Shown here: positions 1-64,000 of the stretch, one piece after another | Position numbering within the stretch: the first letter of the stretch is position 1 | Layout of the letters: the number at the start of each line of letters is the position of its first letter | Translations under genes and position numbers: made by a program | Assembly: GCA_904063045.1 (NCBI GenBank) | Contig: CAJFCJ010000006.1 | Span: 1,461,745 to 1,525,744 of the forward strand | From: Dimorphilus gyrociliatus | Taxonomy: Eukaryota > Animalia > Annelida | Reading direction: 5' to 3' | Length of the DNA stretch: 64,000 nucleotides | The notes under the pieces: model-generated | What the model saw: the letters and a program-made list of their open reading frames with translations, nothing else | What the model was told of the DNA's origin: nothing | The model's database searches: none

Positions 1-3000
1 ATAACATTTCCCACCTTGCAGCCAATTCTCGCGAAGGATTTCGAAATACTTTTCTTTTTCCAGATGTTCTATCTTTAAATTGGAAAAAATACCAAACATA
101 AATAGCTATTAATTTCAGTTGAAATGAGGGATTATAAAAATAGATTTTATCAGATCTAATTACTAACAACCCTATCGAATTGTCGTGTGTAAGAAAATCG
201 TTTTCTGAACATAATCGCATGTTTAAAGTAATTGGAGCCGTCTTGAATGACCTTGTAAGAACAGTTATCAAAAGATGAAGTATACTCGAAGAGAGACAAG
301 CTAACTATCCAAGCCCACTTTTCTACTTAAAAAATATTTTTGATCATTATAGCTAATTAGTTGTTCTGTATATAATATAACCTCCAGTTTCTCTATATTT
401 CTCCAATCTCTTCCAACCATCCTCACGACTATCAACATACCACCGCTCCTCTTGAATTTTATCATAAATCTTTTTAAAAGTGCTCGACTTTGAATACTTA
501 AAGTAGTCGCGAATTGGAGAGAACTTTGTCATAAATAACTTTATTTCCTTATCTTCGACAAGATCAGTGAATGTTTGAATTTCTTTACAAATTGTTAAAG
601 AAAGTAAACGTAAAAAACATTAACGAAAGGATTAGCACTAACAAAAACAAAAATAATTTTACTTTGCTCTTCAATTTGTAAGAAAATATTTACAAAACTA
701 TTACAAAAAAATAAACTTGATATATGAAAGCAGAAAATCCACCAAAATGCAACAAGAAATTTGATAGTAATAGATTGACCTAATTTCTTTGGTGTTGACT
801 GATAAAACCAATTAGTAAATAATTAAAATAGAGAATAGTTACAGTAAGATTTAAAAAAGTTGTATTATTAGTAATACCCTTATTAAGAGGGCTGAGAGGG
901 AGCTAAGGAGGAAGTATAAAAAAGATGCTTCCTTCCGTTTTGTCCGGGTAATAGGCATCATAATATTAACAAAGAATAAAACGAAAGCCATAAATATTAT
1001 TGAAAAGAATAAACAACTCCATAGTCTTATATCAAATACTTTTAATAGCCTAGGTAAATAGGTAAATCTTAATAATGTATAATGAATGTTTTGCTCTGTA
1101 CATCTGCCCATATACTATATTATAGGTTCCATTTACCTAACAGTATATCAGTTATTCATATAACTCTATATGTAGTTTTATAAGATTGACCGAGTTATAG
1201 TATATGAAACATTTGCATTCATTATTAAACAACAAGAGGATCATCATTGTTGTACGTTATTCATTTTTACTTACGATAATCGATATTTATCAACTCGAAA
1301 TTGTGGTAAAATTGCGTAGAGACCAGTCTCGAGAAAAGGAACGGAAAATTCTAAAAATTCAGCGCTTGAACGAGTTATTGGATAAATTCCAAGAAAAAAG
1401 TCGTAGTCCTGGAAATTCTAATGAATTTTAAATATGTACATATGATTTTTTTCATTAGTTTTACCTCTAATATATTTCTTGTAGCGTCGATTAACGATAC
1501 CTCATTATCTGATATTTTATATTCTATCTGCAATTAGCCTCCAAATTAGCTGACTATATTGGATAATGTTGCATTGGCCTACTTCAAAGTGCAATCGTTC
1601 CCTAATCTTTTCGATTAGATCTACGAAATATCCTTCGTAATTCTTGGCAAAATGAACTTTAAGAGATTGTTTTAGGGCTATGCTCTCAGTTTCAATTAAC
1701 CTATTTTCGGGTATCTTTGAGATAAACGGTTTAAACTAAGTAGCGCCAAGATAGATAGATTGAATTTTCGACTTTACGCCATCTGGCGGACAATCTATAA
1801 TTTTAATATTGCATCATATCTATCTATCTATCTAGGCGGCTTGTACCATGCTCTGTGGCAAGTAGAGGGCTTTTAGTTGAATTCCCGACAGATCCATGTT
1901 TAGATCTGCTGGGGAAATTAAACTAAAGAAGGGAAAGATAATAGAAGATGTTTGATATTTCTTAATGGATCCTATCCTGTAAGGATCATATTTGTAAGAT
2001 TCGCCAGTCCAAAATAATTTCTTCCTCCACCGCTTGTCGACTAAATTATAAACATGATAAGTTTGCGTAGACTCATTTTCAGAGAAGTATCCGTCCAATA
2101 TCTACTCGAAAAGAAAGCAATGTTTATAACGAAGAGAATTCATAGAGGGTAACTAACATTAGCCAATAGCGTTGATTTGATACTTTTGTTCATATTATAT
2201 GGCTTAAAGCAACTTTGATGAACCGAGGAATTTAGAGATTCAACATATGTAACATTATCTATCACATACGAAGCAATAGTTGCAATATTGGTATAAATAG
2301 TCTTCAAGCTATTCTGTTTAAGAGAAAATTACTTCTTTTATGTTAAAAAAACCAAAAGTGATTAAATTATAGAATGTTATTACTTCGTTATCCTGATTAA
2401 AAGTTAAATTAGCATTATGTTTAAGTAGGTCAGTAGAAATACCTAACAAACCATGATTCTTTTCCATAAAATCTTTACTCTATTATTAAAAAAACTATCT
2501 ATTAGACATTTTTATAAATATTTCTAAAAAACCAAATACAATTATGTATGCCTATATGAATAATCTTACTATATCAGATGTTAGAGAGGATGATAATATC
2601 CAAGCCCACCCACTCGAAAGGGTAGCTAAATTTACAGCCTCTTGTAACAAATATTCGATTTTATACGTCCAACTGCCGTTAAAATAAAGATGAAAATTTT
2701 CTGGATAGTATAGAACATAAACAATTCTAAAATCTGGTCGATGATTTCAATAATTAATGAGAATTAGGTGGTAATTAATTTACCGGAAGTTGATAAATCA
2801 TATAAAACACGTTTGACACTTTTCGAGAAGGTATGATGGTCTAAATCAAAATTTAAATAAAAAACTTTCCCTTCATAGTCGAAATCGTCTAGGAGTTTTA
2901 GAGTATAATTAATTTCTATGAATGGATAAAAAGAACATTAGAACATTTCTTAAGCCTATAAATGGTGAGGAAATAGAAACAATTCGATATAGGGTATTGT

Positions 3001-3388
3001 TATTCTATTTCCTCTATTTACACGATAAAAAAAAGAAAAAAGTCTGAGACTTATTGATCTAACCGAACGACGAATCTAAGCATAAAATAGCTACTCTTCT
3101 CCAGGAAAAATATCTGATCAGGGCAAAGAATGCCCGAATTTCGTTTTGTGCTCTTTTTTCAAAGTATTCCCTAATTGACGGGAACCATCTTAACTGGTAG
3201 AGAAATGGAGGTATAATAATAACTCCGTATTCAGAAGAAATCTCCAATAATGACAAGCTGTTTTCAGTATTTCTAGGGCCAATCATCAAACTAACACCAC
3301 TATCCAATAATTGACAAACTATTGTAGTGAAATACTTTAGAAAACTATCAACTATTGTACAAAGCAATAAAAGAATATTTATTAACAT
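1..3388 (-). CDS. Divergent ionotropic glutamate receptor / IR-like subunit with N-terminal ATD (multi-exon, 3' end outside window)
   Basis: Hand-spliced minus-strand exons give a signal peptide (MLINILLLLC at 3388) and ATD-like segments (LIRYFSWRRVAIL; LLQEAVNLATLSSGWAWIL). S1 reads NYEGYFVDLIEKIRERLHF and PITRSSAEFLEFSVPFLETG. M1/P-loop reads LLKVFDIRLWSCLFFSII, M3 reads KFLVAFWWIFCFHISSLFFCN, and S2 reads EIQTFTDLVEDKEI...AWIVSLSLFEY...ENWLQGGKC. Domain order matches iGluRs. Confidence 0.85.
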
Positions 3389-3912
3389 TTATCACGGACG
3401 TCAAATGCGTTATTCTGTTCTGTTGTTTTGAAAATTAATTCATACTGTATTGAAGTGTTCTCAAGCCGAAAATTTAAGGATTTTTCCATTATTTCCTTTA
3501 TTTGTAAAGTAGAATTTCTATCCAAAAATATACCTGTTGATATATCAAATGTTAATATATTTCCCTTTGTTTAACAGCTTTTCATGCATTCTTTGTTATT
3601 TTTATTGATACATCTGCAATATGACCATTTCTTTATCATTTCTTCTATTTACCTATCTTAATATTATTGCAGGAATAGAATAATAAATTGAAATATGCAA
3701 AGTATAAGTTTGTTTGCAAATCCATGACGTAATGTTTAAAATTGTGTCTATAGATGGCGTTTGCCTAATATTCTTTCGCAGGCCTAGATCTTCGATTGGG
3801 GAATATATTTTGGAATTTTAAAGCGTTACTAGCCACGTTTGGCAAACGATTTCTTCCGTCGTGTATAATAAATGTGAAATGCGTTTAAGTCGGGGAAATA
3901 AAGCATTTGAGA

Positions 3913-5107
3913 ATGGGTCGCCTCTTGTATATATTCAACCTTATATGGTTGGTTTCGTCGGTTAATTATGAAAGAGAGGGAATCTTCAAACATTATACCA
4001 TGGAAGATATTCGATTGAAAGATTTTCTATATCAATCGACTTACGTAAGATATGATCTTAATTGTGCGATTCTCTGCTTAGTTAATATCTATTGCTTCTC
4101 ATTCAATACTTTCCCGAGCGTAACCAGACCCGGTATGAAGCTATGCGAGCAAAATATGGAGACAATTGAGGGTTCTGGTTTTTATGTCTACAGTAAAAAA
4201 GGTGGAGAACATTACAAAAAGGTTCTTTTCTTATCATAATACTACTACAGTCTTTATTAAAATTGACAAACAAATTAATCTCTGCGTAACAGATAAAGCC
4301 TGATAATACGATTGATAATGATAGGGGAGTGACGGCTGCCGGATACCACAATGCAATTGCTTACCTAATCTATAATGATTTCATGCTAATTAGCGATATA
4401 AACAAGATGTACGCTAAACCCTACAAAGAGCTTCAAGTTCCCAAGATAGTCGAAGATGCTGACGATATACTGATAAAAGAAGCAATCGAACCAAATGTGC
4501 TTAATTTCACCTGGATTAAAGGTAATATAGCGAGAGAATTAAAAATACAAAGAGAATTGCTATAAATTAATTAGTCAAAAGAATATGTTTTTCGATTTTG
4601 GCAACGCCCTCTAACGATGTCTTTAAGTTGAAAAAACATGCGTTACCAGATCGAAATTAGCTAAGCTAATTATTAATGAACAACTACCAGGTTAACGTGT
4701 TGATTGTTTATCTTTTTTTTTTAAAAATAGGAAGTGGGTTATTCGAAAATCAATACGACATTCAATTAAAGAATTGGAGATCACAACCTACCCATATTGG
4801 TAACTTTAAAAGTAAATATAACGGCGTCGAAATAGATTCTGACGCCGTTCTAGAATATAATGGAAAAAGTTATTTTTTTAAAAATAACATAATAACTTCG
4901 TACGACCCGAATGGACCACTATCCGTTTATTATATTAGAAACAAAACTATACCCGAAAATCACTTCCTTCGCGTACCGAATGATGTAACAGCAGCGATGT
5001 ATGTTACCGCTAATAGAGCTTATTTCTTTAAAAAGAGGCGATTTTATCTTGTGAACTTGTCTTCCATGGCTGTCGAATTCATGTTTGTTACTCCAAAGTT
5101 CATATAA
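3913..5107 (+). CDS. Secreted protein with PAN/apple-like Cys domain and hemopexin-like repeats (3 exons: about 3913-4210, 4293-4520, 4731-5107)
   Basis: Hydrophobic N-terminus; CAILCLVNIYCFSFN...C pattern typical of PAN/apple modules; repeats GVTAAGYHNAIAYLI, IDSDAVLEYNGKSYFFK and DVTAAMYVTANRAYFFK resemble hemopexin blades. GT-AG junctions keep frame. Confidence 0.6.
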
Positions 5108-5215
5108 TAAACAGAACTAATGGACTATAACTTTGATGCGTAATAAATAATAAATAACGCATAAAAGGCCTATATATTGTACATAACAGCGAGCTGTTGA
5201 ATTAAATAATTAAAT

Positions 5216-5231
5216 ATGCAAATATGCAAAT
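5216..5231 (+). promoter_or_regulatory. Tandem octamer motif ATGCAAAT-ATGCAAAT upstream of neprilysin
   Basis: Two perfect adjacent POU octamers (5216-5223, 5224-5231) about 50 nt upstream of the likely ATG. Confidence 0.35.
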
Positions 5232-5282
5232 GAATTGAGCGCGCGCGAGAGCGCCAGCCTGTCTAACGATCAATCGGCGCGT

Positions 5283-8200
5283 ATGGCGTCGAACGAAGAG
5301 GAACGAGTGGAGTTAAACGGCACCGATCTGGAAGAGGTCGTCATCGAGAGGAGAAGAGTTGCTCCTGCTTTTGAGCCGACCAGAGTTCGAGGAAGAGAAG
5401 TTCTACTCGCTATTACCGTATTTTTTATGACCTCATTATGTATAGGACTAATTGTCTGTTTAACAACTGTGAAACCGGCGTTTAGTACGGCTGAAGGTCG
5501 CAGACAAGAACTATGCGAAGATGAATCTTGTTTGAAATCTTCTGTTTATATAACGAGCAAGGCAAACTTTTCGGTTGATCCCTGTGAAAACTTTTACAAC
5601 TATGCGTGCGGAAAGTTTGAGAAAAAGAAGGCTTTTGGCGACCAGGTTGACGACGAGATCTTAGCGGAGGTAAATCAGAGATTAAGGAAGGTGATTGAAA
5701 ATCCCAAACAAAAAGATTCTGTAGTCGAAATGTATAAATTATTATACGAAACTTGTCTGAAGTCGATTGAAAGGAAAGATAGAAACCAGACGGAAGATTT
5801 TAGGAATATTTTGAAAGACCTCGGCGGTTGGCCTATATTAGGTTTCATCTTCTAAACAGCTCAATGTTACTTTTACTAATATGATAGTTTTTTAGGTTCT
5901 TCATCTGGAGGAAAGAAAAATATAGATCTACAAGAACTTCTACAAAGAGTGTACGAATTAAGACACACGGATCTCTTTTATATTACAGTTTCCGAATCGG
6001 CTTTCCAAGAGAAGAAGCAAGTGATCAAGGTCGTATAGACAGTCTTTTATATTTATTGTTTATGTACTTTGTAAGCTTATTGATCTTTATTCTTCTCGCC
6101 TCATCAACAAACGCTACTATTCACGTAGTGTGAACGCTTTCTCAGTTTATTTCGATCCTATTAAGGCCTTTGTTACCCACACTACAAACCACTCTTTTAT
6201 AATATATGCAAAAAAATTTTTATAATGAATTTTATAACCTATCTAAATGTAAAATGTATACGATCTTTATAAGATTTCTTTACGATGAACTCTAGTTGTT
6301 TTCATAGTTTTACCAGACTCATACACCATCTCTCTATACCCCCCACCTAGCCCCCCTGCCCCCTTCTCTCTTCTCTCTCTCTCGCTCGTCTTTCTCTCTC
6401 ATCCCTTTTTTATATTAGTACGTAATTCTTGATATATTTCAACAAGTAGGAAAAAAAGAAGAATTTTTTTTTGCTATTAATTTTCCATTTCGTTCTTTAT
6501 ACTTTTTGTACAGTTACCTTTGCAAAATTTAAATAAATTATAGGTTTGCTCCATATATTTACAGTTAACGGCAGTTCAGATATTAGAGAATAATTATGAA
6601 GATTTAACGGACATAATAAAAAAAATGAAACAAGCTGCTATCTCTCTAGGAAGTACATTAACTGGTAAAGAAATTGAAGAGCAAGCATTGAAAGTGGCCA
6701 CTCTTCGGAAGGAAATATATCAGGTTAGAATAATAAATTAAAAACAAATAAATGGATTTTGAAAACATTCAAGTAATTTATCTTTTCTGTAAATAGAAAC
6801 ATTTCTATCAAATACGCTATATATGCAATAATACATACATTATGTGGTTTTAAATGTGCGATATGTACTAAATATGGTTCTGAAAGGATATATATATATA
6901 TACAGTATATACTGTATATAGTATATTCATGCATATTATATATTTTTTATGTTTTTATACTTTCTTGTTGTTCATTATTCATAAAAAAGTGAAATTAAAA
7001 AATTACGGTTGAATGAAATTACCCGCATTAGAAACAAAATCAATTTAAAACATTTTTTCTAACAATTTCTTATAGATTGCCAGTAAAACTCATATAACTG
7101 AGAAAGAACAGACGATAAGCGTTTCCCGTCTGCATGAACAGTCAAAAGAGGTTTGAGAAGTTTAGAGAATTGCTTTTTTTTTCACATAATAAGTCATTGT
7201 TAGTGTATTTTTTTCTTTTCTTTTCTTTACTATATAGATCAACTGGTTAGATTTATTAAAGTTGTTCGATAAAAGTTTAACAGTGAAAAGTATCATTGAA
7301 TTATCTCCGAATTTAGAGTATTATGGGAGATTATCCGAATTATGGCGTAAAACGGATAGAGACACTCTAATCAATTTCCTCTTGTGGAACATCTTATTAT
7401 ACTATAGTGAGAAGATGAAGGACATTTCTTCACCTTTCTCACAAAATTCTAACGAAAAAGAGTCATGGAAAAAATGTGTAAATGTCGTGACCTATTCGTT
7501 CTCCTCTGCAATCGGTTGCGATTATTCAAAGACTTATGGTGGAGACTCAAAAAATGTGAGTTGCATGTAATTACTCTTTTTGCATCCCTCTCGAGGAGAT
7601 ATTGGAATGTTAATTACATAGGAAATTTATAAAGACCAAAACAATTAAAAAGTATTCAAATATGCATTAAACATTGTTACAATTTCTTGTATATATATAT
7701 ATAGATTCGAAATATCATCGAAAGTATTAGATCTGTAATGAAACAAAAAATCGAAGAGGCGAGTTGGATGGATGATAAAACAAAGAAGCGTGCTGTAACG
7801 AAGGTAGGTAGCAATTACAAATGAGTTAGATTCATAGTTCTAATTAAGTTGATCCATTGCTATACATCTATATATATATATATACATACAGTTGAAAAAA
7901 TTGACGTATAACCTCGCTTGTGAAGAACAATTTACCCTTGGAAATAAAAAGAGAATTAACTTTTATAAACACGTAAATGGAAATTGAATTTTATTAAAAG
8001 TTATTATCAATGACTAAATGAACATTTAATACTCTATTCAGATAAACTTAAAGCCTTCGGATTCTTACATTGCTATGTTGAAGAAACAGGCCAAATTTGA
8101 AATGTTCAAGATACAAAAACAAATAAAATCGGGACGTCGTACAGAGTAGGCTTGCATACCAAGTTTAATTAAAACTTCTTAGATCTATAATTAATTATTC

Positions 8201-9314
8201 TATACTTCTATGCAGGTGGGCAATATATTTATTCAGTATAAATGCTGTTTATCATTTCCAGCAAAATTGGATGGGTATGACATATACTGCAAACATTTAT
8301 ATTCTGCATATATACTGTATTTATATATACATATATATAAATACAGTGTATATACATATCCATATTTACCCAATTAACATATATTCAATTTGGTAATCAT
8401 AAACGATTAAATTGTATTCAATGTAATCTATAGCTATCGCGGCGCCCCTGCTAACAGAACCATTCTATTCTAAAACTGTACCACGGTATGTTTTTAATTG
8501 CTTTCAAATAATTATATTACTAGTTAATTACCAAACATACTTTAAATAGGTACATCAACTACGCTAAACTAGGAACAGTAATTGGACATGAAATTACTCA
8601 TGCCTTTGATGATCAAGGTAAATAAATTATTTAAGAAATACTTTTCCTTACAAAAATATTTATTCCTAACCTAATTTTTAAAATAAAAAAAGGTTCGCAA
8701 TTTGATGAGAATGGTTCTCTGAAAAACTGGTGGGATGATAGTACATTACAGATATTCCGACAAAGAGTGGATTGTATCAAAAGTTTTTATGCTAATAAAA
8801 CTTTCCGGGGACTTTCAATTTTTAATGAACAATCTTTAGCTGAGCATATATCGGATATTGGTGGTATTCGATTAGCTTACGAAGTAAGTTAGCTCCGCCC
8901 ATTGAAAAAAAAATTTGCCTACTTCTTGAAACGAAATTCTCATCTGAAAAACACTAAAAATTAGGCATTCACGAAGGAAAAGACTCACAAAATATTACCT
9001 GGATCAAAGTTACCATCTTCAGAAGAGCAAATATTCTTCCTATCATACGCCCAGAATTTCTGCTCTAAAGAGAAAGAGAGTACGACGAAGACGACCATTA
9101 CCATTGGGCAGCATTTACCTGCATCACTTAGGTATATAATAGTTATTATCAAACAATTCGAAAGCCATTTTATAAATGAAATTTAAGACGGAATTGACCG
9201 TTTGTTCTCTCCAGAGTTCTGTATAGTTTGCAACAAGTACCAGAATTCTCGAAGGCGTTTAACTGTAAAGACGCAGACGAAATGAAAGCGAGGGAACAGT
9301 GCAGTGTTTGGTGA
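5283..9314 (+). CDS. M13 family metalloendopeptidase (neprilysin/ECE-like), type II membrane, about 14 exons
   Basis: N-terminal TM followed by LCEDESC and VDPCENFYNYACG; NAVY; zinc motif GHEITHAFDDQG (about 8584-8617); EHISDIGG; C-terminal RVLYSLQQVPEFSKAFNC...CSVW*. The ATG at 5283 is preferred over the TTG at 5235. Confidence 0.95.
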
Positions 9315-9846
9315 TTATATAAATATGTACATATATATATAAATATACATATATATATATATATATATATTGTATGTATATAAGTTAATTTGTCTACTGC
9401 CGATTTTTAATGACTCTGTAATTGTTCTTTAAAGTTAATTTTAAGTTTAGATTATAACGAAAAACAACATTTTCTTAATTTGATATTACTTTCTTTCAAG
9501 TGAACTTTCATGTTGACCTTAAAAGTTTAGTTCTTATATAATTAAGAACAGGAGTGGTACGCACATTGGTTAATGAAGAAGGAAAAGTGTCATCAATTAT
9601 TCGACGCTTATGTCAATTGGCCGATTAGTATTTAGGTGTCTTCATCTAGGAATTAGCTTTCCCTTGATAATATTTTACTACTTAGTATATGAATTTCTGA
9701 CCGTTTAAAAATATTAAAAAACGCCAATAATTATATTTCGTACATTTTCATTATTACTAGTATTACAAAATATCTAAATAGATGTATTTTGTGATACAAA
9801 AAAAATTTATTTATCAGTAGACAAAGTAATTCAATTAACTAGTTAC

Positions 9847-12139
9847 TTAGTTCTTTAATGTAATGATGGGATAGTGTTTATGTACAGTAAAGTCAAACAA
9901 AGGGCGTTCATACTCCTTTTTGCCTGTAGAAAGAACGCTCATGGCAACAATGTTATATTTACAAATTCGTAATAAAGCCGTAGCTTGTTCGGTTTGGTTG
10001 CTAGGAGGTTGTTCGATTAAAGCTTTAGCGTGTTGAAAGCCTTTGCAAGCGGCTTGAAAGAGATGTTCAGGTTCGGGCACAGGTTTATATCTATTTATGA
10101 ACATATAAAAAACTTATTGAAGAAAATGAATTTAAAAAAATTACCTTTGCAAATCGATTGTGTCTGTAAAATGACAATAAGCCATTGGCTGTGGACTGCT
10201 CAAAACTTGGAAAGGTGCAAATCTCCTTCTGAATCGAACTTCTTCACTATCAAAAGCTATAGAAGATCCGTCAGCCAGCTCTAATTTTTTCGCCCTTATA
10301 AACCCAAGTAATGCTTTCAAAAATGCATTGCATAGCATTTGATGAATTTGAGCTGTATGAACTTCTTTAGCATGAGGTTTACCCTTTTTCTTCTGTTGTC
10401 TTCTCACTTTTTTAGCACTTTTGCCACTTTGAGTTTCAATCATAGCTTCACTTTCCATTAGAAAATTATCTGCTCTGGAAAGAGTAGGAATCCACCAGGA
10501 GCAGTGTAACTCACTGATATACCAATAAATATAATAATATTCTTGAGGAGAATATAATTCCAATTCAAAACCAAGATATAAATAATTAAACATTGCTTTT
10601 AGGACATGATATAAAACCCAAGTCACAAAACAAACAACAGTTTGTCCCTGCGAATTTTTCATTAGTAATCTATGTAAATAGGTGTCTAGTTTATCGGCTT
10701 CAGCTTCCAAGTTAGCCAGCTCTTCGAATATATGCGCTAACTTCTCACGTTGCCTGGCTCTATTTTGACCAGATATATTAACAAGCTGTAATATAGTATT
10801 AGCTGCTCTCTGCAGAAAAGCATCACAGTATGCTCTTGCATCTGGATTGCTACCTATACTTGATTTAGGGACTAGGGCTGGTGGTGCTATAAAGTTCCGA
10901 ATCGTATCCCTAACAACATCAACAAGAGGTTCGTTTCCAAAGAATCTTCGATTGATTGGAAATACTAGTAAGTGTAAAAGTGACCTAGATAGGACACAAG
11001 GAGACAATTTGCTAAAGTCTTCGAAAAAATCCATGGCTTGATGAAGAAAGGTGCATTTTGTTACACCAGTTATAAACTTGAATCTCGTACACATATCCGA
11101 CAGATATTTCATAGTATCTTCGATCGACGTAATTTTTGCGTATCTCGGAAATGTTGAAGGTAACAATCTTTGATTAACTAAAGGTTCAAACCCCATAATC
11201 GTTGGGTAATCGTGTAAACCACATTCTCTTTCCTCCGGCTTAATTCCTAAGTGTATAGTGCTTTGCATAGACAGTAAAACATCAAGAATACCATTAAGAT
11301 ATTTTTCTATATCATCTACTCCACTGCATTTGTCTTTAGAGAAAGCCAACAGAGTTGCATATAGAAAACGAGTGAATTTAATACGTGAATAAATAGCACT
11401 ATAAAGTTCGTGCTGCTTTGCTCTTGTTTCGTTGTCTTCGCCTTTGTCTTTTGTACTCCTAACTTTCTTTGCAAACTAAAATTTAAGACATAAGATTTAA
11501 ATGCGATCAGAATATATTATTATTAAAATTTATTAAAACTGAAAATTGTGGGCCATTTACCTCATCTTCCACTTCCCGAAGAGAAGAAATAACTTTGGCA
11601 CTGGGTACTTCGCTTGCCATCTTGAAGCCATACGAAACAGATTGAAAATCCTCCTCCTCGAAAACGCTTGCCTTGTTTATACGATCCCTAATTAAATCGA
11701 CTGTCTTGAGTATGGCCGTGCAAAACGATTTTAAAGTTTTATCTTTTATAGCCTCTGGGTTATGCAGATACAAATTAGTGAAAACTGTTTGGGCTAGAGA
11801 ATGCCCTTCTAACCAAGTTACCACACAGGCGTACGTTGAATCAATAATACCGATTAGTTCTTCACTTTCCAGATTATCATCTTTTATGATATTGGCTTTC
11901 AAAGCTTCATCAAAATCATACACTTTACGCTTAACTTGATTACAAAGCATTCCAGCATCCATTTTCGGATCCATCATCTCGATAGCCGACATAGCTTCGA
12001 ATAAACCAAAATGAACATCGTGAACTAATTCCCCCACATTTAATTGTTGACATAATTCAAAAAAGTCCTTTGTTATATCTTTCCAATTACAATTCTTCTT
12101 CTCTTCCAGAGAAGGGCCATTATCATCGGTTTGCGACAT
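9847..12139 (-). CDS. NAA35: N-alpha-acetyltransferase 35, NatC auxiliary subunit (Mak10); exons 12139-11561, about 11478-10146, about 10090-9847
   Basis: FGLFEAMSAIEMMDPKMDAGM, WLEGHSLAQTVFTNLYLH, LGFELELYS.EYYYIYWY and C-terminal FDFTVHKHYPII are characteristic Mak10 motifs. Confidence 0.96.
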
Positions 12140-12266
12140 TATATCGACTCTTTTCAGGACGTTGAGATAGAAATTCTAGGGTCAAGGACACTTGTTGGTA
12201 GTAACCGGTGAAAGCTGCGCATGCGTACTATCAATATACAAAATAGTCGGATGAATTTGGATTGAG
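12140..12266. promoter_or_regulatory. Bidirectional promoter region between NAA35 and MED17
   Basis: Only 127 nt separate the two divergent ATGs. Confidence 0.75.
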
Positions 12267-14567
12267 ATGGCTCTCCCAATACAAAGTACGGAAGTAAGCA
12301 TAGAAGCTCTACAGGAATATCCAATACAAAGTTTTCAATATGATGGAAAGGAAATTTCAACTGAGTTAGTAGACTTTTTAAGTAATTACAATTTGATTTC
12401 GACAAGTTCATCTTTTATCGCTCCGCAGGCCTCTTTCTATGTCGGAAAACTTGAGCAGGTTAGCAGAAAGAATAGACTTCACATCAGATGGCGGAGAAAA
12501 TGTTAATGAAAAAAACAAAGAAGAAGCTCCTGCAACATTTCAAACAAGTTCGTGGCCTTGGGAATCGGTCAGAAATAAACTTCGGTAAATATTCCCGCTT
12601 GAAAAATTATTCTTAATAATTACGCTTGTAAAAAATGCATTTCCCAGCTCTGCGTTGACAGAAACAAGCGTTTTGTTGGATATATTAACTATTGCTCGAG
12701 ATAGACGATATATGTCTATTGAAAGTATAAATAATGAAGTGCCAGATACTAGGATTCCCCTGAATTTAATTTCAAAGAAAAAAGGACTGAATTCAGCTGC
12801 ACAGATTATTCAAGATGGTATAGATAGAATGAGAAAAACACTCCAAGAGCAGCAATCTAGATCAATGGATTTTCATCAGGAACTATACAATATGAGGCAG
12901 AGGGATGGATGGAAACTTCGTAAAGTCGGAAATACTATAATTGGAGATCTCAGTTACAAGTCAGGTAATCATTATACTGAGACTTAACTTTGGAAATTTT
13001 ATAGATAAAATAAACTTTTTTATTAGCCGGCTCTCGGTACACTGCCCAAGGGACTTTCGAAGTAAAAAAGAGTGAAGATGAGGATGCAACCCACGAAGGA
13101 ACAAGTCAATCACCAGGAAGGGCACCCCCGCAAATAAATAGCTCTATTCAAGTGTCAGTACCAACAGAATTGGAGGGATTTGTGTATATATATGCTTCTC
13201 TGATAAAAGATGATGGTTTGTATAACCCAGAGGCTATGAACTGTCACATTCTGTAATTGAATTCAAATTAAAAATAGGTAAACTTAACTTCTCCGATCTA
13301 AGTTCTTGCTCACCGCCTATTCAGTACGCTCGCATTGGAAAACAATCTTGGCAAACACATCTAGACAATGCTCAATATGTTATATTTTGTAAAGAAATTT
13401 TTCATCAGTTATCTCGAGAAGCTATAACTATGAAATTTCCTCTTCCGAATGTTGTCGTTGGTGATCAAGTCCTATGTCATGTAAGGATGAAACCATGAAA
13501 AATTTCGTGACCTAAAACAGCTTTTCCCTTTCAGTTATATGACGATGTCAAGTTAATTATAGCAATGTGTCGGACGTTACCAGATGAAGATGATTTAGGC
13601 CGTGTCAGATCAAATTTTACACCGACTCGACATTTCGTACGACCAACTTATTCATATGTTCTTGAGCATAATTTACATCAACTGTTGCGAGAGATCCATT
13701 CCCGAACAGCAACACTTCCTCTTCCTCATCCAATTACAGGTCATATTGGAGCAACAAAAAGGAGAAGATTGGCTGGCCCCTACGCTTTTGGAAAGATAGA
13801 ATTGGAAGAGGCTATGCCATCAATTTCTCTTTTGCAACAAATTATTATACAATCAAAACACTACTATCTTCATACTTTGGTAACATCAGTATTGGATGAT
13901 ATAGCTAAAGAACACATCGATCCCCAAATAATTGTTCATCATGGTGCAATAGGAACTGCTCATCAGTCAATGATAAGAGTATTTATATTTAACAGCTTTT
14001 CTGAAACAACACGATGCTGCTTGTTATTCAAAATTGAGAGTGACATCTTAAAGTGTGTCTCTGGCAATAGTGTTTTTGTAGTAAACAGAGACGCTCAAAT
14101 GATCAGAAATATTTTAGAAGAACAAATTTGTCATCATAAACTCAATTCTATTACACTTGCGATCAGGCTTACAAATTGGAATATTCTTTCTCAGCAATCG
14201 TATATTCCTGTTCGATTTCATGACGACATGAAATTTGGTGGTAAGCCTGGTTATGTTCTTGTGGCTAGTCCTAACAGAAGAAGGTAATGTCTATAACTTT
14301 CTTATGCTAAAACTTAATATTCCTAATTTATATAGGGTGTTACTCGTTACCTGCTATCCGAAGCAAAAATGTACAGTATCTCTACAACGAACGTCAACCG
14401 GAACGTTAAGTGACTTAATAACTGAAGAAAAATGGCACGATCTGAGTGGTAATTTTGAAGAAATTGACTTGAATTGTATGGATTTTACCCATTCCAGTTG
14501 TTTCGCTACTAGAATGGAAGCTCTTATGTGCTGTTTGGAAAAAGAAACTCAGACAAATTTTTATTAA
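12267..14567 (+). CDS. MED17: Mediator complex subunit 17 (multi-exon)
   Basis: Spliced segments VSIEALQE...YDGKE, PLSMSENLSRLAERIDF, WPWESVRNKLR.ALTETSVLLDIL, IIGDLSYKSAGS and C-terminal MEALMCCL match MED17. Confidence 0.92.
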
Positions 14568-14599
14568 ATTATTGAGTAAAAATACTTTAGAATTTATTT

Positions 14600-16444
14600 T
14601 TATTCTTTCTTTGGTCTAAACCGGATATGTGGTACTTTTAAATTGTTGGTACCAAGTAAACAAGAGAAATTTAAACTTGAGGTCTTATGTAGTTTCTTAT
14701 AGACAGAATATCGGTAATTTTCAGCAATAGAAAAATCTTTTTCCTTAAAATCCTGAACAATCTACTAATAACAAAAGCATTAACTTTTAATTTAAGCCTA
14801 TTCACGTCTTGAAAAATCCCATTTGTTATTTGCAGGTAATGTATTGCTTTCTGGGTTTTGAATTGCTTCTGCAACAAACTTTGTATTAATCGGCTTTAAG
14901 TTGACGTTAGTTGGGTAATAGCTTTGAGACTAAGTCGTGTACAGGATATAAAAATCCTAAAGTACTTTTTTTTATATACAATTTGATGAACTCAAGCGGA
15001 ATTCTCCACTTATTTATTGAAATTTTATTCAGCATATTTCAATTTTAACCTCACTTAGGACTCTCTTTCAGTTGTATTCTAGCTTTTTTATCGACAAGAA
15101 TAAGAAGATTAAATACGTAAGGACTGCTGAGAACAAATTAAAAATACAATACTTTAAATGATGGAAATGCAATATATTAAGTTCAGAATATTTTGAAGAG
15201 ATTTCAATTATCAATTGTTAATTTTTATTATAGCGTTTTGGTGTGAATTATATTTGTCTTAAAGAAATCCTTAAAAATTCTGACTCAGTCCAAATAAGCG
15301 TATAACAATGAACTTGGGTACCCACTACGACTCCTTCAAGCCCTGTAGATTAATAGCATACCTGTACCTGAGCCGCGAACCAGGCAGCTGTCACGTGATT
15401 AACAACGATAAAAGTCTATCTAGAAACAGCTCCACCGTGATTAGTCTATTAAATACAGAAATAATTGATATGATTAGTTTGAGAAAAGTGAATGCTTATA
15501 GCATCATTACATTTATGTTGTAATTTTAATAATTTGATTGGCAACATGTAGTAAAGAGACAATAATTGCTTATTAGCACCTTAAATAAATTCATCATTGA
15601 TCGAATTTAGCTTTGACAGAATCATAGTTGAACTGTAGTGTTTTATTATATCATTTTAATAAATTATTCTAGAATGAGCTGACTTACTTAAAGACAAATG
15701 CTAAAATTTCCTACTTCATTGTTTGATGAAAAATTTAAGATATTCACTATGGTATTTTAGGCAGGTATTTAAAAAGAATTTCTGAATCACATATAAAAGC
15801 AAGCGAACTTTTTTTTGTTAAATAAAGAGCATTTGAAGATGCATTTGCATAAATGTGTGCGTACTTTCCTTTCTTCGAATACCAGTTTTTTAGTGCTCCT
15901 AGCGGGATTTAGAGAGACCCCGTCACGACCCCAAGATGGCGAATCGCTATAAAATGGTTAAGAAATTTCGTTTAAATCGCTGTTTATAAACCAATTTAAA
16001 CTGACTGATGCTATTGGACCGGGGTTCTATAAGAAGGACAAATATTTAGCGAAAGTAACTGAAAATCTGAGCGAAAATGACTAAATTTCGAGAGAGGTAA
16101 AATTTAATTCTAATTTACTTCAATATGACTGTTTAAAATGGCGGCGTTCCCGGGCGTTCACATTTGATTTGAATGAAAAATCGATTTTAATGCAGCCTAT
16201 TGCAGTATTGGTTTAAATTGAAAGTTTTCTAGACTTATTTTAACAAACGAATAGTTGATTTACTTAAGAAAACAATATATACTTGTTTACGCTTACTTAC
16301 ATTCAATAGAAACAGACCACGTGTTTTGATACCCATTATCATTAACGTAAAATTTTTAATACTCTTAGTAATATATTTTGAATGAAGTTTGCTACTATCT
16401 TTGATGTAATCAGACTTTTCACCTGTTGGCGATGTAGACGTCAT
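14600..16444 (-). CDS. Unresolved multi-exon hypothetical gene
   Basis: A last exon at 14761-14600 reads IVQDFKEKDFSIAENYRYSVYKKLHKTSSLNFSCLLGTNNLKVPHIRFRPKKE*. It joins a preceding exon (LIQSLLQKQFK...GIFQD) across a 44-nt GT-AG intron. A possible first exon starts at ATG 16444. The middle exons could not be joined consistently. Confidence 0.35.
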
Positions 16445-17026
16445 TTTACAATTTTACCTGGCGTTTAATATTGCTAAGTGAATCATGAATATAAAAATGC
16501 GCTTTCAGCTAGTCTATATTGGTACGATGAATGTTAATAAGACGAATATTGAAATGAATCAACAGATGTCGCTTCGCAACGATTATGATAATATTTTCAT
16601 GCAGACGCATGTATGGACAGGTGTATTAGCAACTGTAGGCCAGTTGTATAGATAATTGACGAGATTTCGATTAATTATGGAGTGCGTTCTTTGAAAGGGT
16701 TTGTCGATTTTTTTTGCGTCAATCGCCCACAACTTGGATTCACTCTTGTACTTGAATCATTCAATATTCTTTTCAACACCCCGCTGGCGGTTATTATTGT
16801 TCGCGATTATAGAAAAAAAATTAGCATAGTAATAATCATAATTTTTTCCTGCTGTAAAAGCAGGAAGCGGAGAGTTTTGTGCGCACAGAAGTCTTACTAG
16901 ACAACCAAGTCTCCTTTGATGCTCCTAATTATTAGCTGATGTAGGCCCAATAAACCGTTAATGGAATTATATGATGCGTAAGTAGTTACACACATATGTT
17001 TAAATTTTTTTTTTCCATTACAGTAG

Positions 17027-18836
17027 AAACCCGAGAAAGAATGATAACAAAGATTTACGACGAGAAAAAACGATGGAGCTCATTCGACAGCAAGAAGCTC
17101 AGGTTGGTTGTCAATATCGGGCGTCAATTTTTAGCACGTGATTGCGGCGTTTGTTTTCATATTGACGTAAACTCGCTACTGACATTCATTATAGGGTCTA
17201 TGTTATAAAGACTGCAACATAGTGTAAAGCTGTAACATAAAAATGATTAGTTAGCTATTGATCGAAATATTCTGTATGTAATATAACATTAGTTACGATG
17301 TATTATTTATGTGTAACTATACATTGCAGCGTCTGTAGCGTAAAGAGGATTGGCGTGAAGGCTTTTAACGTTTTTTTTATAACCGCTTTCTTCCTGTATA
17401 TATTGACCCGCTAACGTACCATACTCGTCTGATTGACAGTTGTATTGAGTCGTCTTTGAATAATAGGTTGCCAGTACCATTAATAGTCGTATATTTTATT
17501 ACCCATAAGAACGTTTAATACTGAAAAAAAATAGAATAACACAACCAGCGCTGCAGTCGTTCTGTTTGTTTATCGATTTTGTTTGTCAGTGAAGAGAGAT
17601 GTTGGTTCTGGTTGTGATCGGAATAGGCGTAGTAGAATAATGGACGCCACGGCGTCTATAGGCGGCTTATATCGGTTCGCCTTCGGGACGCTTTTAGACG
17701 CGGTGCGCGTTGCCTTGCAGGTTTTCTCTTGTCGTGCTCTGCCACATTGATTTTTGCAGTTGGCGCAGTCGCTCTGCAACATTTTTGCTCAGTCTAGCCT
17801 GTCTCTGCGTCACTACACTGTGTGCTCTTGCTTTTTTTTTTAGCTAAGCAGTGCATTACAGGATACTGTCACTAGTGGTTTGTCTTTATATTTTTTAAAA
17901 TATTTTTATGTTTTTACATTCTTAAAACATATTGCAAACTGGAATGATTTTTTCATTTTGATCAGTTTGCTGTCTGACGTCACGCGTGAGTTGCGTAGCG
18001 ACGCATCTGTCTTTGCCTAGGTTGTGTGTCTTTATTGCAAGGTCGTTATTAGATTAGAATTTGTTTGTTGCAGAAAGCGTTGGAAACGTATGAATTATGG
18101 AAAACGGTCAGTGAGCGAGAAAGGGAAGAGCGGACTGACAGGAATGCCAGAAAGATAGCTTTACAACACAAACTGATTTCGGCTAGGGATGAATTATTTA
18201 AGCGTAAAATTGAAGAAAAAGAGAACACAGAGATTCAGGTACGTCGATTTTTTCTTTATTGTTCAATTCAAGTTCAATCGGGTGTAAGTCGCATAATTCT
18301 GCCTCTCTGTATTGTTAACGGTAATTTTGTACAGCGACCTATCCTAGAGTTGATGAATCGACGTTTTCGCTAGTCGATCAATAAATGGATTTTAATGAAA
18401 AAATGCGTAATATACAATTAGAATTGGGGATGCTGTAAAAGTCTGAATAGGATTTATTATGTAGCAAGAGGACGTGCGTCGACGTTCTAATCGCCCACTG
18501 CTTATTGTTTTAAAATCGACAATATTCTACTGTTGAGTTTTCTAGGCGCATATGTTGAATCGATTTTAATAGTGTGTCGGCTAGAATACGATCGAAACTT
18601 TGCTCAATAGCGGCTTTCGACCATTTTCTAACAAGGACGTGTAAACAAGGCGGAATAGACTATATGTTATATTGCGAGCAATAGTGCCTTGATATCCTTT
18701 TGGGAGCATGGATTAAGTAAGAAAATTTAATTAGGCTAAACGAATGATTAAAGATCTGAATGAAGCGACACGTGTAGGATTCAGTTTTTTGCTCATTAAA
18801 CGCATAAACACACATTCGCGTTATTTATAGAAACAG

Positions 18837-18873
<37 letters not shown>

Positions 18874-20431
18874 TATTCATTCAAACGCAGACATTTTTAA
18901 CCCGATTTTACAGGTGTAGAATTGTGTAGAGGCATTCCTTACATCTGCCGCAGTTTGTGTCTTGTTTCGGATTTTTTAAGTTCTATTGTTTTCCGGTGAA
19001 AGTGACGTCACTGTCCAGTGCGCTTTGGAGCGTAGCGACAGGTGTCGCTCAGGTTCGTTTAGCGGGCGCCAGTTGTTGGTCGGCTGTTGTGACGTCAACA
19101 TAGCGGATTTTTTATGCTTTACTTTGTAAACACTATGGATCGTTTCTTTACCCGTATATTTAATAGTAATTTACTCAGGTAAGTAAGGTGAATACTTCTG
19201 GTCTAGCTGTCGGCCGTCCGTCTGGTCTCTTGTGGTGGCAGAGTTTCCTATGAACATATCTAGCACCACATGAAATCAGTGCTGTCGGTTCGATCACAAC
19301 TGCAAAACGTACTGTTGAGTGTGAACAAGTTACGGATAATAGTTGATTAGTCTTCGTTGAAATACAAATGTGGCACGTTTGAATGGTTTAAGTAAGTATT
19401 TGAATAACATTCGATTAGGCCTGTGTGTACATAAGGCTCAGGACTTCTGAAGGAAAAGACAGTAAAAAAAACGCCACCTAGTGGTCGATGAAAGCTCTAA
19501 ACGGCGGGAATGTACGACAATCATTATAGTGCGTGGTTTAGGCGAAACCACACCCAATTGAGAAAACGTAATGCGATGACTGCTTTCTTATGGTGGTTAT
19601 GTATACTTATCGTAATAGCACCATATGAAATCAGGTCTTGCGCTACGATCAACGCGGTCAATAAACGCCTTTGTTGTTGGCATTGAGCAGCTTGTTGGGT
19701 AACTAGGCAGCGGCGGACCATAAGCTTTTTACGCAAATTGATCGCGTTTTGTCGACGTAGCGCTTTTAATTATTCATGTGGCTATATTTTCGCGTCTCTT
19801 TTACATGAAGTTGCCGATATGTTGATTGATTAATTTGTTAAAGTTTGATGATTTCAGAAACGAGATGAGGAAAAGCAGAAGAAGGCAGATCTTGCAAAAT
19901 CGTTACAGGACATATGCAGAAAATCCATAGGTAAGAAAATTTCAAAGCGCTTCATCGTTTTTATTGTGTTTTTCTGCTTCATATTTTTTATGGGTTTTAG
20001 AGGAGGATAAAAGGCGTAAATTTATCAAAAAAAGGGCTGAGAACTCAGCAATACCACGGAAACAAGACATTGTTCGAAATTCGTCAGGCAACGCGTCCAC
20101 CAAATCGAAGGAAACGGCCTCGTCACAAGTCGACGCTAAAATCGATCAAACGCCTTCTAGTTTGCCACCGCAAACTGACGCCGAATTGGAAGAATTACTC
20201 GACCGAGTAAGGCTAAGGGCGAAAACGACAATCGAGGAAGAAGAAGAAGACGAATATGCAGAAACACCGGATAGCATTGCCTGGTTCGCAAAGCAATTAT
20301 ATGGATTGATGGGAGAAGAAGCGGATTATTTTTTGCATCCGAAAATGGCGCAACGAGTCAGCAAGCCGGTTAATCCGAAATTGCACGCTCAAGGAGGTGA
20401 GTTGCCTGCCTTTCGATCGATAAAGACGTGA
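17027..20431 (+). CDS. Charged coiled-coil hypothetical protein (exons 17027-17102, 18074-18238, 19858-19930, 20001-20431; possible ATG exon 16077-16096); miR-29 host
   Basis: Phase-consistent GT-AG exons give ELIRQQEAQ/KALETYELWK...EIQ/KRDEEKQKK...SI/EEDKRRKF...; E/K/R-rich helical composition. Family not recognised. Confidence 0.55.
18840..18870. repeat. (TA)n microsatellite, representative of many (e.g. about 9340-9370, 30860-30890, 40590-40625, 54094-54130, 55960-55990, 58175-58217, 61572-61607)
   Basis: Directly visible. Confidence 0.95.
19003..19097. promoter_or_regulatory. Pair of palindromic CRE sites (TGACGTCA at 19003 and 19090) upstream of the miR-29 hairpins
   Basis: Two perfect 8-mers 87 nt apart, followed by a strong donor CAG|GTAAGT at 19178/19179. 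Confidence 0.5.
19219..19283 (+). ncRNA. mir-29: miR-29 family pre-miRNA, copy 1 (mature 3p about 19261-19282, UAGCACCACAUGAAAUCAGUG)
   Basis: The 3p arm differs from miR-29b UAGCACCAUUUGAAAUCAGUG only at nt 9-10. The upstream arm CTGGTCTCTTGTGGTGGCAGA (19222-19242) pairs with it to form a roughly 60-nt hairpin. Confidence 0.9.
19472..19484 (-). promoter_or_regulatory. CTCF-like motif (CCACTAGGTGGCG on minus) between the two miR-29 hairpins
   Basis: Near-perfect match to the bilaterian CTCF core CCASYAGRKGGCR. Confidence 0.55.
19578..19637 (+). ncRNA. mir-29: miR-29 family pre-miRNA, copy 2 (mature 3p about 19616-19637, UAGCACCAUAUGAAAUCAGGU)
   Basis: Same seed AGCACCA and GAAAUCAG 3' half. 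The 5p arm ACTGCTTTCTTATGGTGGTTAT (19579-19600) is complementary. Confidence 0.9.
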
Positions 20432-21494
20432 GGAATTGGCGTGACTTGTTGCTAGATAAATTTAGTTTTCTCTGTTTAATTTCGATTACCTGTGTATATC
20501 TGCATACATTTGCGTATGCATACAGGTTAGCATTGCGTAGAAACGGCCACCGAATTCTCATACATATATAATTATCTGCATATCACCGACGTTATATGCG
20601 CTCCCACCTATTTTAATATATAATTTAGACGTGAAAATGTACGTGCCAAACGTAAAATATATATATTTAATATAAATATATAAGCATATATATAGAATAT
20701 ATATATTGGTATATAAACCTATATATTTTTTTGTCAAAAAATATTTTTATGTCAAATATTACTTGTTAAGTGGTAAACGAGAATACTCCTCTTTCGCTTA
20801 ACATATCACCATATCGTATATTCTCTAGGTAGGTTCGTAAAGCGTTTCTATGGAGACGTCTTTAGGATGCTAAGTATACTTAGTTTTGATTTCAAAAGAA
20901 CTATATATACTGTATATGTGTCATATGCTCTCTTAACTGTATTTGGAGACTGAATTTGACTCGAGTTTCTTTGTTATGACAATCGCATAGATGTATGAAA
21001 ACTAAGCAGAGCTTCCGGTTTTTCTCCAATCGATGTGGATGTTGAGTAAACATATAACACGTAATGCTTATAGTGCATGGTGAAATATTGCTTTTGTATT
21101 AAGATGTACGCCGAGAAATTTTGGCCCTTTAGGAAAAAATAATTTGTAAAATACTATATACTTCAATATACTTGACTTCTATATAGAGAATGTATTTCCA
21201 TTAAATTTAATTAAGGTCTAATTTACTTTTACGTGATCTTGCTAGCTCAATTAACGCAAATTAGACGTCGCTATCGGAACGCTCTGGTGTTTCATACCTA
21301 TCGCGACATTGATTTTAGTCTCTCAGCGTCGCTCTTTATTTTTCACCCCAATCGTTAAACCGGGCAAAAGCTTAGTGAAATGTAAATAAAAGAGGTGTGG
21401 ACGTATTTTTGTGTAATATTTGCCTTGGCCTGTTTGCGTAAGAAAGTAGTAAAACGAGGTTGAGAATTAGCATGTATTCCTTTTTTTTTTCAAG

Positions 21495-22828
21495 GAGAAT
21501 CGGGTGTTAAAAAGTTATGGGGAACTTTGCGCAACGAATCAAAAAAGAAGTTAATGGAGGAAGATGAGACTATTCCGCGGGAATTAAAGGTTAGTTTCAT
21601 CACAATGTTACCTATTCTCCACAGGTTTTCACAGATGTTTCATAACAGATGGCATATAGCGCTTTCGTTCGGGAATCTCTAACTAAGGATTGGAAACCGG
21701 TTAAGAGAAATTTCTTTAAGAAGGACGACGTGCCACAAATGCTGCAGTTGATCGATACAAGTAGGATGGAACGGACTAACGCTAGGAAATATCGAGTTGG
21801 TTTTCAAATTGTTTACCAACGTCTAATATTTGATGACTTGTCGACGTCTAGGCAGGTCTTATGTTTCGATCGTCCAATATGAACGAAGATAAAAGCAGAG
21901 TCCTGTTGCATAATAAGGATATGACAGAGCACGACAGCGGCGAAGACGGGGTGGCTAGATTTATTCCAGATAATTATGTAAGTATTTTTTATAAGAGCAT
22001 TAACCCTGTTAATTAATTTAATTGATGTTAGACGCCAGAGGATAAACCAGAATATAAAAAGTGGCTTGTCTCAACGGAGGAGGACGATAAAAGTTTTTCA
22101 GTGGAATCCGAATTAAAACTACTGCTGTCATTAGCGAACGAGAGAGACAGAGCCACAGGTGGACGTCCAAAGATTCTACCTTCCATACACTTTCTAACAG
22201 AAAAAGAATCGACAGTCGATGGGGAATTTACCAAGCGTTGGAAAGAGGCAGATGAAAGGAAGAGGCAGGAAAAGCTAGTCAGGTAGAAGAAAATATATGC
22301 CTATTAATTTCGTCACTAATTTCCCAAAGGCGGTTTACACTGAATCGCTAACACAATCTTTGGCATCTTGTCGAATTTAAATATTTATCATCTTCTCGCC
22401 TTAAATGAGTTTTATTTTACTTACAGCCTTCGAAACTCAAACGGAAATACAGATGGAGCTATAGGTGTGTTCAATCAGCGCCCCCTCTCTGTAGAATCAA
22501 ACCGTTCTACAGAATATGAATGGATATTGACTAGGACAAATAGCTTCTTTTAGTCAATGTCGTTCTTTAAGCACTTTATTTCACTTAAATTTTATTTATT
22601 TTTAATGCATGATGAGATTTTTCACGCATGAAAATCACAACAGAAACGAATATTCGTTGCGTGATAACTGCTGAAGGAGATACATCTGAAGAAATCTGGG
22701 AGCCGTTGTCGATGAATGCCTTGATGGAGTATAGTCGACAGAGAAATGTCGCCGGAAGGGGAGGATTTACGCAGGGTTCGATGAAATATTGGAACTCAGC
22801 ACCTCTTCCAGCCATTCATTCGCAATAG
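21495..22828 (+). CDS. Hypothetical protein (about 6 short exons; start unresolved)
   Basis: Phase-consistent exons 21495-21589, 21649-about 21795, about 21854-21977, about 22032-22283, about 22427-22462 and about 22646-22828. They end in IWEPLSMNALMEYSRQRNVAGRGGFTQGSMKYW...*. Confidence 0.55.
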
Positions 22829-22939
22829 AGATGAAGATGATAAGCTTTCTTTTTGAAATATTTTACACATTGAACTGCATGCAGTGTTTATGATAGCCGT
22901 CCAAATCAGAATACACAGTATTAAACTTGTAACAAATGT

Positions 22940-23766
22940 TCATATTGGGCCTGAATTAAAATTCCCATATCGTCGTTTCCAAATTAAACCACAAATCCAA
23001 AGACAAACACAGCTCGCTAAGGCGTTTAGAGCGCTTTCCAAAATAAGATAATCCTTGACGCTTGTGATAATAACATCGCAGCCTGTTACGTTCTCATACT
23101 CGTATGAATTTTGAGGATAATTACAGATACACGTATTCTTAATGAGAACGCATCCTTTATATTTTGCAATACGACCCCCATGTAAACCTGAGTAGACGCT
23201 AGCTACTATTGTTGCTAATGAGCAGAGGAAGCTTGTAGACGTAGAAAGAAACTGCAAAAATAGTTTGAAGAGGCGATTAGTTATTGGATTATTGATTTTT
23301 TGTTGATTAAAAACCTTGGCTAAGCACGATTTGACCGTATGCTTAAATTTTGCAGTTTCTGTAATGCAGTAGAAAATTCCACAAAGGGAAGCGAGTAAAA
23401 GCTATAAAAGATAAATGAAATATGGATGATGTTATGTTACAAACATTTTACTAACCGGGATTCCTGTCCAATAACTAGCATCCCTAAGAAGTATGCTTGA
23501 AGAGACAGTTTGTAAAAATAATCCAATAGCAATAAGGCCAACAGCTAAGGCGAACTGGAAAAATTTAAAGAATAGAACATTTGTTTACACTCAACTTTTT
23601 TACAAAACGATCTTACCTGCATGGCTACCAGGAGAAATTCGATTTTGCACCATTTCGTCTGACAAGATCGTGTCTTGTTAAAATTATGAATATTGTTGCC
23701 TTCTATCTTAGTGGTTTGGTCCACTTGTCCAATTATTAAATTTTCGTAATTGATACGATTCGACAT
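22940..23766 (-). CDS. SSPN: Sarcospan-like tetraspan membrane protein (4 exons)
   Basis: The spliced product FLLVAMQFALAVGLIAIGLFLQTVSSSILLRDASYWTGIP...CICNYP...YENVTGCDVI...LNALASCVCLWICGLIWKRRYGNF matches vertebrate sarcospan as I recall it (LLQLALG...SSSLLVRDTPFWAG...CQC...YRDVTDC...VCLLACFVMWKHRY). Confidence 0.8.
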
Positions 23767-24940
23767 ATTTACGTGTTTTGGTGAAAATTCTTATATCGCG
23801 TAGATTACTAGTGAATGCTAAGAATGATTGAAATGCAGGGGAGTATAGAGCAGATCTGCGTATTTTACTGTTACTATGGATACGGGTAGGCGTAAAAAGA
23901 AAGTCTTTTATATTTCTTGTTTACCTTTCCATTTTCGGGTAAAAATGAGGTTAACGAATAAGTTTCTTTCCTTCTTAAAAGACATTACTAATTATGAAAA
24001 TGAAGCAAAGTAAAGAAAATGGAAGTTTGTTCTCCTTTCACATAGATTGTATTGCTAGGTGGGTGGGACAAAAGTCAACTATCTTTTTATGTTAAATATT
24101 AACTACCTATACGAAGCACATTGTATATTTTTCTGATTCTTTTACCTAATTTCCTGATGCTTTACATTTAGAATATACTTTACTCGTCTTAGGCCTACGA
24201 GTTTTTTTTTTTAATAATGACCAATAGCAGGGAAAAAGTAGCGACAGTTTGTCAGTCATTATACAACAGCTATGCGTGTAGCGTTTTACTGTATCCGGTT
24301 ATTTATAAATGTTAAAAAGGAATAAAAAAAAGGATTTTTAACAAAGATATAAAGGAGTCAATTTAGTTCTTTTGTATTCATATAGCAGATTTAACCCTGA
24401 GTAGTGAATAAAATGCTTAAGTTTGTAAGGATATGTATCCTTCGCACAGTTGAAAATTAATTGATCAGAGTAAAGAAAGAGAAAGTCGTTTCTTCATTCG
24501 TATCTCATGCCAACACATTTGAACGTCGGCACGAAAGACGTATCTTTGATGTCAGAAGATTAGCTAGCCATATTTAGGCTTAATTTAGTATCTTCTTTCG
24601 TTTTCTGTTGTCTTTTATAAGAGAAGTCCTTAAAAGAAACAGATCAGGGTCAGAGAAAGAAAAGGTTTCTTTTATAATTTCCGTGCAATCATACAATCAC
24701 GGCAGATATCAATTGCCCCATCTTTATTATATGACTATAAATAGAAGATTTATCACAAAAAGCAATAGAACGTAGCCGGTTACGTGGTGTTAATTAATGA
24801 AATTATGGGACTGCTCTCGAAATGAAACAGATATGGCAATATTGTTTTGTTATTCGTGTGGTTACTTTTAAAAAAATAAGTAAGCCGCTAGGCGTCTAGG
24901 CGACAATCGCGTCATCCAGTTGATATATACGTTTTTAACG

Positions 24941-25837
24941 ATGAATAACTCAAGCCTTCCATCACCCTCGGATGAGTTCAGCAAGGTTTATTTGAAATAT
25001 CCTCAATTATTTCTCATATTGCTTGGCCTCGTCGGACATTTACTTAGTATTTGGGCGTTTCTCGAAAGGACGTCTAGAAAAGCAGCTTTGTTTAATATTC
25101 TCGCTGCCCAAAGTATTTCTCTCCAGCTCGTCTTCGTTAGCAACTTATTCAATTGGATTTCAGAGTATACTTCCAATAAACTTGTACATAGACCGTTCGC
25201 CTGTCATCTTCATGCTTTTGTTGCGAAATCTGCCTACTTTTCAGCTTTATGCCTATCATTTTATGCTTGCATCGAAAGGTTCTCCTATCTTGTCTATTCT
25301 AAAACGTTCGGAGTCGGAAGAATTAGAATAGCAGTTGTCTTTACAATTATCGTATCCCTAGTCGTCCATTTAAACGTCTCAACAACTTATGGAATTTTCT
25401 ATTCAAAAGAAAGAGCCGACTATTTTTGTTATCAAATGTTAACGAAAATTGAACGACTAGTATTTAATGTTGCCGGTCTACTGTTTGAATTCTTATTAAC
25501 GGATTGTGGAAGAGTTTTTTTATTAGTTAGAATTATTCACAATTCTGATAATACGGACTTTTCTAGGATGATTTATTCTTCAAATATATTCCAGCTCATC
25601 TTCAGTACGCCTCGGCACCTTTTAAGAATCACAGAATTGAAAGATGAACATTTTAAATATTCCTATTTGGAGGTTATTCATACTTCATTCCTGTTAAGCG
25701 TTTCTTGTCATTTCGCCTTTTATTTAGCTACTTCCAAGGATTTTAGGAAAGCTTTGAGGCTCTTCAGAGAACAGACTGAGGGTGATGTTGTTCTAAACAT
25801 AGACTTACCGGACGAAGATCAAAATACGAGTTTCTGA
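24941..25837 (+). CDS. Intronless divergent rhodopsin-like (class A) GPCR, orphan
   Basis: Seven hydrophobic segments; TM1 LGLVGHLLSI; TM3 preceded by a Cys and ending IERF (DRY variant); TM7 SCHFAFYLATSKDFRKAL plus helix 8. Confidence 0.8.
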   Translation: MNNSSLPSPSDEFSKVYLKYPQLFLILLGLVGHLLSIWAFLERTSRKAALFNILAAQSISLQLVFVSNLFNWISEYTSNKLVHRPFACHLHAFVAKSAYFSALCLSFYACIERFSYLVYSKTFGVGRIRIAVVFTIIVSLVVHLNVSTTYGIFYSKERADYFCYQMLTKIERLVFNVAGLLFEFLLTDCGRVFLLVRIIHNSDNTDFSRMIYSSNIFQLIFSTPRHLLRITELKDEHFKYSYLEVIHTSFLLSVSCHFAFYLATSKDFRKALRLFREQTEGDVVLNIDLPDEDQNTSF

Positions 25838-26943
25838 TAAAGTGACGGCCCGAAGCAAGAAGACGCCAATCACCCTACTTGCATATAGATGGTTGAATGT
25901 AATGAGATATGATTAACACTTCAAATATTTGGTGGAGGTGCGGTAGCGACTATGCGTATGCTCCATCTATCGCCTTTTTGGAAGAGTACGGTGCGTTGGA
26001 TAATAAACAAGTCAACATAATCAATGGTACAATTCTCTTACTCTTGTAGAAAAGTGACTGGAATTAAGTGCTTGAGACTAATTATATACTTGATACAAAG
26101 TAATTACCAAAAAAGTTATTAATGAAGAATCTTGTAACATTTTGCAAATATCTATCTTAGTTTCTTGCAAGTTTTTTCGACCTTCTCTTTCTTTCGACTC
26201 TTCTTCATTTCTCTTCTTCCCTATCTCTGACTACTTTTTCTTCCTCTCTCTCTCTCTCTCTCTCTTGATTGTACTTTTAATTTATTCTGAGTTGAATCAA
26301 GATAATCTGCTTTTGCATTATTATGTATAATAAGTAAACAAAGGATTTCAAAAATATAACATACTGATACTTAGACATGTTTCAAGGCTAGACTCGTTGT
26401 TTTCCCATTTACCATACAAACGTTAAGTAAAGTTGAAAACGGAGCAATTTATGGTCAGAATTTATTACTTTATACGTTTACCAGATGGCACTACTGAATT
26501 GCAAATTAAGGCTCTTTATCAAAGTTGTTTGTTTGACTAAGTAGTTCCAGAGTTTATAATTTTCCTTATAGTGTTTGTAAGTAGGGAAAAAACATGAAAG
26601 AAATGAGAAATGTACGAAATACACGAAATACACAAAAATTAGTTTTTATCTGTCAAAAGCTCGTAATTATAGGTCGACGGAGATGACTACTATTATAGCA
26701 GAAAGAGAAGGTTTGCAGGTCTCTACTCCGTTTGTAATCATAGGTATAAGTCAATAAATGTATGACGTAAAAAGCGTGCATATATTTAAAGTATGTTAAA
26801 AATTGATAGAAATAAACAGCTTTAATATGAACGTATATATCAGATAAGATATATAATAGAATACTGCAAAGACATTTTGTCTATCGTATAATAAAATATC
26901 TTAAAAAGCAAGATTTCTACTAATTAAAAATATATTGAAAAAG

Positions 26944-28524
26944 AAAAATTCCGGTACTACTAGGAGACCAAAGTATGGATTTTTTTGGAAAGCATTTTAA
27001 CGTCAGTTCAGTAAATGTAAGGAATTAAATCTTTAAATACTTATTTTAAAGTGGAAATTTAAAGGGTTTTTTTTGTATCAAGCTGGAGATATTCCACGAG
27101 AGACAAGTTGATAAATTTGGAAGAGTAACTTGGAAAGGAATCTGTATTAATATGCTAAATGAATTGGCTAAATCGTTTAATTTTACCTATAAATTAACGG
27201 AAGCACCAGATAGAAAATTTGGTTCAGTAGATAAGAATGGAGAGTGGAATGGTTTAGTGCGAATGGTTATAGATAAAGTATTTACTATATGTTTTAATTA
27301 GATATAAAATGTAAATTAATATGTATTTATGTTTTTCTTCCTTTATCCTCTTCTTCAAGAAATCTGATTTTGCGATAGGTAAGCTTACTGTCAATAAGGA
27401 GAGATCGGAAGTAATAGATTATAGCGTTCCTTTTTGGCAAGAAAACTCGGTTATGGTAATGAGAAGAAAAGAATATATAGACTATAGTACTGTCTTTATA
27501 AAACCTTTCTCTTGGCAAGTTTGGCTTTTTATTGGTCTATGCATTCCAATAATTTCTTTCGTATATTCAATTTTCGAGTTTTATTCGGTGAAGAAGAAAG
27601 GAAATATGAAAAAATCTCTATTTTCATTGTTCGCAAGGTCAATTTGGTTAGTATCGGGTGCCCTATTAAAGCAAAGCGGTAATGATGTATTGATAAGAAC
27701 AGGATCGTAGATCAATAGATATTATAGCTCTATTGGATAGCCCTCCCATAGACTTGTTCATTCAGCTAATTTAATTGAATTAAATTGATTAACTGTCATG
27801 GAGGAGTTATAACTTATTTAAAAAGATATCTATTAATCTACGTGTAGGTTTCAAATCGATCATTAGTTGTGTTTGGCTGTTTTCTATAATGATCTGTGCC
27901 ATATATAATGGTAATTTGATAGCGTTCTTTACAAAACCAAAGCCTAATTTAGAGATTTCAACTTTGAGGGATTTGGCCGAACAAAGTAGATTTAGCTATG
28001 GTCTTTTGGAGGCTTCCGCCTTGCATGTACTTTTTCAGGCGTCAACTAATGGCGTTTACAATACCTTATTAAGAAATAGTATAGGCTTTTCAAGGAATCG
28101 AGTACAATCACATGCAGAAGGAATTCAGCGGGCTTTAACTGGAAATTATGTTTATCTATCAGAAAAATCTGGTGTTATACGGTCGCTTTATAACGGTGAC
28201 TGTTTATTAAAAATGGCGGATGAGCAATTTTTCCCATCCTATCAAGCTTTTATATTTGGTAAGGGTTCAAATTATCTTGAAGCATTCAACTCGAAAATAT
28301 TGAAAATGAGGGAAACAGGAATGATAGACAAGTGGAAGGACGAATTCTATCCGAAGGACATTTGTAGTTTAAAGGCAAACAATAATGGCTCATCCGTTGT
28401 GGCCACAATATTGCACTTTGAGGGAGTGTTTTCTCTTTTCTTAACTGGATTAGTATTGGCCAGTTTCATTTTACTGGTAGAGCGTTTATTATTTTGGCGA
28501 AGAATGAACAGAAGGGTAATGTAG
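26944..28524 (+). CDS. Ionotropic receptor / iGluR-like subunit apparently lacking an ATD (5' end unresolved)
   Basis: S1 reads WKGICINMLNELAKSFNFTY...FGSVDKNGEWNGLV and DFAIGKLTVNKERSEVIDYSVPF. M1 reads FIKPFSWQVW, the P-loop SIWLVSGALLKQ, M3 IYNGNLIAFF, S2 LRDLAEQSRFSYG...LKMRETGMIDKWK, and M4 HFEGVFSLF. Confidence 0.9.
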
Positions 28525-28532
28525 CGCCATCT

Positions 28533-31120
28533 TCAGACGTCTCTGTAAGGAAAGAGTTTAGTGTAATATCGTGGGAGGAAATTAAGTATATGTCACAAAA
28601 AAAAAAAAAAATACTGCTGAAAATTAGTGCTTTTCAGTACATATTCGTAGGAGAGTGAGGGGGTGGAGAATGTTGGAAGGCGGTGAAGGAGAAGAATAAG
28701 AGAAATGGGTGGACACAAAAATTACGGACTTGGTACGAAAAAAATGACTTAGTACTAACGAAGCTTCGAGGTGAGAGTCGTGAAGTAAGCGTAGAACTTC
28801 CTTTGGTGATATCTTTCGCTTATGATCGTCGGTATGTAGACTAGCGGGAGTAAAAACGTTTGTTGACGAAATGAACGAGCTGGATGCTAATGAATGAGAT
28901 AACGTTGTTTTATCCTCTTCCCCTTTCCCATTCCATGAATAGCGTTTTTGGATAGCACATTCCGGTTTGGGCGGTTGATTTAAGTCATGAGTAGTACTGG
29001 CAGTCCAATAACGTTTATCTCTGGACAATCGTCGATGGTTTAATTTCGATTTCGTTTCTTCGTCTATGCAGTCCAAATCGGAAGATGAAGAACTGACGGA
29101 TAATCGATCGGTTGCGAAGACATGCCGTAGTTGATCTATCCTTGGTGAAAGTTGTTTGTTCCTGGCTCCACTCACAGTTGCTGCTCTTGACCTGATTTCT
29201 GTTTGTTCCACATGGCCGGATGAGGACGTGTCTAACAACTCCATACTCATACTGACATTATTTGAAAGTCTTTCTGCCGCTTTTTCTTCTAACGCAACCT
29301 GAGATAAAAGTTCTGTGGAACTAACCTTCTCACTAACAGGGTATTCCATAAGGCTAGAGTTTCTCCTCCCACTCCACAATTCTACATATGCTTTTTTGGC
29401 GTTCGTTATATCTTCGTACCATTTACTGTTGTTTGCAGTAAAAGTGTAGACACAATTAACACAACCAAACTCATTAATATATGCTAAAGAGAACATAGTA
29501 TCTTTGAGAAATATAGGCTTAACCAAGTCTAACCTCATGGGTGGCTTGATTACCCTAACTCTACTTTCCGCTTTTTTCGAGCGTTTCGCGACTAGAACGA
29601 GATCGGTGAATAGAAAGAGTATAATTTCTTGCGATTTTACGCTCACGCCTTCTTTCATCTTTAGATATCCTTCTTTGATTAGACGCCTCCTATAGTGTTC
29701 TCCGCAAACCGCCATAGGAGAAGAAATATCATATTTTAAGGCGTCTTGTAAATGAAAATACACTTCTTCCGGATGAGTGTCTATTAAATCGAAACTTTCT
29801 ATTCGTTGCGTAATATTAAGTAATTTGGCCTGTTGATCATGTATTTGTATCTGTTCATTTACTGAACTTACAAAACTCTTAATACGATTTAAAGTCAACC
29901 CTAATTTACGTTTGTCGCACTCATCGTCGGTACATTCCAATAATCTTTGTAGAAGTAAAACGTGCCGTGTTATATGTTGCATAGGACTGCTTAAATAACT
30001 AGCAACATCCAATTTGTTCAAGTTCGTATGACTATTCGCCCAGGTATAGAATTTCTGAAAGGCTGTATTCCTCTCGCGTTCCTCATTGATGTATTCCTTA
30101 CATTTTTCCATTTTAAGATTATATTGATATTCTTCTAAGAATAGATCTCCGAATTCGTACAATTCTTCCAAACTAGCTGAATTAACAGGTCTCTTACTCT
30201 CTCGTATTTTTCTTATAAAAGGCGATATGACGTCATTCCACCTCCTACAGCATTGTACATAGACGTCGTTTAGATTGAAAACGATTTTGTCAATATCAAC
30301 ACCTCCTAATAAATGTTCATTCGTCAAATGTCTTAACGGTCGTACGAATACGTCAACTATAATTTTTAATTTAAGAGCATAGTTCGCCTCGAAGTGTAAA
30401 ATTTCCCACACTACACTTTGCTGCTGGCGTTCGCTCTTTGATAGGCCTTCATCAGATATTACAGCATTCCATTCGGATTCTAATTCGATGGCTCCGGGAT
30501 CAAATTCCAACGATTCGCTACGTTTTGGTAAGCGTTTACCAAATTCAGTAAGGCGTCTGGTAAGGGCATCATCAATCCCCTGAGATCTTATTTTTAATGA
30601 CGGTGAACCTTCGTCGTCTGATTTACGATGCTTGTTGGTCTTTATAAAAAAAAGATAAAAAATTATTTAACTGAACCGAAAGCGTATAGCAAAGTAATAT
30701 AACAGCAGAAATCAATTTCTCAATGAAACAATAAGGAAAAAAGAACTGAAAGAATACTAAAAAAAGGCCAATTAATTAAATATATATAACATATATACTA
30801 TATATATATATACACATTTATATATATATATATACTGTATATATACATATGAATAAATAATTATATATATATATATATATATATATAACCATACGGATTA
30901 TATAATCTATTAAGATAGAGTTTACATTTCTATATTAGAAAAGTCATAAATATTTAAGACGACAATCTAAAACAAAAAATAATAATAGAAAAGAAGCTTT
31001 TCCTACTGTTTTAGGTCTTTCATTAACTTTTTGAACCTTTTTAGACGCCATACTTTCGTCAAAATCAACAAAAAATTGTAAGGCATCTCGCTGTAGTTTA
31101 GCAATATTCGTCGCCGACAT
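28533..31120 (-). CDS. DH-PH Rho guanine nucleotide exchange factor, PLEKHG5/6 (Syx)-like; exons 31120-31007, 30639-28760, 28542-28533
   Basis: DH reads QQSVVWEILHFEANY...PMQHITRHVLLL; PH reads RRLIKEGYLKMK...LFLFTDLVLVAK...IKPPMRLD. A terminal micro-exon gives ...LEASDV*, a class I PDZ ligand like PLEKHG5 SEV. Confidence 0.88.
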
Positions 31121-32659
31121 CGTTCGATGTACAACTGACGTCGAATTCTAGCGAAAGCGTCTCCTGACGTCACTAAACTCGTACTCGATCAACTATTATC
31201 GGTGATATATATATATATATATATATATATACACCGTATATACTAAAATATATTTCTACACATATATAGACTATATTCTGAAAATCGAATGCTTATTTTT
31301 AGATGACCTAAAAGTAATAATTCTAGAGTTTTTAAAGGGTTCTACCTAAAAATGTATAGGATATATAAGTATATATATCAATATATACTAATATATACAT
31401 ATATATTTCAATTAAAATATCTCTATTCCCTCATTTGCATCACGAGATCGTGAAAGAAAAAACGTATATTGTATACATAATATTGTATACTCATATAAAT
31501 TTATTCAATTTGATCTTTTTATACATTTAAAGCACGCCAACGCAAGGTGTCACCCTGGGGAATTTCAATCGCCTAGTAAAATAGCGTCTAATTTCCACAA
31601 ACACTTCTTTACAGGCCCATATCTAAAATACAAAACTATTTTATAAGAAAATAGGAGAAATATACGGTAGAATTATAAGATTCGTGAGTAATTGCCAGAA
31701 AAACTTGTCTTAATTGACGTCTCACTTTTCAGTTATAGGTAGACGCATCTCTGTTATTGAGTGGAGTATTAGGAAATATGTAGAAAAGTGATATGAAAGT
31801 GTGGGCGAGGTCAAACTCTCGAGTGCTCGCATCGGTAAAACATCTCTTGTCATTAATACTAAAAGAACGGATCATTTTAATAAGAACATATTTAAATAAA
31901 TAGTTGACTAAGGCTAAATTGTAATTTTATAGTTTTCACAGTATTTTAAGCAGGTGCCATCTGGTGTTCGCAAAAAGTTTACAAGCTTTAAATTAGATTG
32001 TAATACAACAACCAACCTAACAATATAGCCTTTTTCCAGTTCAACAGTTTTGTTATGACTCGACCTATTGTAGGGAATAATAACTGTGGCGTTTGATTAT
32101 TGACAATTTTGTCAGTTTTTAAGATAAAAATCTCTAATAATATATAGGACGTAATAAACCATTTGTAAAATTAGATGAAGACACTAATAAAGAGCCAATG
32201 CATTAAAACAGAAAGAGGTCTAGTTAAAAGATATCAGGTTGCTAACGAGCAACAAAATATATTCTGATACAACGATAGAAGCAAATTCGTATCTGTTTAC
32301 GGTAGAAAAGTAAAATTGCTATACAATACCAACGTCAAGCCAAGTTACCTACATTCAAACAGTCAATAAGTCAGGTAAATAATAATAGAAATCGTTAATG
32401 AAAGAAGATATGTCCATAAATGAACAATTCTTTAATCTCTTTTATAATCTATTCTCCTTTCCTTAATTACGTATAGATGGACAGCAAAATTGAGTATACT
32501 CCTATAGTGACGTCAATTAACTCTTCCCACAGGGTAGAGTACGCATGCGCCCTAAGCCAAAATATTCTATACTTTTCTTTTTTTGACAAGATAAAAATAC
32601 AACAATTGTGGAAAATTACAGTTCAATTGAGCCCTTTACATAAATAAATAAATATACAG

Positions 32660-32691
<32 letters not shown>

Positions 32692-33508
32692 CGTACAATA
32701 ATTACAGAGTACTAGGTTAAGAATGGAGATATAAAAGAAATGAAACTAATAAAGGATTTAATCATTAAATTATAAATATAATGCTGCTGTGGAAGTATAG
32801 ACTATAAATATATTCTAAAAAAAAAAAAAAGAAAAAAAAAGATCTTTAAAAAACAAACAAAAGAAAATCTATAAAAGCTTTAAAAACACTTGGAAAAGAG
32901 ATGTTCGTTTTATTATCTTGATATTAATTTTTTAAAGCTTAATTGTTATATTTTTTGAATAGATACTCAAAAATCATAGTCATAACATGTGACTGAAAAC
33001 AAATATGAAATATGATGCTTATATCTAACACTAACCGTTAATTAGACTGTTAGGTGAGATTGAATTAATACGGGGGAAAAGGGATACATATATAAATTTA
33101 TACTTTTTATATGTTATATATTCTATTATATATATATATATATATATATATGTATAGGGTTTTTTTGAATTTTATTCAAACGAATATATATCTATGATTG
33201 GCAGAGAGAGAGAGAGAGAGAGGGAAATGCTAGCTTAATTATTGTCATATTTTTAATAATGAAATTTTTGAAAGATCGTAGGAAAAAACGAGGGCAAGGA
33301 GGACCCTTTCAATTCTTATTATACTTAAAATAAATGAATATCACATAGAGACAACGGAAAATCTTTTACAAATGCTAATCTTTTGAAATAATTGCTAATA
33401 TGTTAAATAATAGTAGTTATATACCGTATATACTAATATATACAATATATATTTAATATATATCTATCTAGTAATATACAAGATACAATATATAATATAA
33501 CATATACT

Positions 33509-33541
<33 letters not shown>

Positions 33542-33711
33542 GGTGTATATACTTATAATTTATACATGCAGTATATAAAATTTTCTTTCTAATATACCTT
33601 GAAACTAAACGACCTTCGTAGCATCGTCTAATTGCAAGACTGACGCAAAAAGCGTCGCCCACGACTTGCAACAGATTTTTGTATCTATATAAATTAAATT
33701 TTTTGGCCTAC

Positions 33712-33822
33712 CTTATCTAAAATAAGGGGTATTCCAGGTTGTAATCCTTGGTCGATGGCGAATCTTCGCCTATCCGAAGTAAGTTTGTTCATATTCTGCG
33801 ATTCTGTTCTGTTCAAAAGCAT
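33712..33822 (-). CDS. Candidate alternative first coding exon of the RhoGEF (MLLNRTESQNMNKLTSDRRRFAIDQGLQPGIPLILDK)
   Basis: 111-nt ATG-initiated open frame ending at an AAG|GTAGG donor in phase 0, compatible with RhoGEF exon 2 at 30639. Confidence 0.4.
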
Positions 33823-36800
33823 GCCGTATCGCTAAATGGGTAGCGATAAAGAATCTTTAAGGTCGTATAAGTGTTTATATTGTATGTATAACAATATAAC
33901 AAAAGTTACGTATTCCAATATATTATTAATATACGTCTACTGTAATATATATATTTATACACAAATAATATAAACTTATATGTATATACTGTTAAATTTT
34001 TCTATTTATATAGTTTCATTTATTTAAATATACTGTACATACGTATATAACTAGAACACTTTTTTTTTTACCGTTTTGTTTTTTATTCGATGGAAAAAAA
34101 CTTATCGTTTTCTTGGCAAAATCATAACTTCCTTCCGGCGATAAAAACATATCCACGATGGTAAGAAAAATGTATCGGTTTGAAGGAAGCTATGTCATAA
34201 ACATCTGCGAGGCATCAGCTAATTTTATAGCGTCGTTTTGTAAGGGAAGCCAGTTAGTTACACGACTGCAATTCTAGGCCTATCATATGTTGAAAATCGT
34301 TGATAGATATTCTTAAGGATTAGAGTGAGGGTGGCAGGGAAAGAAAGTGTATGTCTATGTGTGTATGTATGTATGTGCAAGAGAGAGAGAGAGAGAGAAT
34401 GAAAAAATTAGAGGTGAGAGAGTGGAAGAGTGCGAGAATAAGAGAGTGAGAGGAAAGTGAGAGGGGAACGGAAGAAAAAATATAAAAGAGAACGGAAAAA
34501 TTCTATTTTTTTTTATTCAGTAAAGAAAATGAAAAGAGAGTAGAAGAAGAAGAAAAAGAAGAAGAAATAAGAATTAGATCGTGTATGAACCAAAAGAAAA
34601 GAGTACATTCTCTGTTGTCTTACTCTACTTTAGAATATTTCATTTTAGTAACCATAAAAGAAAAAAAATTTCTTCTTCTTCTTTTAACCATTCGGAGTCT
34701 CTTTTTTTTGTTTTATTTTTAATTCTCGTTTCGTTTCCTCCCCTTTCCTCTTTTCCTGTTTTTTTATTATCTTTTTTTGTCTCTTCAAGGTCTCAAAATA
34801 TTAAAATCGAAGAAAAAGAAAGAAAACGAAATATAAAAGAAACAATTATTCCTATTATTAAGCCTATTCTTAAGGAATCAGTATATGAGACTATATAAAG
34901 TATATATATATATATGTAATATACCGTATATCTAGTACATGAAATTATGCTGAAAGTTAGATAATGAGAGTGAAAAGAAAATTAGAACGCCATCTACAGA
35001 CTACAGTAAACACTAGTGTTATTATTTTAATCCTTAAAGATTGTTTACTGACGTCCACATCTGACACGTAATTGATTTCCAATGAATTATATATCTTAGA
35101 CGATCTGTCGCGTTATCAAAAAAACCTGTCTTGCATTCTTTAGTGTTTTTATACTCTTTTCTTTTATTTTTAATTTAAATTGGAAGACAAATCTTTTTTC
35201 ATAAGGATATCTCATGTCCTTAACTATTGTTATTTAGTTTATAAGTAATATATATATATATATATATATATATACTGGTATGTAAAAGGAAATAAATTAT
35301 ATTGGTAATAAATTAAAAAAAGATTACTAAATTTAATAGTAAGTTGTCAAGGGCTACCTATTTAGAAAGGTGTCGACTGTTGACCGACTTTTAAGTCAGT
35401 TAACTATAATATTAGAATATAATATATAAAGTTTTAGTAATATTTTTGTTATCAATTTTATAAACTGTATTAAAACCAACTTTCAGCTTTTACTGTTTAA
35501 ACTTTATAAGAGAGGATAGAGATAGTGAAAGAGAGAGAGTGAGAGATTGAAAAAAAAAAAAAGAGTTAAATTTGTACGCCTACTACACCAATAAACAAGT
35601 CATAGATATTTTACAGTTAGATAAAAAGAAGGAGTGGAGGTGAGAGAAAATAGCGGAAAAAGAAAGAAAGAATGAGAGAGAGAGAAAGAAAGAAAGAAAA
35701 GGGAAATAAGAGAAAAAAAGAAAAGAAAAAGAGTCTAGATGATGAGAAGAAAAGAATGGGTCTATAATATAAGTTTAAATTAAAATATATTCTCTAAATA
35801 AATTTTACGGGGTTAAGGCGCATTATTCAAATTGACAATGAAAGGAATTCTTATTCAATCTCGTTTTTTAATTGAAAATAAGCTAACAAAAAATATGACA
35901 ATAATGAACTATAGTTAAAATTTTATATATATATTTATATATATTCATAAAATTGACGACAATTCTTAAGCAACCAATTAAAATCTAATATTTCAAAATT
36001 TTAAATAGATAATTAGATATAATTATATAAACAGGAAGGACTATATTTAAAATAGAAATTTTTAATGGAAAATATAAGCTTTTTGTACAATTGTAACATG
36101 ATTCATTCCAAAATTAGCTACTAAAAATAATAACACACTCGTATTGACAGAAAACTTGTACTTTAAATTAAAATGATAGGAAATTATGTAAATAAATCCT
36201 TACCTTAGTTTTTATCATTTCATTATTTAAATGTTTCCAATTCATTTAATATGAATTTCTGAATTTATCCTATGTTTATTTATAGTGATAAACTTGTTCA
36301 CATTCCTCTTTTTTAGCACAAAATAGTAAATATGCCGTACAACCTATATATATATATATATATATAAATATAGATATATACAGTTTACTATATACTGTAT
36401 ATATATATAGATATATATATAGTGTCGTTAAAAAATTTTTGTTGATATCATTTATGACTTTGTTCTCTCTCCCTATCTTACTAGTGAATACATACAGTAT
36501 ATATCTATTCTTTTCTTAAGTAATTTTAAATTAACAATAACACGTATTAAGTAGACTTAGACCAGTTAGGGTGTTTTTTTATTTAGTTTGCTAATTAATA
36601 GGAAAATAGAAGTTGAATAGGAGTTTGAAATATAGAAGATTTAGATTATATACAAATAAAATCTATATTTAGGCCATCTTGCAATCTCGTTTTAACTTTT
36701 CCAACTTAAAAGTGCGTTGAAACCTTGTCAGAAGGAGAGGAAAATACATTTTTAATGAGATTTGTGACCATAGGAAATTTTCTGGATATATACAAAAATC

Positions 36801-37067
36801 TAGCTTGAGTCACTCACTCACTCACACTCTCACTTTCGTTTGCGAATGAAAGAAAATATAAGCATCAATCTTGAAGCCGTAAACTGCACATTTTTTCATT
36901 TTTGTTAATGAAAAATGATTACAAATACTCTCTTTTATGATAGTCATTATTGTAGAGGAAAGTAGGCGTCTCTACTGTTGTAGGTTTGGGAGCTTACTCT
37001 TAGCCATTGCAGTTTTATAGCTTGACGTTGTGAGAGTACTGTAGAAGTTTAATTTTTTTAAAGGATT

Positions 37068-38641
37068 ATGAATAGAAGTGGAAATGAAACTAATTTGACA
37101 GATAGATCACTTCTTCCAAGAGAATTATTCTTTAACTCGGATAGTGCCGTCAGTATAATCGCTTATTCTTGCCTCTTCGTTGTCGCTGTTGTTGGAAATT
37201 TAACAGTATTTTGGACGCTGATACGGAAAAACAGGCGCAAGAAATCTCGTTTAAACCTCTTCATTCTACATTTGTGTATAGCAGATATGACTGTCACTTT
37301 CGTAATGATGCCTTTGGAAATAAGTTGGCATGCCACGGTTAGTTGGAAAGCCGGCGATATCGCATGCCGTATATTTATGTTTTTTCGAATATTTGGATTT
37401 TATCTCTCCAGTTTTATATTAGTAATAATCTCTTTGGATCGTTATTTTGCCATCGCTCAGCCTCTTAGAATACATGACGGACATAGTCGAAGTAAAATAT
37501 TATTATCATTTGCATGGGCTCTAAGTATTCTGGCTAGCTTTCCGCAAAGCATTATATTTCACACCGAGGAACATCCTGACCTGAAAGGTTATAAACAATG
37601 TGTAACATACAATTTCTATCCAACCAAATCTCATGAATTGGCTTACAATGTCTTCAACTACATTTTAATATATTTACTGCCATTATTGGTTATTGTTGCG
37701 TCGTACTCCTTAATAATTCTACATATATCAAGAAGAGCAAATGGAATAAATGTACAAGGTGCGGGTCAACAGCAAATTAGAAAGGCGAAAACAAAAACTC
37801 TAAAGTTAACAGTTGTTATTGGTAAGTGTATTCGTATTTTTTCCCCTTCTCTATGTTTTCTATTTCGCACTAGGCACTGCTTTGCCACCTTCAACCTTCT
37901 GATTCCCCTTTCCATTGCACCCTAACAATCAATTTTACAGTTAAACAACTCGCAATAATTTATACTTGTTTTACTATAAAAATTTCTTCAACTTCATGAC
38001 CAACAACTATTTAATCTTGTATTTAATTCAAAGCTACAAAGTTTTCTATAAATTTACTTTAAAAAGGAATTTCTTCCTTTCTATTTTTAATTAACAGTTT
38101 TAGCCTTCATCATTTGCTGGACTCCCTATTTCGTTATATGCGCTTGGTGGTGGGTTGATAGGTAAGTACCACTTAATCCCGTGAGGCTACGAGCATAGAA
38201 AACGATTTGTGTAAACTCTAATTGACAGGCAATCTGCAGAGAAGATCAACTTGAAACTGCAGCGTGGAATTTTCGTTTTTGCAGTGTCAAACAGTTGTGT
38301 TAACCCGATTATATACGGTGATAAATTTTTTCTTATTGATTATTTATTTAGATAATAATAAGTAATTTAAACGATAGAAGTTTTAATAAAAGCAACGAAG
38401 GATTTCTCATAATTCCTCTTTTTACTTGTATTCATAACAGATTAATTGTTTTTTTAACTTGTTGGTTACAGGCATGTTTACGAAAGCAGTTAGAAATGAG
38501 TTCAAAGGTAGGATGAGATGCTGCTTAAGAATATTTAGAAGTCGACGCCATCATAGGCAAAGTTTAACTCTAACGGCAGTTCGGAATGGTGAAATAAACA
38601 ATGTTCGAATGAGATCTCGAATACTACAAGACCACTCGTAA
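37068..38641 (+). CDS. GnRH/AKH/corazonin-superfamily peptide GPCR; exons 37068-37821, 38098-38161, 38229-38317, 38472-38641
   Basis: VGNLTV, LCIADMTVTFVMMPLEISWHATVSWKAGDIACR, ISLDRYFAI, EEHPDLKGYKQCVT, KAKTKTLKLTVVIVLAFIICWTPYF and SNSCVNPIIYG are typical of GnRH-type receptors. Confidence 0.9.
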
Positions 38642-40245
38642 TTATAATACAGAAATAACATTTTTAATCATAAGAAAATAATGAATTGTCTAAAATATAG
38701 ATGACAAAACAATGTATTTTTTCTCTAAACGCCCTCCAGTTACCTTTACTTTTACTAATATACATCTACTCTTTCTCTCTCTCGGTCTAAAAGTCAAATT
38801 TTAATCCTATTTGTACATATTTCATTAAGCTTTAGAAAATATTCCCTCTTTACTAGTTATCTGTCAAATGCATGTATTTATCTAGTCTACAAATAATTAA
38901 TATACTCATAACAGCAAGTCGACAGTAAAGGGAACACAAGATAACTGACTAAAGTGTATATGTATAAATTATATGTACGTACGTATATGTTTACTTATTT
39001 CCCTTATGACATAAGAATATAGTAACTTTCATAAGTCTTTACTTAAGAAATTCAGCTTGGTAAAGAACTTATCGGCTTTTTGTTTCTTTGAAATTTGTTT
39101 TTGACTATCTTTTGGTGAATATAATTATTCCAGCGTTCACCGTTCAATTTCTCTAGCTGCTTTTCTATCGTTCTCCTTCTCTCCTCCCTTTCCTTCTTTT
39201 CCCTGTCAAGCTATTTCTCCTTCATTTTTACTCACATTATTAAATTCGGCTAACACATCAAGCTTCTTGTGGTAATAGCCTTCAACGCTGGCTGGTTAAA
39301 AGTCATGCCCTTAGCACACACCGTCCGAAAGCGATTTTCGTAAAAAAAAAGAAATAAAGAGCTATTTCAAACTCGTTTTACATTGTTTTTACATTAAACG
39401 ACTACAATAAATATATTGCTTCCAGACAAGATGTCGAAGGCTTTCGTACTGCTTTTAATATCAATCTATTTTCCAGAGAGTTCTGTGGTCGATTGCTAGT
39501 TAGCGGTTGTGTCTTTAGATACTCCTAGCAGACTGAGATAGAGTTTGGAAAAGAAATTTTTATAAAATTCTTAGAGGACTTTAGAGAAAACTTATCATTT
39601 TCCTATAAGATCAAGATTCTTTACTTAATATTAAAAAAACAAAAATACCATATTGTGATAATGAATAAGCCTAAATTAATTAAATTACAATTAAGTGATT
39701 AAGTTAATATCTTTTTTAGCTAGGCTCACTAAGACGTTAGGTATTTTATTTACTTAGCTGTAGATACATACTCTATTGTTTTCATACAAGTAGAGAGATA
39801 GTAAGTGGCAACAAAACCATCTCATTCTCATGTTGTAGGATAAGCTGAAATCTTACTTTGACATTGTTAGGTTTTACAAATCTTTATCCTATAATTCCTG
39901 TAACCTATATAATAAATTCACATTTAAAGTCACCTTTTTTTTTCAATTTATAATTTTATTGGAAGTAAGACGTAAAACTTATTATATCTAATAGTTAATA
40001 ATCAACAACATCTATACAATGCATAGAATGTATAAACAAAGTTTGTCTTTTAAATGCATGAATAGTTTGTTTTTTTTTTTTGCAGGCCATAGAAAACGAC
40101 TATCTTTCCTAGTTATTTAAATGAAATATTTGCTGTAAAATGAAGATTGATAGCATGCAGATTTTAGAAAAATCAAGTACAATATTATTAATAATCATAG
40201 CTGTATATAAATATATCATATATACATATATATTAATATATAAAT

Positions 40246-40276
<31 letters not shown>

Positions 40277-40586
40277 ATAAAGCTATTGTTCTGTGCATGA
40301 CTTATATATATATATATAATATTACTTTACAGAAGCGACTTTGTAGTAAAAACTAAACACTGTCATTTATTTGAACACGCCTTTAAACAAGTGCCTTCCT
40401 TTTTTTTTCTCCTTTACATATTTACAGTAAACTTTTACATTGTTTCTTGTTGTATGAATAATTAAGAAATTAATTTAGTTACTAATTAACTAATTAACTT
40501 TTTTCTAATATTCCTTTGTTTTTTTTTCCTTATTATTATTATTATTACTATTATTCACACAATCATTTTCAGGATTTTATACTCTT

Positions 40587-40629
<43 letters not shown>

Positions 40630-41351
40630 CAATTATATGAATGATACAGGATAAATATTTCCTCTTATTATTACTAATAATGCCCTTTGAAGTGACGACT
40701 TTTTTCAAAACTCGGTTACTACGCAACTGAATCTGCTTGTAGCACCATATTTTTTTGTTGTTAAAATAAAAGAATAGCAAAAAATTTCACTTTAATTACA
40801 AAATTGTTTGCATGAAAATCAAACTTGCTGCAATTATATAATAAATAAGTATGTATATATATATATAGATATCAATAAATAGCATCAAACTATATTTCAG
40901 CTCTATTAATAGATCTATAAGAAGTAGAAAAAAACGGTTATTGAACAATCGTAAGGCTGAAACTGTTGGTCAAAAAAGGGACTTAAACTTTTTTGTTTTT
41001 TAAGGAACTTTAGTTTAGAGAGCACCGTATAAAAGAAAACAAAATAATTATATATACACTTATCAATACATGTATGATTTCAATACAGTGATAAAAATAA
41101 AATCATATTTTCTCTTTTGATTTCCTTTTGAATAAATATTTCATATTCGTATAGAACGTTTCATCTTTTTCCCCCTTTTTTTTCAGTTCTAAAGCTACCT
41201 CTTATCTTCTTTCCACCTCTTTTATAACTCTCTTTGTTTTTTACTTTACTTTACTTTATTCCCTCTTCAATCCTTTTTCTCCAAAAAATAGGATTTTGAC
41301 CTCTTTATTGATAAAAATAAGCAAGAATAATAACTATATTATGTATAAATA

Positions 41352-41384
<33 letters not shown>

Positions 41385-41433
41385 AATACTGTATATATGT
41401 TATACTCTTCTCATTTCTTCTCTTTAATCGTCT

Positions 41434-42723
41434 TTACAAATCGTATAAAGAACACCAAAAATTTTCACCACATTCCGAAAATGTTAGTTTATGTAAGCAT
41501 TCCCCGAATAATTTGTTTGTTATCTTTTTACATTTCTTGACTTGAATATGCAAAGATAATTGTGTCTTGTTAACTGGACTAAATACAAACATTTCGTTAA
41601 AATATGTTGTTTGTTCATTTTGTTTTTGATTGAATGTACGTCGTTTTTCCAAATGAAATTTTGTATCGTCATCTAACAGTCGAATTTGAACGAAAAATTC
41701 TGTATATGAGAAAGGAAAGGAAAAAGTAATGGGTGCAAGTTAGTTCCCAGATGCGTAATCTATGTAAATGTCATATCAAATTCGTTGAATGTTACTAACC
41801 GCTTCTCTTCCTTCTACCGAGCGTTTCCAACCTAATAACGGAAACAGTAAGCTCCTGGTCGAAAATAATGTTGATTAATAGCAAACCAGAAGGAAGCCTG
41901 CCATTTTCAAACGATTGAAAATCTATTGGAATACTAGACGATAATGAACTCTCGCTGACGTCATCGGGTACTGTAAGAAAAAGACAGTATATATTTTAGA
42001 AATAGAGAAAAGCTTCCAGAGAACTTCACTTTTAAACGTGATAAAAGAACTTACAAGGTTTTCTATTGATAAAAAAGGTGAGTGAGGCAGATAGGAGATA
42101 AATAGTGAGAGAGAGAGAGAGAGAGAGAGACGAAGAAAGAAGAATAATGATGATGACGATGAGGAGAAGTGGAGAAATTTGGAGAGAGAGAGAGAGAAAC
42201 ACACACAAACACTTATAGACATACAGAAGTTATTTTTACTGCGCGTTCAGGACTTGTAAGCTGTTTTGAAAAGCATGCAAAGTTTTAAAAAAAGCATTCT
42301 ATTATATGCATATATTATCTTTAAAATATATCAAAGAAATAAGCAAATAAACTAGATCTAAAAAGAAGATATACAGTATATACAGTAAGTTATAATTATC
42401 ATACTTTTACTTTTATAAATAAAGACTCTCATAAAATAATTGCTTTTATACTAATCATCAAAAAGACAAACATTCTGTCAATGCTACCAATTTAGGTATT
42501 TTTATGAAGAAGTCGTTATGTAAGTTTTTTTTCTATTTGCAAAATTAACTAGAAGAAAAGTATTACTTAAGATATTTCCTCAGGGCTACATCTCTCCTTT
42601 CATTTTATCCTTTTATATTATTTTTCTAGTTCTTTATTTAAGAATAGAATTTTTGTTTATAACTCTTGGACTTTTTCAAATCCAGTATTAACATTCCGTA
42701 TATACATATACTCTATACTGTAG

Positions 42724-42755
<32 letters not shown>

Positions 42756-43013
42756 TATATATTTAGATCTACAGCATTGATACAAGATTTTTGCACTCTG
42801 TTAAAATTTGGAGGCAAAATCTTTAATTTAGAAAACATGCTTTCTACTTGCTTATACAGGTGAAATATATAAAAGATTTACAAACAGAAATTCATAAAAA
42901 TTGTAAAAATAAGAAATCTTTAAGTAATTGCTTGATAACAGTAAGAATTAATCATAATAAAGAATTATCAGTGCTTAAACTTTGAGAAGAAAGAGAAAAG
43001 ACAAAGAAAAAAG

Positions 43014-43055
<42 letters not shown>

Positions 43056-46000
43056 AGGAAGGAAAGAAATTAGACATATTTATAGATGTATTATTCTATA
43101 ATTAGAAATAATTAAAATTTAAGGTAAAGACTCTTTACTTAAATACGATGGTGTATAAATATAATAGATAGAAAATATACAACTACTAATAAAAAGGTGA
43201 ATAAAGATATATAGTTAAGAAAAATTAATATACAGTATATATATATATATATGCTGTATAAAGAAGAAAAACAACAACAACGAGGTGTACCGGTTTAATG
43301 TTTTTTTTTTTGGCTTATAGGATAGTTTTGTTACTAGATTTTTATGAGGATTAACGCGCTTTGTGTGCAGTTATCATCCTTTCATCACTTTCTTCACATC
43401 TGATTAGGACAAACGTGAAGGCGTAATAGGGAAAATGGTATTATACAAAATAATATAAATACTTGTTTACATATTATATACATTATATACAAGAATTGTA
43501 AAGATTGTTTATCTTACAAAATTCTCCTTATTTATTCAAAGTTAAAGTACTATAGCCTTATTTTAATTAATAGATGATAAAATAGAGGACTTTTATTTAT
43601 ACTAACATATACTGTATATATATAGTTTATATGGAGAATACGAAATCTAGACAAACTCAAATATTGTTTGTCATATGTTTTTCTGTTAATACATAAAAGA
43701 GATAAGCACATAATAGTCAACTATGATAAATTGTAAATCTGCTATAGGGAAAGAGAAATTCTTTTAGAACTTATATTTATATATAATTCATTATAATAAT
43801 GCTTTAGCTAAACTTACAAGCAACAATTTTGTTTTTTAATCTGGTCTCGTTACTGCTTCGCCTTTGCACTAAATTAAAATTTTCTTTTAACCCTTTAAAC
43901 GGATGAACTGGGGGATAATATCAGCTCTTAATGTATCAGTAAAGGCTTCTATATGTCGTTTTTAGTTTTAACTTTATCTTGATAATCTTTTTAAAGAAAG
44001 CTAGTGTCTCTGCTTTTCCGGTATCATCTGTACAGTGGCCCTACAAGAAAATTACTCTATCCTCTTTAAAGTTTTTATCAATTATATGGCGAGTTATCGG
44101 GGTTAATAAGCATGAGTTTGTTTTAAATATAAGGAAAGAAAAAACTCATTTTTTTTTAATTTGCCTGATGATTGATGGTCAGGTGCAGCTTCTATTCATT
44201 GACTTTTGTTATTCACAATATAGGGAAATACTTTAACCTTCTTCATACCAACAGATGATATAGTTATTATGTGATAATCTCTTATATCTAATCACAAAAA
44301 CAATAATGACAAACAAAATTTCAGTATGTCTTAAATACGTTTCTTATTTATTATTAATATGTTATTTCGTCCTAGTTTTTCCCATCAAAGTTTTATTTTC
44401 TAATCATCCTATTACTTTTGTTAATTTATTTACTAACCTGACAAGGTTGGACCTAAGAAACCAGCTAAAGTCGTCCCCATCCTTTCGACGAAATTTTCTG
44501 TAAATTGATATTTAAATTAGGAATTTGCTTCATTTAATTAATAGTAGAAGGCTGTATGGTGCCACATATATTAGATACGTTTAATTTGAATTTTTTTAAT
44601 TAAGCGAAAGTTACGAAGATACATGATTGATTAAATAAAAGGGTATTATATATTTACAGTATATATATACTGTATATAACACCTATAATTATAATACTGT
44701 TGATTGTTGATTAACTTATAAGAGTTCTTACTTTCTGCGGGTTGTTGAGGGTCTGGTTTCAAGTCCTGGGGTTGAAGGGGTCTTCTACCGTGTGCAGGAC
44801 TAAAATTTGCATTTGATGGTATTGATACAGATTGAGTCGATTGGGTAGGCACCGTTGAAGCCTGAGAGGCAGCAGCAGCAGCAGCGGCGGCGGCGGCTGC
44901 AGCGGCTGCAGCGGCAGCAGCCGCTTTTGCTGCCGGAGCGTTACTGGCAAAAGCTGGATTCATAGGCGGTTGGTGACGATTTGTTCTAGAAACAAGTGTT
45001 GGAGTCGGTTTGTGAGGCTCGTGTGGCTGTTGAGATTGCTGAGGTGGAGCACCGTGTGCTGGATTGAACGTTCTCTCTTGAGATTTTGATCTTGTTAAAT
45101 GCTGTGGCATTTGGGGGGGGTTAAGACCTGGTGATCTCTCTCGAATTTGAATATCACTGCGACTCCTTTCCCTACTACGGTCTCTCATCATTCTATCATC
45201 TTCGTACCTAGACGACGTGTGATCGTGAGAGCGAGATCGTCGTTCCCGATGATCCATCGGTGCCGAAGGGGACCTACTTCTATGCGTGTTCAAGACAGGA
45301 TCTTTGTAAGGCGTATGTCTTCTAAGAGGCCTTTCTTCGTAGTAACGATCGTCGTGCTCATAATTATTATAGCGTCTACTATTATTATAATAATCATCTT
45401 CGTAGTCATGATGCTGAGTGGGTTGAGAAGGATGATTAGAATGATGCCCTTGAGAGGATCGCGGCCTTTCACGCTCTTGATAGCCATTCCGCTTTCTCGC
45501 TTTTTTCTGTTCATACTGCTCTTCTGGTACTGTTTGATAATTACGGTCGTCATAGACCGCACTTGCGTCAGATCGGCGATGATTCCTCCTCCTGTCATAA
45601 TATTCCCCTCCTTCATTATATTCATCTTCAAAATGTGTTCGCCTTCGGCTGACTTCTTCACTTCTGTGCGGTACGTTGTCGTACGTAGACTGAGATTCAA
45701 CTTTTCGAACATCCTCCTGCTTAGAATGTCGCGGAGAAGAAGTAGAATGGCTCTTGCTTCTCTTCTTTTCTTTCTTCGGCTCTGGGGGCGATGGATCCAG
45801 CGGCAAGTCATTTGGATTCTTCTTCTGTTCGTGTAGTTTGTACCAGTGGGGCTTGTTGTCCAAATAGACTTTATCTAATTATACGAAAAACATTTATTAC
45901 TGCGAAATTACGAGTAAATAAAAAATATCCCACTTGATAAAGGAAGGACAACTTCCCCAATAAAGTCGTCACTCTTAAATCGGTCGTGGTCATATACCGC

Positions 46001-49000
46001 CACCTCTAGGGTATAGCCAGCAGCTTTCGTCTTTTTTTTGTCTAAATTCATAAACATAATCGTTTGGTGCCATTGGGGATCGAGAGTCTTGGGAATTACT
46101 TTAGACTTTTGCTTGCAATCCTCTCGACTGTAATAGAAATAAGTAGTAATGAAACAGAAATAATTATAATAATTCATTTAACTCATGCTTACTCTAGACC
46201 ATAGAGCATGAACTTGACGAAAGGATCAGATAGTCCATTAGAATCTTTGCAAGGCAGTCGGCGTGCTTCTATTAAATGAATATTCAAGGTATTATCGTAA
46301 TCGTCGAAACTTAGCTGAAGACGAATATCGCCTAGATCTTGTTCCTTATCCTTCGACCTGTGAACAACTGGAGCCTGCTCCGCTTCTATATTCTTCTGTC
46401 GGGCAGCAGATATTGTTGTCGTTGAGGTTGTCGTTGTGGTTGATGTAACAGTTTTGCTGGTGTCCACATTTGTTGCAGCGACAGTATTAGACATTTCACT
46501 CTGAGTTACAGTTGTAGTCGAATTAGTTGATGTTACTGGTTCTACGTACGTGACTTTAGCGGCGGTTTCCACTTTCTTAGTTTCCGGATTGTTCATAATT
46601 TCTGATTTAGATATTGTAGATGGATTCTCTTGATTTGACACGGAGGTACTGGTGGGAGTTGAGATCTCAGATTCCTGAATTCCTCGTAGTTGAGCCGCTA
46701 ATTCATTTGGATCAATACCTTTGTCCTCGGTAATAATAAGGGTCGGTTGATTGGTTCCATTAGAATCCGAGATCGTTTCCGATTTCGCTTGATTATTGTG
46801 TTTAATAGGTCCGAATTGTTGAAGGAAATCTAAATTATCATATGACGAATGCTCGCTTTTTGAAGCGTGATGATCAACCTTTACTGTGCTGACATTGCTC
46901 CTCTTGGAACTCGTTTCGGATGACTGAATAGAACTTGCTGTAACTATAGGCACAACTGGTGTGTTCTTAATTGAACTTTTAGGCCTAATCACTAGCTCAA
47001 TTTCACCATTATCATTTAAAAGTGATATTAAGGCATGTACTTCCTCGTAGGTCTTACCCGTTAATGGAATACCATTCCATTCAAGAATCTGATCTCCCTC
47101 TTGCAATTCACCGTGGAGTTGATCAGCTGCTCCTCCTTTGTAAATAGCAGCCACATAAGCTCCAACCTGACCAGCTGGTCTACCAGATATTTGTTTACCT
47201 CCGACAATTTTCATGCCAATTCCATAGCCTTTGTTGGAACGATCCTTCGGATCTCTCATTAATAAGATTCTTTTTGTTGGGAATGGATACTGAATGCGAC
47301 CTACTGAATTGGAATATTCGAGAAGAATGGGCGGATTCGAATTCCTGAAATTGGAACGAGACTTTATTGTAGATAGACTATCGTCCGCAAAATGATCAAG
47401 AAGGTTCTCGTCTGAGTTAAATAAATCATCCATTTCGGCATAGCCGAGCAGATCTTCCCTGATATATTTATCTATTTCGTCACTCAGAGGACGGCTGCCT
47501 ATATTCCTTAGCTTGGTTCTGGATCGTTTCGTAACGTCGTCAAGAATAGGCATAGCAGGCGTAACATCAGGTGACGGTTCAGTTTCGGTGGGAATAGGTG
47601 AGAATTCCGGATAGGATTCTATTGCGACCATCTTCTTTCCCCTACCATATAAATGAGGCTGCGATTGTGAAGGAGGAAGAAAAATATCTGAGTATAAATC
47701 ATTATATAATAAGGCGTCTTCCAGTTCGCTTGCGGGTGAATGGGCCTTGTGTGCCAAATATTCACTGGCGCTATAACTTCGAGAAGTCGAAGTTCTGACT
47801 GAAGAGGCAACGTTAATTGGAGTTGGATAAGCTGCAGGCATGGCCGGACTCCCCGTCGCTGGGATTTGAGGGCAAGCTGCTAGCAGGTATTTAGAGCGAT
47901 AGTCATAATACGGATCTCGACGGCATACGTGTTGTTGATAGCGCTTCCTGATTTGATTATATTCCAAAGGATTCATACTTGCCGATTCAGTAAGACGCTT
48001 TAGCTCCATTTGTAATTGTACATTTTCATCCAATTCCCGTTTCCTCTTCTCTATTTCCAATTTAAGCAAGTGTCTTTTCTCTTCTTTTCTCCTTAAATCA
48101 TCCTCTTCTCCTATAAATGCTTTTCGGAATGGTATTGAAGTTTCCGACCGACTACTAGTCATCGGTCTGGTAAACAATGTCTGAGCATAAGTTAATCCAG
48201 TCATATCAAAGTTTAAATCACGTTGTAAAGCAGCTTCAATATCTGCATTTTCGTCAACCGGAGAGATCTTTGACATAGTTGGGTCACTACTTTGCCTTTT
48301 GTGTAAAGCTCTCCGCTCTCTAGCCGATAGATTAGCTTGATTTAGAAGGCTCAGCTGCTTTTCGCTAGGACCAAGTACTTTAGGTTGCTTTTTAGCCTCT
48401 TTGGCCTTCATATCTTCTAATTGTCTCTCTAATAGATGAATTTCAACTTGTTCATCTAGCTGCAGTCTTCTGGAAGCCGTGGCTATTTGCAGCTCTTCTT
48501 TAAGCCGCTGCTTTAGTTGTCTTACATGTAATGGCACTGTAACACCTTTTATATTTACTGTTTCAATTGTTTTCAATTCACCCGGTCTCAATTTAGGAGA
48601 TTTCCTTAATAATTCTTTAGGCGTTTCGAAATTCTCCTTTAATTTGGAATTACTTGAGTTGATTCTAATATTTTCCGCGATAGGTGGTGTCGAAATACGA
48701 CTAGAGTTTCCCGATTCGGGTGCTGGAATGTCTAAACTTTCGCTTTTTATAAGTGTTCTAGGCGATAAATCGCCCCGGCTCACTGTACTAGAAGAATCTA
48801 AGGACGTAGATCTCTTTTCCTGCCATCTTTGCCTAGATTTATGCTTTATTGATGCTACGGTGACTGGTTGAACATTTGCAGGCGTTGGAGGTAGCTTTCG
48901 GCGAGCTCTTTTTTGATTATTGCTATTCGTTTGACTGACCTGAATTTTCAGCATCGTTGGTAAAAGGGTGGATGAAAGGAAAAGAAAAAAAAGCGTTATT

Positions 49001-52000
49001 AGTAAGATATCAGTAAAAGAAACAAATTTGGTACAGAAACAAGTGAAAAACGAATGTTCAAGGATATAAACATTACGTCATTCGGCACAATGAAAAAGTA
49101 ATCAAATTTTGTACGATAATCAGATAAAACGGTGTGGTATTTCGGATACAACGGTGCTTATATTCGGCACAACATGTGACACTCGTTTATATCATACCAG
49201 CGTCTGTGGCCTACTAACTACAGTAGGCGATTGGGGACGCGGCGGAGAGGTTTGTCCAGCAGGTGGCGTAATAGGATACGTATAGCCGTGATCCTCCTTA
49301 ATTTGAACCTGACTACGCGTACTCCGCTCCGTATCGGGTGTAATTGGGGATTTCAATACATTATATGAAAATGTTTGGCTTTCGTCTTCCGAAGGCCTTA
49401 AAGATAAAACGTTCATCTGCATTCCTCCACCTTTACTGACCTCTTTAGTGGGCGATGTGCACAGAGCACTTATATTGTCGAAGTTTGGATGTCTTTTAAT
49501 CGAGCTTCTGGGCTTCTGCTCTGCTAACATCATTTCTTGCTCAAGGCGTTCAATGGACGGTGAAACGTCAATAATTGGTGATAAATCCGTTACTGGTGAC
49601 CAATCCGGTGGTGGTTTCATCTTCGTTTGAGAGTCGTCTTTCTTGCTAGCCACTTTTACTTCGTCAACTACTTCATAATAATTTGGAGATGGTGGAGACG
49701 CACGATCGGGCGAAACGTCTAAGATGCCACGGTCATCAATGATACCCACCGAACGTTTGGGCTGTTCTTGACGCAATGTTGTAGGAGAGACGGATTTATT
49801 TGTCATGTTTGCAGTATCGCTTGCTACTGTTGCAGCATATGATGCTAAATCAAGAGCTTTAGCGGGTTTTGGTGGAACTTTATCTAAAAGTAAAGCTTCT
49901 CCTTGTGTATCCTCTCTAATACGGTTTGCTTTAGCGTTAATCTGTTCGATTTCATCGCAAGGACCATCTAGCTCGTATGGATCGAAGAAAGCATCGGTCC
50001 TGGATAAGGGTCTAGACGGGGGCGACATATCGGATATGGAAAACGTAAATCTCGAGTCCCTGGGTGATATCGGCGGTGACATTAGTCTGGGAGGTGACGA
50101 ATGAGGTGGACTATCTCTATATCGCTTCCAGTTAGGACTGCGGGGAGGCGTTAATGGTGATTTAGCAGGACTTTTCGATCGTTCCTTATAACGTTTCTGT
50201 GCCTCGTATTCGTTCTTTGATTTTCGAACCTTTTGTTCGATCGGCTTTCTATATTGATCAGCTTCCTCTTGATCGAAAGTGAGATTTTTCGGACGGTGCT
50301 TATGGTACACTTGACCGTCATCTTCCGCTTCACGTTTCATAGATTTGACTGATTCCGAACTTTCTGAGTCACTCCGTGACGTTTGTGGTGGACCTAAACA
50401 ACAAGGTTAATTCATTTCTCACATTATCAAATTATTCATTATAAAAGTATTATATATAAAGAAACTTAAGCTATTTGTGCTCAAATATATTATATCGTCT
50501 ATATTTATATAATGCTAATTATATGTACTGTATGCTGCTCATAAATTAATATAAACATAGGCGTATACAGATAATGATAATCATATTAATCATATTAATA
50601 AGCGGGTAAACTATCTGGTGTAACTATTCTGTATTCATTTCCCCCTATGCTCGCCTAGAAATGAATAATTAAACAGGCAAAGCCTATTCGCCTATGAATA
50701 TTTCATAAACGCAATTACCTTTTGTTCGAACTTGCGGTGACGAGTCTCGCGGATCGTTGTACGTTAATCCGTTCGTTCTATCGTATTTCCGTTGCTGTTG
50801 TAGCAATTGTTGCTGATATTGCTGTTGTAGCTGTTGGGTCATATGCTGTTGCTGCATTTGCTGCTGATATTGTTGTTGTAGCTGTAGGGGCATTTGTTGT
50901 TGTTGTTGTTGTAGTTGCTGCTGCATTTGCTGTTGCATTTGCTGCTGCATTTGCTGCTGACCTTGCTGTTGTGGCTGTTGAGGCAACATTTGTGGTTGCA
51001 CTTGTTGATATTGCTGTTGTAGGGGTTGGGACATCTGTTGTTGTTGCTGTTGTTGTTGCTGGTGTTGATGTTGAGGATGTTGAGTGTGTTGAGAATGTTG
51101 GGGATGTTGTACATGCTGCGCATGTTGAGCATATTGAGTATGCTGAGGATGCTGAGGATGCTGAGGATGCTGAGGATGCTGAGGATGCTGAGGATGTTGA
51201 CTATGTTGAGGATGTTGAGGATGCTGAGCATGTTGTGGATGTTGAGGATGTTGTGTTTGTTGTGCAAGTTGCTGATGTTGTTGGTGTTGCTGGTGTTGAT
51301 ATTGCTGATGTTGTAAGTGTTGCGGATGTTGTGATTGTTGCTGTCTTTGACGACGTTGATGTTCTTCTTCATAATCCCTTCTTGTTGTGGGCATTTGTTT
51401 ATCGGGTGTCTGACTAAATTGCTCAGGATCTGGTACGGGCATCCTCTTCGGCCGTTGATTACGATCCTGCCCCCTACGAATTTTCTCCTCGTCTACCAAC
51501 GACTCCCTAGGGGGTTGTCGGTGTTGTGGGAAATTTGCTTGATTCTCCTTATTATGTTCCGAATAGATCGGTTGATCTCTGCGCCTAGGATCGTTTTGGT
51601 CCTCTTTTTTCAATTCTAATCCCGTGACGTGGGGTAAAGTGGGCCCACTTCTCCCGTGATACCATGCTCCTGAACTCTTTATCAATTCCTTCTTCTTTAT
51701 GCAAACAGTACAAGTCCATTCCCTTTGCTGTATAAATAATAAGGGAGAAAGTATGATTAAAGCAATTTTTTCAATAAACTAGCAAACGGCCGGCGATATA
51801 TTGCGGTACCGCATTGCTGTGTCGCCGGTGTACGTGATCTGCAAAAATATATATAAAAAAAGAGTACTAGGATGTCTAGTTTTAGGCCTCAAAGATTACG
51901 ATATTATTTGCTCATTCATTTGGTCGTTGTTTTCTCTGGTTGTTCCCTTTCCCTATTCGACTGATTCCCTCTCAAAGAAAACCTAATTACGTTAGCCAGC

Positions 52001-52878
52001 TTGCATAGTTAAACAGGCGTATTTTTTTTTATCAATACAGACATTTTTTGCCGCTACTTACCGAACTGATTGGAGATAATTCGAAACGACCGCATTTGTT
52101 ACAAACGTTCTTCCGGCATTCCGAACACGTCCGTCCCTTGGCCGAGTCGACTATATTCGTCTCAGAGCATACGGGACATTTCAGTTTCTCCTCTTCAGTA
52201 CCCAAAGAGGCACGACGCTCTACCGATGCAGCTAGTACTGTGTAATCCTGCTCTAAATTCCTGTATTGGATACAAATGAATTGGACTATAATTAACTTAT
52301 TGACTTTACGACGGTGAAAATAATCGATAAGGAACATATTGTACTATAAACGAGATGACATCACACACACGCACTTTACGTTCTATCGATTCCTTATCGA
52401 TTATTTATGCGCGGATGCCCCGCTCCGAAGAAGAGAAGCGTTAATCTGGGCAAAAATCGTACGGGAAATGAGGAGATTGGTAGTGCTAGCTATTTGCTTA
52501 TTTATTGCCTATTATTCGAACATATTACCGAATTCGACTTGTCTCGTCGTTCTGCATCTGTGTTGCCTTTGCCATCACCTGAGCTATTTGGGCTCGTTCC
52601 TCCGTGCTGAGGTGGCTAAGATCCACTTCCGGTGGTTCGAGCGGAGTATGTTGACCGGAACAAGGTGCCGAAACGGCGTTTCTTTTGGGGGCAACAAACT
52701 CCTGTTCCATGCGCTGAAATCGGTTAGCCTGAGGAGTAGTTCGTCCTGACAGGCTACCGGAGGTCCTTGGGCTTTGGAATGTGCGGGGAGCGGAAACTGA
52801 GACAATCCTGGCCATAGGTTCTGATTGTGGCTGGTTCTCCTCGTCGATCATCAAGAAACTCTTCAATCCCCTAAACAT
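41434..52878 (-). CDS. PCLO: Piccolo-like presynaptic active-zone scaffold (RIM/Piccolo/Fife family); exons 52878-52529, 52260-52062, 51727-50719, 50393-49198, 48939-46193, 46127-45934, 45873-44732, 44497-44438, 41970-41800, 41699-41434
   Basis: A Rab-binding helix (EVDLSHLSTEERAQIAQVM) precedes a FYVE-type Zn finger (CPVC...CSEC...CNKC...WTCTVC...SSGAW). The PDZ reads GIGMKIVGGK...GAYVAAI...QILEWNGIPLTGKTYEEV (Piccolo-type). C2A reads DSNGLSDPF/YDHDRF.DDFIG...DNKPHWYKL. A terminal C2 reads GLLLINIIFDQELTV...YFNEMFVF...KLFGE...W. All junctions are phase-consistent. Confidence 0.85.
44871..44925 (-). repeat. GCN trinucleotide tract encoding poly-alanine in the Piccolo-like protein
   Basis: Mixed GCT/GCC/GCA codons giving about 18 consecutive Ala. 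Confidence 0.9.
51141..51194 (-). repeat. Six perfect 9-bp tandem units (plus strand TGCTGAGGA) encoding (QHP)n, inside a larger Q/H/P-rich tract at about 50810-51350
   Basis: Directly visible tandem array within exon 3 of the Piccolo-like gene. Confidence 0.95.
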
Positions 52879-54091
52879 TTTGGAGCCTCAGTTCAGTGTA
52901 ATCCTATCTTTGCTCCAGGAGCCTCTACACGTTCAGCGCGGGGACTGCATCCCGCTAATGAGCCTCGGTTTGGCCATCTGACGTCATTGCAGGGGATTCC
53001 AGATCGACTGCAGTCGCTTTTTATTGATTGGTGCACTTTAGTGCGTTACAACGTTTCTATCGATTTGACGCTTTTAATAGACGTCGAATGTTTTTGTTAC
53101 TAAATTTAATTTGAATAAAAGTCTTTTTCGATATACTAAAATAGTTAAATAAGCCACATGTAAGTTTTTTTAATGTAATACACAAAAAGAGGCCCTATAT
53201 ATTCTCCCGCCTAAACAATATGGCGTAAAATCACGTGACCAGATTAATCATTACAACTTTTTTTCTCTTTTCGCAGAGACTAATATTATATGTTATGCAC
53301 ATATAGTATATTTATAATATTATTATAATATTATATAAACAAGATAAAACAAATGGAAATCATTGAATTAATGTCAGAATAACAAAGAATAACAAATTTT
53401 AAATAATAATAAGTTTAAATTTAATTAGTTAAGAGAGACAGTTTTTCTCTTTCTCTCTCTTTCTCTCCCTCCCCCTCCCCCTCTCTCTCTCTCTCTCTCT
53501 CTCTTTTACAACATAATTATTCGATCTAATGGGAATAACTGAACTACTAATTGTTTAATAAGCAGGATATCATCAATTTACTAAAATTCTATTTAAATAT
53601 GACTTTAGAAAACGGATACTCTATTAAATCTTCCTTAAAAGAAAAGTAGTAAATAATTCTGTTGATACACCAGTTCGACGACCATTGAATAAATCTTTGT
53701 ATATTAATAATTAAAGGCTAGAGAAATGTTTCCTCTTATATTTAAATAACAAAAAAAAAGTCTCCTTTTTAGGGCAATTTTCCACCTTTTTTCAATCAGA
53801 TTATATAATCAGTTTTTTAAGCTATCAATTTTAAACAGTCATTGTAAATTATAAGTATAAAATAAATGGGAAAACTACATAGTTTTGTAATTTATAATGT
53901 AAATCTGTAGTTACTAGTGAAAATTCTGCTTATGAATAATATTTTAGATGAGGTTCGGCGGAATTATATTCGCTTTTCAAATTCGTTTAGTCTTTTCTCC
54001 GATAACATTACTTATTTTTTGCACTTTTTTTAGTCATTGAATCGATTTTTGATCTATCTTTTCCTTTCTCTTCGTTCCTATCATATATACA

Positions 54092-54134
<43 letters not shown>

Positions 54135-54882
54135 CTTTTTTCTCCCCCTTCCCCCCCACTCTCTCTCTCTCTCTCTGGCTCGCTTATCCATTTCGATCTT
54201 TTGTGAAGAATATAAAGCTCTCGTAATAGGATGACCTTACAGTGCAATAAAGGTCGAAAAGTACTTTTCAAGAATATTAACCTTTTTCCTACACCATACG
54301 AAATTGCTTTAATTCGTAGATATCGAAAATATAGAAATATGTAACTTTCTGTTCTTTAAATGGCAAATTATTAATATTTCATTCATTAAACATTCCATTG
54401 CACGAGTGTTTTTCCACTTGGGAATATTTTTATATCATTCCTAGTTGGTTTTGTTTTTATATTTCGTTTTTAAATGGTTTAGTATGAAGAGATAATGCTT
54501 CTTTTCTTTATATTATTCTTTTTTAATGGCCTCATTAGCTTGACAAAAATATGTGTAATTTACAAGCTTATATTTTAGACTATTCGATCATATTTCTCTA
54601 TTTTCTCTTCTTCTTTTTCTTCTTCTTCTTCTTCTTTTGCTTTATTCTATTAATTATTTAATAGACTGCAACAAATAAAGAAGTTTATCTTTATTTAAAT
54701 AATATATTAATTAATTAATTCTCAAAGATATTGGAAAACAGTTAAGAAAGTAAAGAAAAAAAACTAGAATAAATACTTTAATGATTAAAATATTAATTTA
54801 ATATATCGTTTTTAAGGAATTATTGATATTGTTATTGGCTCGTTTCAGAATAGAAATGTATTGAATAGGCTTTATTCGACTG

Positions 54883-54922
<40 letters not shown>

Positions 54923-54932
54923 AACTTAATAC

Positions 54933-55388
54933 TGTAGGCTGAATGGATGTCGAAAAATGTTCAAAAAAGTTTGCAGTGTCCTCATGAATGCTCCAATAAT
55001 TACACCTTTTTTCATAAAAATAGTGACGATGACTCATATTACGCAACACTTTAGAAAAGAAATTTCTATTATAATTCAAATTAGTTTCTTGAGGTCCGTT
55101 TTTCTTAGAGAAAAACATACAGCAGCGCTCCTGCGCCTCAGCCTCAGTGTCGTCATCTGAATTGTAAATTTGAAAACTTTTACTTTATCTGTTTCTGAGG
55201 AATTGATGACTGGTAAAAGTTGTATTAAGTAATAAAAATAACGAATAAACGATAATCTTTCGATAGGAATCCAGCTGTTCTTATTAGATATAATTTTTAA
55301 TAAAATTAAAAGTACCTGCAAATTTTACGCCGATAGATGGCTCTGTTGTCCTGATCTTACTATGACTAACTGTATTCAAAGCCTTCAT
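54933..55388 (-). CDS. Small orphan gene, first two exons (55388-55316, 55156-54933); 3' end unresolved
   Basis: An ATG exon MKALNTVSHSKIRTTEPSIGVKFA with a G|GTACT donor joins in phase to an open exon DDDTEAEAQERCCMFF...IQPT|GTATT. It lies head-to-head with CCDC50. Confidence 0.4.
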
Positions 55389-55501
55389 TTTTTTTAATTA
55401 TTCGATACTAAATCAATCTGCATCGGTCGATTTTAACATGTTCAGTTGAAATTTAAATGCATATTCAAGTTATGCGCTGATTTCTACCTATTTTGAAGGC
55501 G
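55389..55501. promoter_or_regulatory. Candidate bidirectional promoter between orphan (-) and CCDC50 (+)
   Basis: 113 nt separate the divergent ATGs. The call depends on the orphan being real. Confidence 0.4.
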
Positions 55502-55953
55502 ATGGCTAAGAACAATTTTAATGAAAATAGTAGACCGTCTGTGAATGAAGGTAAATAGTTGCGATAGGGTTTATAGGCCCACAATTTCTTAACCGATTCG
55601 TGATTTATAGTCAGGAGACAATTTGGAATTCATGAAGATAGACAATTGGCCCATAAATTACAAGAAAACGAATGTAAGATATAATCAAGAAACAATAGAT
55701 TTCGTTAAATTAATAATAAACTTTATTTTAGTCAATGAAAAATATGATTTTAACCGTTTCGAGAGAAGAAATTCAAGAAAAGACGTTCCAATGGCAAAGT
55801 ATGTTCATTCGAAAGAAGAGGAAAGAATTCAAAAAGAACGTTATGAACATCTAATGCGCCAAAAGCAAGTGTAAGTACTTTTTAGATATGCAAAATATTT
55901 TCTTTCTTAAATTTCTATGAATAATGATTTGTGTAATAGTATCTTTTATATAT

Positions 55954-55993
<40 letters not shown>

Positions 55994-58171
55994 ATTCCTT
56001 TGAAACAGTTAATACTTGTTCAACGTTTAATCGCCATTATCCATAATATAGGAACTTTAAAAATTTATAATCTATTGTAAAAACTAATACTAAACAGTAA
56101 ATACAAAAGTCATCTCTAATGGTTAGTTTACCCGTTGTAAACCTGTTGATACAGTAAGTTTGTCTTTATATTTTTGTTATATTTTAGCCAAACAAATTCG
56201 AAAATTTCGCACAAGTGTCTAAAAAAAAAATAACAGCTATTGACAAACAGAAAAAGTATTAAAAATTATAATTGATTTTTGCATTGGCTTAATTCTTATT
56301 TTAAGATGAAAAATCTATTGATTCAATCTATTTTCGTATTAATTCTTTCGATAATTAATGATAATAATAATATAGTTACGGTGCTCATCAAGATTATCCT
56401 TCCAGAACTTTTGGGTGATGATTATCTTTTACAGTGTTGTTCTATTATGTATTTATGCCGGAAGTTGATATACATGTTAACACTTCGTTAATTCATTTTA
56501 ACTGTAGTGTGGCTAAAAGGTTCATTAGATATTTATTCTACCTATTTTGTAGGTAGATATCAAAGGGTTTGCTTATATCTTTTGAAGATTAATCTCGTTA
56601 TTTTGTTACAAGCTTGTTTATATTTTATTTCTTCCGTGCCCCAACTTGATGAGCATTGTATTAATATATATATAGTGCATACTAGCAAACGAGCAAACTC
56701 CAGCAGTTTATATAATAACTATAAGTTGATCAGTTCCTAAAGGAGAACGATGCGAACTATTACTGACTGTACCACATTTTAATAGAGATTATTGACAGAG
56801 CACGTGTTGTAGTACCTAACTGTCTTAAGTAATAGACAGCTTACTAGTTTGTGTATATACTAATGGATTTTGCTTATTGCCAGTAACATATACACTTAAA
56901 TATAATATATTATATGTTCGTTCTTCTTATTATAATTAATGATTGTTACCAAGTGCGTTGATGGTTTGAAATGAATATGATTGATTGATTGATTGAATAT
57001 AATTTTTTTTTTCTTCATCTATCTATTATAGTGCTGAAGCTGATGAAAAATTAGCTAAAAAGCTCGCTGAAGATGAAATACGTGAGCGGAAAATGAAACA
57101 ACAGAGACAGAGCATGATAGAAATTGATGATATGGTATAAAGAATGATTATTATTATTTATATGAATAATTTATACATATAATAATATATTTTATCTATT
57201 TTTTCTTAGCAATTTGCGAAACAATTACAAGATATGGAGGAGCAACAGGCAAAACTCGCTACCCAAGAGAAAGAATTAACTAGGGAACGTAAGAGACTGG
57301 AAAATGTCCTTAATTACGAGATAAATACTTTAAGAAATTATCGAAAAGAGGGCAGACCTTCTCGTTCCATTGAAGAGAATATGCACAATATGAGCATCTC
57401 TTCTGCCAATGGAAATTCAAAGTAATATAGATTTAGCTAAATATTTTATCACTATCAATAATAAATTTCTTGGGGTAAAGGCTATTGAGGCAAGATGGTA
57501 AAGTGGAGGACCTTGGAGATTTTTCAGATTTTTGTGCTCCTATCGATCCATTATTGAGTGAAGAGGAGAGGAGGGAAATTCAAGAGCAACAAGATCAGGA
57601 ATTGGCCAGATTACTACAAGATCAGGAACACAAAGTAAATAGCAAATAGATTAAATTTGTTTTGGTTTAGTTTAGAACATTTATCTTTGTCTAAAAAGAG
57701 GGGAGCTGACATTAAATTGAAGATGAGAGAATTAGAACAGAAAGACTTAGAAATTGCAAAACTATTTCAAGAGCAAGAGAGGCTGAGGAGTCGAAGGAAA
57801 AGAATTCATAGACAACAAATTAAAAAGGTTTGTAGGAAATTTGCTGTTGTAAAATTTGTATTTAGTTGATTTAGCTTCTTCTAAATTGTTGTTAATTTAG
57901 TCAATGTTATTTCTTTCTCTTCTCAAATGACTTACAGCCAGATGATTATCCTATTCCACCTGGTTGTCAGCGAGACGCCAGAGGCAATTCTTCGCAGTGC
58001 TAAATTTGAGTAAATCTGTTTATAAAGTATGATGAAGTTGGACAGAATTCAACATCTTATTGTTAATTAATTAAATTCATATCATTGTGCTTGCTTTCGT
58101 TGATAAAAATAATTCATGTTTATACCTAGACAGTTTGTGTTAAGCCTTTTACATATTAATTTAAATATATA

Positions 58172-58222
<51 letters not shown>

Positions 58223-59385
58223 CAATAACAATATTATTATGAATGTTTAGTTTGTTATTAATTTCCTTAAAGACCAGTTTTCTCTGTTTATCTATCAAAA
58301 TATCAATTTTGATGCTGATTGGTAATAATAGTGTTTTTCAAGCTAATTTCTTTTATCTTACCTTTCATAATAAACAGCTGAAAGCTGGTCAATCCACTAC
58401 TTTGAACAATGAATCGAATTCATCAAGTTCAATGCTTGATATCGGTTCTGTTACTTTTGGGGGAGAAGCTAGCAAATCTCATCGACCAATACCACCTTCA
58501 TACGAGGAACATGTTCGCCGTCACGGAGCGAAGCCTTTGCCTTCCTCTCCTATTTACGAAAATCAGGCTGTCTTTGATAACAGTCAATCTGAGTCTTCTC
58601 CTGAAGCGATTAGAGAAATGGGATCGGATGAAGAAGTTCCTGAAATGATCTCTCAATGGGAACGAGCTAACTCACCAAAGCGACCAATGAGTGAGTTGGA
58701 TCGTGCTAGAATGTTATTTAGCTCGGAATCAGCTGAAGAAGTTAAAGGAGATGTCAGAAAAAAAGACAGACGATCTAGAGAAAATACCAAACAATTATAC
58801 TCAAAGCCGGGTAAAGATAGACCCATCAGTGTAGCTATTGGCGCATCGGGTCATTACGAAGAGTTTCCATATCGTGAGAATGATTTAGGAAAGGGTAAAC
58901 GATCCAAGTCTTCTGATCGATTGGATAAAGCAAGATCCAGAGCTCCCATTACCGTAAACCGATTAGAATTGGACAACGGAACTCTTGATGACAATCTTCT
59001 TAGCGATAACAGGTTTTTCTAATTTGTTTTTTTTTTCTTCTTATTTAAGCGTTCTTGTAATTCTGGTATGTTTTTGCTCATCAATTTAGAAAATCCCACC
59101 GTCCACTTCCACAAGCTCAAAGGTTACCCCAAACGAGTACCAACGTCTTTTCAAGTATAGATCCTACATATCGTCGCCAGCATTCAGTCGAGCAGGTTTC
59201 GACAGGTACTATTAATGCATTGATTATATACACTATCTTATAAATTAATGATATATATAGAAATGGATGAAGAGAATCTTTATAGTGAACTCATGACTCC
59301 TCCATCATCTCCTGGTTATGTGCAGAATGATAAAAGAACTTCGGAACAAGCTAAAAAGAATAACTCAAATTGCAAACAGCAATAG
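55502..59385 (+). CDS. CCDC50: Coiled-coil domain-containing protein 50-like (multi-exon)
   Basis: The N-terminus SVNEVRRQFGIHEDRQLAHKLQENE...RKDVPMAK matches the CCDC50 N-domain. Repeated DEKLAKKL / DQELARLLQDQE / DLEIAKLFQEQE MIU-like motifs follow. The last exon ends NSNCKQQ*. Confidence 0.85.
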
Positions 59386-59783
59386 GATAAATCATGTCAG
59401 AACAAACGGATCTACAAACAAATTTTTTACTTGGCAATTGTTAATTACGTAATAAAGAAATTTAAATGACATAATCTCGACTTTTTGTTCTTATATTATC
59501 TTATATCGATTTTTTTTACCGGCTAAGCTACATTTCCTCCCTCTACCGGTTTTCAGAGAGAGCATTCTGCCAGTCGTGACGTCATTCGATGCATTTTCAT
59601 TTGCAATTGCGCAAATATTACTGCGCTCTCTCCTCGTCAGTTACTCCGCTTTGAGTCATTTATACGATGATTACACCAGTTTTTTTGGAAGTCTAAAGTT
59701 GTCATAAGGCCAAGAGTTGTTGTTAAAGAGGTGCAAAATTCGGTTATGCTTAAAAATACTAACAAGTCAGTTAGAAAGAAATA

Positions 59784-61386
59784 ATGGGAGGCGAAAGTAG
59801 CAAGAGGTGTGCCAGTGTTGGTTCAGTAAGTTACACAAGCAGCGGTTGTGTTGATTTTCCGAATCATTTCCGAAAAGAGACAGAAGCTGTGGCATGGACC
59901 TTACTTCATCAGTGTTTGCTGGACAAATGGAAGGAAGGACATGCCGAAGCTGCTGGTTTTAACGAGGTTACTCTATCCTGCACAGGAGTCATAAATAAAG
60001 ATTGCTCAGATTCCTTCTGTGTTTCAAGGCAAGGTATTATCAACGTGTATAAGGACAGTTCCTTTTTCAGCTTCAGAAAGCGTTCAAAATTTGCTAAAAT
60101 GGCTGATCACTTTGAATACAATCACATTCCGGCACAGCTATCGTCCGTCCATCACTTGAGAGTGTTGTCCGTCCTTTGCTACCGTGAAAAATTGGTTGTC
60201 CTACACGTTTCAAGGGCAGGGCGCTCTCAATTAGGCCTACTAGATTTAAAGGCGAATAAATTCCTTGGCGTTTTCGCCCAATTAGCGCCTTCCTTCGAAC
60301 TGTCCAACAGGGACGTGAGAGCGTCTCTAAGTCCGGATTGCAGCCGCTTGCTGGTTCTAGTTGCGCGTCCTGTTAGGGAACTTCAATTATACGATACGAC
60401 CAAGAAAATGCTCGTTGCTCAAATGGGTATTTCTGGCCCCTCGCACTTCTCTTTCGATCCAAGATTTGGTTGGACCCGAGCGGCGATTACATCATTTGCT
60501 GAACCCAATAATTTAACTGTTCTTAATTTAAGGAATTGTAAAGTGTTAGCCTCGAACAGCAGGTTCTCAGACGATAACCTCGAGCCCAAGGATACTCGTC
60601 AAATACGTCATACACCGGATGGTAGTCTACTTATCGTTAGTATGGTTCAGTCATCATGCGCTTGCGACGGTTCCGCCCGTCGGGCTAATATCTACGTATT
60701 TTGTTCGACAACTGCAATTACCCTGCACTGCGTTCTCTACGATCGATATACCTGCGCTGTGTGAGAATTTCTTTTTTTCTTTTTATCGCCTATTCATATT
60801 TTTAAGTTTCTAGGAAAAAAAAAGAAAAAAAAAACAGACGGCTTAAGTTAAAAAGTTAATTCAATTTTTATCAAGTATTTCTTGTTTCAGTCATGCCTGC
60901 CCTGTCAATTACACGCCAGTCTTTAGTAATTGCGGAAGTAGAATGGCCCTTGTTATGAATATGTGCGGTGTAAAGAACCAGCATTACGTTCAAGTAAGTT
61001 TATTATAATTATTATTATTATTATTATATGATTAAACCTTCTGTTCATTTTATTTATAATGTTTATGATTCATAAATTTATGTATATTGATAAAAATTAT
61101 AAATAACACTGTATACTGTATACTGTATATATATATATATATTTATTTATATATATCATTATACTTTATTTATGAAAGAAACGTAATAACGTGAAAAAAA
61201 ATCTATACAATTAACTTATAAAACGTCCTTTTATAAAAATAATAACAGGTTTACAAACTGCCAACATTCGCCAATTTGCAGCATTTTTGCCGAACAGTAA
61301 TTCTACAAAGTTATGTCGATGTGACAAATTTACCTCTACCGCAAAAGATTATCGATTTCCTTCAATTTCAACCAGAATTCGAATAG
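59784..61386 (+). CDS. Beta-propeller-like protein with C-terminal SOCS box; exons 59784-60760, 60891-60993, 61249-61386
   Basis: Beta-strand repeats (LSPDCSRLLVLV, FSFDPRFG, HTPDGSLLIV, PVFSNCGSRMALV). The last exon LQHFCRTVIL...LPLPQKIIDFLQF is a canonical SOCS box. The N-terminus is MGGESS. Confidence 0.8.
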
Positions 61387-61568
61387 AAAAATGTTCATCG
61401 TTATCTAATCTATTTGAGATTTTTTATTATATATATTTTTTTAGTGTGAAAAACAATAACAACAAGTCAAAAAATAACAAAAAAAACCTTTTACGTGTGT
61501 TGTTTATGGTGCTATATACATTTTTTTCTCGTCTTTGATTATGATTTTAACTTGAAACAAGCAGTTTT

Positions 61569-61611
<43 letters not shown>

Positions 61612-61965
61612 AATATTATTATCATCATTATTATTGATATTATTACCAATAATACTTAATCTTTACCTGAAAGGAAAGTGAAAAAATAAAAGATGATAAG
61701 GATAAAATATAAATGAGAAAATAAGATTACAAGTGTCTTATTAATTCTTGTCAGCTTATACTTTATTTTTAAAGTTCATTTCTGCTTTCAATCTATTAAA
61801 AAATATTGTTTTTAAAAAGTCATTGTCCTAATCTGGTTTTGCTATTAGGCAAACTATGTTCTTATTTAAATTGTTCTATAAATATAAAGAAATTGTATAA
61901 AACTTAAATAAAAAGAAGTGAGAACTAAGTAAAAAGTTGTAAGAGGAAGAGAAAGAACGGAGAGG

Positions 61966-61968
<3 letters not shown>

Positions 61969-62004
<36 letters not shown>
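61969..62004. repeat. (GA)n microsatellite, representative of several (e.g. about 33205-33222, 42107-42130, 43018-43052, 53480-53503, 54886-54917)
   Basis: Directly visible. Confidence 0.95.
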
Positions 62005-62009
<5 letters not shown>

Positions 62010-64000
62010 AAGAGAGGGAGAGAAAGAAAGAGGAAGATCAATATTTGTTTGAATATATTTATTTATACAGTAATATATAGGCCTATTTATGGAATGCTTC
62101 CATTCTGGATGTACTATCTACAGTATAATACGTATACTGCCTACCTTATATACGCGATACGTTAATGTTTTTGGCCAAGAACAAAAAACAACAGCAACCC
62201 AAAAAAAAAAAAAAAATAGTCCTACTTTTTTTATTTTGAGATAGTAATTAGTCTTTAACATTAAAAGAAATAGGCTTATATCTCGTCGTATCTCTCTTTT
62301 GCGTGATTTTCTAAGATTATATTATTCTTTTCATGTCAATTTATCTTCCATCCTTCTAGTTAATCTTGGGATAGATTCACTCAAGATTTGCATTAATTCT
62401 ACCCTTTCTCATTGGCAAATAAGGCATAAAAAGGTTTACAGTTGGTATGCGAAGCTAGTAGATGCTTTCATACTTTTTTCTTTTCCCATTAAAGGAAAAT
62501 AAAGAAGAAGAGTCTAAAAATCCTTCCAAATTAATGCGTCAATTACTTGGAATCTTGGCTTTTCTTTTCTTATTTTTTTATCCTATATTTTTCTTTTTAT
62601 GGTTAAAATTTTCCACCTAAACACACGAAATAATTACTATCAATATATCAAAGAGAAGTAATTTCCCCGTACAAAGACTAAGTAGTGGTTATCCTATTTT
62701 TTTTTCTCTTGTTTTTTTCTCTGTGGTTGATTTTTTTTTTTTACAATATCATGACCTCTGCTTAATAATACAAAAAAAGATAACTTATATTCATACTATA
62801 ACGATCTATTTATTACCTAATAGCTAATTATATAATGTTTTCTTTTTAAAAAAAAAATGTTTGATTAAAAATTTTGATTATTGCTAAGACTTTTTTGAAG
62901 GTTATTATCAGGCACTTTTTTTCTTATTAGGCCTACCAATTTGTACTAATTACGTGTTAATAAAATGTATATATCTATGTTATTTTGATGGTTGATTACT
63001 AGCAAATTAACTTTATTTCCTAATTATTTGGTCGGAAAATCTAAAGATTTTTCATATAGCATTCGTTTGTTTCCTCTCTTCTCCTACCACTTTTCCTGTT
63101 TTTCCCAGAATTGTATTTTTTGTTTTTGGATTTTTTCCCTTCTCTCTTTCTCTCTCTCTCTCTTTCTCTTCTCTCCATCATTCTTCATTCTTCTTGTGTA
63201 TAATATCTAAACTGTAAACAAATGTTTCTCGTTACTAAGGAAATCAAGGCCAAATTAAATCCGTTCATCCCTCTAATACTTTCGGGCTTATCTCACATAA
63301 AGCATGCAGAGAAAAGAGCTAGGGTGAGAGGTTTATAAGTGAAAATCAAAAGAAAAATAAGTGGAAGGTGACAAATAAACATATATTCTATTAGAATAAA
63401 GAAATGTACTTGTTTGGAATTATAACTTACTAATTATGGTAAATATAAGAAATCTGGAATGAGTGTATTCATTTAGGTACTCAGTAGGAAATATGTAGAA
63501 GTAAAATTAGAATTTGATGGATAAAGGAGAGGAATGAGAGAGAGAGAGAGGAGATTTTATAGACAATGTTTTTGTTTAACAAAAAACAAGCTAATTAAGC
63601 CTACTTTATTCTCTTTTCGATAATATAATTTAGGCTTACATTATATCGAGTATATTTATTTTTTTTAAGCGACCATAACAAAGAAAGTGTTCTAGAAAAA
63701 CACATAAGTTACACTGTAACAGTATTATTCATATAGTATTTATTTAATACAAGAAATAGATGGCGTTCGAGTACAATCTGTTACTTATTTAGAATTATTA
63801 TAAACAGCGCAAAACTATACAAAGTATTGTTTGTAGTTGAATATAATATTACATACTCTATTTTAAAATTAAATGATGGAATAATAAAACATTTTTTTTA
63901 AAAAAAAAAGAAGATAAAGATAAAATAAATTGCATTTTTTTCGTTTGATATTCAATATGGTGGTTGTTTTAAAATAGAAAGTATCTAAATGTCAATTTTA

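What the first reader, a model, noticed from the sequence alone, without database searches (positions are those of the whole stretch)
6899..61129. Window-wide scar field: TA-CAG-TA / TA-CTG-TA inserts in (TA)n tracts resemble Tc1/mariner excision footprints, with no transposon left
Seen: the 11-mer TATAC[A/T]GTATA occurs at least 14 times (6899, 6908, 20906, 30831, 32653, 36391, 41350, 42370, 43229, 43608, 44666, 54086, 61112, 61119). All copies are intronic or intergenic and most are at the edge of a TA run. A rough base-composition estimate expects well under one copy, although TA runs raise that null. Known: Tc1/mariner elements with CAG termini (e.g. Sleeping Beauty) target TA, prefer (TA)n, and leave TA-CAG-TA or TA-CTG-TA on excision. 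Inference: the genome records many past cut-and-paste excisions while no transposase or long TIR element is visible here. Alternatively the motif is a conserved protein-binding element that seeds TA expansion.
Basis: partly seen in the sequence, partly recalled or inferred. Interest (0 to 1): 0.85.

Follow-up and report, generated by a model that had tools for sequence, protein, structure and literature searches.

The report
Transposon exit scars in worm genome
The non-coding DNA of the tiny worm Dimorphilus is peppered with a short mark identical to the scar that some cut-and-paste jumping genes leave when they jump out, suggesting tens of thousands of past jumps in a genome now poor in such elements, although the element responsible was not found.

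Summary
Observation confirmed: TATAC[A/T]GTATA occurs exactly 14 times at the stated positions, none in long ORFs. It makes up 14 of 36 three-base interruptions of TATA..TATA (expected 2.3%, p 3e-14); shuffles keeping TA runs give 0.45. The window is Dimorphilus gyrociliatus. A sister lineage about 80% identical carries the same motif (14 in 38 kb) but elsewhere: four reference copies with anchored orthologues are absent there, and it has its own. Capitella, Paralvinella and Tribolium loci show no excess. This argues against a conserved binding site or a generic TA-run effect. The motif equals the Sleeping Beauty-type Tc1 footprint, and a third of reconstructed targets are ATATATAT. Best reading: germline excision scars of CAG-ended Tc1/mariner-superfamily elements (about 0.7). 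Not shown: a donor element, a filled allele, a clean 5-bp indel. The published genome lists Mariner at 0.85%, termini not given. The scan noted this motif before in many other windows of this genome; no paper describing it was found.

The parts
6899..6918 (.). Two motif copies (CAG form 6899, CTG form 6908) in one TA run, intron of a neprilysin-like gene
   Evidence: sister lineage has TA-rich DNA without the motif here
20906..20916 (.). CTG-form copy in alignable non-coding DNA
   Evidence: absent at the anchored orthologous site
30831..30841 (.). CTG-form copy in a long TA field beside the RhoGEF coding exon
   Evidence: sister contig stops short of it
32653..32663 (.). CAG-form copy opening a run of 14 TA
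33420..33430 (.). Variant with CCG core (point mutant, or scar of a CCG/CGG-ended family)
   Evidence: only two in the window
34920..34930 (.). Second CCG-core variant
36391..36401 (.). CTG-form copy upstream of the GnRH/AKH receptor-like gene
   Evidence: region not alignable to sister, which holds seven 7-mers in the same 1.9 kb
41350..41393 (.). CAG-form copy plus a CTG 7-mer at 41387 on the far side of the run; probably 3' UTR
42370..42387 (.). CAG-form copy followed by a second CAG 7-mer at 42381, intron 42261-44437
   Evidence: intron from RNA joints
43229..43239 (.). CAG-form copy before eight TA, same intron
43608..43618 (.). CTG-form copy inside the left arm of an old inverted repeat; the right arm lacks it
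   Evidence: arms only about 75% alike, so suggestive
44655..44676 (.). CAG 7-mer (44655) and CTG-form copy (44666) in the 234-bp intron 44498-44731
   Evidence: sister intron has neither motif nor TA run and is about 17 bp shorter here
54086..54096 (.). CAG-form copy opening a run of 19 TA
   Evidence: sister contig ends just before
61112..61129 (.). Two CTG-form copies at 7-bp spacing (61112, 61119) after a degenerate third; short intron
   Evidence: sister has its own CAG-TA-CTG cluster at about this place, orthology unclear

Best explanation
The motif is the repair scar of cut-and-paste DNA transposons of the Tc1/mariner superfamily whose ends read CAG...CTG. Steps: (1) the element inserts at a TA, by preference in the middle of ATATATAT, duplicating the TA; (2) the transposase later excises it with a 3-nt staggered cut; (3) end joining keeps three terminal bases, leaving TA-CAG-TA or TA-CTG-TA, a net gain of 5 bp; (4) scars in exons are purged, those in introns, UTRs and spacers drift to fixation; (5) the flanking TA run can slip and be hit again, giving compound arrays. 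Shown here: the sequence, its excess, its context, its lineage turnover. Known from Sleeping Beauty: steps 1-3. Inferred: that a Dimorphilus element did this, and steps 4-5.
For: Exact match to the two canonical SB footprints (10.1101/659086; PMC8151067). TA is needed on both sides: 19 of 28 TATAC[A/T]G are followed by TA. Removing 5 bp gives ATATATAT in 12 of 36 non-coding 7-mers against 5% of TA sites, the SB consensus target (PMC8934666). Five-fold lower density in long ORFs. Same excess in a sister lineage at different places: gains and losses in both directions. No excess in two other annelids and a beetle, one with 24 TA runs and no 11-mer. Dozens of other genomic contigs match the motif-plus-TA stretches but share no flank (agreement about 0.5), so no element body. 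The genome holds 0.85% Mariner and Mariner-like MITEs and intact double-strand-break repair (PMC7854359).
Against: No donor element, terminus or transposase was seen. No orthologous site shows a clean 5-bp indel; flanks are too diverged or the TA run itself differs. No polymorphism in public runs, which are one culture and whose contigs break at TA runs. SB's minor footprints (CA/TG, C/G cores) are not clearly in excess. Clustering beyond TA context is not significant (p 0.115). In rice, natural excisions are mostly messy (PMC4423477). An unchecked scan note puts Tc1 copies of this assembly on a parasite contig, so the Mariner share may be overstated.
Confidence: 0.7

Rival explanations
1. A transposon-independent mutational or repair process at TA runs (cruciform breakage, template switching, slippage of a 5-7 bp unit) creates and copies the motif.
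For: TA runs and motif often arise together in one lineage; 7-bp periodic arrays (61112, sister L003 and L006) fit slippage; CAG...CTG pairs form perfect palindromes, as fold-back copying would give.
Against: Such processes copy local flanks and give no reason for one fixed core at scattered loci; the equally palindromic G[A/T]C core occurs 3 times, A[A/T]T 3 times; a Paralvinella locus rich in TA runs has none. It may explain the arrays, not their seed.
Confidence: 0.15
2. A functional protein-binding or RNA motif with rapid site turnover, kept by selection in non-coding DNA of both lineages.
For: Present at similar density in both lineages; palindromic around one base, as for dimeric DNA binders; concentrated in the long non-coding regions around neuronal genes.
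Against: 0 of 4 reference copies with anchored orthologues are kept while nearby non-coding blocks are near identical; sister copies are absent from the reference; the genome paper's passages on open-chromatin motifs name CTCF (the figure with the top ten could not be read).
Confidence: 0.08
3. The copies are surviving termini or collapsed remnants of a MITE or pogo-like family whose ends begin CAGTA, rather than excision scars.
For: TA plus CAGTA would give the same 7-mer; the genome has MITEs.
Against: No shared sequence follows the core, no TA-flanked inverted-repeat pairs in the window or sister loci, and most copies have TA runs on both sides.
Confidence: 0.04
4. CpG decay of TA-CCG-TA / TA-CGG-TA (scars of a CCG-ended family or another motif) produced the CTG and CAG forms.
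For: One transition links the forms; two CCG 11-mers in the window, two 7-mers in sister arrays.
Against: D. gyrociliatus has 0.16% 5mC and CpG observed/expected 0.9 (PMC11292947), so there is no accelerated decay; C[A/T]G outnumbers C[C/G]G 14 to 2.
Confidence: 0.03

Closest known systems
Sleeping Beauty (Tc1 family, DD34E) canonical excision footprint
   Same: Identical 7-mers TACAGTA and TACTGTA; TA on both sides; ATATATAT target preference.
   Different: Known from engineered mobilisation; here natural, fixed, about 16,000 11-mers per genome by extrapolation, with no donor identified. The share of ATATATAT targets (33%) is nearer SB mutants H187V/K248R (21-39%) than SB100X (2-3%), though genome composition and later slippage differ.
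Tc1/Tc3 and mariner-type footprints
   Same: Same superfamily chemistry and TA target.
   Different: Tc1 and Tc3 leave 2-bp cores; CA/TG cores are not in clear excess here (11 against 14 AA/TT).
Natural excision sites of Mariner/Stowaway elements in rice genomes (PMC4423477)
   Same: Excision recorded by comparing orthologous sites of sister genomes.
   Different: There only 8 of 94 excisions were clean and none had a fixed terminal core; here one uniform core dominates.
Microsatellite-associated MITEs of plants (e.g. PMC8449440, abstract only)
   Same: DNA transposons tied to TA microsatellites.
   Different: The elements are still present there; here only putative scars are seen.

Membership tests
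SB-type Tc1/mariner excision footprint | Core of three terminal bases, CAG or CTG, between two TA | tested here: met
   39 7-mers, 14 11-mers
SB-type Tc1/mariner excision footprint | Duplicated TA required on both sides | tested here: met
   19 of 28 left halves and 18 of 32 right halves completed by TA
SB-type Tc1/mariner excision footprint | Reconstructed target fits the AT-repeat consensus | tested here: met
   12 of 36 ATATATAT against 5% background
SB-type Tc1/mariner excision footprint | Lineage-specific presence, depleted in coding DNA | tested here: met
SB-type Tc1/mariner excision footprint | Net 5-bp gain relative to the empty allele | tested here: inconclusive
   reference longer by about 17 bp at the double site 44655-44676, about 13 bp at 43608 against the other arm; no clean case
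SB-type Tc1/mariner excision footprint | Filled allele (element present) at the same site | tested here: inconclusive
   none in four runs over 40700-44800; one culture, contigs cut at repeats
SB-type Tc1/mariner excision footprint | TA-targeting family with CAG termini and DDE/D transposase in the genome | not testable with these tools
   none in window or 6.8 kb beyond; paper lists Mariner without termini; no genome-wide search available
SB-type Tc1/mariner excision footprint | Minor footprints (CA, TG, C, G, CG cores) | tested here: inconclusive
   counts not separable from point mutations in TA runs
Conserved cis-regulatory site | Positional conservation in a sister lineage | tested here: not met
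   0 of 4 anchored copies kept; one intron ambiguous
MITE / TIR element ends | Shared sequence beyond the terminus and paired inverted ends | tested here: not met

The most novel reading that the evidence does not exclude
Dimorphilus genomes carry a countable fossil record of tens of thousands of germline excisions by Tc1-like elements that outnumber the surviving copies many-fold and kept forming in both lineages after their split; repeated insertion-excision cycles purged elements, seeded TA microsatellites and drive turnover of the non-coding DNA in one of the smallest free-living animal genomes.
Probability: 0.35. Interest if true: 0.7.

Novelty: new variant of a known kind. Interest (0 to 1): 0.5.

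Why it matters
The scar itself is textbook, but lost transposons normally leave no count. If the reading holds, a simple word count gives a genome-wide map of past cut-and-paste activity in an animal described as almost devoid of TEs (4.87%, PMC7854359), which makes it testable whether TE depletion in compact genomes means few insertions or many insertions followed by excision, and whether excision builds TA microsatellites. No paper describing this signature was found in ten library searches, which is limited evidence since most subscription journals are missing.

Tried and rejected
Search for TA-flanked inverted-repeat elements and Tc1/mariner catalytic motifs in the window, sister loci and 6.8 kb beyond the window: nothing; Pfam on unexplained ORFs: no transposase. 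Read laying on 40700-44800: X1 identical to the reference, X2 and X5 turned out to be RNA, X6 a bisulfite-type run, and repeats were skipped, so no allele test. Sister samples compared with each other are more than 99.9% identical, no polymorphic scar. Clustering and edge bias looked striking by eye but were not significant. A recollection that a salmonid transposon paper had counted such footprints was checked and is wrong; a frog genome paper was irrelevant. A first alignment script timed out. A cyprinid locus, taken as a positive control, gave only 1.9-fold, so it neither supports nor refutes.

Full report
Source. The Naa35/Mak10 ORF at 10141-11349 clusters with DgyrCDS4533 of the miniature annelid Dimorphilus gyrociliatus, and another window ORF is an exact protein of its 5.5-Mb scaffold. 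The window is gene-dense, 33% GC, with neprilysin-like, Naa35, ionotropic receptor, RhoGEF, GnRH/AKH receptor-like and Piccolo/RIM-like genes.

Observation. The 11-mer occurs 14 times at exactly the listed starts. An order-3 Markov model expects 0.33; the 7-mer core is the most over-represented word after pure microsatellites and A runs. With TA context fixed, 14 of 36 non-coding TATA-NNN-TATA have CAG or CTG where trimer frequency predicts 2.3% (p 3e-14), and shuffles that keep TA runs whole give 0.45 on average, 4 at most. No copy is in about 19 kb of long ORFs; the 7-mer is at 0.80 per kb outside and 0.16 inside (the coding mask is approximate). Ten of 35 runs of five or more TA carry the core at an edge. 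Two of three interruptions in the next 6.8 kb of the scaffold are again C[A/T]G. The apparent clustering and edge bias are not significant.

Anatomy. The core is an odd-length insertion that shifts the TA phase, so substitutions alone cannot make it. Both flanks must be TA. Nothing else is shared: flanks differ within the window and among the dozens of other genomic contigs that match these stretches. Removing core plus one TA restores ATATATAT in 12 of 36 non-coding cases against 5% of TA sites. Four compound arrays occur in the window and five in the sister loci, in same and opposite orientation.

Comparison with a sister lineage. Public runs SRR23372228 and relatives encode orthologues about 90% identical in protein and 76-84% in DNA; their label was not shown, a cryptic Dimorphilus lineage is my inference. 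In 38 kb they hold 14 11-mers, with a 5.2-fold 7-mer excess in the first 28 kb. Where orthology is anchored, reference copies 6899, 6908, 20906 and 44666 are missing in the sister; 43608 lies in DNA the sister lacks. Conversely the sister has copies right after a splice donor near 61000, in the intron before 58363, in a receptor intron that is about 580 bp there and about 80 bp here, and near 53260-53500, where the reference has none. One intron (61000-61250) has clusters in both at about the same place; these may share an older scar. Neighbouring non-coding blocks are near identical between lineages, so the motif behaves as mutation product, not as constrained site. No case is a clean 5-bp indel, because the TA-rich flanks change too.

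Controls. Loci from Capitella (2.0-fold, not significant), Paralvinella (0.7-fold, 24 TA runs, no 11-mer), Tribolium (1.2-fold) and a dace (1.9-fold, p 0.016, no 11-mer) lack the strong signal. These are single loci of 23-61 kb, so they show only that the motif is no general by-product of TA runs.

Mechanism. Sleeping Beauty excision by 3-nt staggered cuts and end joining leaves TACAGTA or TACTGTA and prefers ATATATAT. I know no other process that writes this fixed core between duplicated TA (own knowledge). The genome has Mariner (0.85%), Mariner-like MITEs and the double-strand-break repair genes. Extrapolation gives about 16,000 11-mers or 35,000 excess 7-mers per 73.8 Mb, against roughly 500 full-length equivalents of Mariner sequence. 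A rough estimate of mine, with assumed rates: scars would be under 1% of the substitutions since the lineage split and need only about one excision per copy per few hundred thousand generations, so the number is not implausible. The missing links are the donor family and a filled allele; neither could be searched genome-wide. An unchecked scan note places Tc1 copies of this assembly on a microsporidian contig, which would make the published Mariner share a weaker support; another reports a 5-nt footprint causing a frameshift in a pseudogene, which would be stronger support. I tested neither.

Rivals. Transposon-free repair or slippage can copy a scar into arrays but does not explain one fixed core (0.15). 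A binding site fails positional conservation (0.08). Element termini fail for lack of shared flanks (0.04). CpG decay from CCG cores is unlikely in an unmethylated genome (0.03).

Novelty. The footprint is known; its natural accumulation as a leading non-coding word of a TE-poor animal genome was not found in the papers searched. The scan has noted the motif in many other windows of this genome; those notes show it is genome-wide as seen by readers but are no independent support. Verdict: real, most likely Tc1-type excision scars, confidence 0.7, interest 0.5.

Noticed in passing
window 43564-44418: Old inverted-repeat element of about 850 bp (arms about 200 bp, core 43649-43715 / 44265-44331 79% alike) inside an intron; the sister intron segment is about 710 bp shorter and lacks it. 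No clear target duplication, no ORF, no high-copy match in reads. Possibly a decayed Mutator-like non-autonomous element.
   Followed up: partly
window 43371-43461: Conserved block inside the RNA-defined intron 42261-44437 of the Piccolo/RIM-like gene, with an acceptor on the minus strand: probably an alternative terminal exon.
   Followed up: no
window 31201-31240: A run of 13 TA flanked by CGGTG and its complement CACCG, an unusual near-palindrome.
   Followed up: no
window 7690, 7869, 9332-9369: TA runs without the core that are absent from the sister lineage at anchored positions; could be plain slippage or core-less TATA footprints that expanded.
   Followed up: partly
window 52290-52490 and 21170-21300: Non-coding blocks almost identical between lineages otherwise about 20% apart; the first holds an inverted pair (52318-52334 / 52390-52406), a candidate RNA structure or regulatory element.
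   Followed up: no
window 58266-58290: Short conserved block in the intron before 58363, perhaps a micro-exon or branch region.
   Followed up: no
L001-L007, L012, L013: Runs SRR23372216/28/29 and SRR31984831/34 hold a lineage 76-84% identical to the reference and nearly invariant among themselves: a likely cryptic sister species useful for whole-genome comparison.
   Followed up: partly
window 50684-51685: Glutamine/histidine/proline repeat exon (9-bp units) in the Piccolo/RIM-like gene, only 65% alike in the sister.
   Followed up: no

What the first reader, a model, noticed from the sequence alone, without database searches (positions are those of the whole stretch)
19219..19637. Hidden tandem miR-29 cluster in a GC-rich intron, with non-canonical central bases
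Seen: a 19-nt near-identical repeat TAGCACCA(C/T)ATGAAATCAG at 19261 and 19616, each with a complementary upstream arm. Known: this is the miR-29 family, whose seed is AGCACCA and which forms tandem pairs in vertebrates and other bilaterians. Both copies carry A at position 10, and copy 1 also has C at position 9, unlike the usual U/C-U centre. The ORF track gives no hint of these RNAs.
Basis: partly seen in the sequence, partly recalled or inferred. Interest (0 to 1): 0.75.

Follow-up and report, generated by a model that had tools for sequence, protein, structure and literature searches.

The report
Annelid miR-29 pair in an intron
Two genuine miR-29-family microRNA hairpins sit 355 bases apart inside a long intron of an unnamed gene of a tiny marine worm; they are real but ordinary members of an ancient, well-catalogued family.

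Summary
TAGCACCA(C/T)ATGAAATCAG occurs at 19261 and 19616 on the + strand, with 0 matches expected by chance. Each copy is the 3' arm of a stable hairpin. Rfam's mir-29 model scores copy 1 at 47.8 bits (threshold 46.7) and copy 2 at 44.8 bits. These are the only two mir-29 matches in the 77.9-Mb genome, which fits the published Dimorphilus gyrociliatus assembly.

Mollusc and Capitella homologues align collinearly with the exons on both sides. This shows that both hairpins lie, in sense, in a 1619-nt intron (18239-19857) of an uncharacterised lophotrochozoan gene. "GC-rich" is only relative: 41% against 33% for the window.

The central bases do differ from the canonical U9-U10. They are not unprecedented:
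- C9-A10 is the centre of insect miR-995.
- U9-A10 is the centre of C. elegans miR-83.
- Three environmental animal contigs carry mir-29 hairpins with U9-A10, one of them in a tandem pair.

The seed and positions 11-19 are unchanged.

Tandem mir-29 pairs are published, including in the annelid Capitella. MirGeneDB 3.0 already covers this species from its genome alone, though I could not view the entry.

The scan had not noted this locus before. It noted other intronic microRNA clusters elsewhere in this genome.

Verdict: real, correctly read, low novelty.

The parts
19217..19285 (+). mir-29 hairpin 1 (the 5' copy)
   Evidence: Rfam RF00074, 47.8 bits, above the gathering score of 46.7, full model 1-70. 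MFE -32.2 kcal/mol, z -2.9.
19261..19282 (+). Predicted mature 3p of copy 1, UAGCACCACAUGAAAUCAGUGC (seed AGCACCA, C9, A10)
   Evidence: Read from the sequence. 17 of 22 nt are paired, A10 with U19231 and C9 with G19232. The ends are inferred, not shown by reads.
19222..19243 (+). Predicted 5p (star) arm of copy 1, approximate ends
   Evidence: Inferred from the MFE structure, assuming 2-nt 3' overhangs.
19574..19640 (+). mir-29 hairpin 2 (the 3' copy)
   Evidence: Rfam RF00074, 44.8 bits, E 1.8e-07, just under the gathering score, full model 1-70. MFE -28.6 kcal/mol, z -3.5.
19616..19637 (+). Predicted mature 3p of copy 2, UAGCACCAUAUGAAAUCAGGUC (seed AGCACCA, U9, A10)
   Evidence: Read from the sequence. 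16 of 22 nt are paired, A10 with U19589 and U9 with A19590.
19580..19601 (+). Predicted 5p (star) arm of copy 2, approximate ends
   Evidence: Inferred from the MFE structure and the Rfam alignment.
18239..19857 (+). Host-gene intron of 1619 nt (GT...AG) that holds both hairpins
   Evidence: Canonical splice sites, and phase 0 on both sides. Homologue residues matching exons A, B and C are contiguous. The median intron in this species is 66 bp (PMC7854359).
18074..18238 (+). Host exon A
   Evidence: tblastn with Capitella P0007 residues 191-242 (E 0.001) and with bivalve homologues. Translation.
19858..19930 (+). Host exon B
   Evidence: tblastn with P0012 residues 75-99 and P0016 residues 56-80, which directly follow the residues matched to exon A and precede those matched to exon C.
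20001..20396 (+). Host exon C, the largest and most conserved exon
   Evidence: HMMER search of 1.84 billion representatives gave 16 hits; the four full-length ones looked up are from Capitella, Crassostrea, Sinanodonta and Mytilus. tblastn E about 1e-9.
21495..22828 (+). Remaining host exons: D 21495-21589, E 21649-21795, F 21852-21977, G 22032-22283, and a last exon that includes 22697-22828
   Evidence: Collinear tblastn matches to the same homologues, including their C-terminal WEPLSMNALMEY motif.
19003..19039 (+). Promoter-like module TGACGTCAC-N18-GCGTAGCGAC, 180 nt upstream of hairpin 1; its only other copy in the genome is at 17975-18002
   Evidence: The composite motif occurs exactly twice in the 78-Mb genome, both times here. 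The CRE 8-mer occurs 9 times in the window against 0.57 expected. Function is not shown.
19176..19184 (+). Consensus 5' splice site CAG|GTAAGT inside the intron, 38 nt upstream of hairpin 1
   Evidence: Read from the sequence. Its use as the donor of an alternative non-coding first exon is inference.

Best explanation
These are the two MIR-29-family microRNA genes of a small annelid, most likely Dimorphilus gyrociliatus. They are arranged as a same-strand tandem pair, 355 nt start to start, inside a 1.6-kb intron of a conserved but uncharacterised lophotrochozoan protein gene.

The likely mechanism is inferred from established microRNA biology. The hairpins are transcribed in sense, either within the host pre-mRNA or from a promoter inside the intron. 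Drosha cuts at the base of each roughly 35-bp stem and Dicer cuts at the loop. The 3' arm, UAGCACCA(C/U)AUGAAAUCAG.., is loaded into Argonaute and represses mRNAs that carry sites matching the seed AGCACCA.

The seed and positions 11-19 are identical to canonical miR-29, so the target range should be that of the family. The A at position 10 pairs with a U of the 5' arm, and the U-U mismatch lies at position 11. In the Rfam consensus the unpaired position is 10. This is a structural variant of the hairpin, not a change of specificity.
For: - The motif is exact and non-random.
- Both hairpins fold better than shuffled sequence.
- The Rfam mir-29 model aligns to both end to end, at 47.8 and 44.8 bits and E 2.6e-08 and 1.8e-07. 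The sense strand scores far better than the antisense strand (28.5 bits).
- These are the only two matches in the whole genome.
- The paralogues differ by a compensated pair at position 9: C-G in copy 1, U-A in copy 2. Across six hairpins, 6 of 21 consensus pairs keep pairing through changes on both sides.
- 16-17 of the 22 3p bases are paired. CNNC motifs lie 15 and 18 nt (hairpin 1) and 6 and 13 nt (hairpin 2) downstream of the predicted 3p end.
- Three environmental contigs hold mir-29 hairpins above threshold with the same U9-A10 3p sequence. One of them is a tandem pair.
- The host intron is supported by collinear homologue matches on both sides.
- Literature: the family includes insect mir-285/995/998 and nematode mir-83, and a duplicated pair is known in Capitella (PMC4238352). 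MirGeneDB 3.0 annotated this species from its genome (PMC11701709).
Against: - There are no small-RNA reads. MirGeneDB 3.0 states that none exist for this species, so expression, arm choice and the exact ends are all predicted.
- Copy 2 falls 1.9 bits short of Rfam's gathering score.
- The species name comes from an earlier agent's note. I supported it only through the match in assembly size and scaffold number: 77.9 Mb in 349 contigs, against about 78 Mb in about 350 scaffolds in PMC7854359.
- I could not view the MirGeneDB entry itself.
Confidence: 0.9

Rival explanations
1. The pair is a transcription unit of its own, or an alternative-promoter transcript of the host gene. It would start at the CRE-type module at about 19003-19097, with a short non-coding first exon ending at the CAG|GTAAGT donor at 19178/19179. 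The microRNAs would then be regulated independently of the host's main promoter.
For: - The composite motif TGACGTCAC-N-GCGTAGCGAC occurs only twice in the genome. One copy lies upstream of exon A and the other 180 nt upstream of hairpin 1.
- There are three CRE palindromes within 1.1 kb, and the 8-mer is about 16-fold enriched in the window.
- A consensus 5' splice site lies 38 nt before hairpin 1.
- The genome paper reports ATAC-seq peaks in unusually long introns (PMC7854359).
Against: - There are no transcription-start data here.
- An ATG-started reading frame through that putative exon is out of frame with exon B (my reading), so the exon would have to be non-coding.
- Motif matches alone do not show promoter activity.
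- This rival concerns only the route of expression. It is compatible with the main explanation.
Confidence: 0.35
2. Only copy 1 is a working microRNA gene. Copy 2 is a decaying duplicate that is no longer processed.
For: - Copy 2 scores below the Rfam gathering threshold, 44.8 against 46.7 bits.
- It has a three-base internal loop at 3p positions 16-18.
Against: - All 19 core bases are kept apart from one compensated change.
- The hairpin has the better z-score, -3.5.
- The basal stem and the downstream CGATCA flank are conserved between the copies.
- 16 of 22 bases are paired.
Confidence: 0.08
3. The repeat and its inverted arms are a chance or repeat-derived structure, with no microRNA function.
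For: None found beyond the absence of expression data.
Against: - Shuffles give 0 expected matches.
- The covariance-model E-values are about 1e-7.
- The locus is unique in the genome.
- Orthologous-looking hairpins occur in other animals' DNA.
Confidence: 0.01

Closest known systems
Capitella teleta mir-29a/mir-29b (annelid MIR-29 pair) and mollusc miR-29a
   Same: Same family, same seed, a duplicated pair in an annelid (PMC4238352). Positions 1-8 and 11-19 are identical to cte/Pm/bgl-miR-29a, UAGCACCAUUUGAAAUCAGUUU (PMC4691125, PMC7328434).
   Different: Both copies here have A instead of U at position 10, and copy 1 also has C at position 9. The last three bases differ. Whether the Capitella pair lies in the orthologous host intron could not be checked.
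Insect mir-995 (MIR-29 family, in an intron of cdc2c)
   Same: Same seed and the same C9-A10-U11-G12-A13 centre: UAGCACCACAUGAUUC.. (PMC5919617, PMC9170749, PMC5751329). Also intronic in a protein-coding gene (PMC4238352).
   Different: The 3' half differs (AUUCGGCUU against AAUCAGUGC). The host gene is different. It arose within insects according to PMC4238352, so the shared centre is probably convergent.
C. elegans mir-83
   Same: Same seed and the same U9-A10 centre: UAGCACCAUAUAAAUUCAGUAA (PMC4628221).
   Different: The 3' half diverges. It has a separate Rfam model (RF00812), and that model gave no match at E up to 10 in 17000-22000 of the window.
Vertebrate mir-29a/b-1 and mir-29b-2/c clusters
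   Same: A same-strand tandem pair of seed-identical hairpins with the mature strand on the 3' arm. The Rfam consensus fits.
   Different: The vertebrate centre is U-C or U-U (for example UAGCACCAUCUGAAAUCGGUUA, PMC4628221). From my own knowledge, vertebrate clusters lie in non-coding host transcripts rather than in an intron of a coding gene.
Environmental mir-29 hairpins L004, L006, L007 (unidentified animals)
   Same: The 3p sequence UAGCACCAUAUGAAAUCAGUG is 20-21 of 22 identical to the window copies. L006 and L007 share the 5' arm core CUUGUGGUG with copy 1. L007 has a same-strand tandem pair.
   Different: In L007 the downstream partner is canonical (U10) and lies 2.5 kb away. No host-gene exons were detectable on those contigs.

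Membership tests
MIR-29 microRNA family (Rfam RF00074 mir-29; MirGeneDB MIR-29) | Seed AGCACCA at positions 2-8 of the mature strand | tested here: met
   Both copies start UAGCACCA.
MIR-29 microRNA family (Rfam RF00074 mir-29; MirGeneDB MIR-29) | Mature strand on the 3' arm of a roughly 60-70 nt hairpin, with at least 16 paired bases between the arms | tested here: met
   17 and 16 of the 22 3p bases are paired. Hairpin z-scores are -2.9 and -3.5.
MIR-29 microRNA family (Rfam RF00074 mir-29; MirGeneDB MIR-29) | Covariance-model score at or above Rfam's gathering score (46.7 bits): copy 1 | tested here: met
   47.8 bits, full-length match.
MIR-29 microRNA family (Rfam RF00074 mir-29; MirGeneDB MIR-29) | Covariance-model score at or above Rfam's gathering score (46.7 bits): copy 2 | tested here: inconclusive
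   44.8 bits, E 1.8e-07, full-length match. This is 1.9 bits under the curated cut-off. The loss comes from the loop and from pairs marked non-standard in the alignment, not from the mature arm.
MIR-29 microRNA family (Rfam RF00074 mir-29; MirGeneDB MIR-29) | Conserved 3' half, GAAAUCAG at positions 12-19 | tested here: met
   Identical in both copies to the Rfam consensus and to cte/Pm/bgl-miR-29a (PMC4691125, PMC7328434).
MIR-29 microRNA family (Rfam RF00074 mir-29; MirGeneDB MIR-29) | Expression: small-RNA reads with uniform 5' ends from both arms and 2-nt offsets | not testable with these tools
   No read data are available here. MirGeneDB 3.0 says there are no small-RNA reads for Dimorphilus (PMC11701709).
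Intronic (host-gene-embedded) microRNA cluster | Both hairpins lie between two exons of one gene, on the gene's strand | tested here: met
   Exons A, B and C match contiguous residues of bivalve homologues: P0012 residues 27-74, 75-99 and 99-216. The splice sites are canonical and in phase. No transcript data were available.

The most novel reading that the evidence does not exclude
This miniaturised annelid may have no canonical (U10) miR-29 at all. Both of its genes are closer to the A10-type paralogue seen upstream in an environmental tandem pair (34 of 41 arm positions) than to the canonical downstream type (29-31 of 41). This suggests that the canonical paralogue was lost or overwritten by gene conversion. 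In addition, the pair may be driven by a duplicated CRE-type promoter module, unique in the genome, inside the host intron. Finally, the microRNA-host pairing with this uncharacterised gene could be an unrecognised conserved lophotrochozoan synteny.
Probability: 0.25. Interest if true: 0.3.

Novelty: already known. Interest (0 to 1): 0.15.

Why it matters
It matters little beyond correct annotation. The locus confirms that a worm with one of the smallest animal genomes keeps the ancient miR-29 pair, and keeps it inside one of its rare long introns.

Three modest points might interest a microRNA specialist:
- Both copies share the A10 centre, which moves the central mismatch of the hairpin by one position.
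- The host is a conserved but unnamed lophotrochozoan gene.
- A promoter-like module found only twice in the genome flanks the cluster.

None of these changes what is known about how miR-29 works.

Tried and rejected
**Literature**
- Exact 19-mers of both copies found no paper.
- Supplements of the MirGeneDB 3.0 and Platynereis papers are not held, so I could not confirm the database entry for this species.

**Other hairpins in and near the intron**
- The strongest hairpin, 17643-17711 on the + strand, is not better than shuffles (z -1.4).
- A minus-strand hairpin at about 18576-18638 has z -3.8 but no Rfam match. I did not follow it.

**Host gene**
- Pfam on each exon gave nothing.
- The ESM Atlas gave only sub-threshold bacterial look-alikes.
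- The word search found one 86%-identical ORF, P0001, from a Logan assembly.
- tblastn of the host exons and their homologues against the three environmental mir-29 contigs found nothing significant.

**Other**
- Six of the nine metagenome 19-mer matches are chance hits without hairpins.
- The exon-A-like upstream exon 17024-17102 in the other frame does not splice in frame. An ATG at 17073-17102 (MELIRQQEAQ) does, but it has no homologue support.
- I took none of the contigs for human.

Full report
**Observation**

The 19-nt motif TAGCACCAYATGAAATCAG occurs exactly twice in the window. It is at 19261-19279 (C at position 9) and at 19616-19634 (T at position 9), both on the + strand. Dinucleotide-preserving shuffles give none. 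The direct repeat extends to 36 nt at 81% identity and includes a shared CGATCA block downstream of each copy.

Each copy is the 3' arm of a hairpin:

| Region | MFE (kcal/mol) | z-score |
|---|---|---|
| 19205-19300 | -32.2 | -2.9 |
| 19560-19655 | -28.6 | -3.5 |

. In a scan of all 90-nt windows on both strands of 16500-22500, these are the second and third most stable single hairpins.

**Family assignment**

- At gathering thresholds over the whole 64-kb window, Rfam reports a single hit: mir-29 (RF00074) at 19217-19285 on the + strand, 47.8 bits against a cut-off of 46.7.
- A permissive local scan adds the second hairpin at 19574-19640, 44.8 bits, E 1.8e-07, also a full-length match.
- The reverse strands score only 28.5 bits each.
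- The same model run over the window's whole genome (77,897,245 bases, 349 contigs) finds only these two places.
- In the predicted 22-nt 3' arms, 17 and 16 bases are paired.
- CNNC motifs lie 15 and 18 nt downstream of the predicted 3p end of hairpin 1, and 6 and 13 nt downstream for hairpin 2.
- The two paralogues differ at position 9 by a compensated pair: C-G in copy 1 and U-A in copy 2.

No small-RNA data are available, so the mature ends and arm choice are inferred.

**Organism**

I could not test this by sequence. The assembly size and contig number do match the published assembly: about 78 Mb in about 350 scaffolds (PMC7854359). GC of about 32% is given in PMC12257675. The closest homologues of the host gene are from an annelid and from bivalves. 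The window is not human, and I took none of the fetched contigs for human.

**The "non-canonical" centre**

Relative to the Rfam consensus (CACCAuUuGAA) and to the Capitella, pearl-oyster and Biomphalaria miR-29a (UAGCACCAUUUGAAAUCAGUUU; PMC4691125, PMC7328434), both copies have A for U at position 10. Copy 1 also has C for U at position 9. The variant is recurrent in the family, however:

- Insect miR-995 reads UAGCACCACAUGAUUC.. (PMC5919617, PMC9170749, PMC5751329).
- C. elegans miR-83 reads UAGCACCAUAUAAAUUCAGUAA (PMC4628221).
- Both belong to the mir-29 family according to PMC4238352.

A scan of public metagenome contigs for the A10 motif gave nine exact matches. Three are bona fide mir-29 hairpins, scoring 52.5-66.6 bits, with 3p UAGCACCAUAUGAAAUCAGUG.. 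(L004, L006, L007). The other six are chance matches without hairpins.

L007 carries a same-strand tandem pair. The A10 type lies upstream, and a canonical U10 hairpin (55.2 bits) lies 2.5 kb downstream.

A six-sequence alignment gives a common stem in which 6 of 21 pairs keep pairing through double changes. In all five A10 hairpins the A pairs with a U of the 5' arm. In both window copies the U-U mismatch lies at position 11, whereas the Rfam consensus leaves position 10 unpaired.

Over 41 arm positions, both window copies are closer to the A10 type (34/41) than to the canonical type (29-31/41). This hints that both derive from the A10 paralogue, but the sample is too small to settle it.

The seed (positions 2-8) and positions 11-19 are unchanged. 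From established knowledge of microRNA targeting, no change of target range is expected.

**Genomic context**

A multi-exon gene lies on the + strand. I searched its exons one by one by reference.

- Pfam finds nothing in any exon.
- The ESM Atlas gives nothing usable.
- The word search with the largest exon (20003-20395) finds only one 86%-identical 164-aa ORF from a Logan assembly (P0001).
- The exhaustive HMMER search finds 16 weak but consistent hits.
- Four of the full-length hits were looked up. They are "uncharacterized" proteins of Capitella teleta (ELT90193.1), Crassostrea angulata, Sinanodonta woodiana and Mytilus species. They have no Pfam domain.

tblastn of these proteins on the window is collinear with the following exons:

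| Exon | Coordinates |
|---|---|
| A | 18074-18238 |
| B | 19858-19930 |
| C | 20001-20396 |
| D | 21495-21589 |
| E | 21649-21795 |
| F | 21852-21977 |
| G | 22032-22283 |
| last | includes 22697-22828 |

In the bivalve proteins the residues matched to A, B and C are contiguous, for example P0012 residues 27-74, 75-99 and 99-216. The splice sites are canonical and both junctions are in phase 0.

Therefore 18239-19857 is a 1619-nt intron that holds both hairpins in sense orientation. This is about 25 times the species' median intron of 66 bp (PMC7854359). Its GC content is 38.7%, and 40.8% for the finding's span, against 33.2% for the window. It is richer than its surroundings but not GC-rich.

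**Route of expression (inferred)**

Co-transcription with the host and Drosha processing from the intron is the default model. Several features suggest an internal promoter as well:

- The palindrome TGACGTCA occurs nine times in the window against 0.57 expected.
- Three of those nine flank this region, at 17975, 19003 and 19090.
- The composite TGACGTCAC-N(5-25)-GCGTAGCGAC occurs only twice in the whole genome, at 17975-18002 and 19003-19039.
- A consensus donor CAG|GTAAGT lies at 19178/19179, 38 nt before hairpin 1.

An internal promoter with a short non-coding first exon is therefore plausible. It needs the published CAGE and ATAC data to test.

**Comparison with what is known**

- The mir-29 family is ancient.
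- Duplicated pairs are described in deuterostomes and in the annelid Capitella (PMC4238352).
- Intronic family members are known in insects (mir-995 in cdc2c, mir-998 in E2f; PMC4238352, PMC4109884).
- MirGeneDB 3.0 added Dimorphilus gyrociliatus as a genome-only species with predicted reads (PMC11701709).

A standard covariance model finds both hairpins, so they are very probably already in that database. I could not see the entry, because the supplements are not held.

The genome paper itself does not discuss microRNAs. Earlier notes of this scan describe other conserved microRNA clusters in introns elsewhere in this genome, but none at this locus.

**Verdict**

The finding is real and correctly interpreted, and it is ordinary. 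What remains open is small:
- whether both copies derive from the A10 paralogue;
- whether the host-microRNA pairing is conserved in other lophotrochozoans;
- whether the duplicated promoter-like module drives the cluster.

Noticed in passing
window 17975-18002 and 19003-19039 (+); also 19090-19097: The composite motif TGACGTCAC-N(5-25)-GCGTAGCGAC occurs only twice in the 78-Mb genome. Both copies are in this locus, 1028 nt apart on the same strand. The CRE palindrome TGACGTCA alone is about 16-fold enriched in the window (9 found against 0.57 expected).
   Followed up: partly
window 17073-22828 (+): The host gene is an orthologue of uncharacterised lophotrochozoan proteins (Capitella ELT90193.1, Crassostrea angulata XP_052677549.1, Mytilus LOC134720616). 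It has no Pfam domain and carries conserved motifs ADYFLHPK and WEPLSMNAL.EY. It has three introns of about 1-1.6 kb in a genome whose median intron is 66 bp.
   Followed up: partly
window ~18576-18638 (-): A compact hairpin on the minus strand inside the same intron folds much better than shuffles (-24.4 kcal/mol, z -3.8). It has no Rfam match.
   Followed up: no
window 17643-17711 (+): A GC-rich hairpin (-34.3 kcal/mol) in the upstream long intron. It is not better than shuffles (z -1.4), so it is probably compositional.
   Followed up: yes
L007:3829-3895 (-) and L007:6427-6500 (-): A marine metagenome contig from an unidentified animal holds a tandem mir-29 pair: an A10-type hairpin upstream and a canonical U10 hairpin 2.5 kb downstream. 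L006 has a near-identical A10-type hairpin.
   Followed up: partly
window 18822-18880: An (AT)n microsatellite of about 40 nt inside the host intron. It gave spurious weak mir-297 and mir-466 matches.
   Followed up: yes
P0001 (Logan assembly, 164 aa): An ORF 86% identical to host exon C, including read-through into the intron, exists in public read assemblies. This implies a close relative or a divergent strain of this worm.
   Followed up: no

Follow-up and report, generated by a model that had tools for sequence, protein, structure and literature searches.

The window analysed here is a stretch of 64,000 nucleotides of Dimorphilus gyrociliatus DNA. On its minus strand, at positions 22940-23766 (ATG to stop codon), lies a four-exon gene encoding a four-helix membrane protein of 215 amino acids. 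The same coordinates had been given in a first-pass annotation of this DNA, which had joined four exons into a protein with four transmembrane (TM) segments and the signature of sarcospan; all of the motifs that it quoted were found. A large protein search performed with exon 4 retrieved the database protein P0001 (GenBank CAD5115574.1, UniProt A0A7I8VIQ1), a 215-aa entry listed as 'DgyrCDS4536 [Dimorphilus gyrociliatus]' in a record that carries no functional name. The translations of the four exons are identical, slice by slice, to residues 1-50, 51-83, 84-112 and 113-215 of P0001, and this database protein was used for all full-length analyses.

The features of the gene are collected in Table 1. 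The motif SSSILLRDASYWTGIP is present in exon 2, and exon 4 contains the cysteine pattern C-x6-C-x-C...C (C146, C153, C155, C170) followed by WKRRY. All three introns are of the GT..AG type and all three are in phase 0. The reading frame of exon 1 opens after a stop codon and no in-frame start was found upstream of 23766, nor does the plus strand of this region contain any frame longer than 66 codons. Searching the 77.9-Mb Dimorphilus genome gave one sarcospan match, indicating a single copy.

Table 1. Layout of the Dimorphilus sarcospan gene (positions in the window; features listed in the direction of transcription)
Feature	Position	Strand	Description
Upstream transcribed stretch	23767..24000	-	probably 5' UTR; the 482-nt X3 contig continues for at least 98 nt beyond 24000
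Exon 1	23617..23766	-	50 codons: ATG, cytoplasmic N-terminus, cysteines C35 and C40, first half of TM1
Intron 1	23555..23616	-	62 nt, GTAAGA..TTCCAG, phase 0
Exon 2	23456..23554	-	33 codons: second half of TM1, short outer loop with SSSILLRD, YWTGIP
Intron 2	23402..23455	-	54 nt, phase 0, ancestral position ...WxG(I/L)(P/I) / L
Exon 3	23315..23401	-	87 nt, 29 codons: TM2 and cytoplasmic loop
Intron 3	23252..23314	-	63 nt, phase 0, ancestral position ...K / just before TM3
Exon 4	22940..23251	-	103 codons and TGA stop: TM3, large outer loop, TM4, WKRRY, short tail
3' UTR	22700..22939	-	unspliced; X3 contig continuous from 23251 to 22700 and for 58 nt more

Evidence for expression came from spliced RNA in one Dimorphilus run (X3). 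A 799-nt contig of this run matched positions 22700-23251, 23315-23401 and 23456-23557 with zero differences. Its joints, 23251 to 23315 and 23401 to 23456, fall exactly as modelled, so that transcription of the gene and splicing of introns 2 and 3 are established to the base. This contig ends 3 nt beyond the acceptor of exon 2, and these 3 nt (CAG) are common to the intron and to the end of exon 1. Another X3 contig (482 nt) extends over 23617..24000 and ends exactly at the donor of exon 1, at 23617. The joint between exons 1 and 2 was not seen within any single RNA contig. If spliced and unspliced forms coexist, the two contig ends would correspond to branch points of the de Bruijn graph. 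The joint is supported independently, since retention of intron 1, the length of which is not a multiple of 3, shifts the frame into a stop codon (ORF 23545..23766), and since exon 1 and the junction align without gap with the contiguous TM1 of other sarcospans. Across the length of exon 4, contigs of X3 and of a second run, X1, were identical. An alternative first exon, suggested by contig depth (exons 2-4, 1078; exon 1, 16.5), was rejected: this contrast is uninformative, as a single mean is given per contig and the deeper contig enters the 3' end of a convergent neighbour. Pieces 95-100% identical to positions 22700-23132 (exon 4 and the 3' region) were also recovered from coral and marine metatranscriptomes (runs X1 and X2), indicating that those samples contained D. 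gyrociliatus or an animal very closely related to it.

The convergent neighbour is represented by a plus-strand frame (22628-22828) whose last position, 22828, lies only 112 nt away from the stop codon of sarcospan (22940). The 3' UTR of sarcospan runs into the end of this gene and, the contigs being strandless, may in part be sequence of the neighbour. One RNA contig being continuous over both genes, their 3' ends probably overlap or abut. On the other side of the sarcospan gene, 1.15 kb upstream of its ATG, a plus-strand open frame of 305 codons (24920-25837) shows a multi-helix, receptor-like hydrophobic pattern; it is divergent from sarcospan and had no Pfam match at E <= 0.01. Further along, two plus-strand open frames (27321-28524) contain pieces of an ionotropic glutamate receptor (Lig_chan-Glu_bd, E 4.5e-7; Lig_chan, E 2.4e-6), and a 628-codon minus-strand frame (28624-30510) encodes a RhoGEF domain (E 2.6e-24) and, after it, a PH domain.

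We compared P0001 with the 177,635 distinct sequences of the PDB. The only matches were to sarcospan, namely chain 9c3c_n (E 9.1e-17, residues 38-211 aligned with 43-220) and chain 8yt8_S (E 1.4e-15); no CD20, MS4A or Fc-epsilon-RI beta chain of the PDB matched at E <= 10. Exon 4 alone, searched against the same 177,635 sequences, found both of the sarcospan chains and nothing else (E 5.6e-8 and 8.5e-7); exon 2 alone found only sarcospan, at the matching colinear position (E 0.03), and a profile built from 15 sequences of the family again found only sarcospan (E 4e-51). Since separate exons match sarcospan and nothing else, with exon 2 in colinear position, the resemblance borne by the four exons is not due to chance. 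The first-pass annotation had left room for best matches to generic MS4A or TMEM proteins rather than to SSPN; in the PDB, sarcospan was all that was found. Identity with the vertebrate SSPN chains is about 26-27%, and reaches 37-42% with the sarcospans of Owenia and of nemerteans.

The residues that characterise the family are retained. In an alignment of 15 sequences, every one has the four cysteines of the large outer loop (C146, C153, C155 and C170), and conservation reaches at least 90% at W79, G81, P83, W203 and Y207. Dimorphilus keeps all of the invariant and near-invariant positions with the exception of A80T, the neighbour of G81, and both the YW(A/T)GIP and WKxRY motifs are present. 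It likewise has in common with vertebrate SSPN (8yt8_S, 9c3c_n) the four-helix topology, the C-x6-C-x-C...C pattern, the motif SSSxLxRDxxYWxGI and the terminal WKxRY. The Dimorphilus protein differs from its vertebrate counterpart in its shorter N-terminus and in ending seven residues past WKRRY; it lacks the C-terminal tail GLRFYSYSA..P.HP that is common to the other spiralian sarcospans.

Pfam contains no family specific for sarcospan and places these proteins under the CD20-like family PF04103, with a gathering cut-off of 27.9 bits. A rival reading sees the protein as one of the generic members of the four-helix CD20/MS4A-like superfamily, resembling sarcospan without being its orthologue. 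In keeping with this reading, the sole relevant Pfam match of exon 4 is CD20-like (13.7 bits, E 0.068, below the cut-off), and when exon 4 was used in a protein-language atlas search, the clusters recovered were CD20-like or of other four-helix types, all of them below threshold (scores <0.9). Moreover, the sarcospans of Owenia and of vertebrates themselves exceed the cut-off of Pfam CD20 (38.4 bits for the relative P0006 and 41.9 bits for P0036). Full-length P0001, however, had no match to Pfam CD20 at E <= 10. As judged from these profile scores, membership of the Dimorphilus protein in the CD20-like superfamily would hold by transitivity only.

An AlphaFold2 model of the Dimorphilus protein had a mean pLDDT of 85.6. 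It superimposed on sarcospan chain 8yt8_S with a TM score of 0.90 and an rmsd of 1.9 Å over 180 columns (E 3.6e-10), and on chain 9c3c_n with a TM score of 0.88 and an rmsd of 1.9 Å. The next family after sarcospan was Fc-epsilon-RI beta (MS4A2), with markedly weaker values (E 0.02-0.1, TM 0.54-0.69, rmsd above 5 Å). The fold is thereby established as that of sarcospan. In the model, helices span residues 9-67 (of which about 41-67 form TM1), 77-99, 106-141 and 170-207, and three short strands lie at 145-165 in the large outer loop. Hydropathy analysis delimited segments 39-73, 78-100 and 180-204, TM3 being less hydrophobic. The predicted topology is that of sarcospan: four TM helices with both termini cytoplasmic, TM1 and TM2 being joined by a short loop and TM3 and TM4 by a large outer one. 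CD20/MS4A proteins (PF04103, for example MS4A2) have in common with it the four-helix bundle, the cytoplasmic ends and the larger loop between helices 3 and 4; unlike them, the Dimorphilus protein is set apart by its lack of a PDB sequence match to that family, its weaker fold match and its Pfam score below the cut-off.

We then mapped three database sarcospans on their own genomic loci, those of the annelid Owenia, the mollusc Haliotis and the teleost Trichomycterus. All three genes have two phase-0 introns, one after ...WAG(I/L)(P/I) and the other after ...K before TM3, which enclose an exon of 87 nt. Introns 2 and 3 of Dimorphilus and its exon 3 are found at the same residue positions, in the same phase and with the same exon length. 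Intron 1, which splits TM1, is absent at that position from the Owenia, Haliotis and Trichomycterus genes, and is therefore probably a lineage-specific gain. The introns differ greatly in length, from 1.2 to 44 kb in these three species, and kilobases in vertebrate SSPN, against 54-63 nt in Dimorphilus. Gene length is 0.83 kb in Dimorphilus against 5.7 kb in the catfish, 32.4 kb in Owenia and 46.1 kb in Haliotis, so that the Dimorphilus gene is about 40-55 times shorter than the last two. For a gene of three to four exons, this contrast clearly gives the extent of intron shrinkage in the Dimorphilus genome.

An exhaustive protein search among 1.84 billion representatives yielded 41 matches at E <= 0.001. 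Those with a functional name were all called 'sarcospan' or 'sarcospan-like', and the others that were looked up were unnamed or uncharacterised. One of the 41, a 613-aa repeat protein (P0032), was a bacterial false positive and was excluded from the tree. Homologues were found in Annelida (Owenia fusiformis, 'Sarcospan', A0A8S4NMX1), Nemertea (Tubulanus and Lineus, both 'sarcospan-like'), Brachiopoda (Lingula), Mollusca (Haliotis and Babylonia, 'sarcospan-like', as well as Nucella and Candidula), Platyhelminthes (a divergent protein of the schistosome Heterobilharzia), Hemichordata (Glandiceps, 'sarcospan-like'), Cephalochordata (Branchiostoma, 'SSPN'), lamprey, teleost and the scorpion Centruroides sculpturatus (P0075, LOC111636058, 190 aa, 'uncharacterized'). 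In a word search with the family alignment, only 5 of 8000 scored candidates passed, as transmembrane words swamped the candidate list. A word-index protein search with exon 4 came back blank, an outcome set by its length window and word requirement and no sign that relatives are lacking.

The maximum-likelihood tree built from these sequences roughly follows animal phylogeny. It places Dimorphilus within a supported spiralian clade, together with the annotated spiralian sarcospans that have the same two ancestral introns, and apart from the clade formed by the hemichordate, amphioxus and vertebrates. The Dimorphilus branch is long (1.27, against a median of 0.45), much longer than those of the other spiralian sarcospans. 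The PDB queries (exons 2 and 4, P0001 and the profile of the family) reach nothing but sarcospan, without a single CD20 or Fc-epsilon-RI beta chain. The fold is far closer to sarcospan than to MS4A2, sarcospan-specific motifs and cysteines are retained, intron positions are common to the Dimorphilus gene and vertebrate SSPN, the tree roughly resembles animal phylogeny and the gene has a single copy. On these grounds the generic CD20/MS4A reading is largely refuted and we regard it as very improbable. Sequence, fold, motifs and intron positions all support the Dimorphilus gene being a sarcospan orthologue.

In vertebrate muscle, sarcospan belongs to the membrane core within the dystrophin-glycoprotein complex (DGC), where the beta-dystroglycan helix is held between sarcospan and the bundle of beta/gamma/delta-sarcoglycans, an arrangement that stabilises the link from laminin to dystrophin (PMC12750041, PMC13250547). 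We searched the Dimorphilus genome for genes of this complex. Two Sarcoglycan_1 loci encode sarcoglycans of the beta/gamma/delta type. Dystroglycan corresponds to a single open frame of 662 codons (L005:1387-3375, minus strand) with a transmembrane helix, and it ends in PPPYVPP, the C-terminal PPPY being the dystrophin WW-binding motif. EF-hand_3 domains of the dystrophin/dystrobrevin type occur at three loci. The partners needed for the membrane-core role are thus encoded in this genome. The alpha/epsilon-sarcoglycan ectodomain (PF05510, PF20989) was not found in six-frame searches of the genome, a blank that was not validated by control genomes; as this ectodomain went undetected, the Dimorphilus complex may be simplified or different from that of vertebrates, bearing in mind that blanks do not prove absence. 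Prediction of a complex between sarcospan residues 36-215 and the transmembrane segment of Dimorphilus beta-dystroglycan gave a score of 0.00, which speaks neither for nor against binding.

By analogy with vertebrate muscle, Dimorphilus sarcospan would occupy the same place in the membrane core. The beta-dystroglycan helix would then also be held in this annelid between sarcospan and the bundle of beta/gamma/delta-sarcoglycans, and the laminin-dystrophin link would be stabilised in the same way. The vertebrate SSPN chains were solved within the DGC by cryo-EM; membership of the Dimorphilus protein in the complex is putative.

Another reading accepts the orthology and differs on function: in a miniaturised annelid with a streamlined genome, a true sarcospan may have drifted outside the DGC or be losing its function. 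The long branch, the loss of the conserved C-terminal tail and the undetectable alpha/epsilon-sarcoglycan ectodomain are consistent with such a drift, and sarcospan loss is common among animals (PMC4582122). However, nothing interrupts the reading frame, the gene has canonical splice sites and spliced RNA is produced. The invariant and near-invariant positions are kept except for A80T, the model folds onto sarcospan with high confidence, and the genome has genes for dystroglycan, for beta/gamma/delta-type sarcoglycans and of the dystrophin type. We consider drift or loss of function unlikely, though clearly less so than the generic CD20/MS4A reading. The explanation that we favour, with considerable confidence, is that the gene is a single-copy, fast-evolving SSPN orthologue with one additional intron and without the conserved C-terminal tail, whose product, with helices 3 and 4 linked by a large outer loop that cysteines brace, would act in the DGC much as in vertebrates.

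The presence of homologues across invertebrate phyla as well as in vertebrates indicates that the sarcospan family predates vertebrates. The first-pass annotation had reached the same view, and had stated that sarcospan is generally reported missing from Drosophila and C. elegans, on which the literature agrees (PMC3599653, PMC4582122). This evolutionary inference is right but not new, as invertebrate sarcospans have already been published and are named in databases. Adams and Brancaccio (2015) detected sarcospan in a sponge, Oscarella carmela, and in Hydra. They saw none in ctenophores, Trichoplax, other cnidarians, urochordates or fly, and concluded that sarcospan arose after the divergence of ctenophores and that its loss is common (PMC4582122).

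The scorpion protein bears on where such losses took place. Compared with the PDB, P0075 matched nothing but sarcospan below E 0.1 (E 1.8e-9), with one unrelated antiporter chain further down (E 0.27), and a word search with it found only itself and one unnamed sequence of 72% identity (P0034). In the maximum-likelihood tree P0075 and P0034 fall among the gastropods, at the end of a very long branch, a placement that may reflect long-branch attraction or contamination. The existence of a scorpion homologue suggests that the loss of sarcospan occurred inside Ecdysozoa and not at the root of the group. The fuller proposal is that the ecdysozoan ancestor had sarcospan, which survives in at least one chelicerate lineage, while Dimorphilus in parallel may have a pared-down complex, with a tail-less sarcospan and without the alpha/epsilon-sarcoglycan ectodomain; to us this proposal seems evenly balanced between right and wrong. 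Should this ancestor indeed have had sarcospan, later and separate losses would account for the lack of the gene in fly and nematode.

The Dimorphilus gene is an ordinary, hitherto unnamed orthologue of a known family, and it leaves knowledge of the DGC unchanged. Of minor interest are its additional intron and long branch, the loss of the C-terminal tail, the exact conservation of intron positions and the scorpion homologue, which had not been recognised. Through the analysis, a gene model that had gone unnamed in a compact-genome annelid receives a name and a likely role, and the already published picture of sarcospan as an old animal gene that was repeatedly lost gains one data point. Intron positions conserved between annelid, mollusc and teleost provide a clean marker of orthology, which could help to recognise very divergent sarcospans.

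Follow-up and report, generated by a model that had tools for sequence, protein, structure and literature searches.

Piccolo has been reported from most protostomes, in which it occurs beside RIM and Fife (Orvis et al. 2022, PMC9282427), and in Capitella teleta piccolo is a marker of neural clusters (PMC12637686). Databases already carry entries named 'Protein piccolo' for the annelid Ridgeia, for flatworms and for nematodes. Among invertebrate Piccolo-type proteins, the closest examples to the gene described here are those of Lingula anatina (LOC106175070; XP_013412341, 2,244 aa) and Mizuhopecten yessoensis (LOC110457754, 2,232 aa), which are of similar length, with the Ridgeia piscesae 'Protein piccolo' and the Aplysia Piccolo (Orvis et al. 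2022) as further examples. Vertebrate Piccolo/Aczonin (PCLO) is represented here by the platypus protein XP_028933106 (4,997 aa) and by PDB entries 1ujd (PDZ) and 1rh8 (C2A). Published descriptions of Drosophila Fife and of Clarinet (CLA-1) of C. elegans present both as protostome Piccolo/RIM-related active-zone scaffolds with a PDZ and two C2 domains and, in Fife, a Zn finger (PMC5223599, PMC5728718). The initial annotation of this locus had attached evolutionary significance to the finding of a Piccolo in a non-vertebrate, a premise that the survey of Orvis et al. and the database and Capitella entries have outdated. As invertebrate Piccolo genes, those of annelids included, have already been published and annotated, the gene counts as an ordinary addition to a family already known.

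The window analysed is a stretch of 64,000 nucleotides from the marine annelid Dimorphilus gyrociliatus, and the gene, whose features all lie on the minus strand, extends in ten exons from position 52878 to position 41434. The predicted coding sequence comprises 7,335 nt, or 2,444 codons, contains no internal stop, and is joined at every predicted junction by GT-AG splice sites; both the junctions and the expression of the gene are sequence-based inferences. The locus is compact (11.4 kb), with introns of 59-334 nt except for intron 8 (2,467 nt), and the GC content of the exons (0.41-0.53) exceeds that of the introns (0.22-0.37) everywhere but in exon 10. Long low-complexity stretches are broken by motifs common to the spiralian orthologues, and the matches of exons 1-7 to Lingula, scallop and amphioxus PCLO are collinear. 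Contig L001 from a close relative keeps the locus at 82% nucleotide identity. We conclude, with a probability of roughly 0.85, that the annelid genome has one Piccolo (PCLO)-type gene and that it is the one described here, with a predicted protein of about 2,444 residues that belongs to the RIM superfamily, a group of presynaptic active-zone scaffolds.

The N-terminal module is encoded by exons 1-3. Exon 1 (52529-52878), which begins with the ATG at 52878 and ends in the donor CG|GTAATA, encodes a conserved helix, PPEVDLSHLSTEERAQIAQVMAKA (about 52635-52564), that matches both the helix of the worm's own RIM, PPLPDLSHLTEAERKIIESVL, and the N-termini of the Piccolo-type proteins of amphioxus, Lingula, Saccoglossus, Acanthaster and chelicerates. 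The first half of a Zn finger, CPVC...CSECRKNVCNKCG, lies in exon 2 (52062-52260), the genome's only zf-piccolo match in a whole-genome search. The finger is interrupted by an intron, and exon 2 alone, rather than exons 2 and 3 joined, scores 26.7 bits with zf-piccolo (profile positions 2-36 of 60; cut-off 30 bits), 21.3 with FYVE_2 and 17.1 with RIM2a_ZnF. Exon 3 (50719-51727) provides the W-C-x2-C absent from the exon 2 part (FYVE_2 profile positions 93-115, E 0.004) and a following SGAW motif (QREWTCTVCIKKKELIKSSGAWYHG, 51727-51653), which is also present in amphioxus (SSGAWYQS) and in a crinoid (SSGSWYHR), before passing into Gln/His/Pro-rich low-complexity sequence. The Ser/Pro-rich exon 4 (49198-50393) has no Pfam match; its conserved motif PDWSPVTDLSPIIDVSPSIERLEQEMM (49623-49528) recurs at 70-77% identity in chelicerate Piccolo-type proteins and is contained in the longer alignments with scallop and Lingula. 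Full-length orthologues score above the Pfam thresholds of FYVE_2, zf-piccolo, PDZ and C2, and for zf-piccolo this holds in Lingula, amphioxus and Saccoglossus. Taken together, the helix, the one probable Piccolo-type Zn finger and the SGAWYxG motif match the FYVE_2 layout, of Rab-binding type, that RIM and rabphilin have. The N-terminus of non-vertebrate Piccolo looks like a Rab-binding module of that type. Vertebrate Piccolo is at least twice as long, has two or more Zn fingers and lacks the SGAW motif. The paired Zn fingers and giant size of vertebrate Piccolo and Bassoon, in place of which we found one zf-piccolo match genome-wide and 2,444 codons, are a feature of the vertebrate lineage, missing also from the invertebrate members checked.

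Exon 5 (46193-48939) contains a spiralian-conserved region, the PDZ domain (47292-46984), a Ser/Thr-rich linker and the start of C2A (about 46335), including ligand loop 1, KDSNGLSD; it matches Pfam PDZ and C2, and it is collinear with the scallop protein across residues 133-917 and with that of Lingula. The PDZ domain was called Piccolo-type in the initial annotation, and rightly, as it scores 98.6 bits (E 3e-27) against the human Piccolo PDZ 1ujd versus 48-52 bits against the PDZ domains of RIM1 and RIM2. It is 53% identical to vertebrate Piccolo, the likeness extending into an N-terminal extension (YPFPTKRILLMRD versus YIFPHARIKITRD). In an exhaustive search all single-PDZ matches that were named or placed were Piccolo-type (46-73% identity), from Lingula, scallop, amphioxus PCLO, Saccoglossus, Acanthaster, flukes, chelicerates, and platypus and eel Piccolo, and the PDZ of the worm's own RIM scored 44 bits against the same query, far under the 85 bits at the bottom of the matches listed. 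In a PDZ tree built without Fife and CLA-1 references the closest rows are Ridgeia, scallop and Lingula, with a polytomy at the base. The closest invertebrate proteins share with this gene the N-terminal helix, one Zn finger (FYVE_2 and zf-piccolo), the exon 4 motif, a PDZ that is 69-73% identical, collinearity across about 800 residues and a five-Asp C2A.

Exon 6 (45934-46127) encodes the centre of C2A, in which ligand loop 3 reads YDHDRFKSDD, and scores 55.6 bits with Pfam C2 and 52 bits with Piccolo C2A 1rh8 versus 35-37 bits with RIM C2A. The tail of exon 5, RLPCKDSNGLSDPFVKF, and exon 6, VYDHDRFKSDDFIG, match platypus Piccolo (RD..SDPFVKV, WDYDRFSSNDFLG) position by position, and none of the five Asp ligand positions is lost in an exon-wise alignment with platypus, eel, amphioxus, Lingula, scallop and Ridgeia, which bears out the initial annotation on this point and predicts a C2A of the calcium-binding type. 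Such a five-Asp C2A is the normal condition among the aligned members from spiralians, flatworms and deuterostomes, the loss of Asp being confined to ecdysozoan members. The C2A domain of RIM, as the initial annotation points out, lacks these ligands. The Dimorphilus domain differs from the platypus and eel domains in missing a 9-residue insert, and from other invertebrate Piccolo-type domains in that the conserved stretch LLPGR...ENKRRT is changed to MLYGLDREDCKQKS. Its last strand (KVYLDNKPHWYKL, 45872-45834) opens exon 7 (44732-45874), the head of which matches the Bulinus and Biomphalaria orthologues; an Arg/Ser/Glu-rich region without a Pfam match and a poly-Ala run follow.

Two other identities have to be considered for the gene. 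RIM (UNC-10; RIM1/2) shares with it the predicted overall order Zn finger-PDZ-C2-C2, an SGAW-type motif, the LGP motif ahead of C2B and a helix of the DLSHL type (DLSHLSTEER). The worm's RIM, however, is encoded at a separate locus, on contig C11, where RIM2a_ZnF scores 64 bits (17 here), the PDZ reaches 105 bits with RIM2 and 40 with Piccolo, and C2A and a well-conserved C2B (54 bits with the profile of Piccolo C2B) follow in order. A RIM-type Zn finger and PDZ are not found in the gene described here, in which the PDZ reaches 52 bits with RIM versus 98.6 with Piccolo and the Asp ligands are kept. On these reciprocal domain scores we reject an identity with RIM, for which there remains only a minute chance. 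The possibility that the gene is a spiralian orthologue of Fife, a smaller Piccolo/RIM-related family reported in molluscs beside Piccolo (Orvis et al. 2022, PMC9282427), is improbable to a lesser degree. With 2,444 aa and one Zn finger the protein is quite unlike vertebrate Piccolo with its 5,000 aa, and a single Piccolo/Fife-type locus was found in the genome, so that the name of the gene hangs on a tree with Fife references. On the other hand, the PDZ shares 50-55% identity with its counterparts in vertebrate Piccolo, the best matches named by their sources are called Piccolo, and no Drosophila protein occurs among the 30 PDZ matches named out of the best 150. Furthermore, C2A is canonical, with 5/5 Asp as in vertebrate Piccolo, whereas both C2 domains of Drosophila Fife are described as non-canonical (PMC5223599); the comparison with Fife and CLA-1 is one with their descriptions. 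Because the Zn finger, PDZ and C2A, each tested separately, score nearer Piccolo than RIM, because the worm's own RIM scores in the reverse sense, and because the nearest relatives include named Piccolo proteins, we favor a Piccolo-type orthologue, as the initial annotation had proposed.

The 3' end of the gene is less clear-cut. Exon 8 (44438-44497), a 60-nt microexon encoding NFVERMGTTLAGFLGPTLS, is entered and left in phase 1 and is 85% identical, without gaps, to contig L001, with 60% in the flanking intron. It contains an LGP motif similar to the linker ahead of C2B in RIM and deuterostome Piccolo (KLGPSQLVG in the worm's own RIM, ELGPGQLMDP in amphioxus, DLGPGQIIDP in Acanthaster). Beyond intron 8, exon 9 (41800-41970) would encode a linker and the first strands of a degenerate C2B (LLLINIIFDQELTVSVIRLETLGRRKRS), and exon 10 (41434-41699; GC 0.28) its remainder, devoid of acidic ligand positions and closed by the TAA at 41436-41434; an AATAAA polyadenylation signal, read from the sequence, lies at 41304-41309, about 125 nt past the stop. 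Both exons enter in phase 1, fitting the end of exon 8, and the frame is open to the TAA; the splice from 44438 to 41970 is a predicted one. Exon 9 has a strong acceptor (tttttcttacag), the donor GTTAGT and a GC content of 0.42 versus 0.26 for the intron; alone it gives no profile signal. Exon 10 alone scores 20.8 bits with Pfam C2 (E 4.7e-4, profile positions 26-91; cut-off 22 bits) and, at 15.3 bits (E 0.0013), is the best of 1,444 ORF pieces in the window when these are compared with a C2B profile from deuterostome Piccolo, with which NAA35 gives a noise match at 11 bits; hhalign places it in the correct register (FNEMF on FNE.F, LFGE on LIGE) at E 4e-4 and 34% probability. A genome-wide search with the C2B profile recovered the C2B of RIM at 54 bits and did not include exon 10 among its scored candidates. 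The terminal C2 is a putative, weakly supported C2B, and vertebrate Piccolo C2B, by comparison, is well conserved, with about 255 bits to its own profile versus 15 bits here. The degenerate terminal C2 that had been read over 41970-41800 and 41699-41434 stands in its splice sites and phase, and the word degenerate is apt because exon 10 is sub-threshold and exon 9 without signal, but the C2 call itself falls short of the cut-off. Similarly, of the complete Zn finger-PDZ-C2A-C2B layout claimed before, the PDZ and C2A hold and the predicted terminal order PDZ-C2A-C2B follows vertebrate Piccolo, which also shares the probable zf-piccolo-type finger and the same five C2A Asp, but there is one Zn finger versus the vertebrate two, and C2B is weakly detectable.

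Intron 8 contains a second candidate end. A block at 43371-43461, 86% identical to L001:10189-10279 within an intron that otherwise does not align, reads cag|ATGTGAAG...GGATGA, and fits the reading phase. As a candidate alternative last exon it would extend exon 8 by DVKKVMKG and a stop, and the resulting isoform would lack C2B. Isoforms with and without C2B exist in vertebrate Piccolo. Isoforms of both kinds may exist here, but the full proposal, a vestigial, Ca2+-independent C2B (missing from the public protostome Piccolo models fetched) chosen against a conserved 9-codon last exon at 43461-43371, we hold to be doubtful. Comparably unlikely is that the gene, though real, ends before C2B, at or near 43461-43371 or by read-through after exon 8, with exons 9-10 (41970-41434) being a chance frame or an unspliced, decayed remnant. 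Such an ending would agree with the phase-compatible conserved block that terminates in a stop, with the 2.47 kb of intron 8, far in excess of the other introns, and with the intron-like GC of exon 10 in DNA so AT-rich that open frames of about 100 codons are not rare (an estimated one per window). Additionally, exon 10 scores under the Pfam cut-off and has no PDB sequence match, no short homologue was found, and AlphaFold gave a pLDDT of 37 for the exon alone. Moreover, none of the protostome Piccolo-type proteins fetched has a modelled C2B; the public spiralian models, Lingula and scallop among them, end soon after C2A in unrelated tails, whereas here the candidate C2B exons lie 2.5 kb downstream. 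Against an early end, two independent profiles choose exon 10 in the correct register, exons 9 and 10 fit in strand, order and phase and both have strong splice sites, exon 9 has an exon-like GC content and no start codon of its own, the LGP linker stands ahead of it, an arrangement shared with RIM and deuterostome Piccolo, and exon 10 ends in a C2 terminus of the W-x-x-L type followed by a stop and AATAAA.

By analogy with its vertebrate, fly and worm relatives, the Piccolo-type protein would reside at active zones. Its N-terminal module would contact vesicle Rab-GTP or Munc13-type partners and its PDZ a C-terminal peptide ligand; C2A might act as a low-affinity Ca2+/phospholipid switch, and the putative C2B, which is basic, ligand-less and degenerate, as a module for protein-protein contacts independent of Ca2+. 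Overall, the protein would organize vesicles near release sites.

The gene adds one clean, compact invertebrate Piccolo model, from a miniature annelid, and supports the pattern in the aligned set by which the C2A Asp residues are kept in spiralians, flatworms and deuterostomes and degraded in ecdysozoans. The published view that Piccolo is older than the protostome-deuterostome split (Orvis et al. 2022) is unchanged. The remaining point of some interest lies in C2B and the alternative 3' ends of protostome Piccolo: if the choice proposed here is real, and true in vertebrates too, a switch between forms with and without C2B, combined with an N-terminus of Rab-binding type, would already have been present in the bilaterian ancestor of Piccolo.

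On the minus strand of this eukaryotic, AT-rich window, large open frames between 52878 and 41434 assemble into a gene of ten exons, which lie at 52878-52529 (exon 1), 52260-52062 (exon 2), 51727-50719 (exon 3), 50393-49198 (exon 4), 48939-46193 (exon 5), 46127-45934 (exon 6), 45874-44732 (exon 7), 44497-44438 (exon 8, a microexon), 41970-41800 (exon 9) and 41699-41434 (exon 10). In this sequence-based model all nine introns are bounded by GT and AG with phases that agree throughout, and together the exons make up 7,335 nt, or 2,444 codons and a stop, with no internal stop codon. The frame was verified by carrying the phase from each exon to the next, and domain and homology searches were run on single exons. 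The GC content of the exons is 0.41-0.53, as against 0.22-0.37 in the introns, with the exception of exon 10 (0.28), and an AATAAA signal lies about 125 nt 3' of the stop codon. Intron 8 measures 2,467 nt and the other introns 59-334 nt; the published Dimorphilus gyrociliatus assembly, of about 350 scaffolds, has a median intron of 66 bp (PMC7854359). Our genome-wide searches covered a 77.9-Mb assembly in 349 contigs. Neighbouring features in the window are an NAA35/Mak10 NatC subunit (10141-12139, minus strand), a mir-29 precursor confirmed by Rfam (19217-19285, plus strand), a RhoGEF with a PH domain (28624-30510, minus strand) and a rhodopsin-family GPCR (37068-37925, plus strand).

Both the domain content of this gene and the affinities of its domains are of the Piccolo type. 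Pfam places a zinc finger in exon 2 and, in exon 5, a PDZ domain and the start of a C2 domain (C2A), whose main part is encoded by exon 6. The initial annotation had called the PDZ domain Piccolo-type, and the scores agree: it reaches 98.6 bits to the human Piccolo PDZ (1ujd) versus 48-52 bits to those of RIM1 and RIM2. For exon 6 the score is 52 bits to Piccolo C2A (1rh8) versus 35-37 bits to rat and fly RIM C2A, and the exon 2 finger scores 26.7 bits with zf-piccolo, 21.3 with FYVE_2 and 17.1 with RIM2a_ZnF. The start of exon 3, QREWTCTVCIKKKELIKSSGAWYHG, supplies the last cysteine pair of the finger and aligns to positions 93-115 of the FYVE_2 profile, whose cut-off is reached by full-length orthologues. 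Exon 1 ends in an N-terminal helix, PPEVDLSHLSTEERAQIAQVMAKA, that is common to the worm's own RIM and to the N-termini of amphioxus, hemichordate, starfish, brachiopod and chelicerate relatives. Together, the helix, the zinc finger and an SGAW motif indicate that the N-terminus has the Rab-binding-type FYVE_2 layout.

The relatives of the gene point the same way. An exhaustive HMMER search with the PDZ domain returned multi-PDZ proteins with summed domain scores together with single-PDZ proteins at 46-73% identity, and a word-based search with the PDZ alone returned mainly multi-PDZ proteins. The 30 single-PDZ matches whose names were looked up are Piccolo-type proteins; they include Lingula (one fragment, 'protein piccolo-like'), scallop, amphioxus ('PCLO'), Saccoglossus, Acanthaster, a crinoid, flukes, Trichinella ('Protein piccolo'), spiders ('protein piccolo'), horseshoe crabs, a lobster ('protein piccolo-like'), a lamprey, and the Piccolo proteins of platypus, caecilian and eel. 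Word searching, restricted by a length filter, gave few named relatives, among them the 'Protein piccolo' of the annelid Ridgeia, of Taenia and of Trichuris. Exons 1-7 are collinear with the proteins of Lingula and scallop, and about 800 residues of exon 5 align with them. In a PDZ-only tree, which has a basal polytomy and a single RIM row on a very long branch, the gene stands beside its close relative, with Ridgeia, scallop and Lingula nearest. The locus itself is conserved, since a Logan genomic contig of a closely related worm (run SRR23372228) shares 82% nucleotide identity with it over 53261-44431. Within exon 3, a long coding stretch of low complexity (50839-51372), Gln-rich and with HPQ repeats, has 82 gap positions and 79% identity in that comparison, and these many indels indicate that repeat length evolves fast. 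Exon 4 holds a motif, PDWSPVTDLSPIIDVSPSIERLEQEMM (49528-49623), amid otherwise low-complexity sequence; it has no Pfam coverage, shows 70-77% identity to chelicerate Piccolo-type proteins and falls within longer scallop and Lingula alignments.

The same domains also occur in RIM, and the whole-genome PDZ search found a second locus, on another contig of this genome (G000:C11:997600-1007200; loci L008, L003 and L009), which encodes the helix, zinc finger, PDZ, C2A and C2B. The PDZ of this locus reaches 105 bits with RIM2 versus 40 with Piccolo, its zinc-finger exon scores 64 bits with RIM2a_ZnF, and C2A and a well-conserved C2B, the latter preceded by KLGPSQLVG, follow within 3 kb downstream. 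This locus is the worm's own RIM orthologue and hence the window gene is not RIM, a reading that we reject on the reciprocal domain scores and the separate RIM. The genome-wide searches returned no third locus combining these domains, so that at their sensitivity the genome shows no separate Fife-like gene. Alternatively, the window gene could itself be Fife, which we consider improbable. Judged by its domain scores, its canonical C2A and the names of its nearest relatives, the gene appears rightly identified as Piccolo.

The initial annotation had also held that C2A retains five acidic ligand positions, and alignment of C2A to 24 relatives, piece by piece, bears this out at all five columns. 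The KD...SDP of loop 1 and the YDHD...DD of loop 3 line up with the five Asp positions of vertebrate Piccolo. All five are present in the aligned spiralians, flatworms, echinoderms and amphioxus and in three of the four vertebrates, the exception being the lamprey C2A, in which loop 1 reads RN and loop 3 NH and two of the Asp residues are absent. Several ligand residues are gone in members from chelicerates, crustaceans, an insect and nematodes (WNYDIYRPNEF and WSYDRFKQNTF are two examples), a taxonomic pattern consistent with loss in Ecdysozoa. Going by these alignments, a five-Asp C2A is the usual state outside Ecdysozoa, and from the conserved residues we infer that this C2A binds Ca2+.

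A degenerate terminal C2 domain had been proposed over exons 9 and 10, and we put the probability that these exons are a real, spliced C2B at about 0.8. Taken alone, exon 10 gives a Pfam C2 match (profile positions 26-91; 20.8 bits, E 4.7e-4) that stays below the cut-off of 22 bits. When the window's 1,444 open pieces were compared with a profile built from eight C2B domains of deuterostome Piccolo, exon 10 came first, at only 15.3 bits (E 0.0013); hhalign (E 4e-4) sets FNEMF on FNE.F and LFGE on LIGE. Noise on this profile reaches 11 bits, in a match at 11319-11516 that is part of the NAA35/Mak10 gene and was rejected. Exons 9 and 10 are consistent in order, strand and phase. Exon 9 combines a strong acceptor with exon-like GC and lacks its own start codon. 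The frame closes with a W-x-x-L terminus of the C2 type, after which come the stop and poly(A) signal. Microexon 8 is 85% identical and gap-free in the relative, versus 60% in the flanking intron, and carries an LGP motif like that preceding C2B in the worm's own RIM and in amphioxus and starfish Piccolo. Against a C2B, exon 9 alone gives no profile signal, a phmmer search of PDB sequences with exon 10 gives no match, and a scan of the whole genome with the C2B profile, which picked up the RIM C2B (54 bits) and other C2 genes, missed exon 10. Moreover, exon 10 has intron-like GC and follows the exceptionally long intron 8, and none of the protostome proteins compared has a modelled C2B. An AlphaFold model of exon 10 alone was uninformative (pLDDT 37.5), as was a word-based homologue search with this exon, which yielded no candidate.

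Intron 8 contains a 93-bp block (43371-43461, minus strand) that is 86% identical to the relative's contig (L001:10189-10279), to which the rest of the intron does not align. The block has an acceptor, and splicing from exon 8 into its short frame in phase 1 would append DVKKVMKG before a stop codon, making it a candidate alternative last exon for an isoform lacking C2B. Intron 1 (52261-52528) is 97% identical to the relative's contig versus 86-88% in the flanking exons. It may be a regulatory element; Rfam found no match in the gene, this intron included, and ATAC-seq peaks have been reported in larger-than-usual introns of D. gyrociliatus (PMC7854359).

The initial annotation took protostome relatives to be just divergent Fife and clarinet proteins, a view owed to the loss of Piccolo in many insect groups and contradicted by Orvis et al. 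(2022, PMC9282427), who report that loss, find that many arthropods have Piccolo, date the origin of both Piccolo and Fife to before the protostome-deuterostome split, and describe one RIM, one Piccolo and one Fife-like gene in Aplysia. Furthermore, a 2025 preprint uses piccolo as a neural-cluster marker in Capitella (PMC12637686), so that an invertebrate, even annelid, Piccolo orthologue was already known. The earlier observation is confirmed and its interpretation partly supported: the orthology stands, the novelty was overstated, and the loose ends of some interest are only the weak C2B and the candidate alternative last exon. By analogy with its family, the protein would be a presynaptic active-zone scaffold, whose N-terminal module would engage vesicle Rab-GTP or priming factors, whose PDZ would bind a C-terminal ligand, and whose C2A would serve as a Ca2+/phospholipid switch of low affinity. 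The C2B, ligand-less and basic, may serve protein-protein contacts, much as the C2 domains of Fife make contacts with RIM C2B (PMC5223599).
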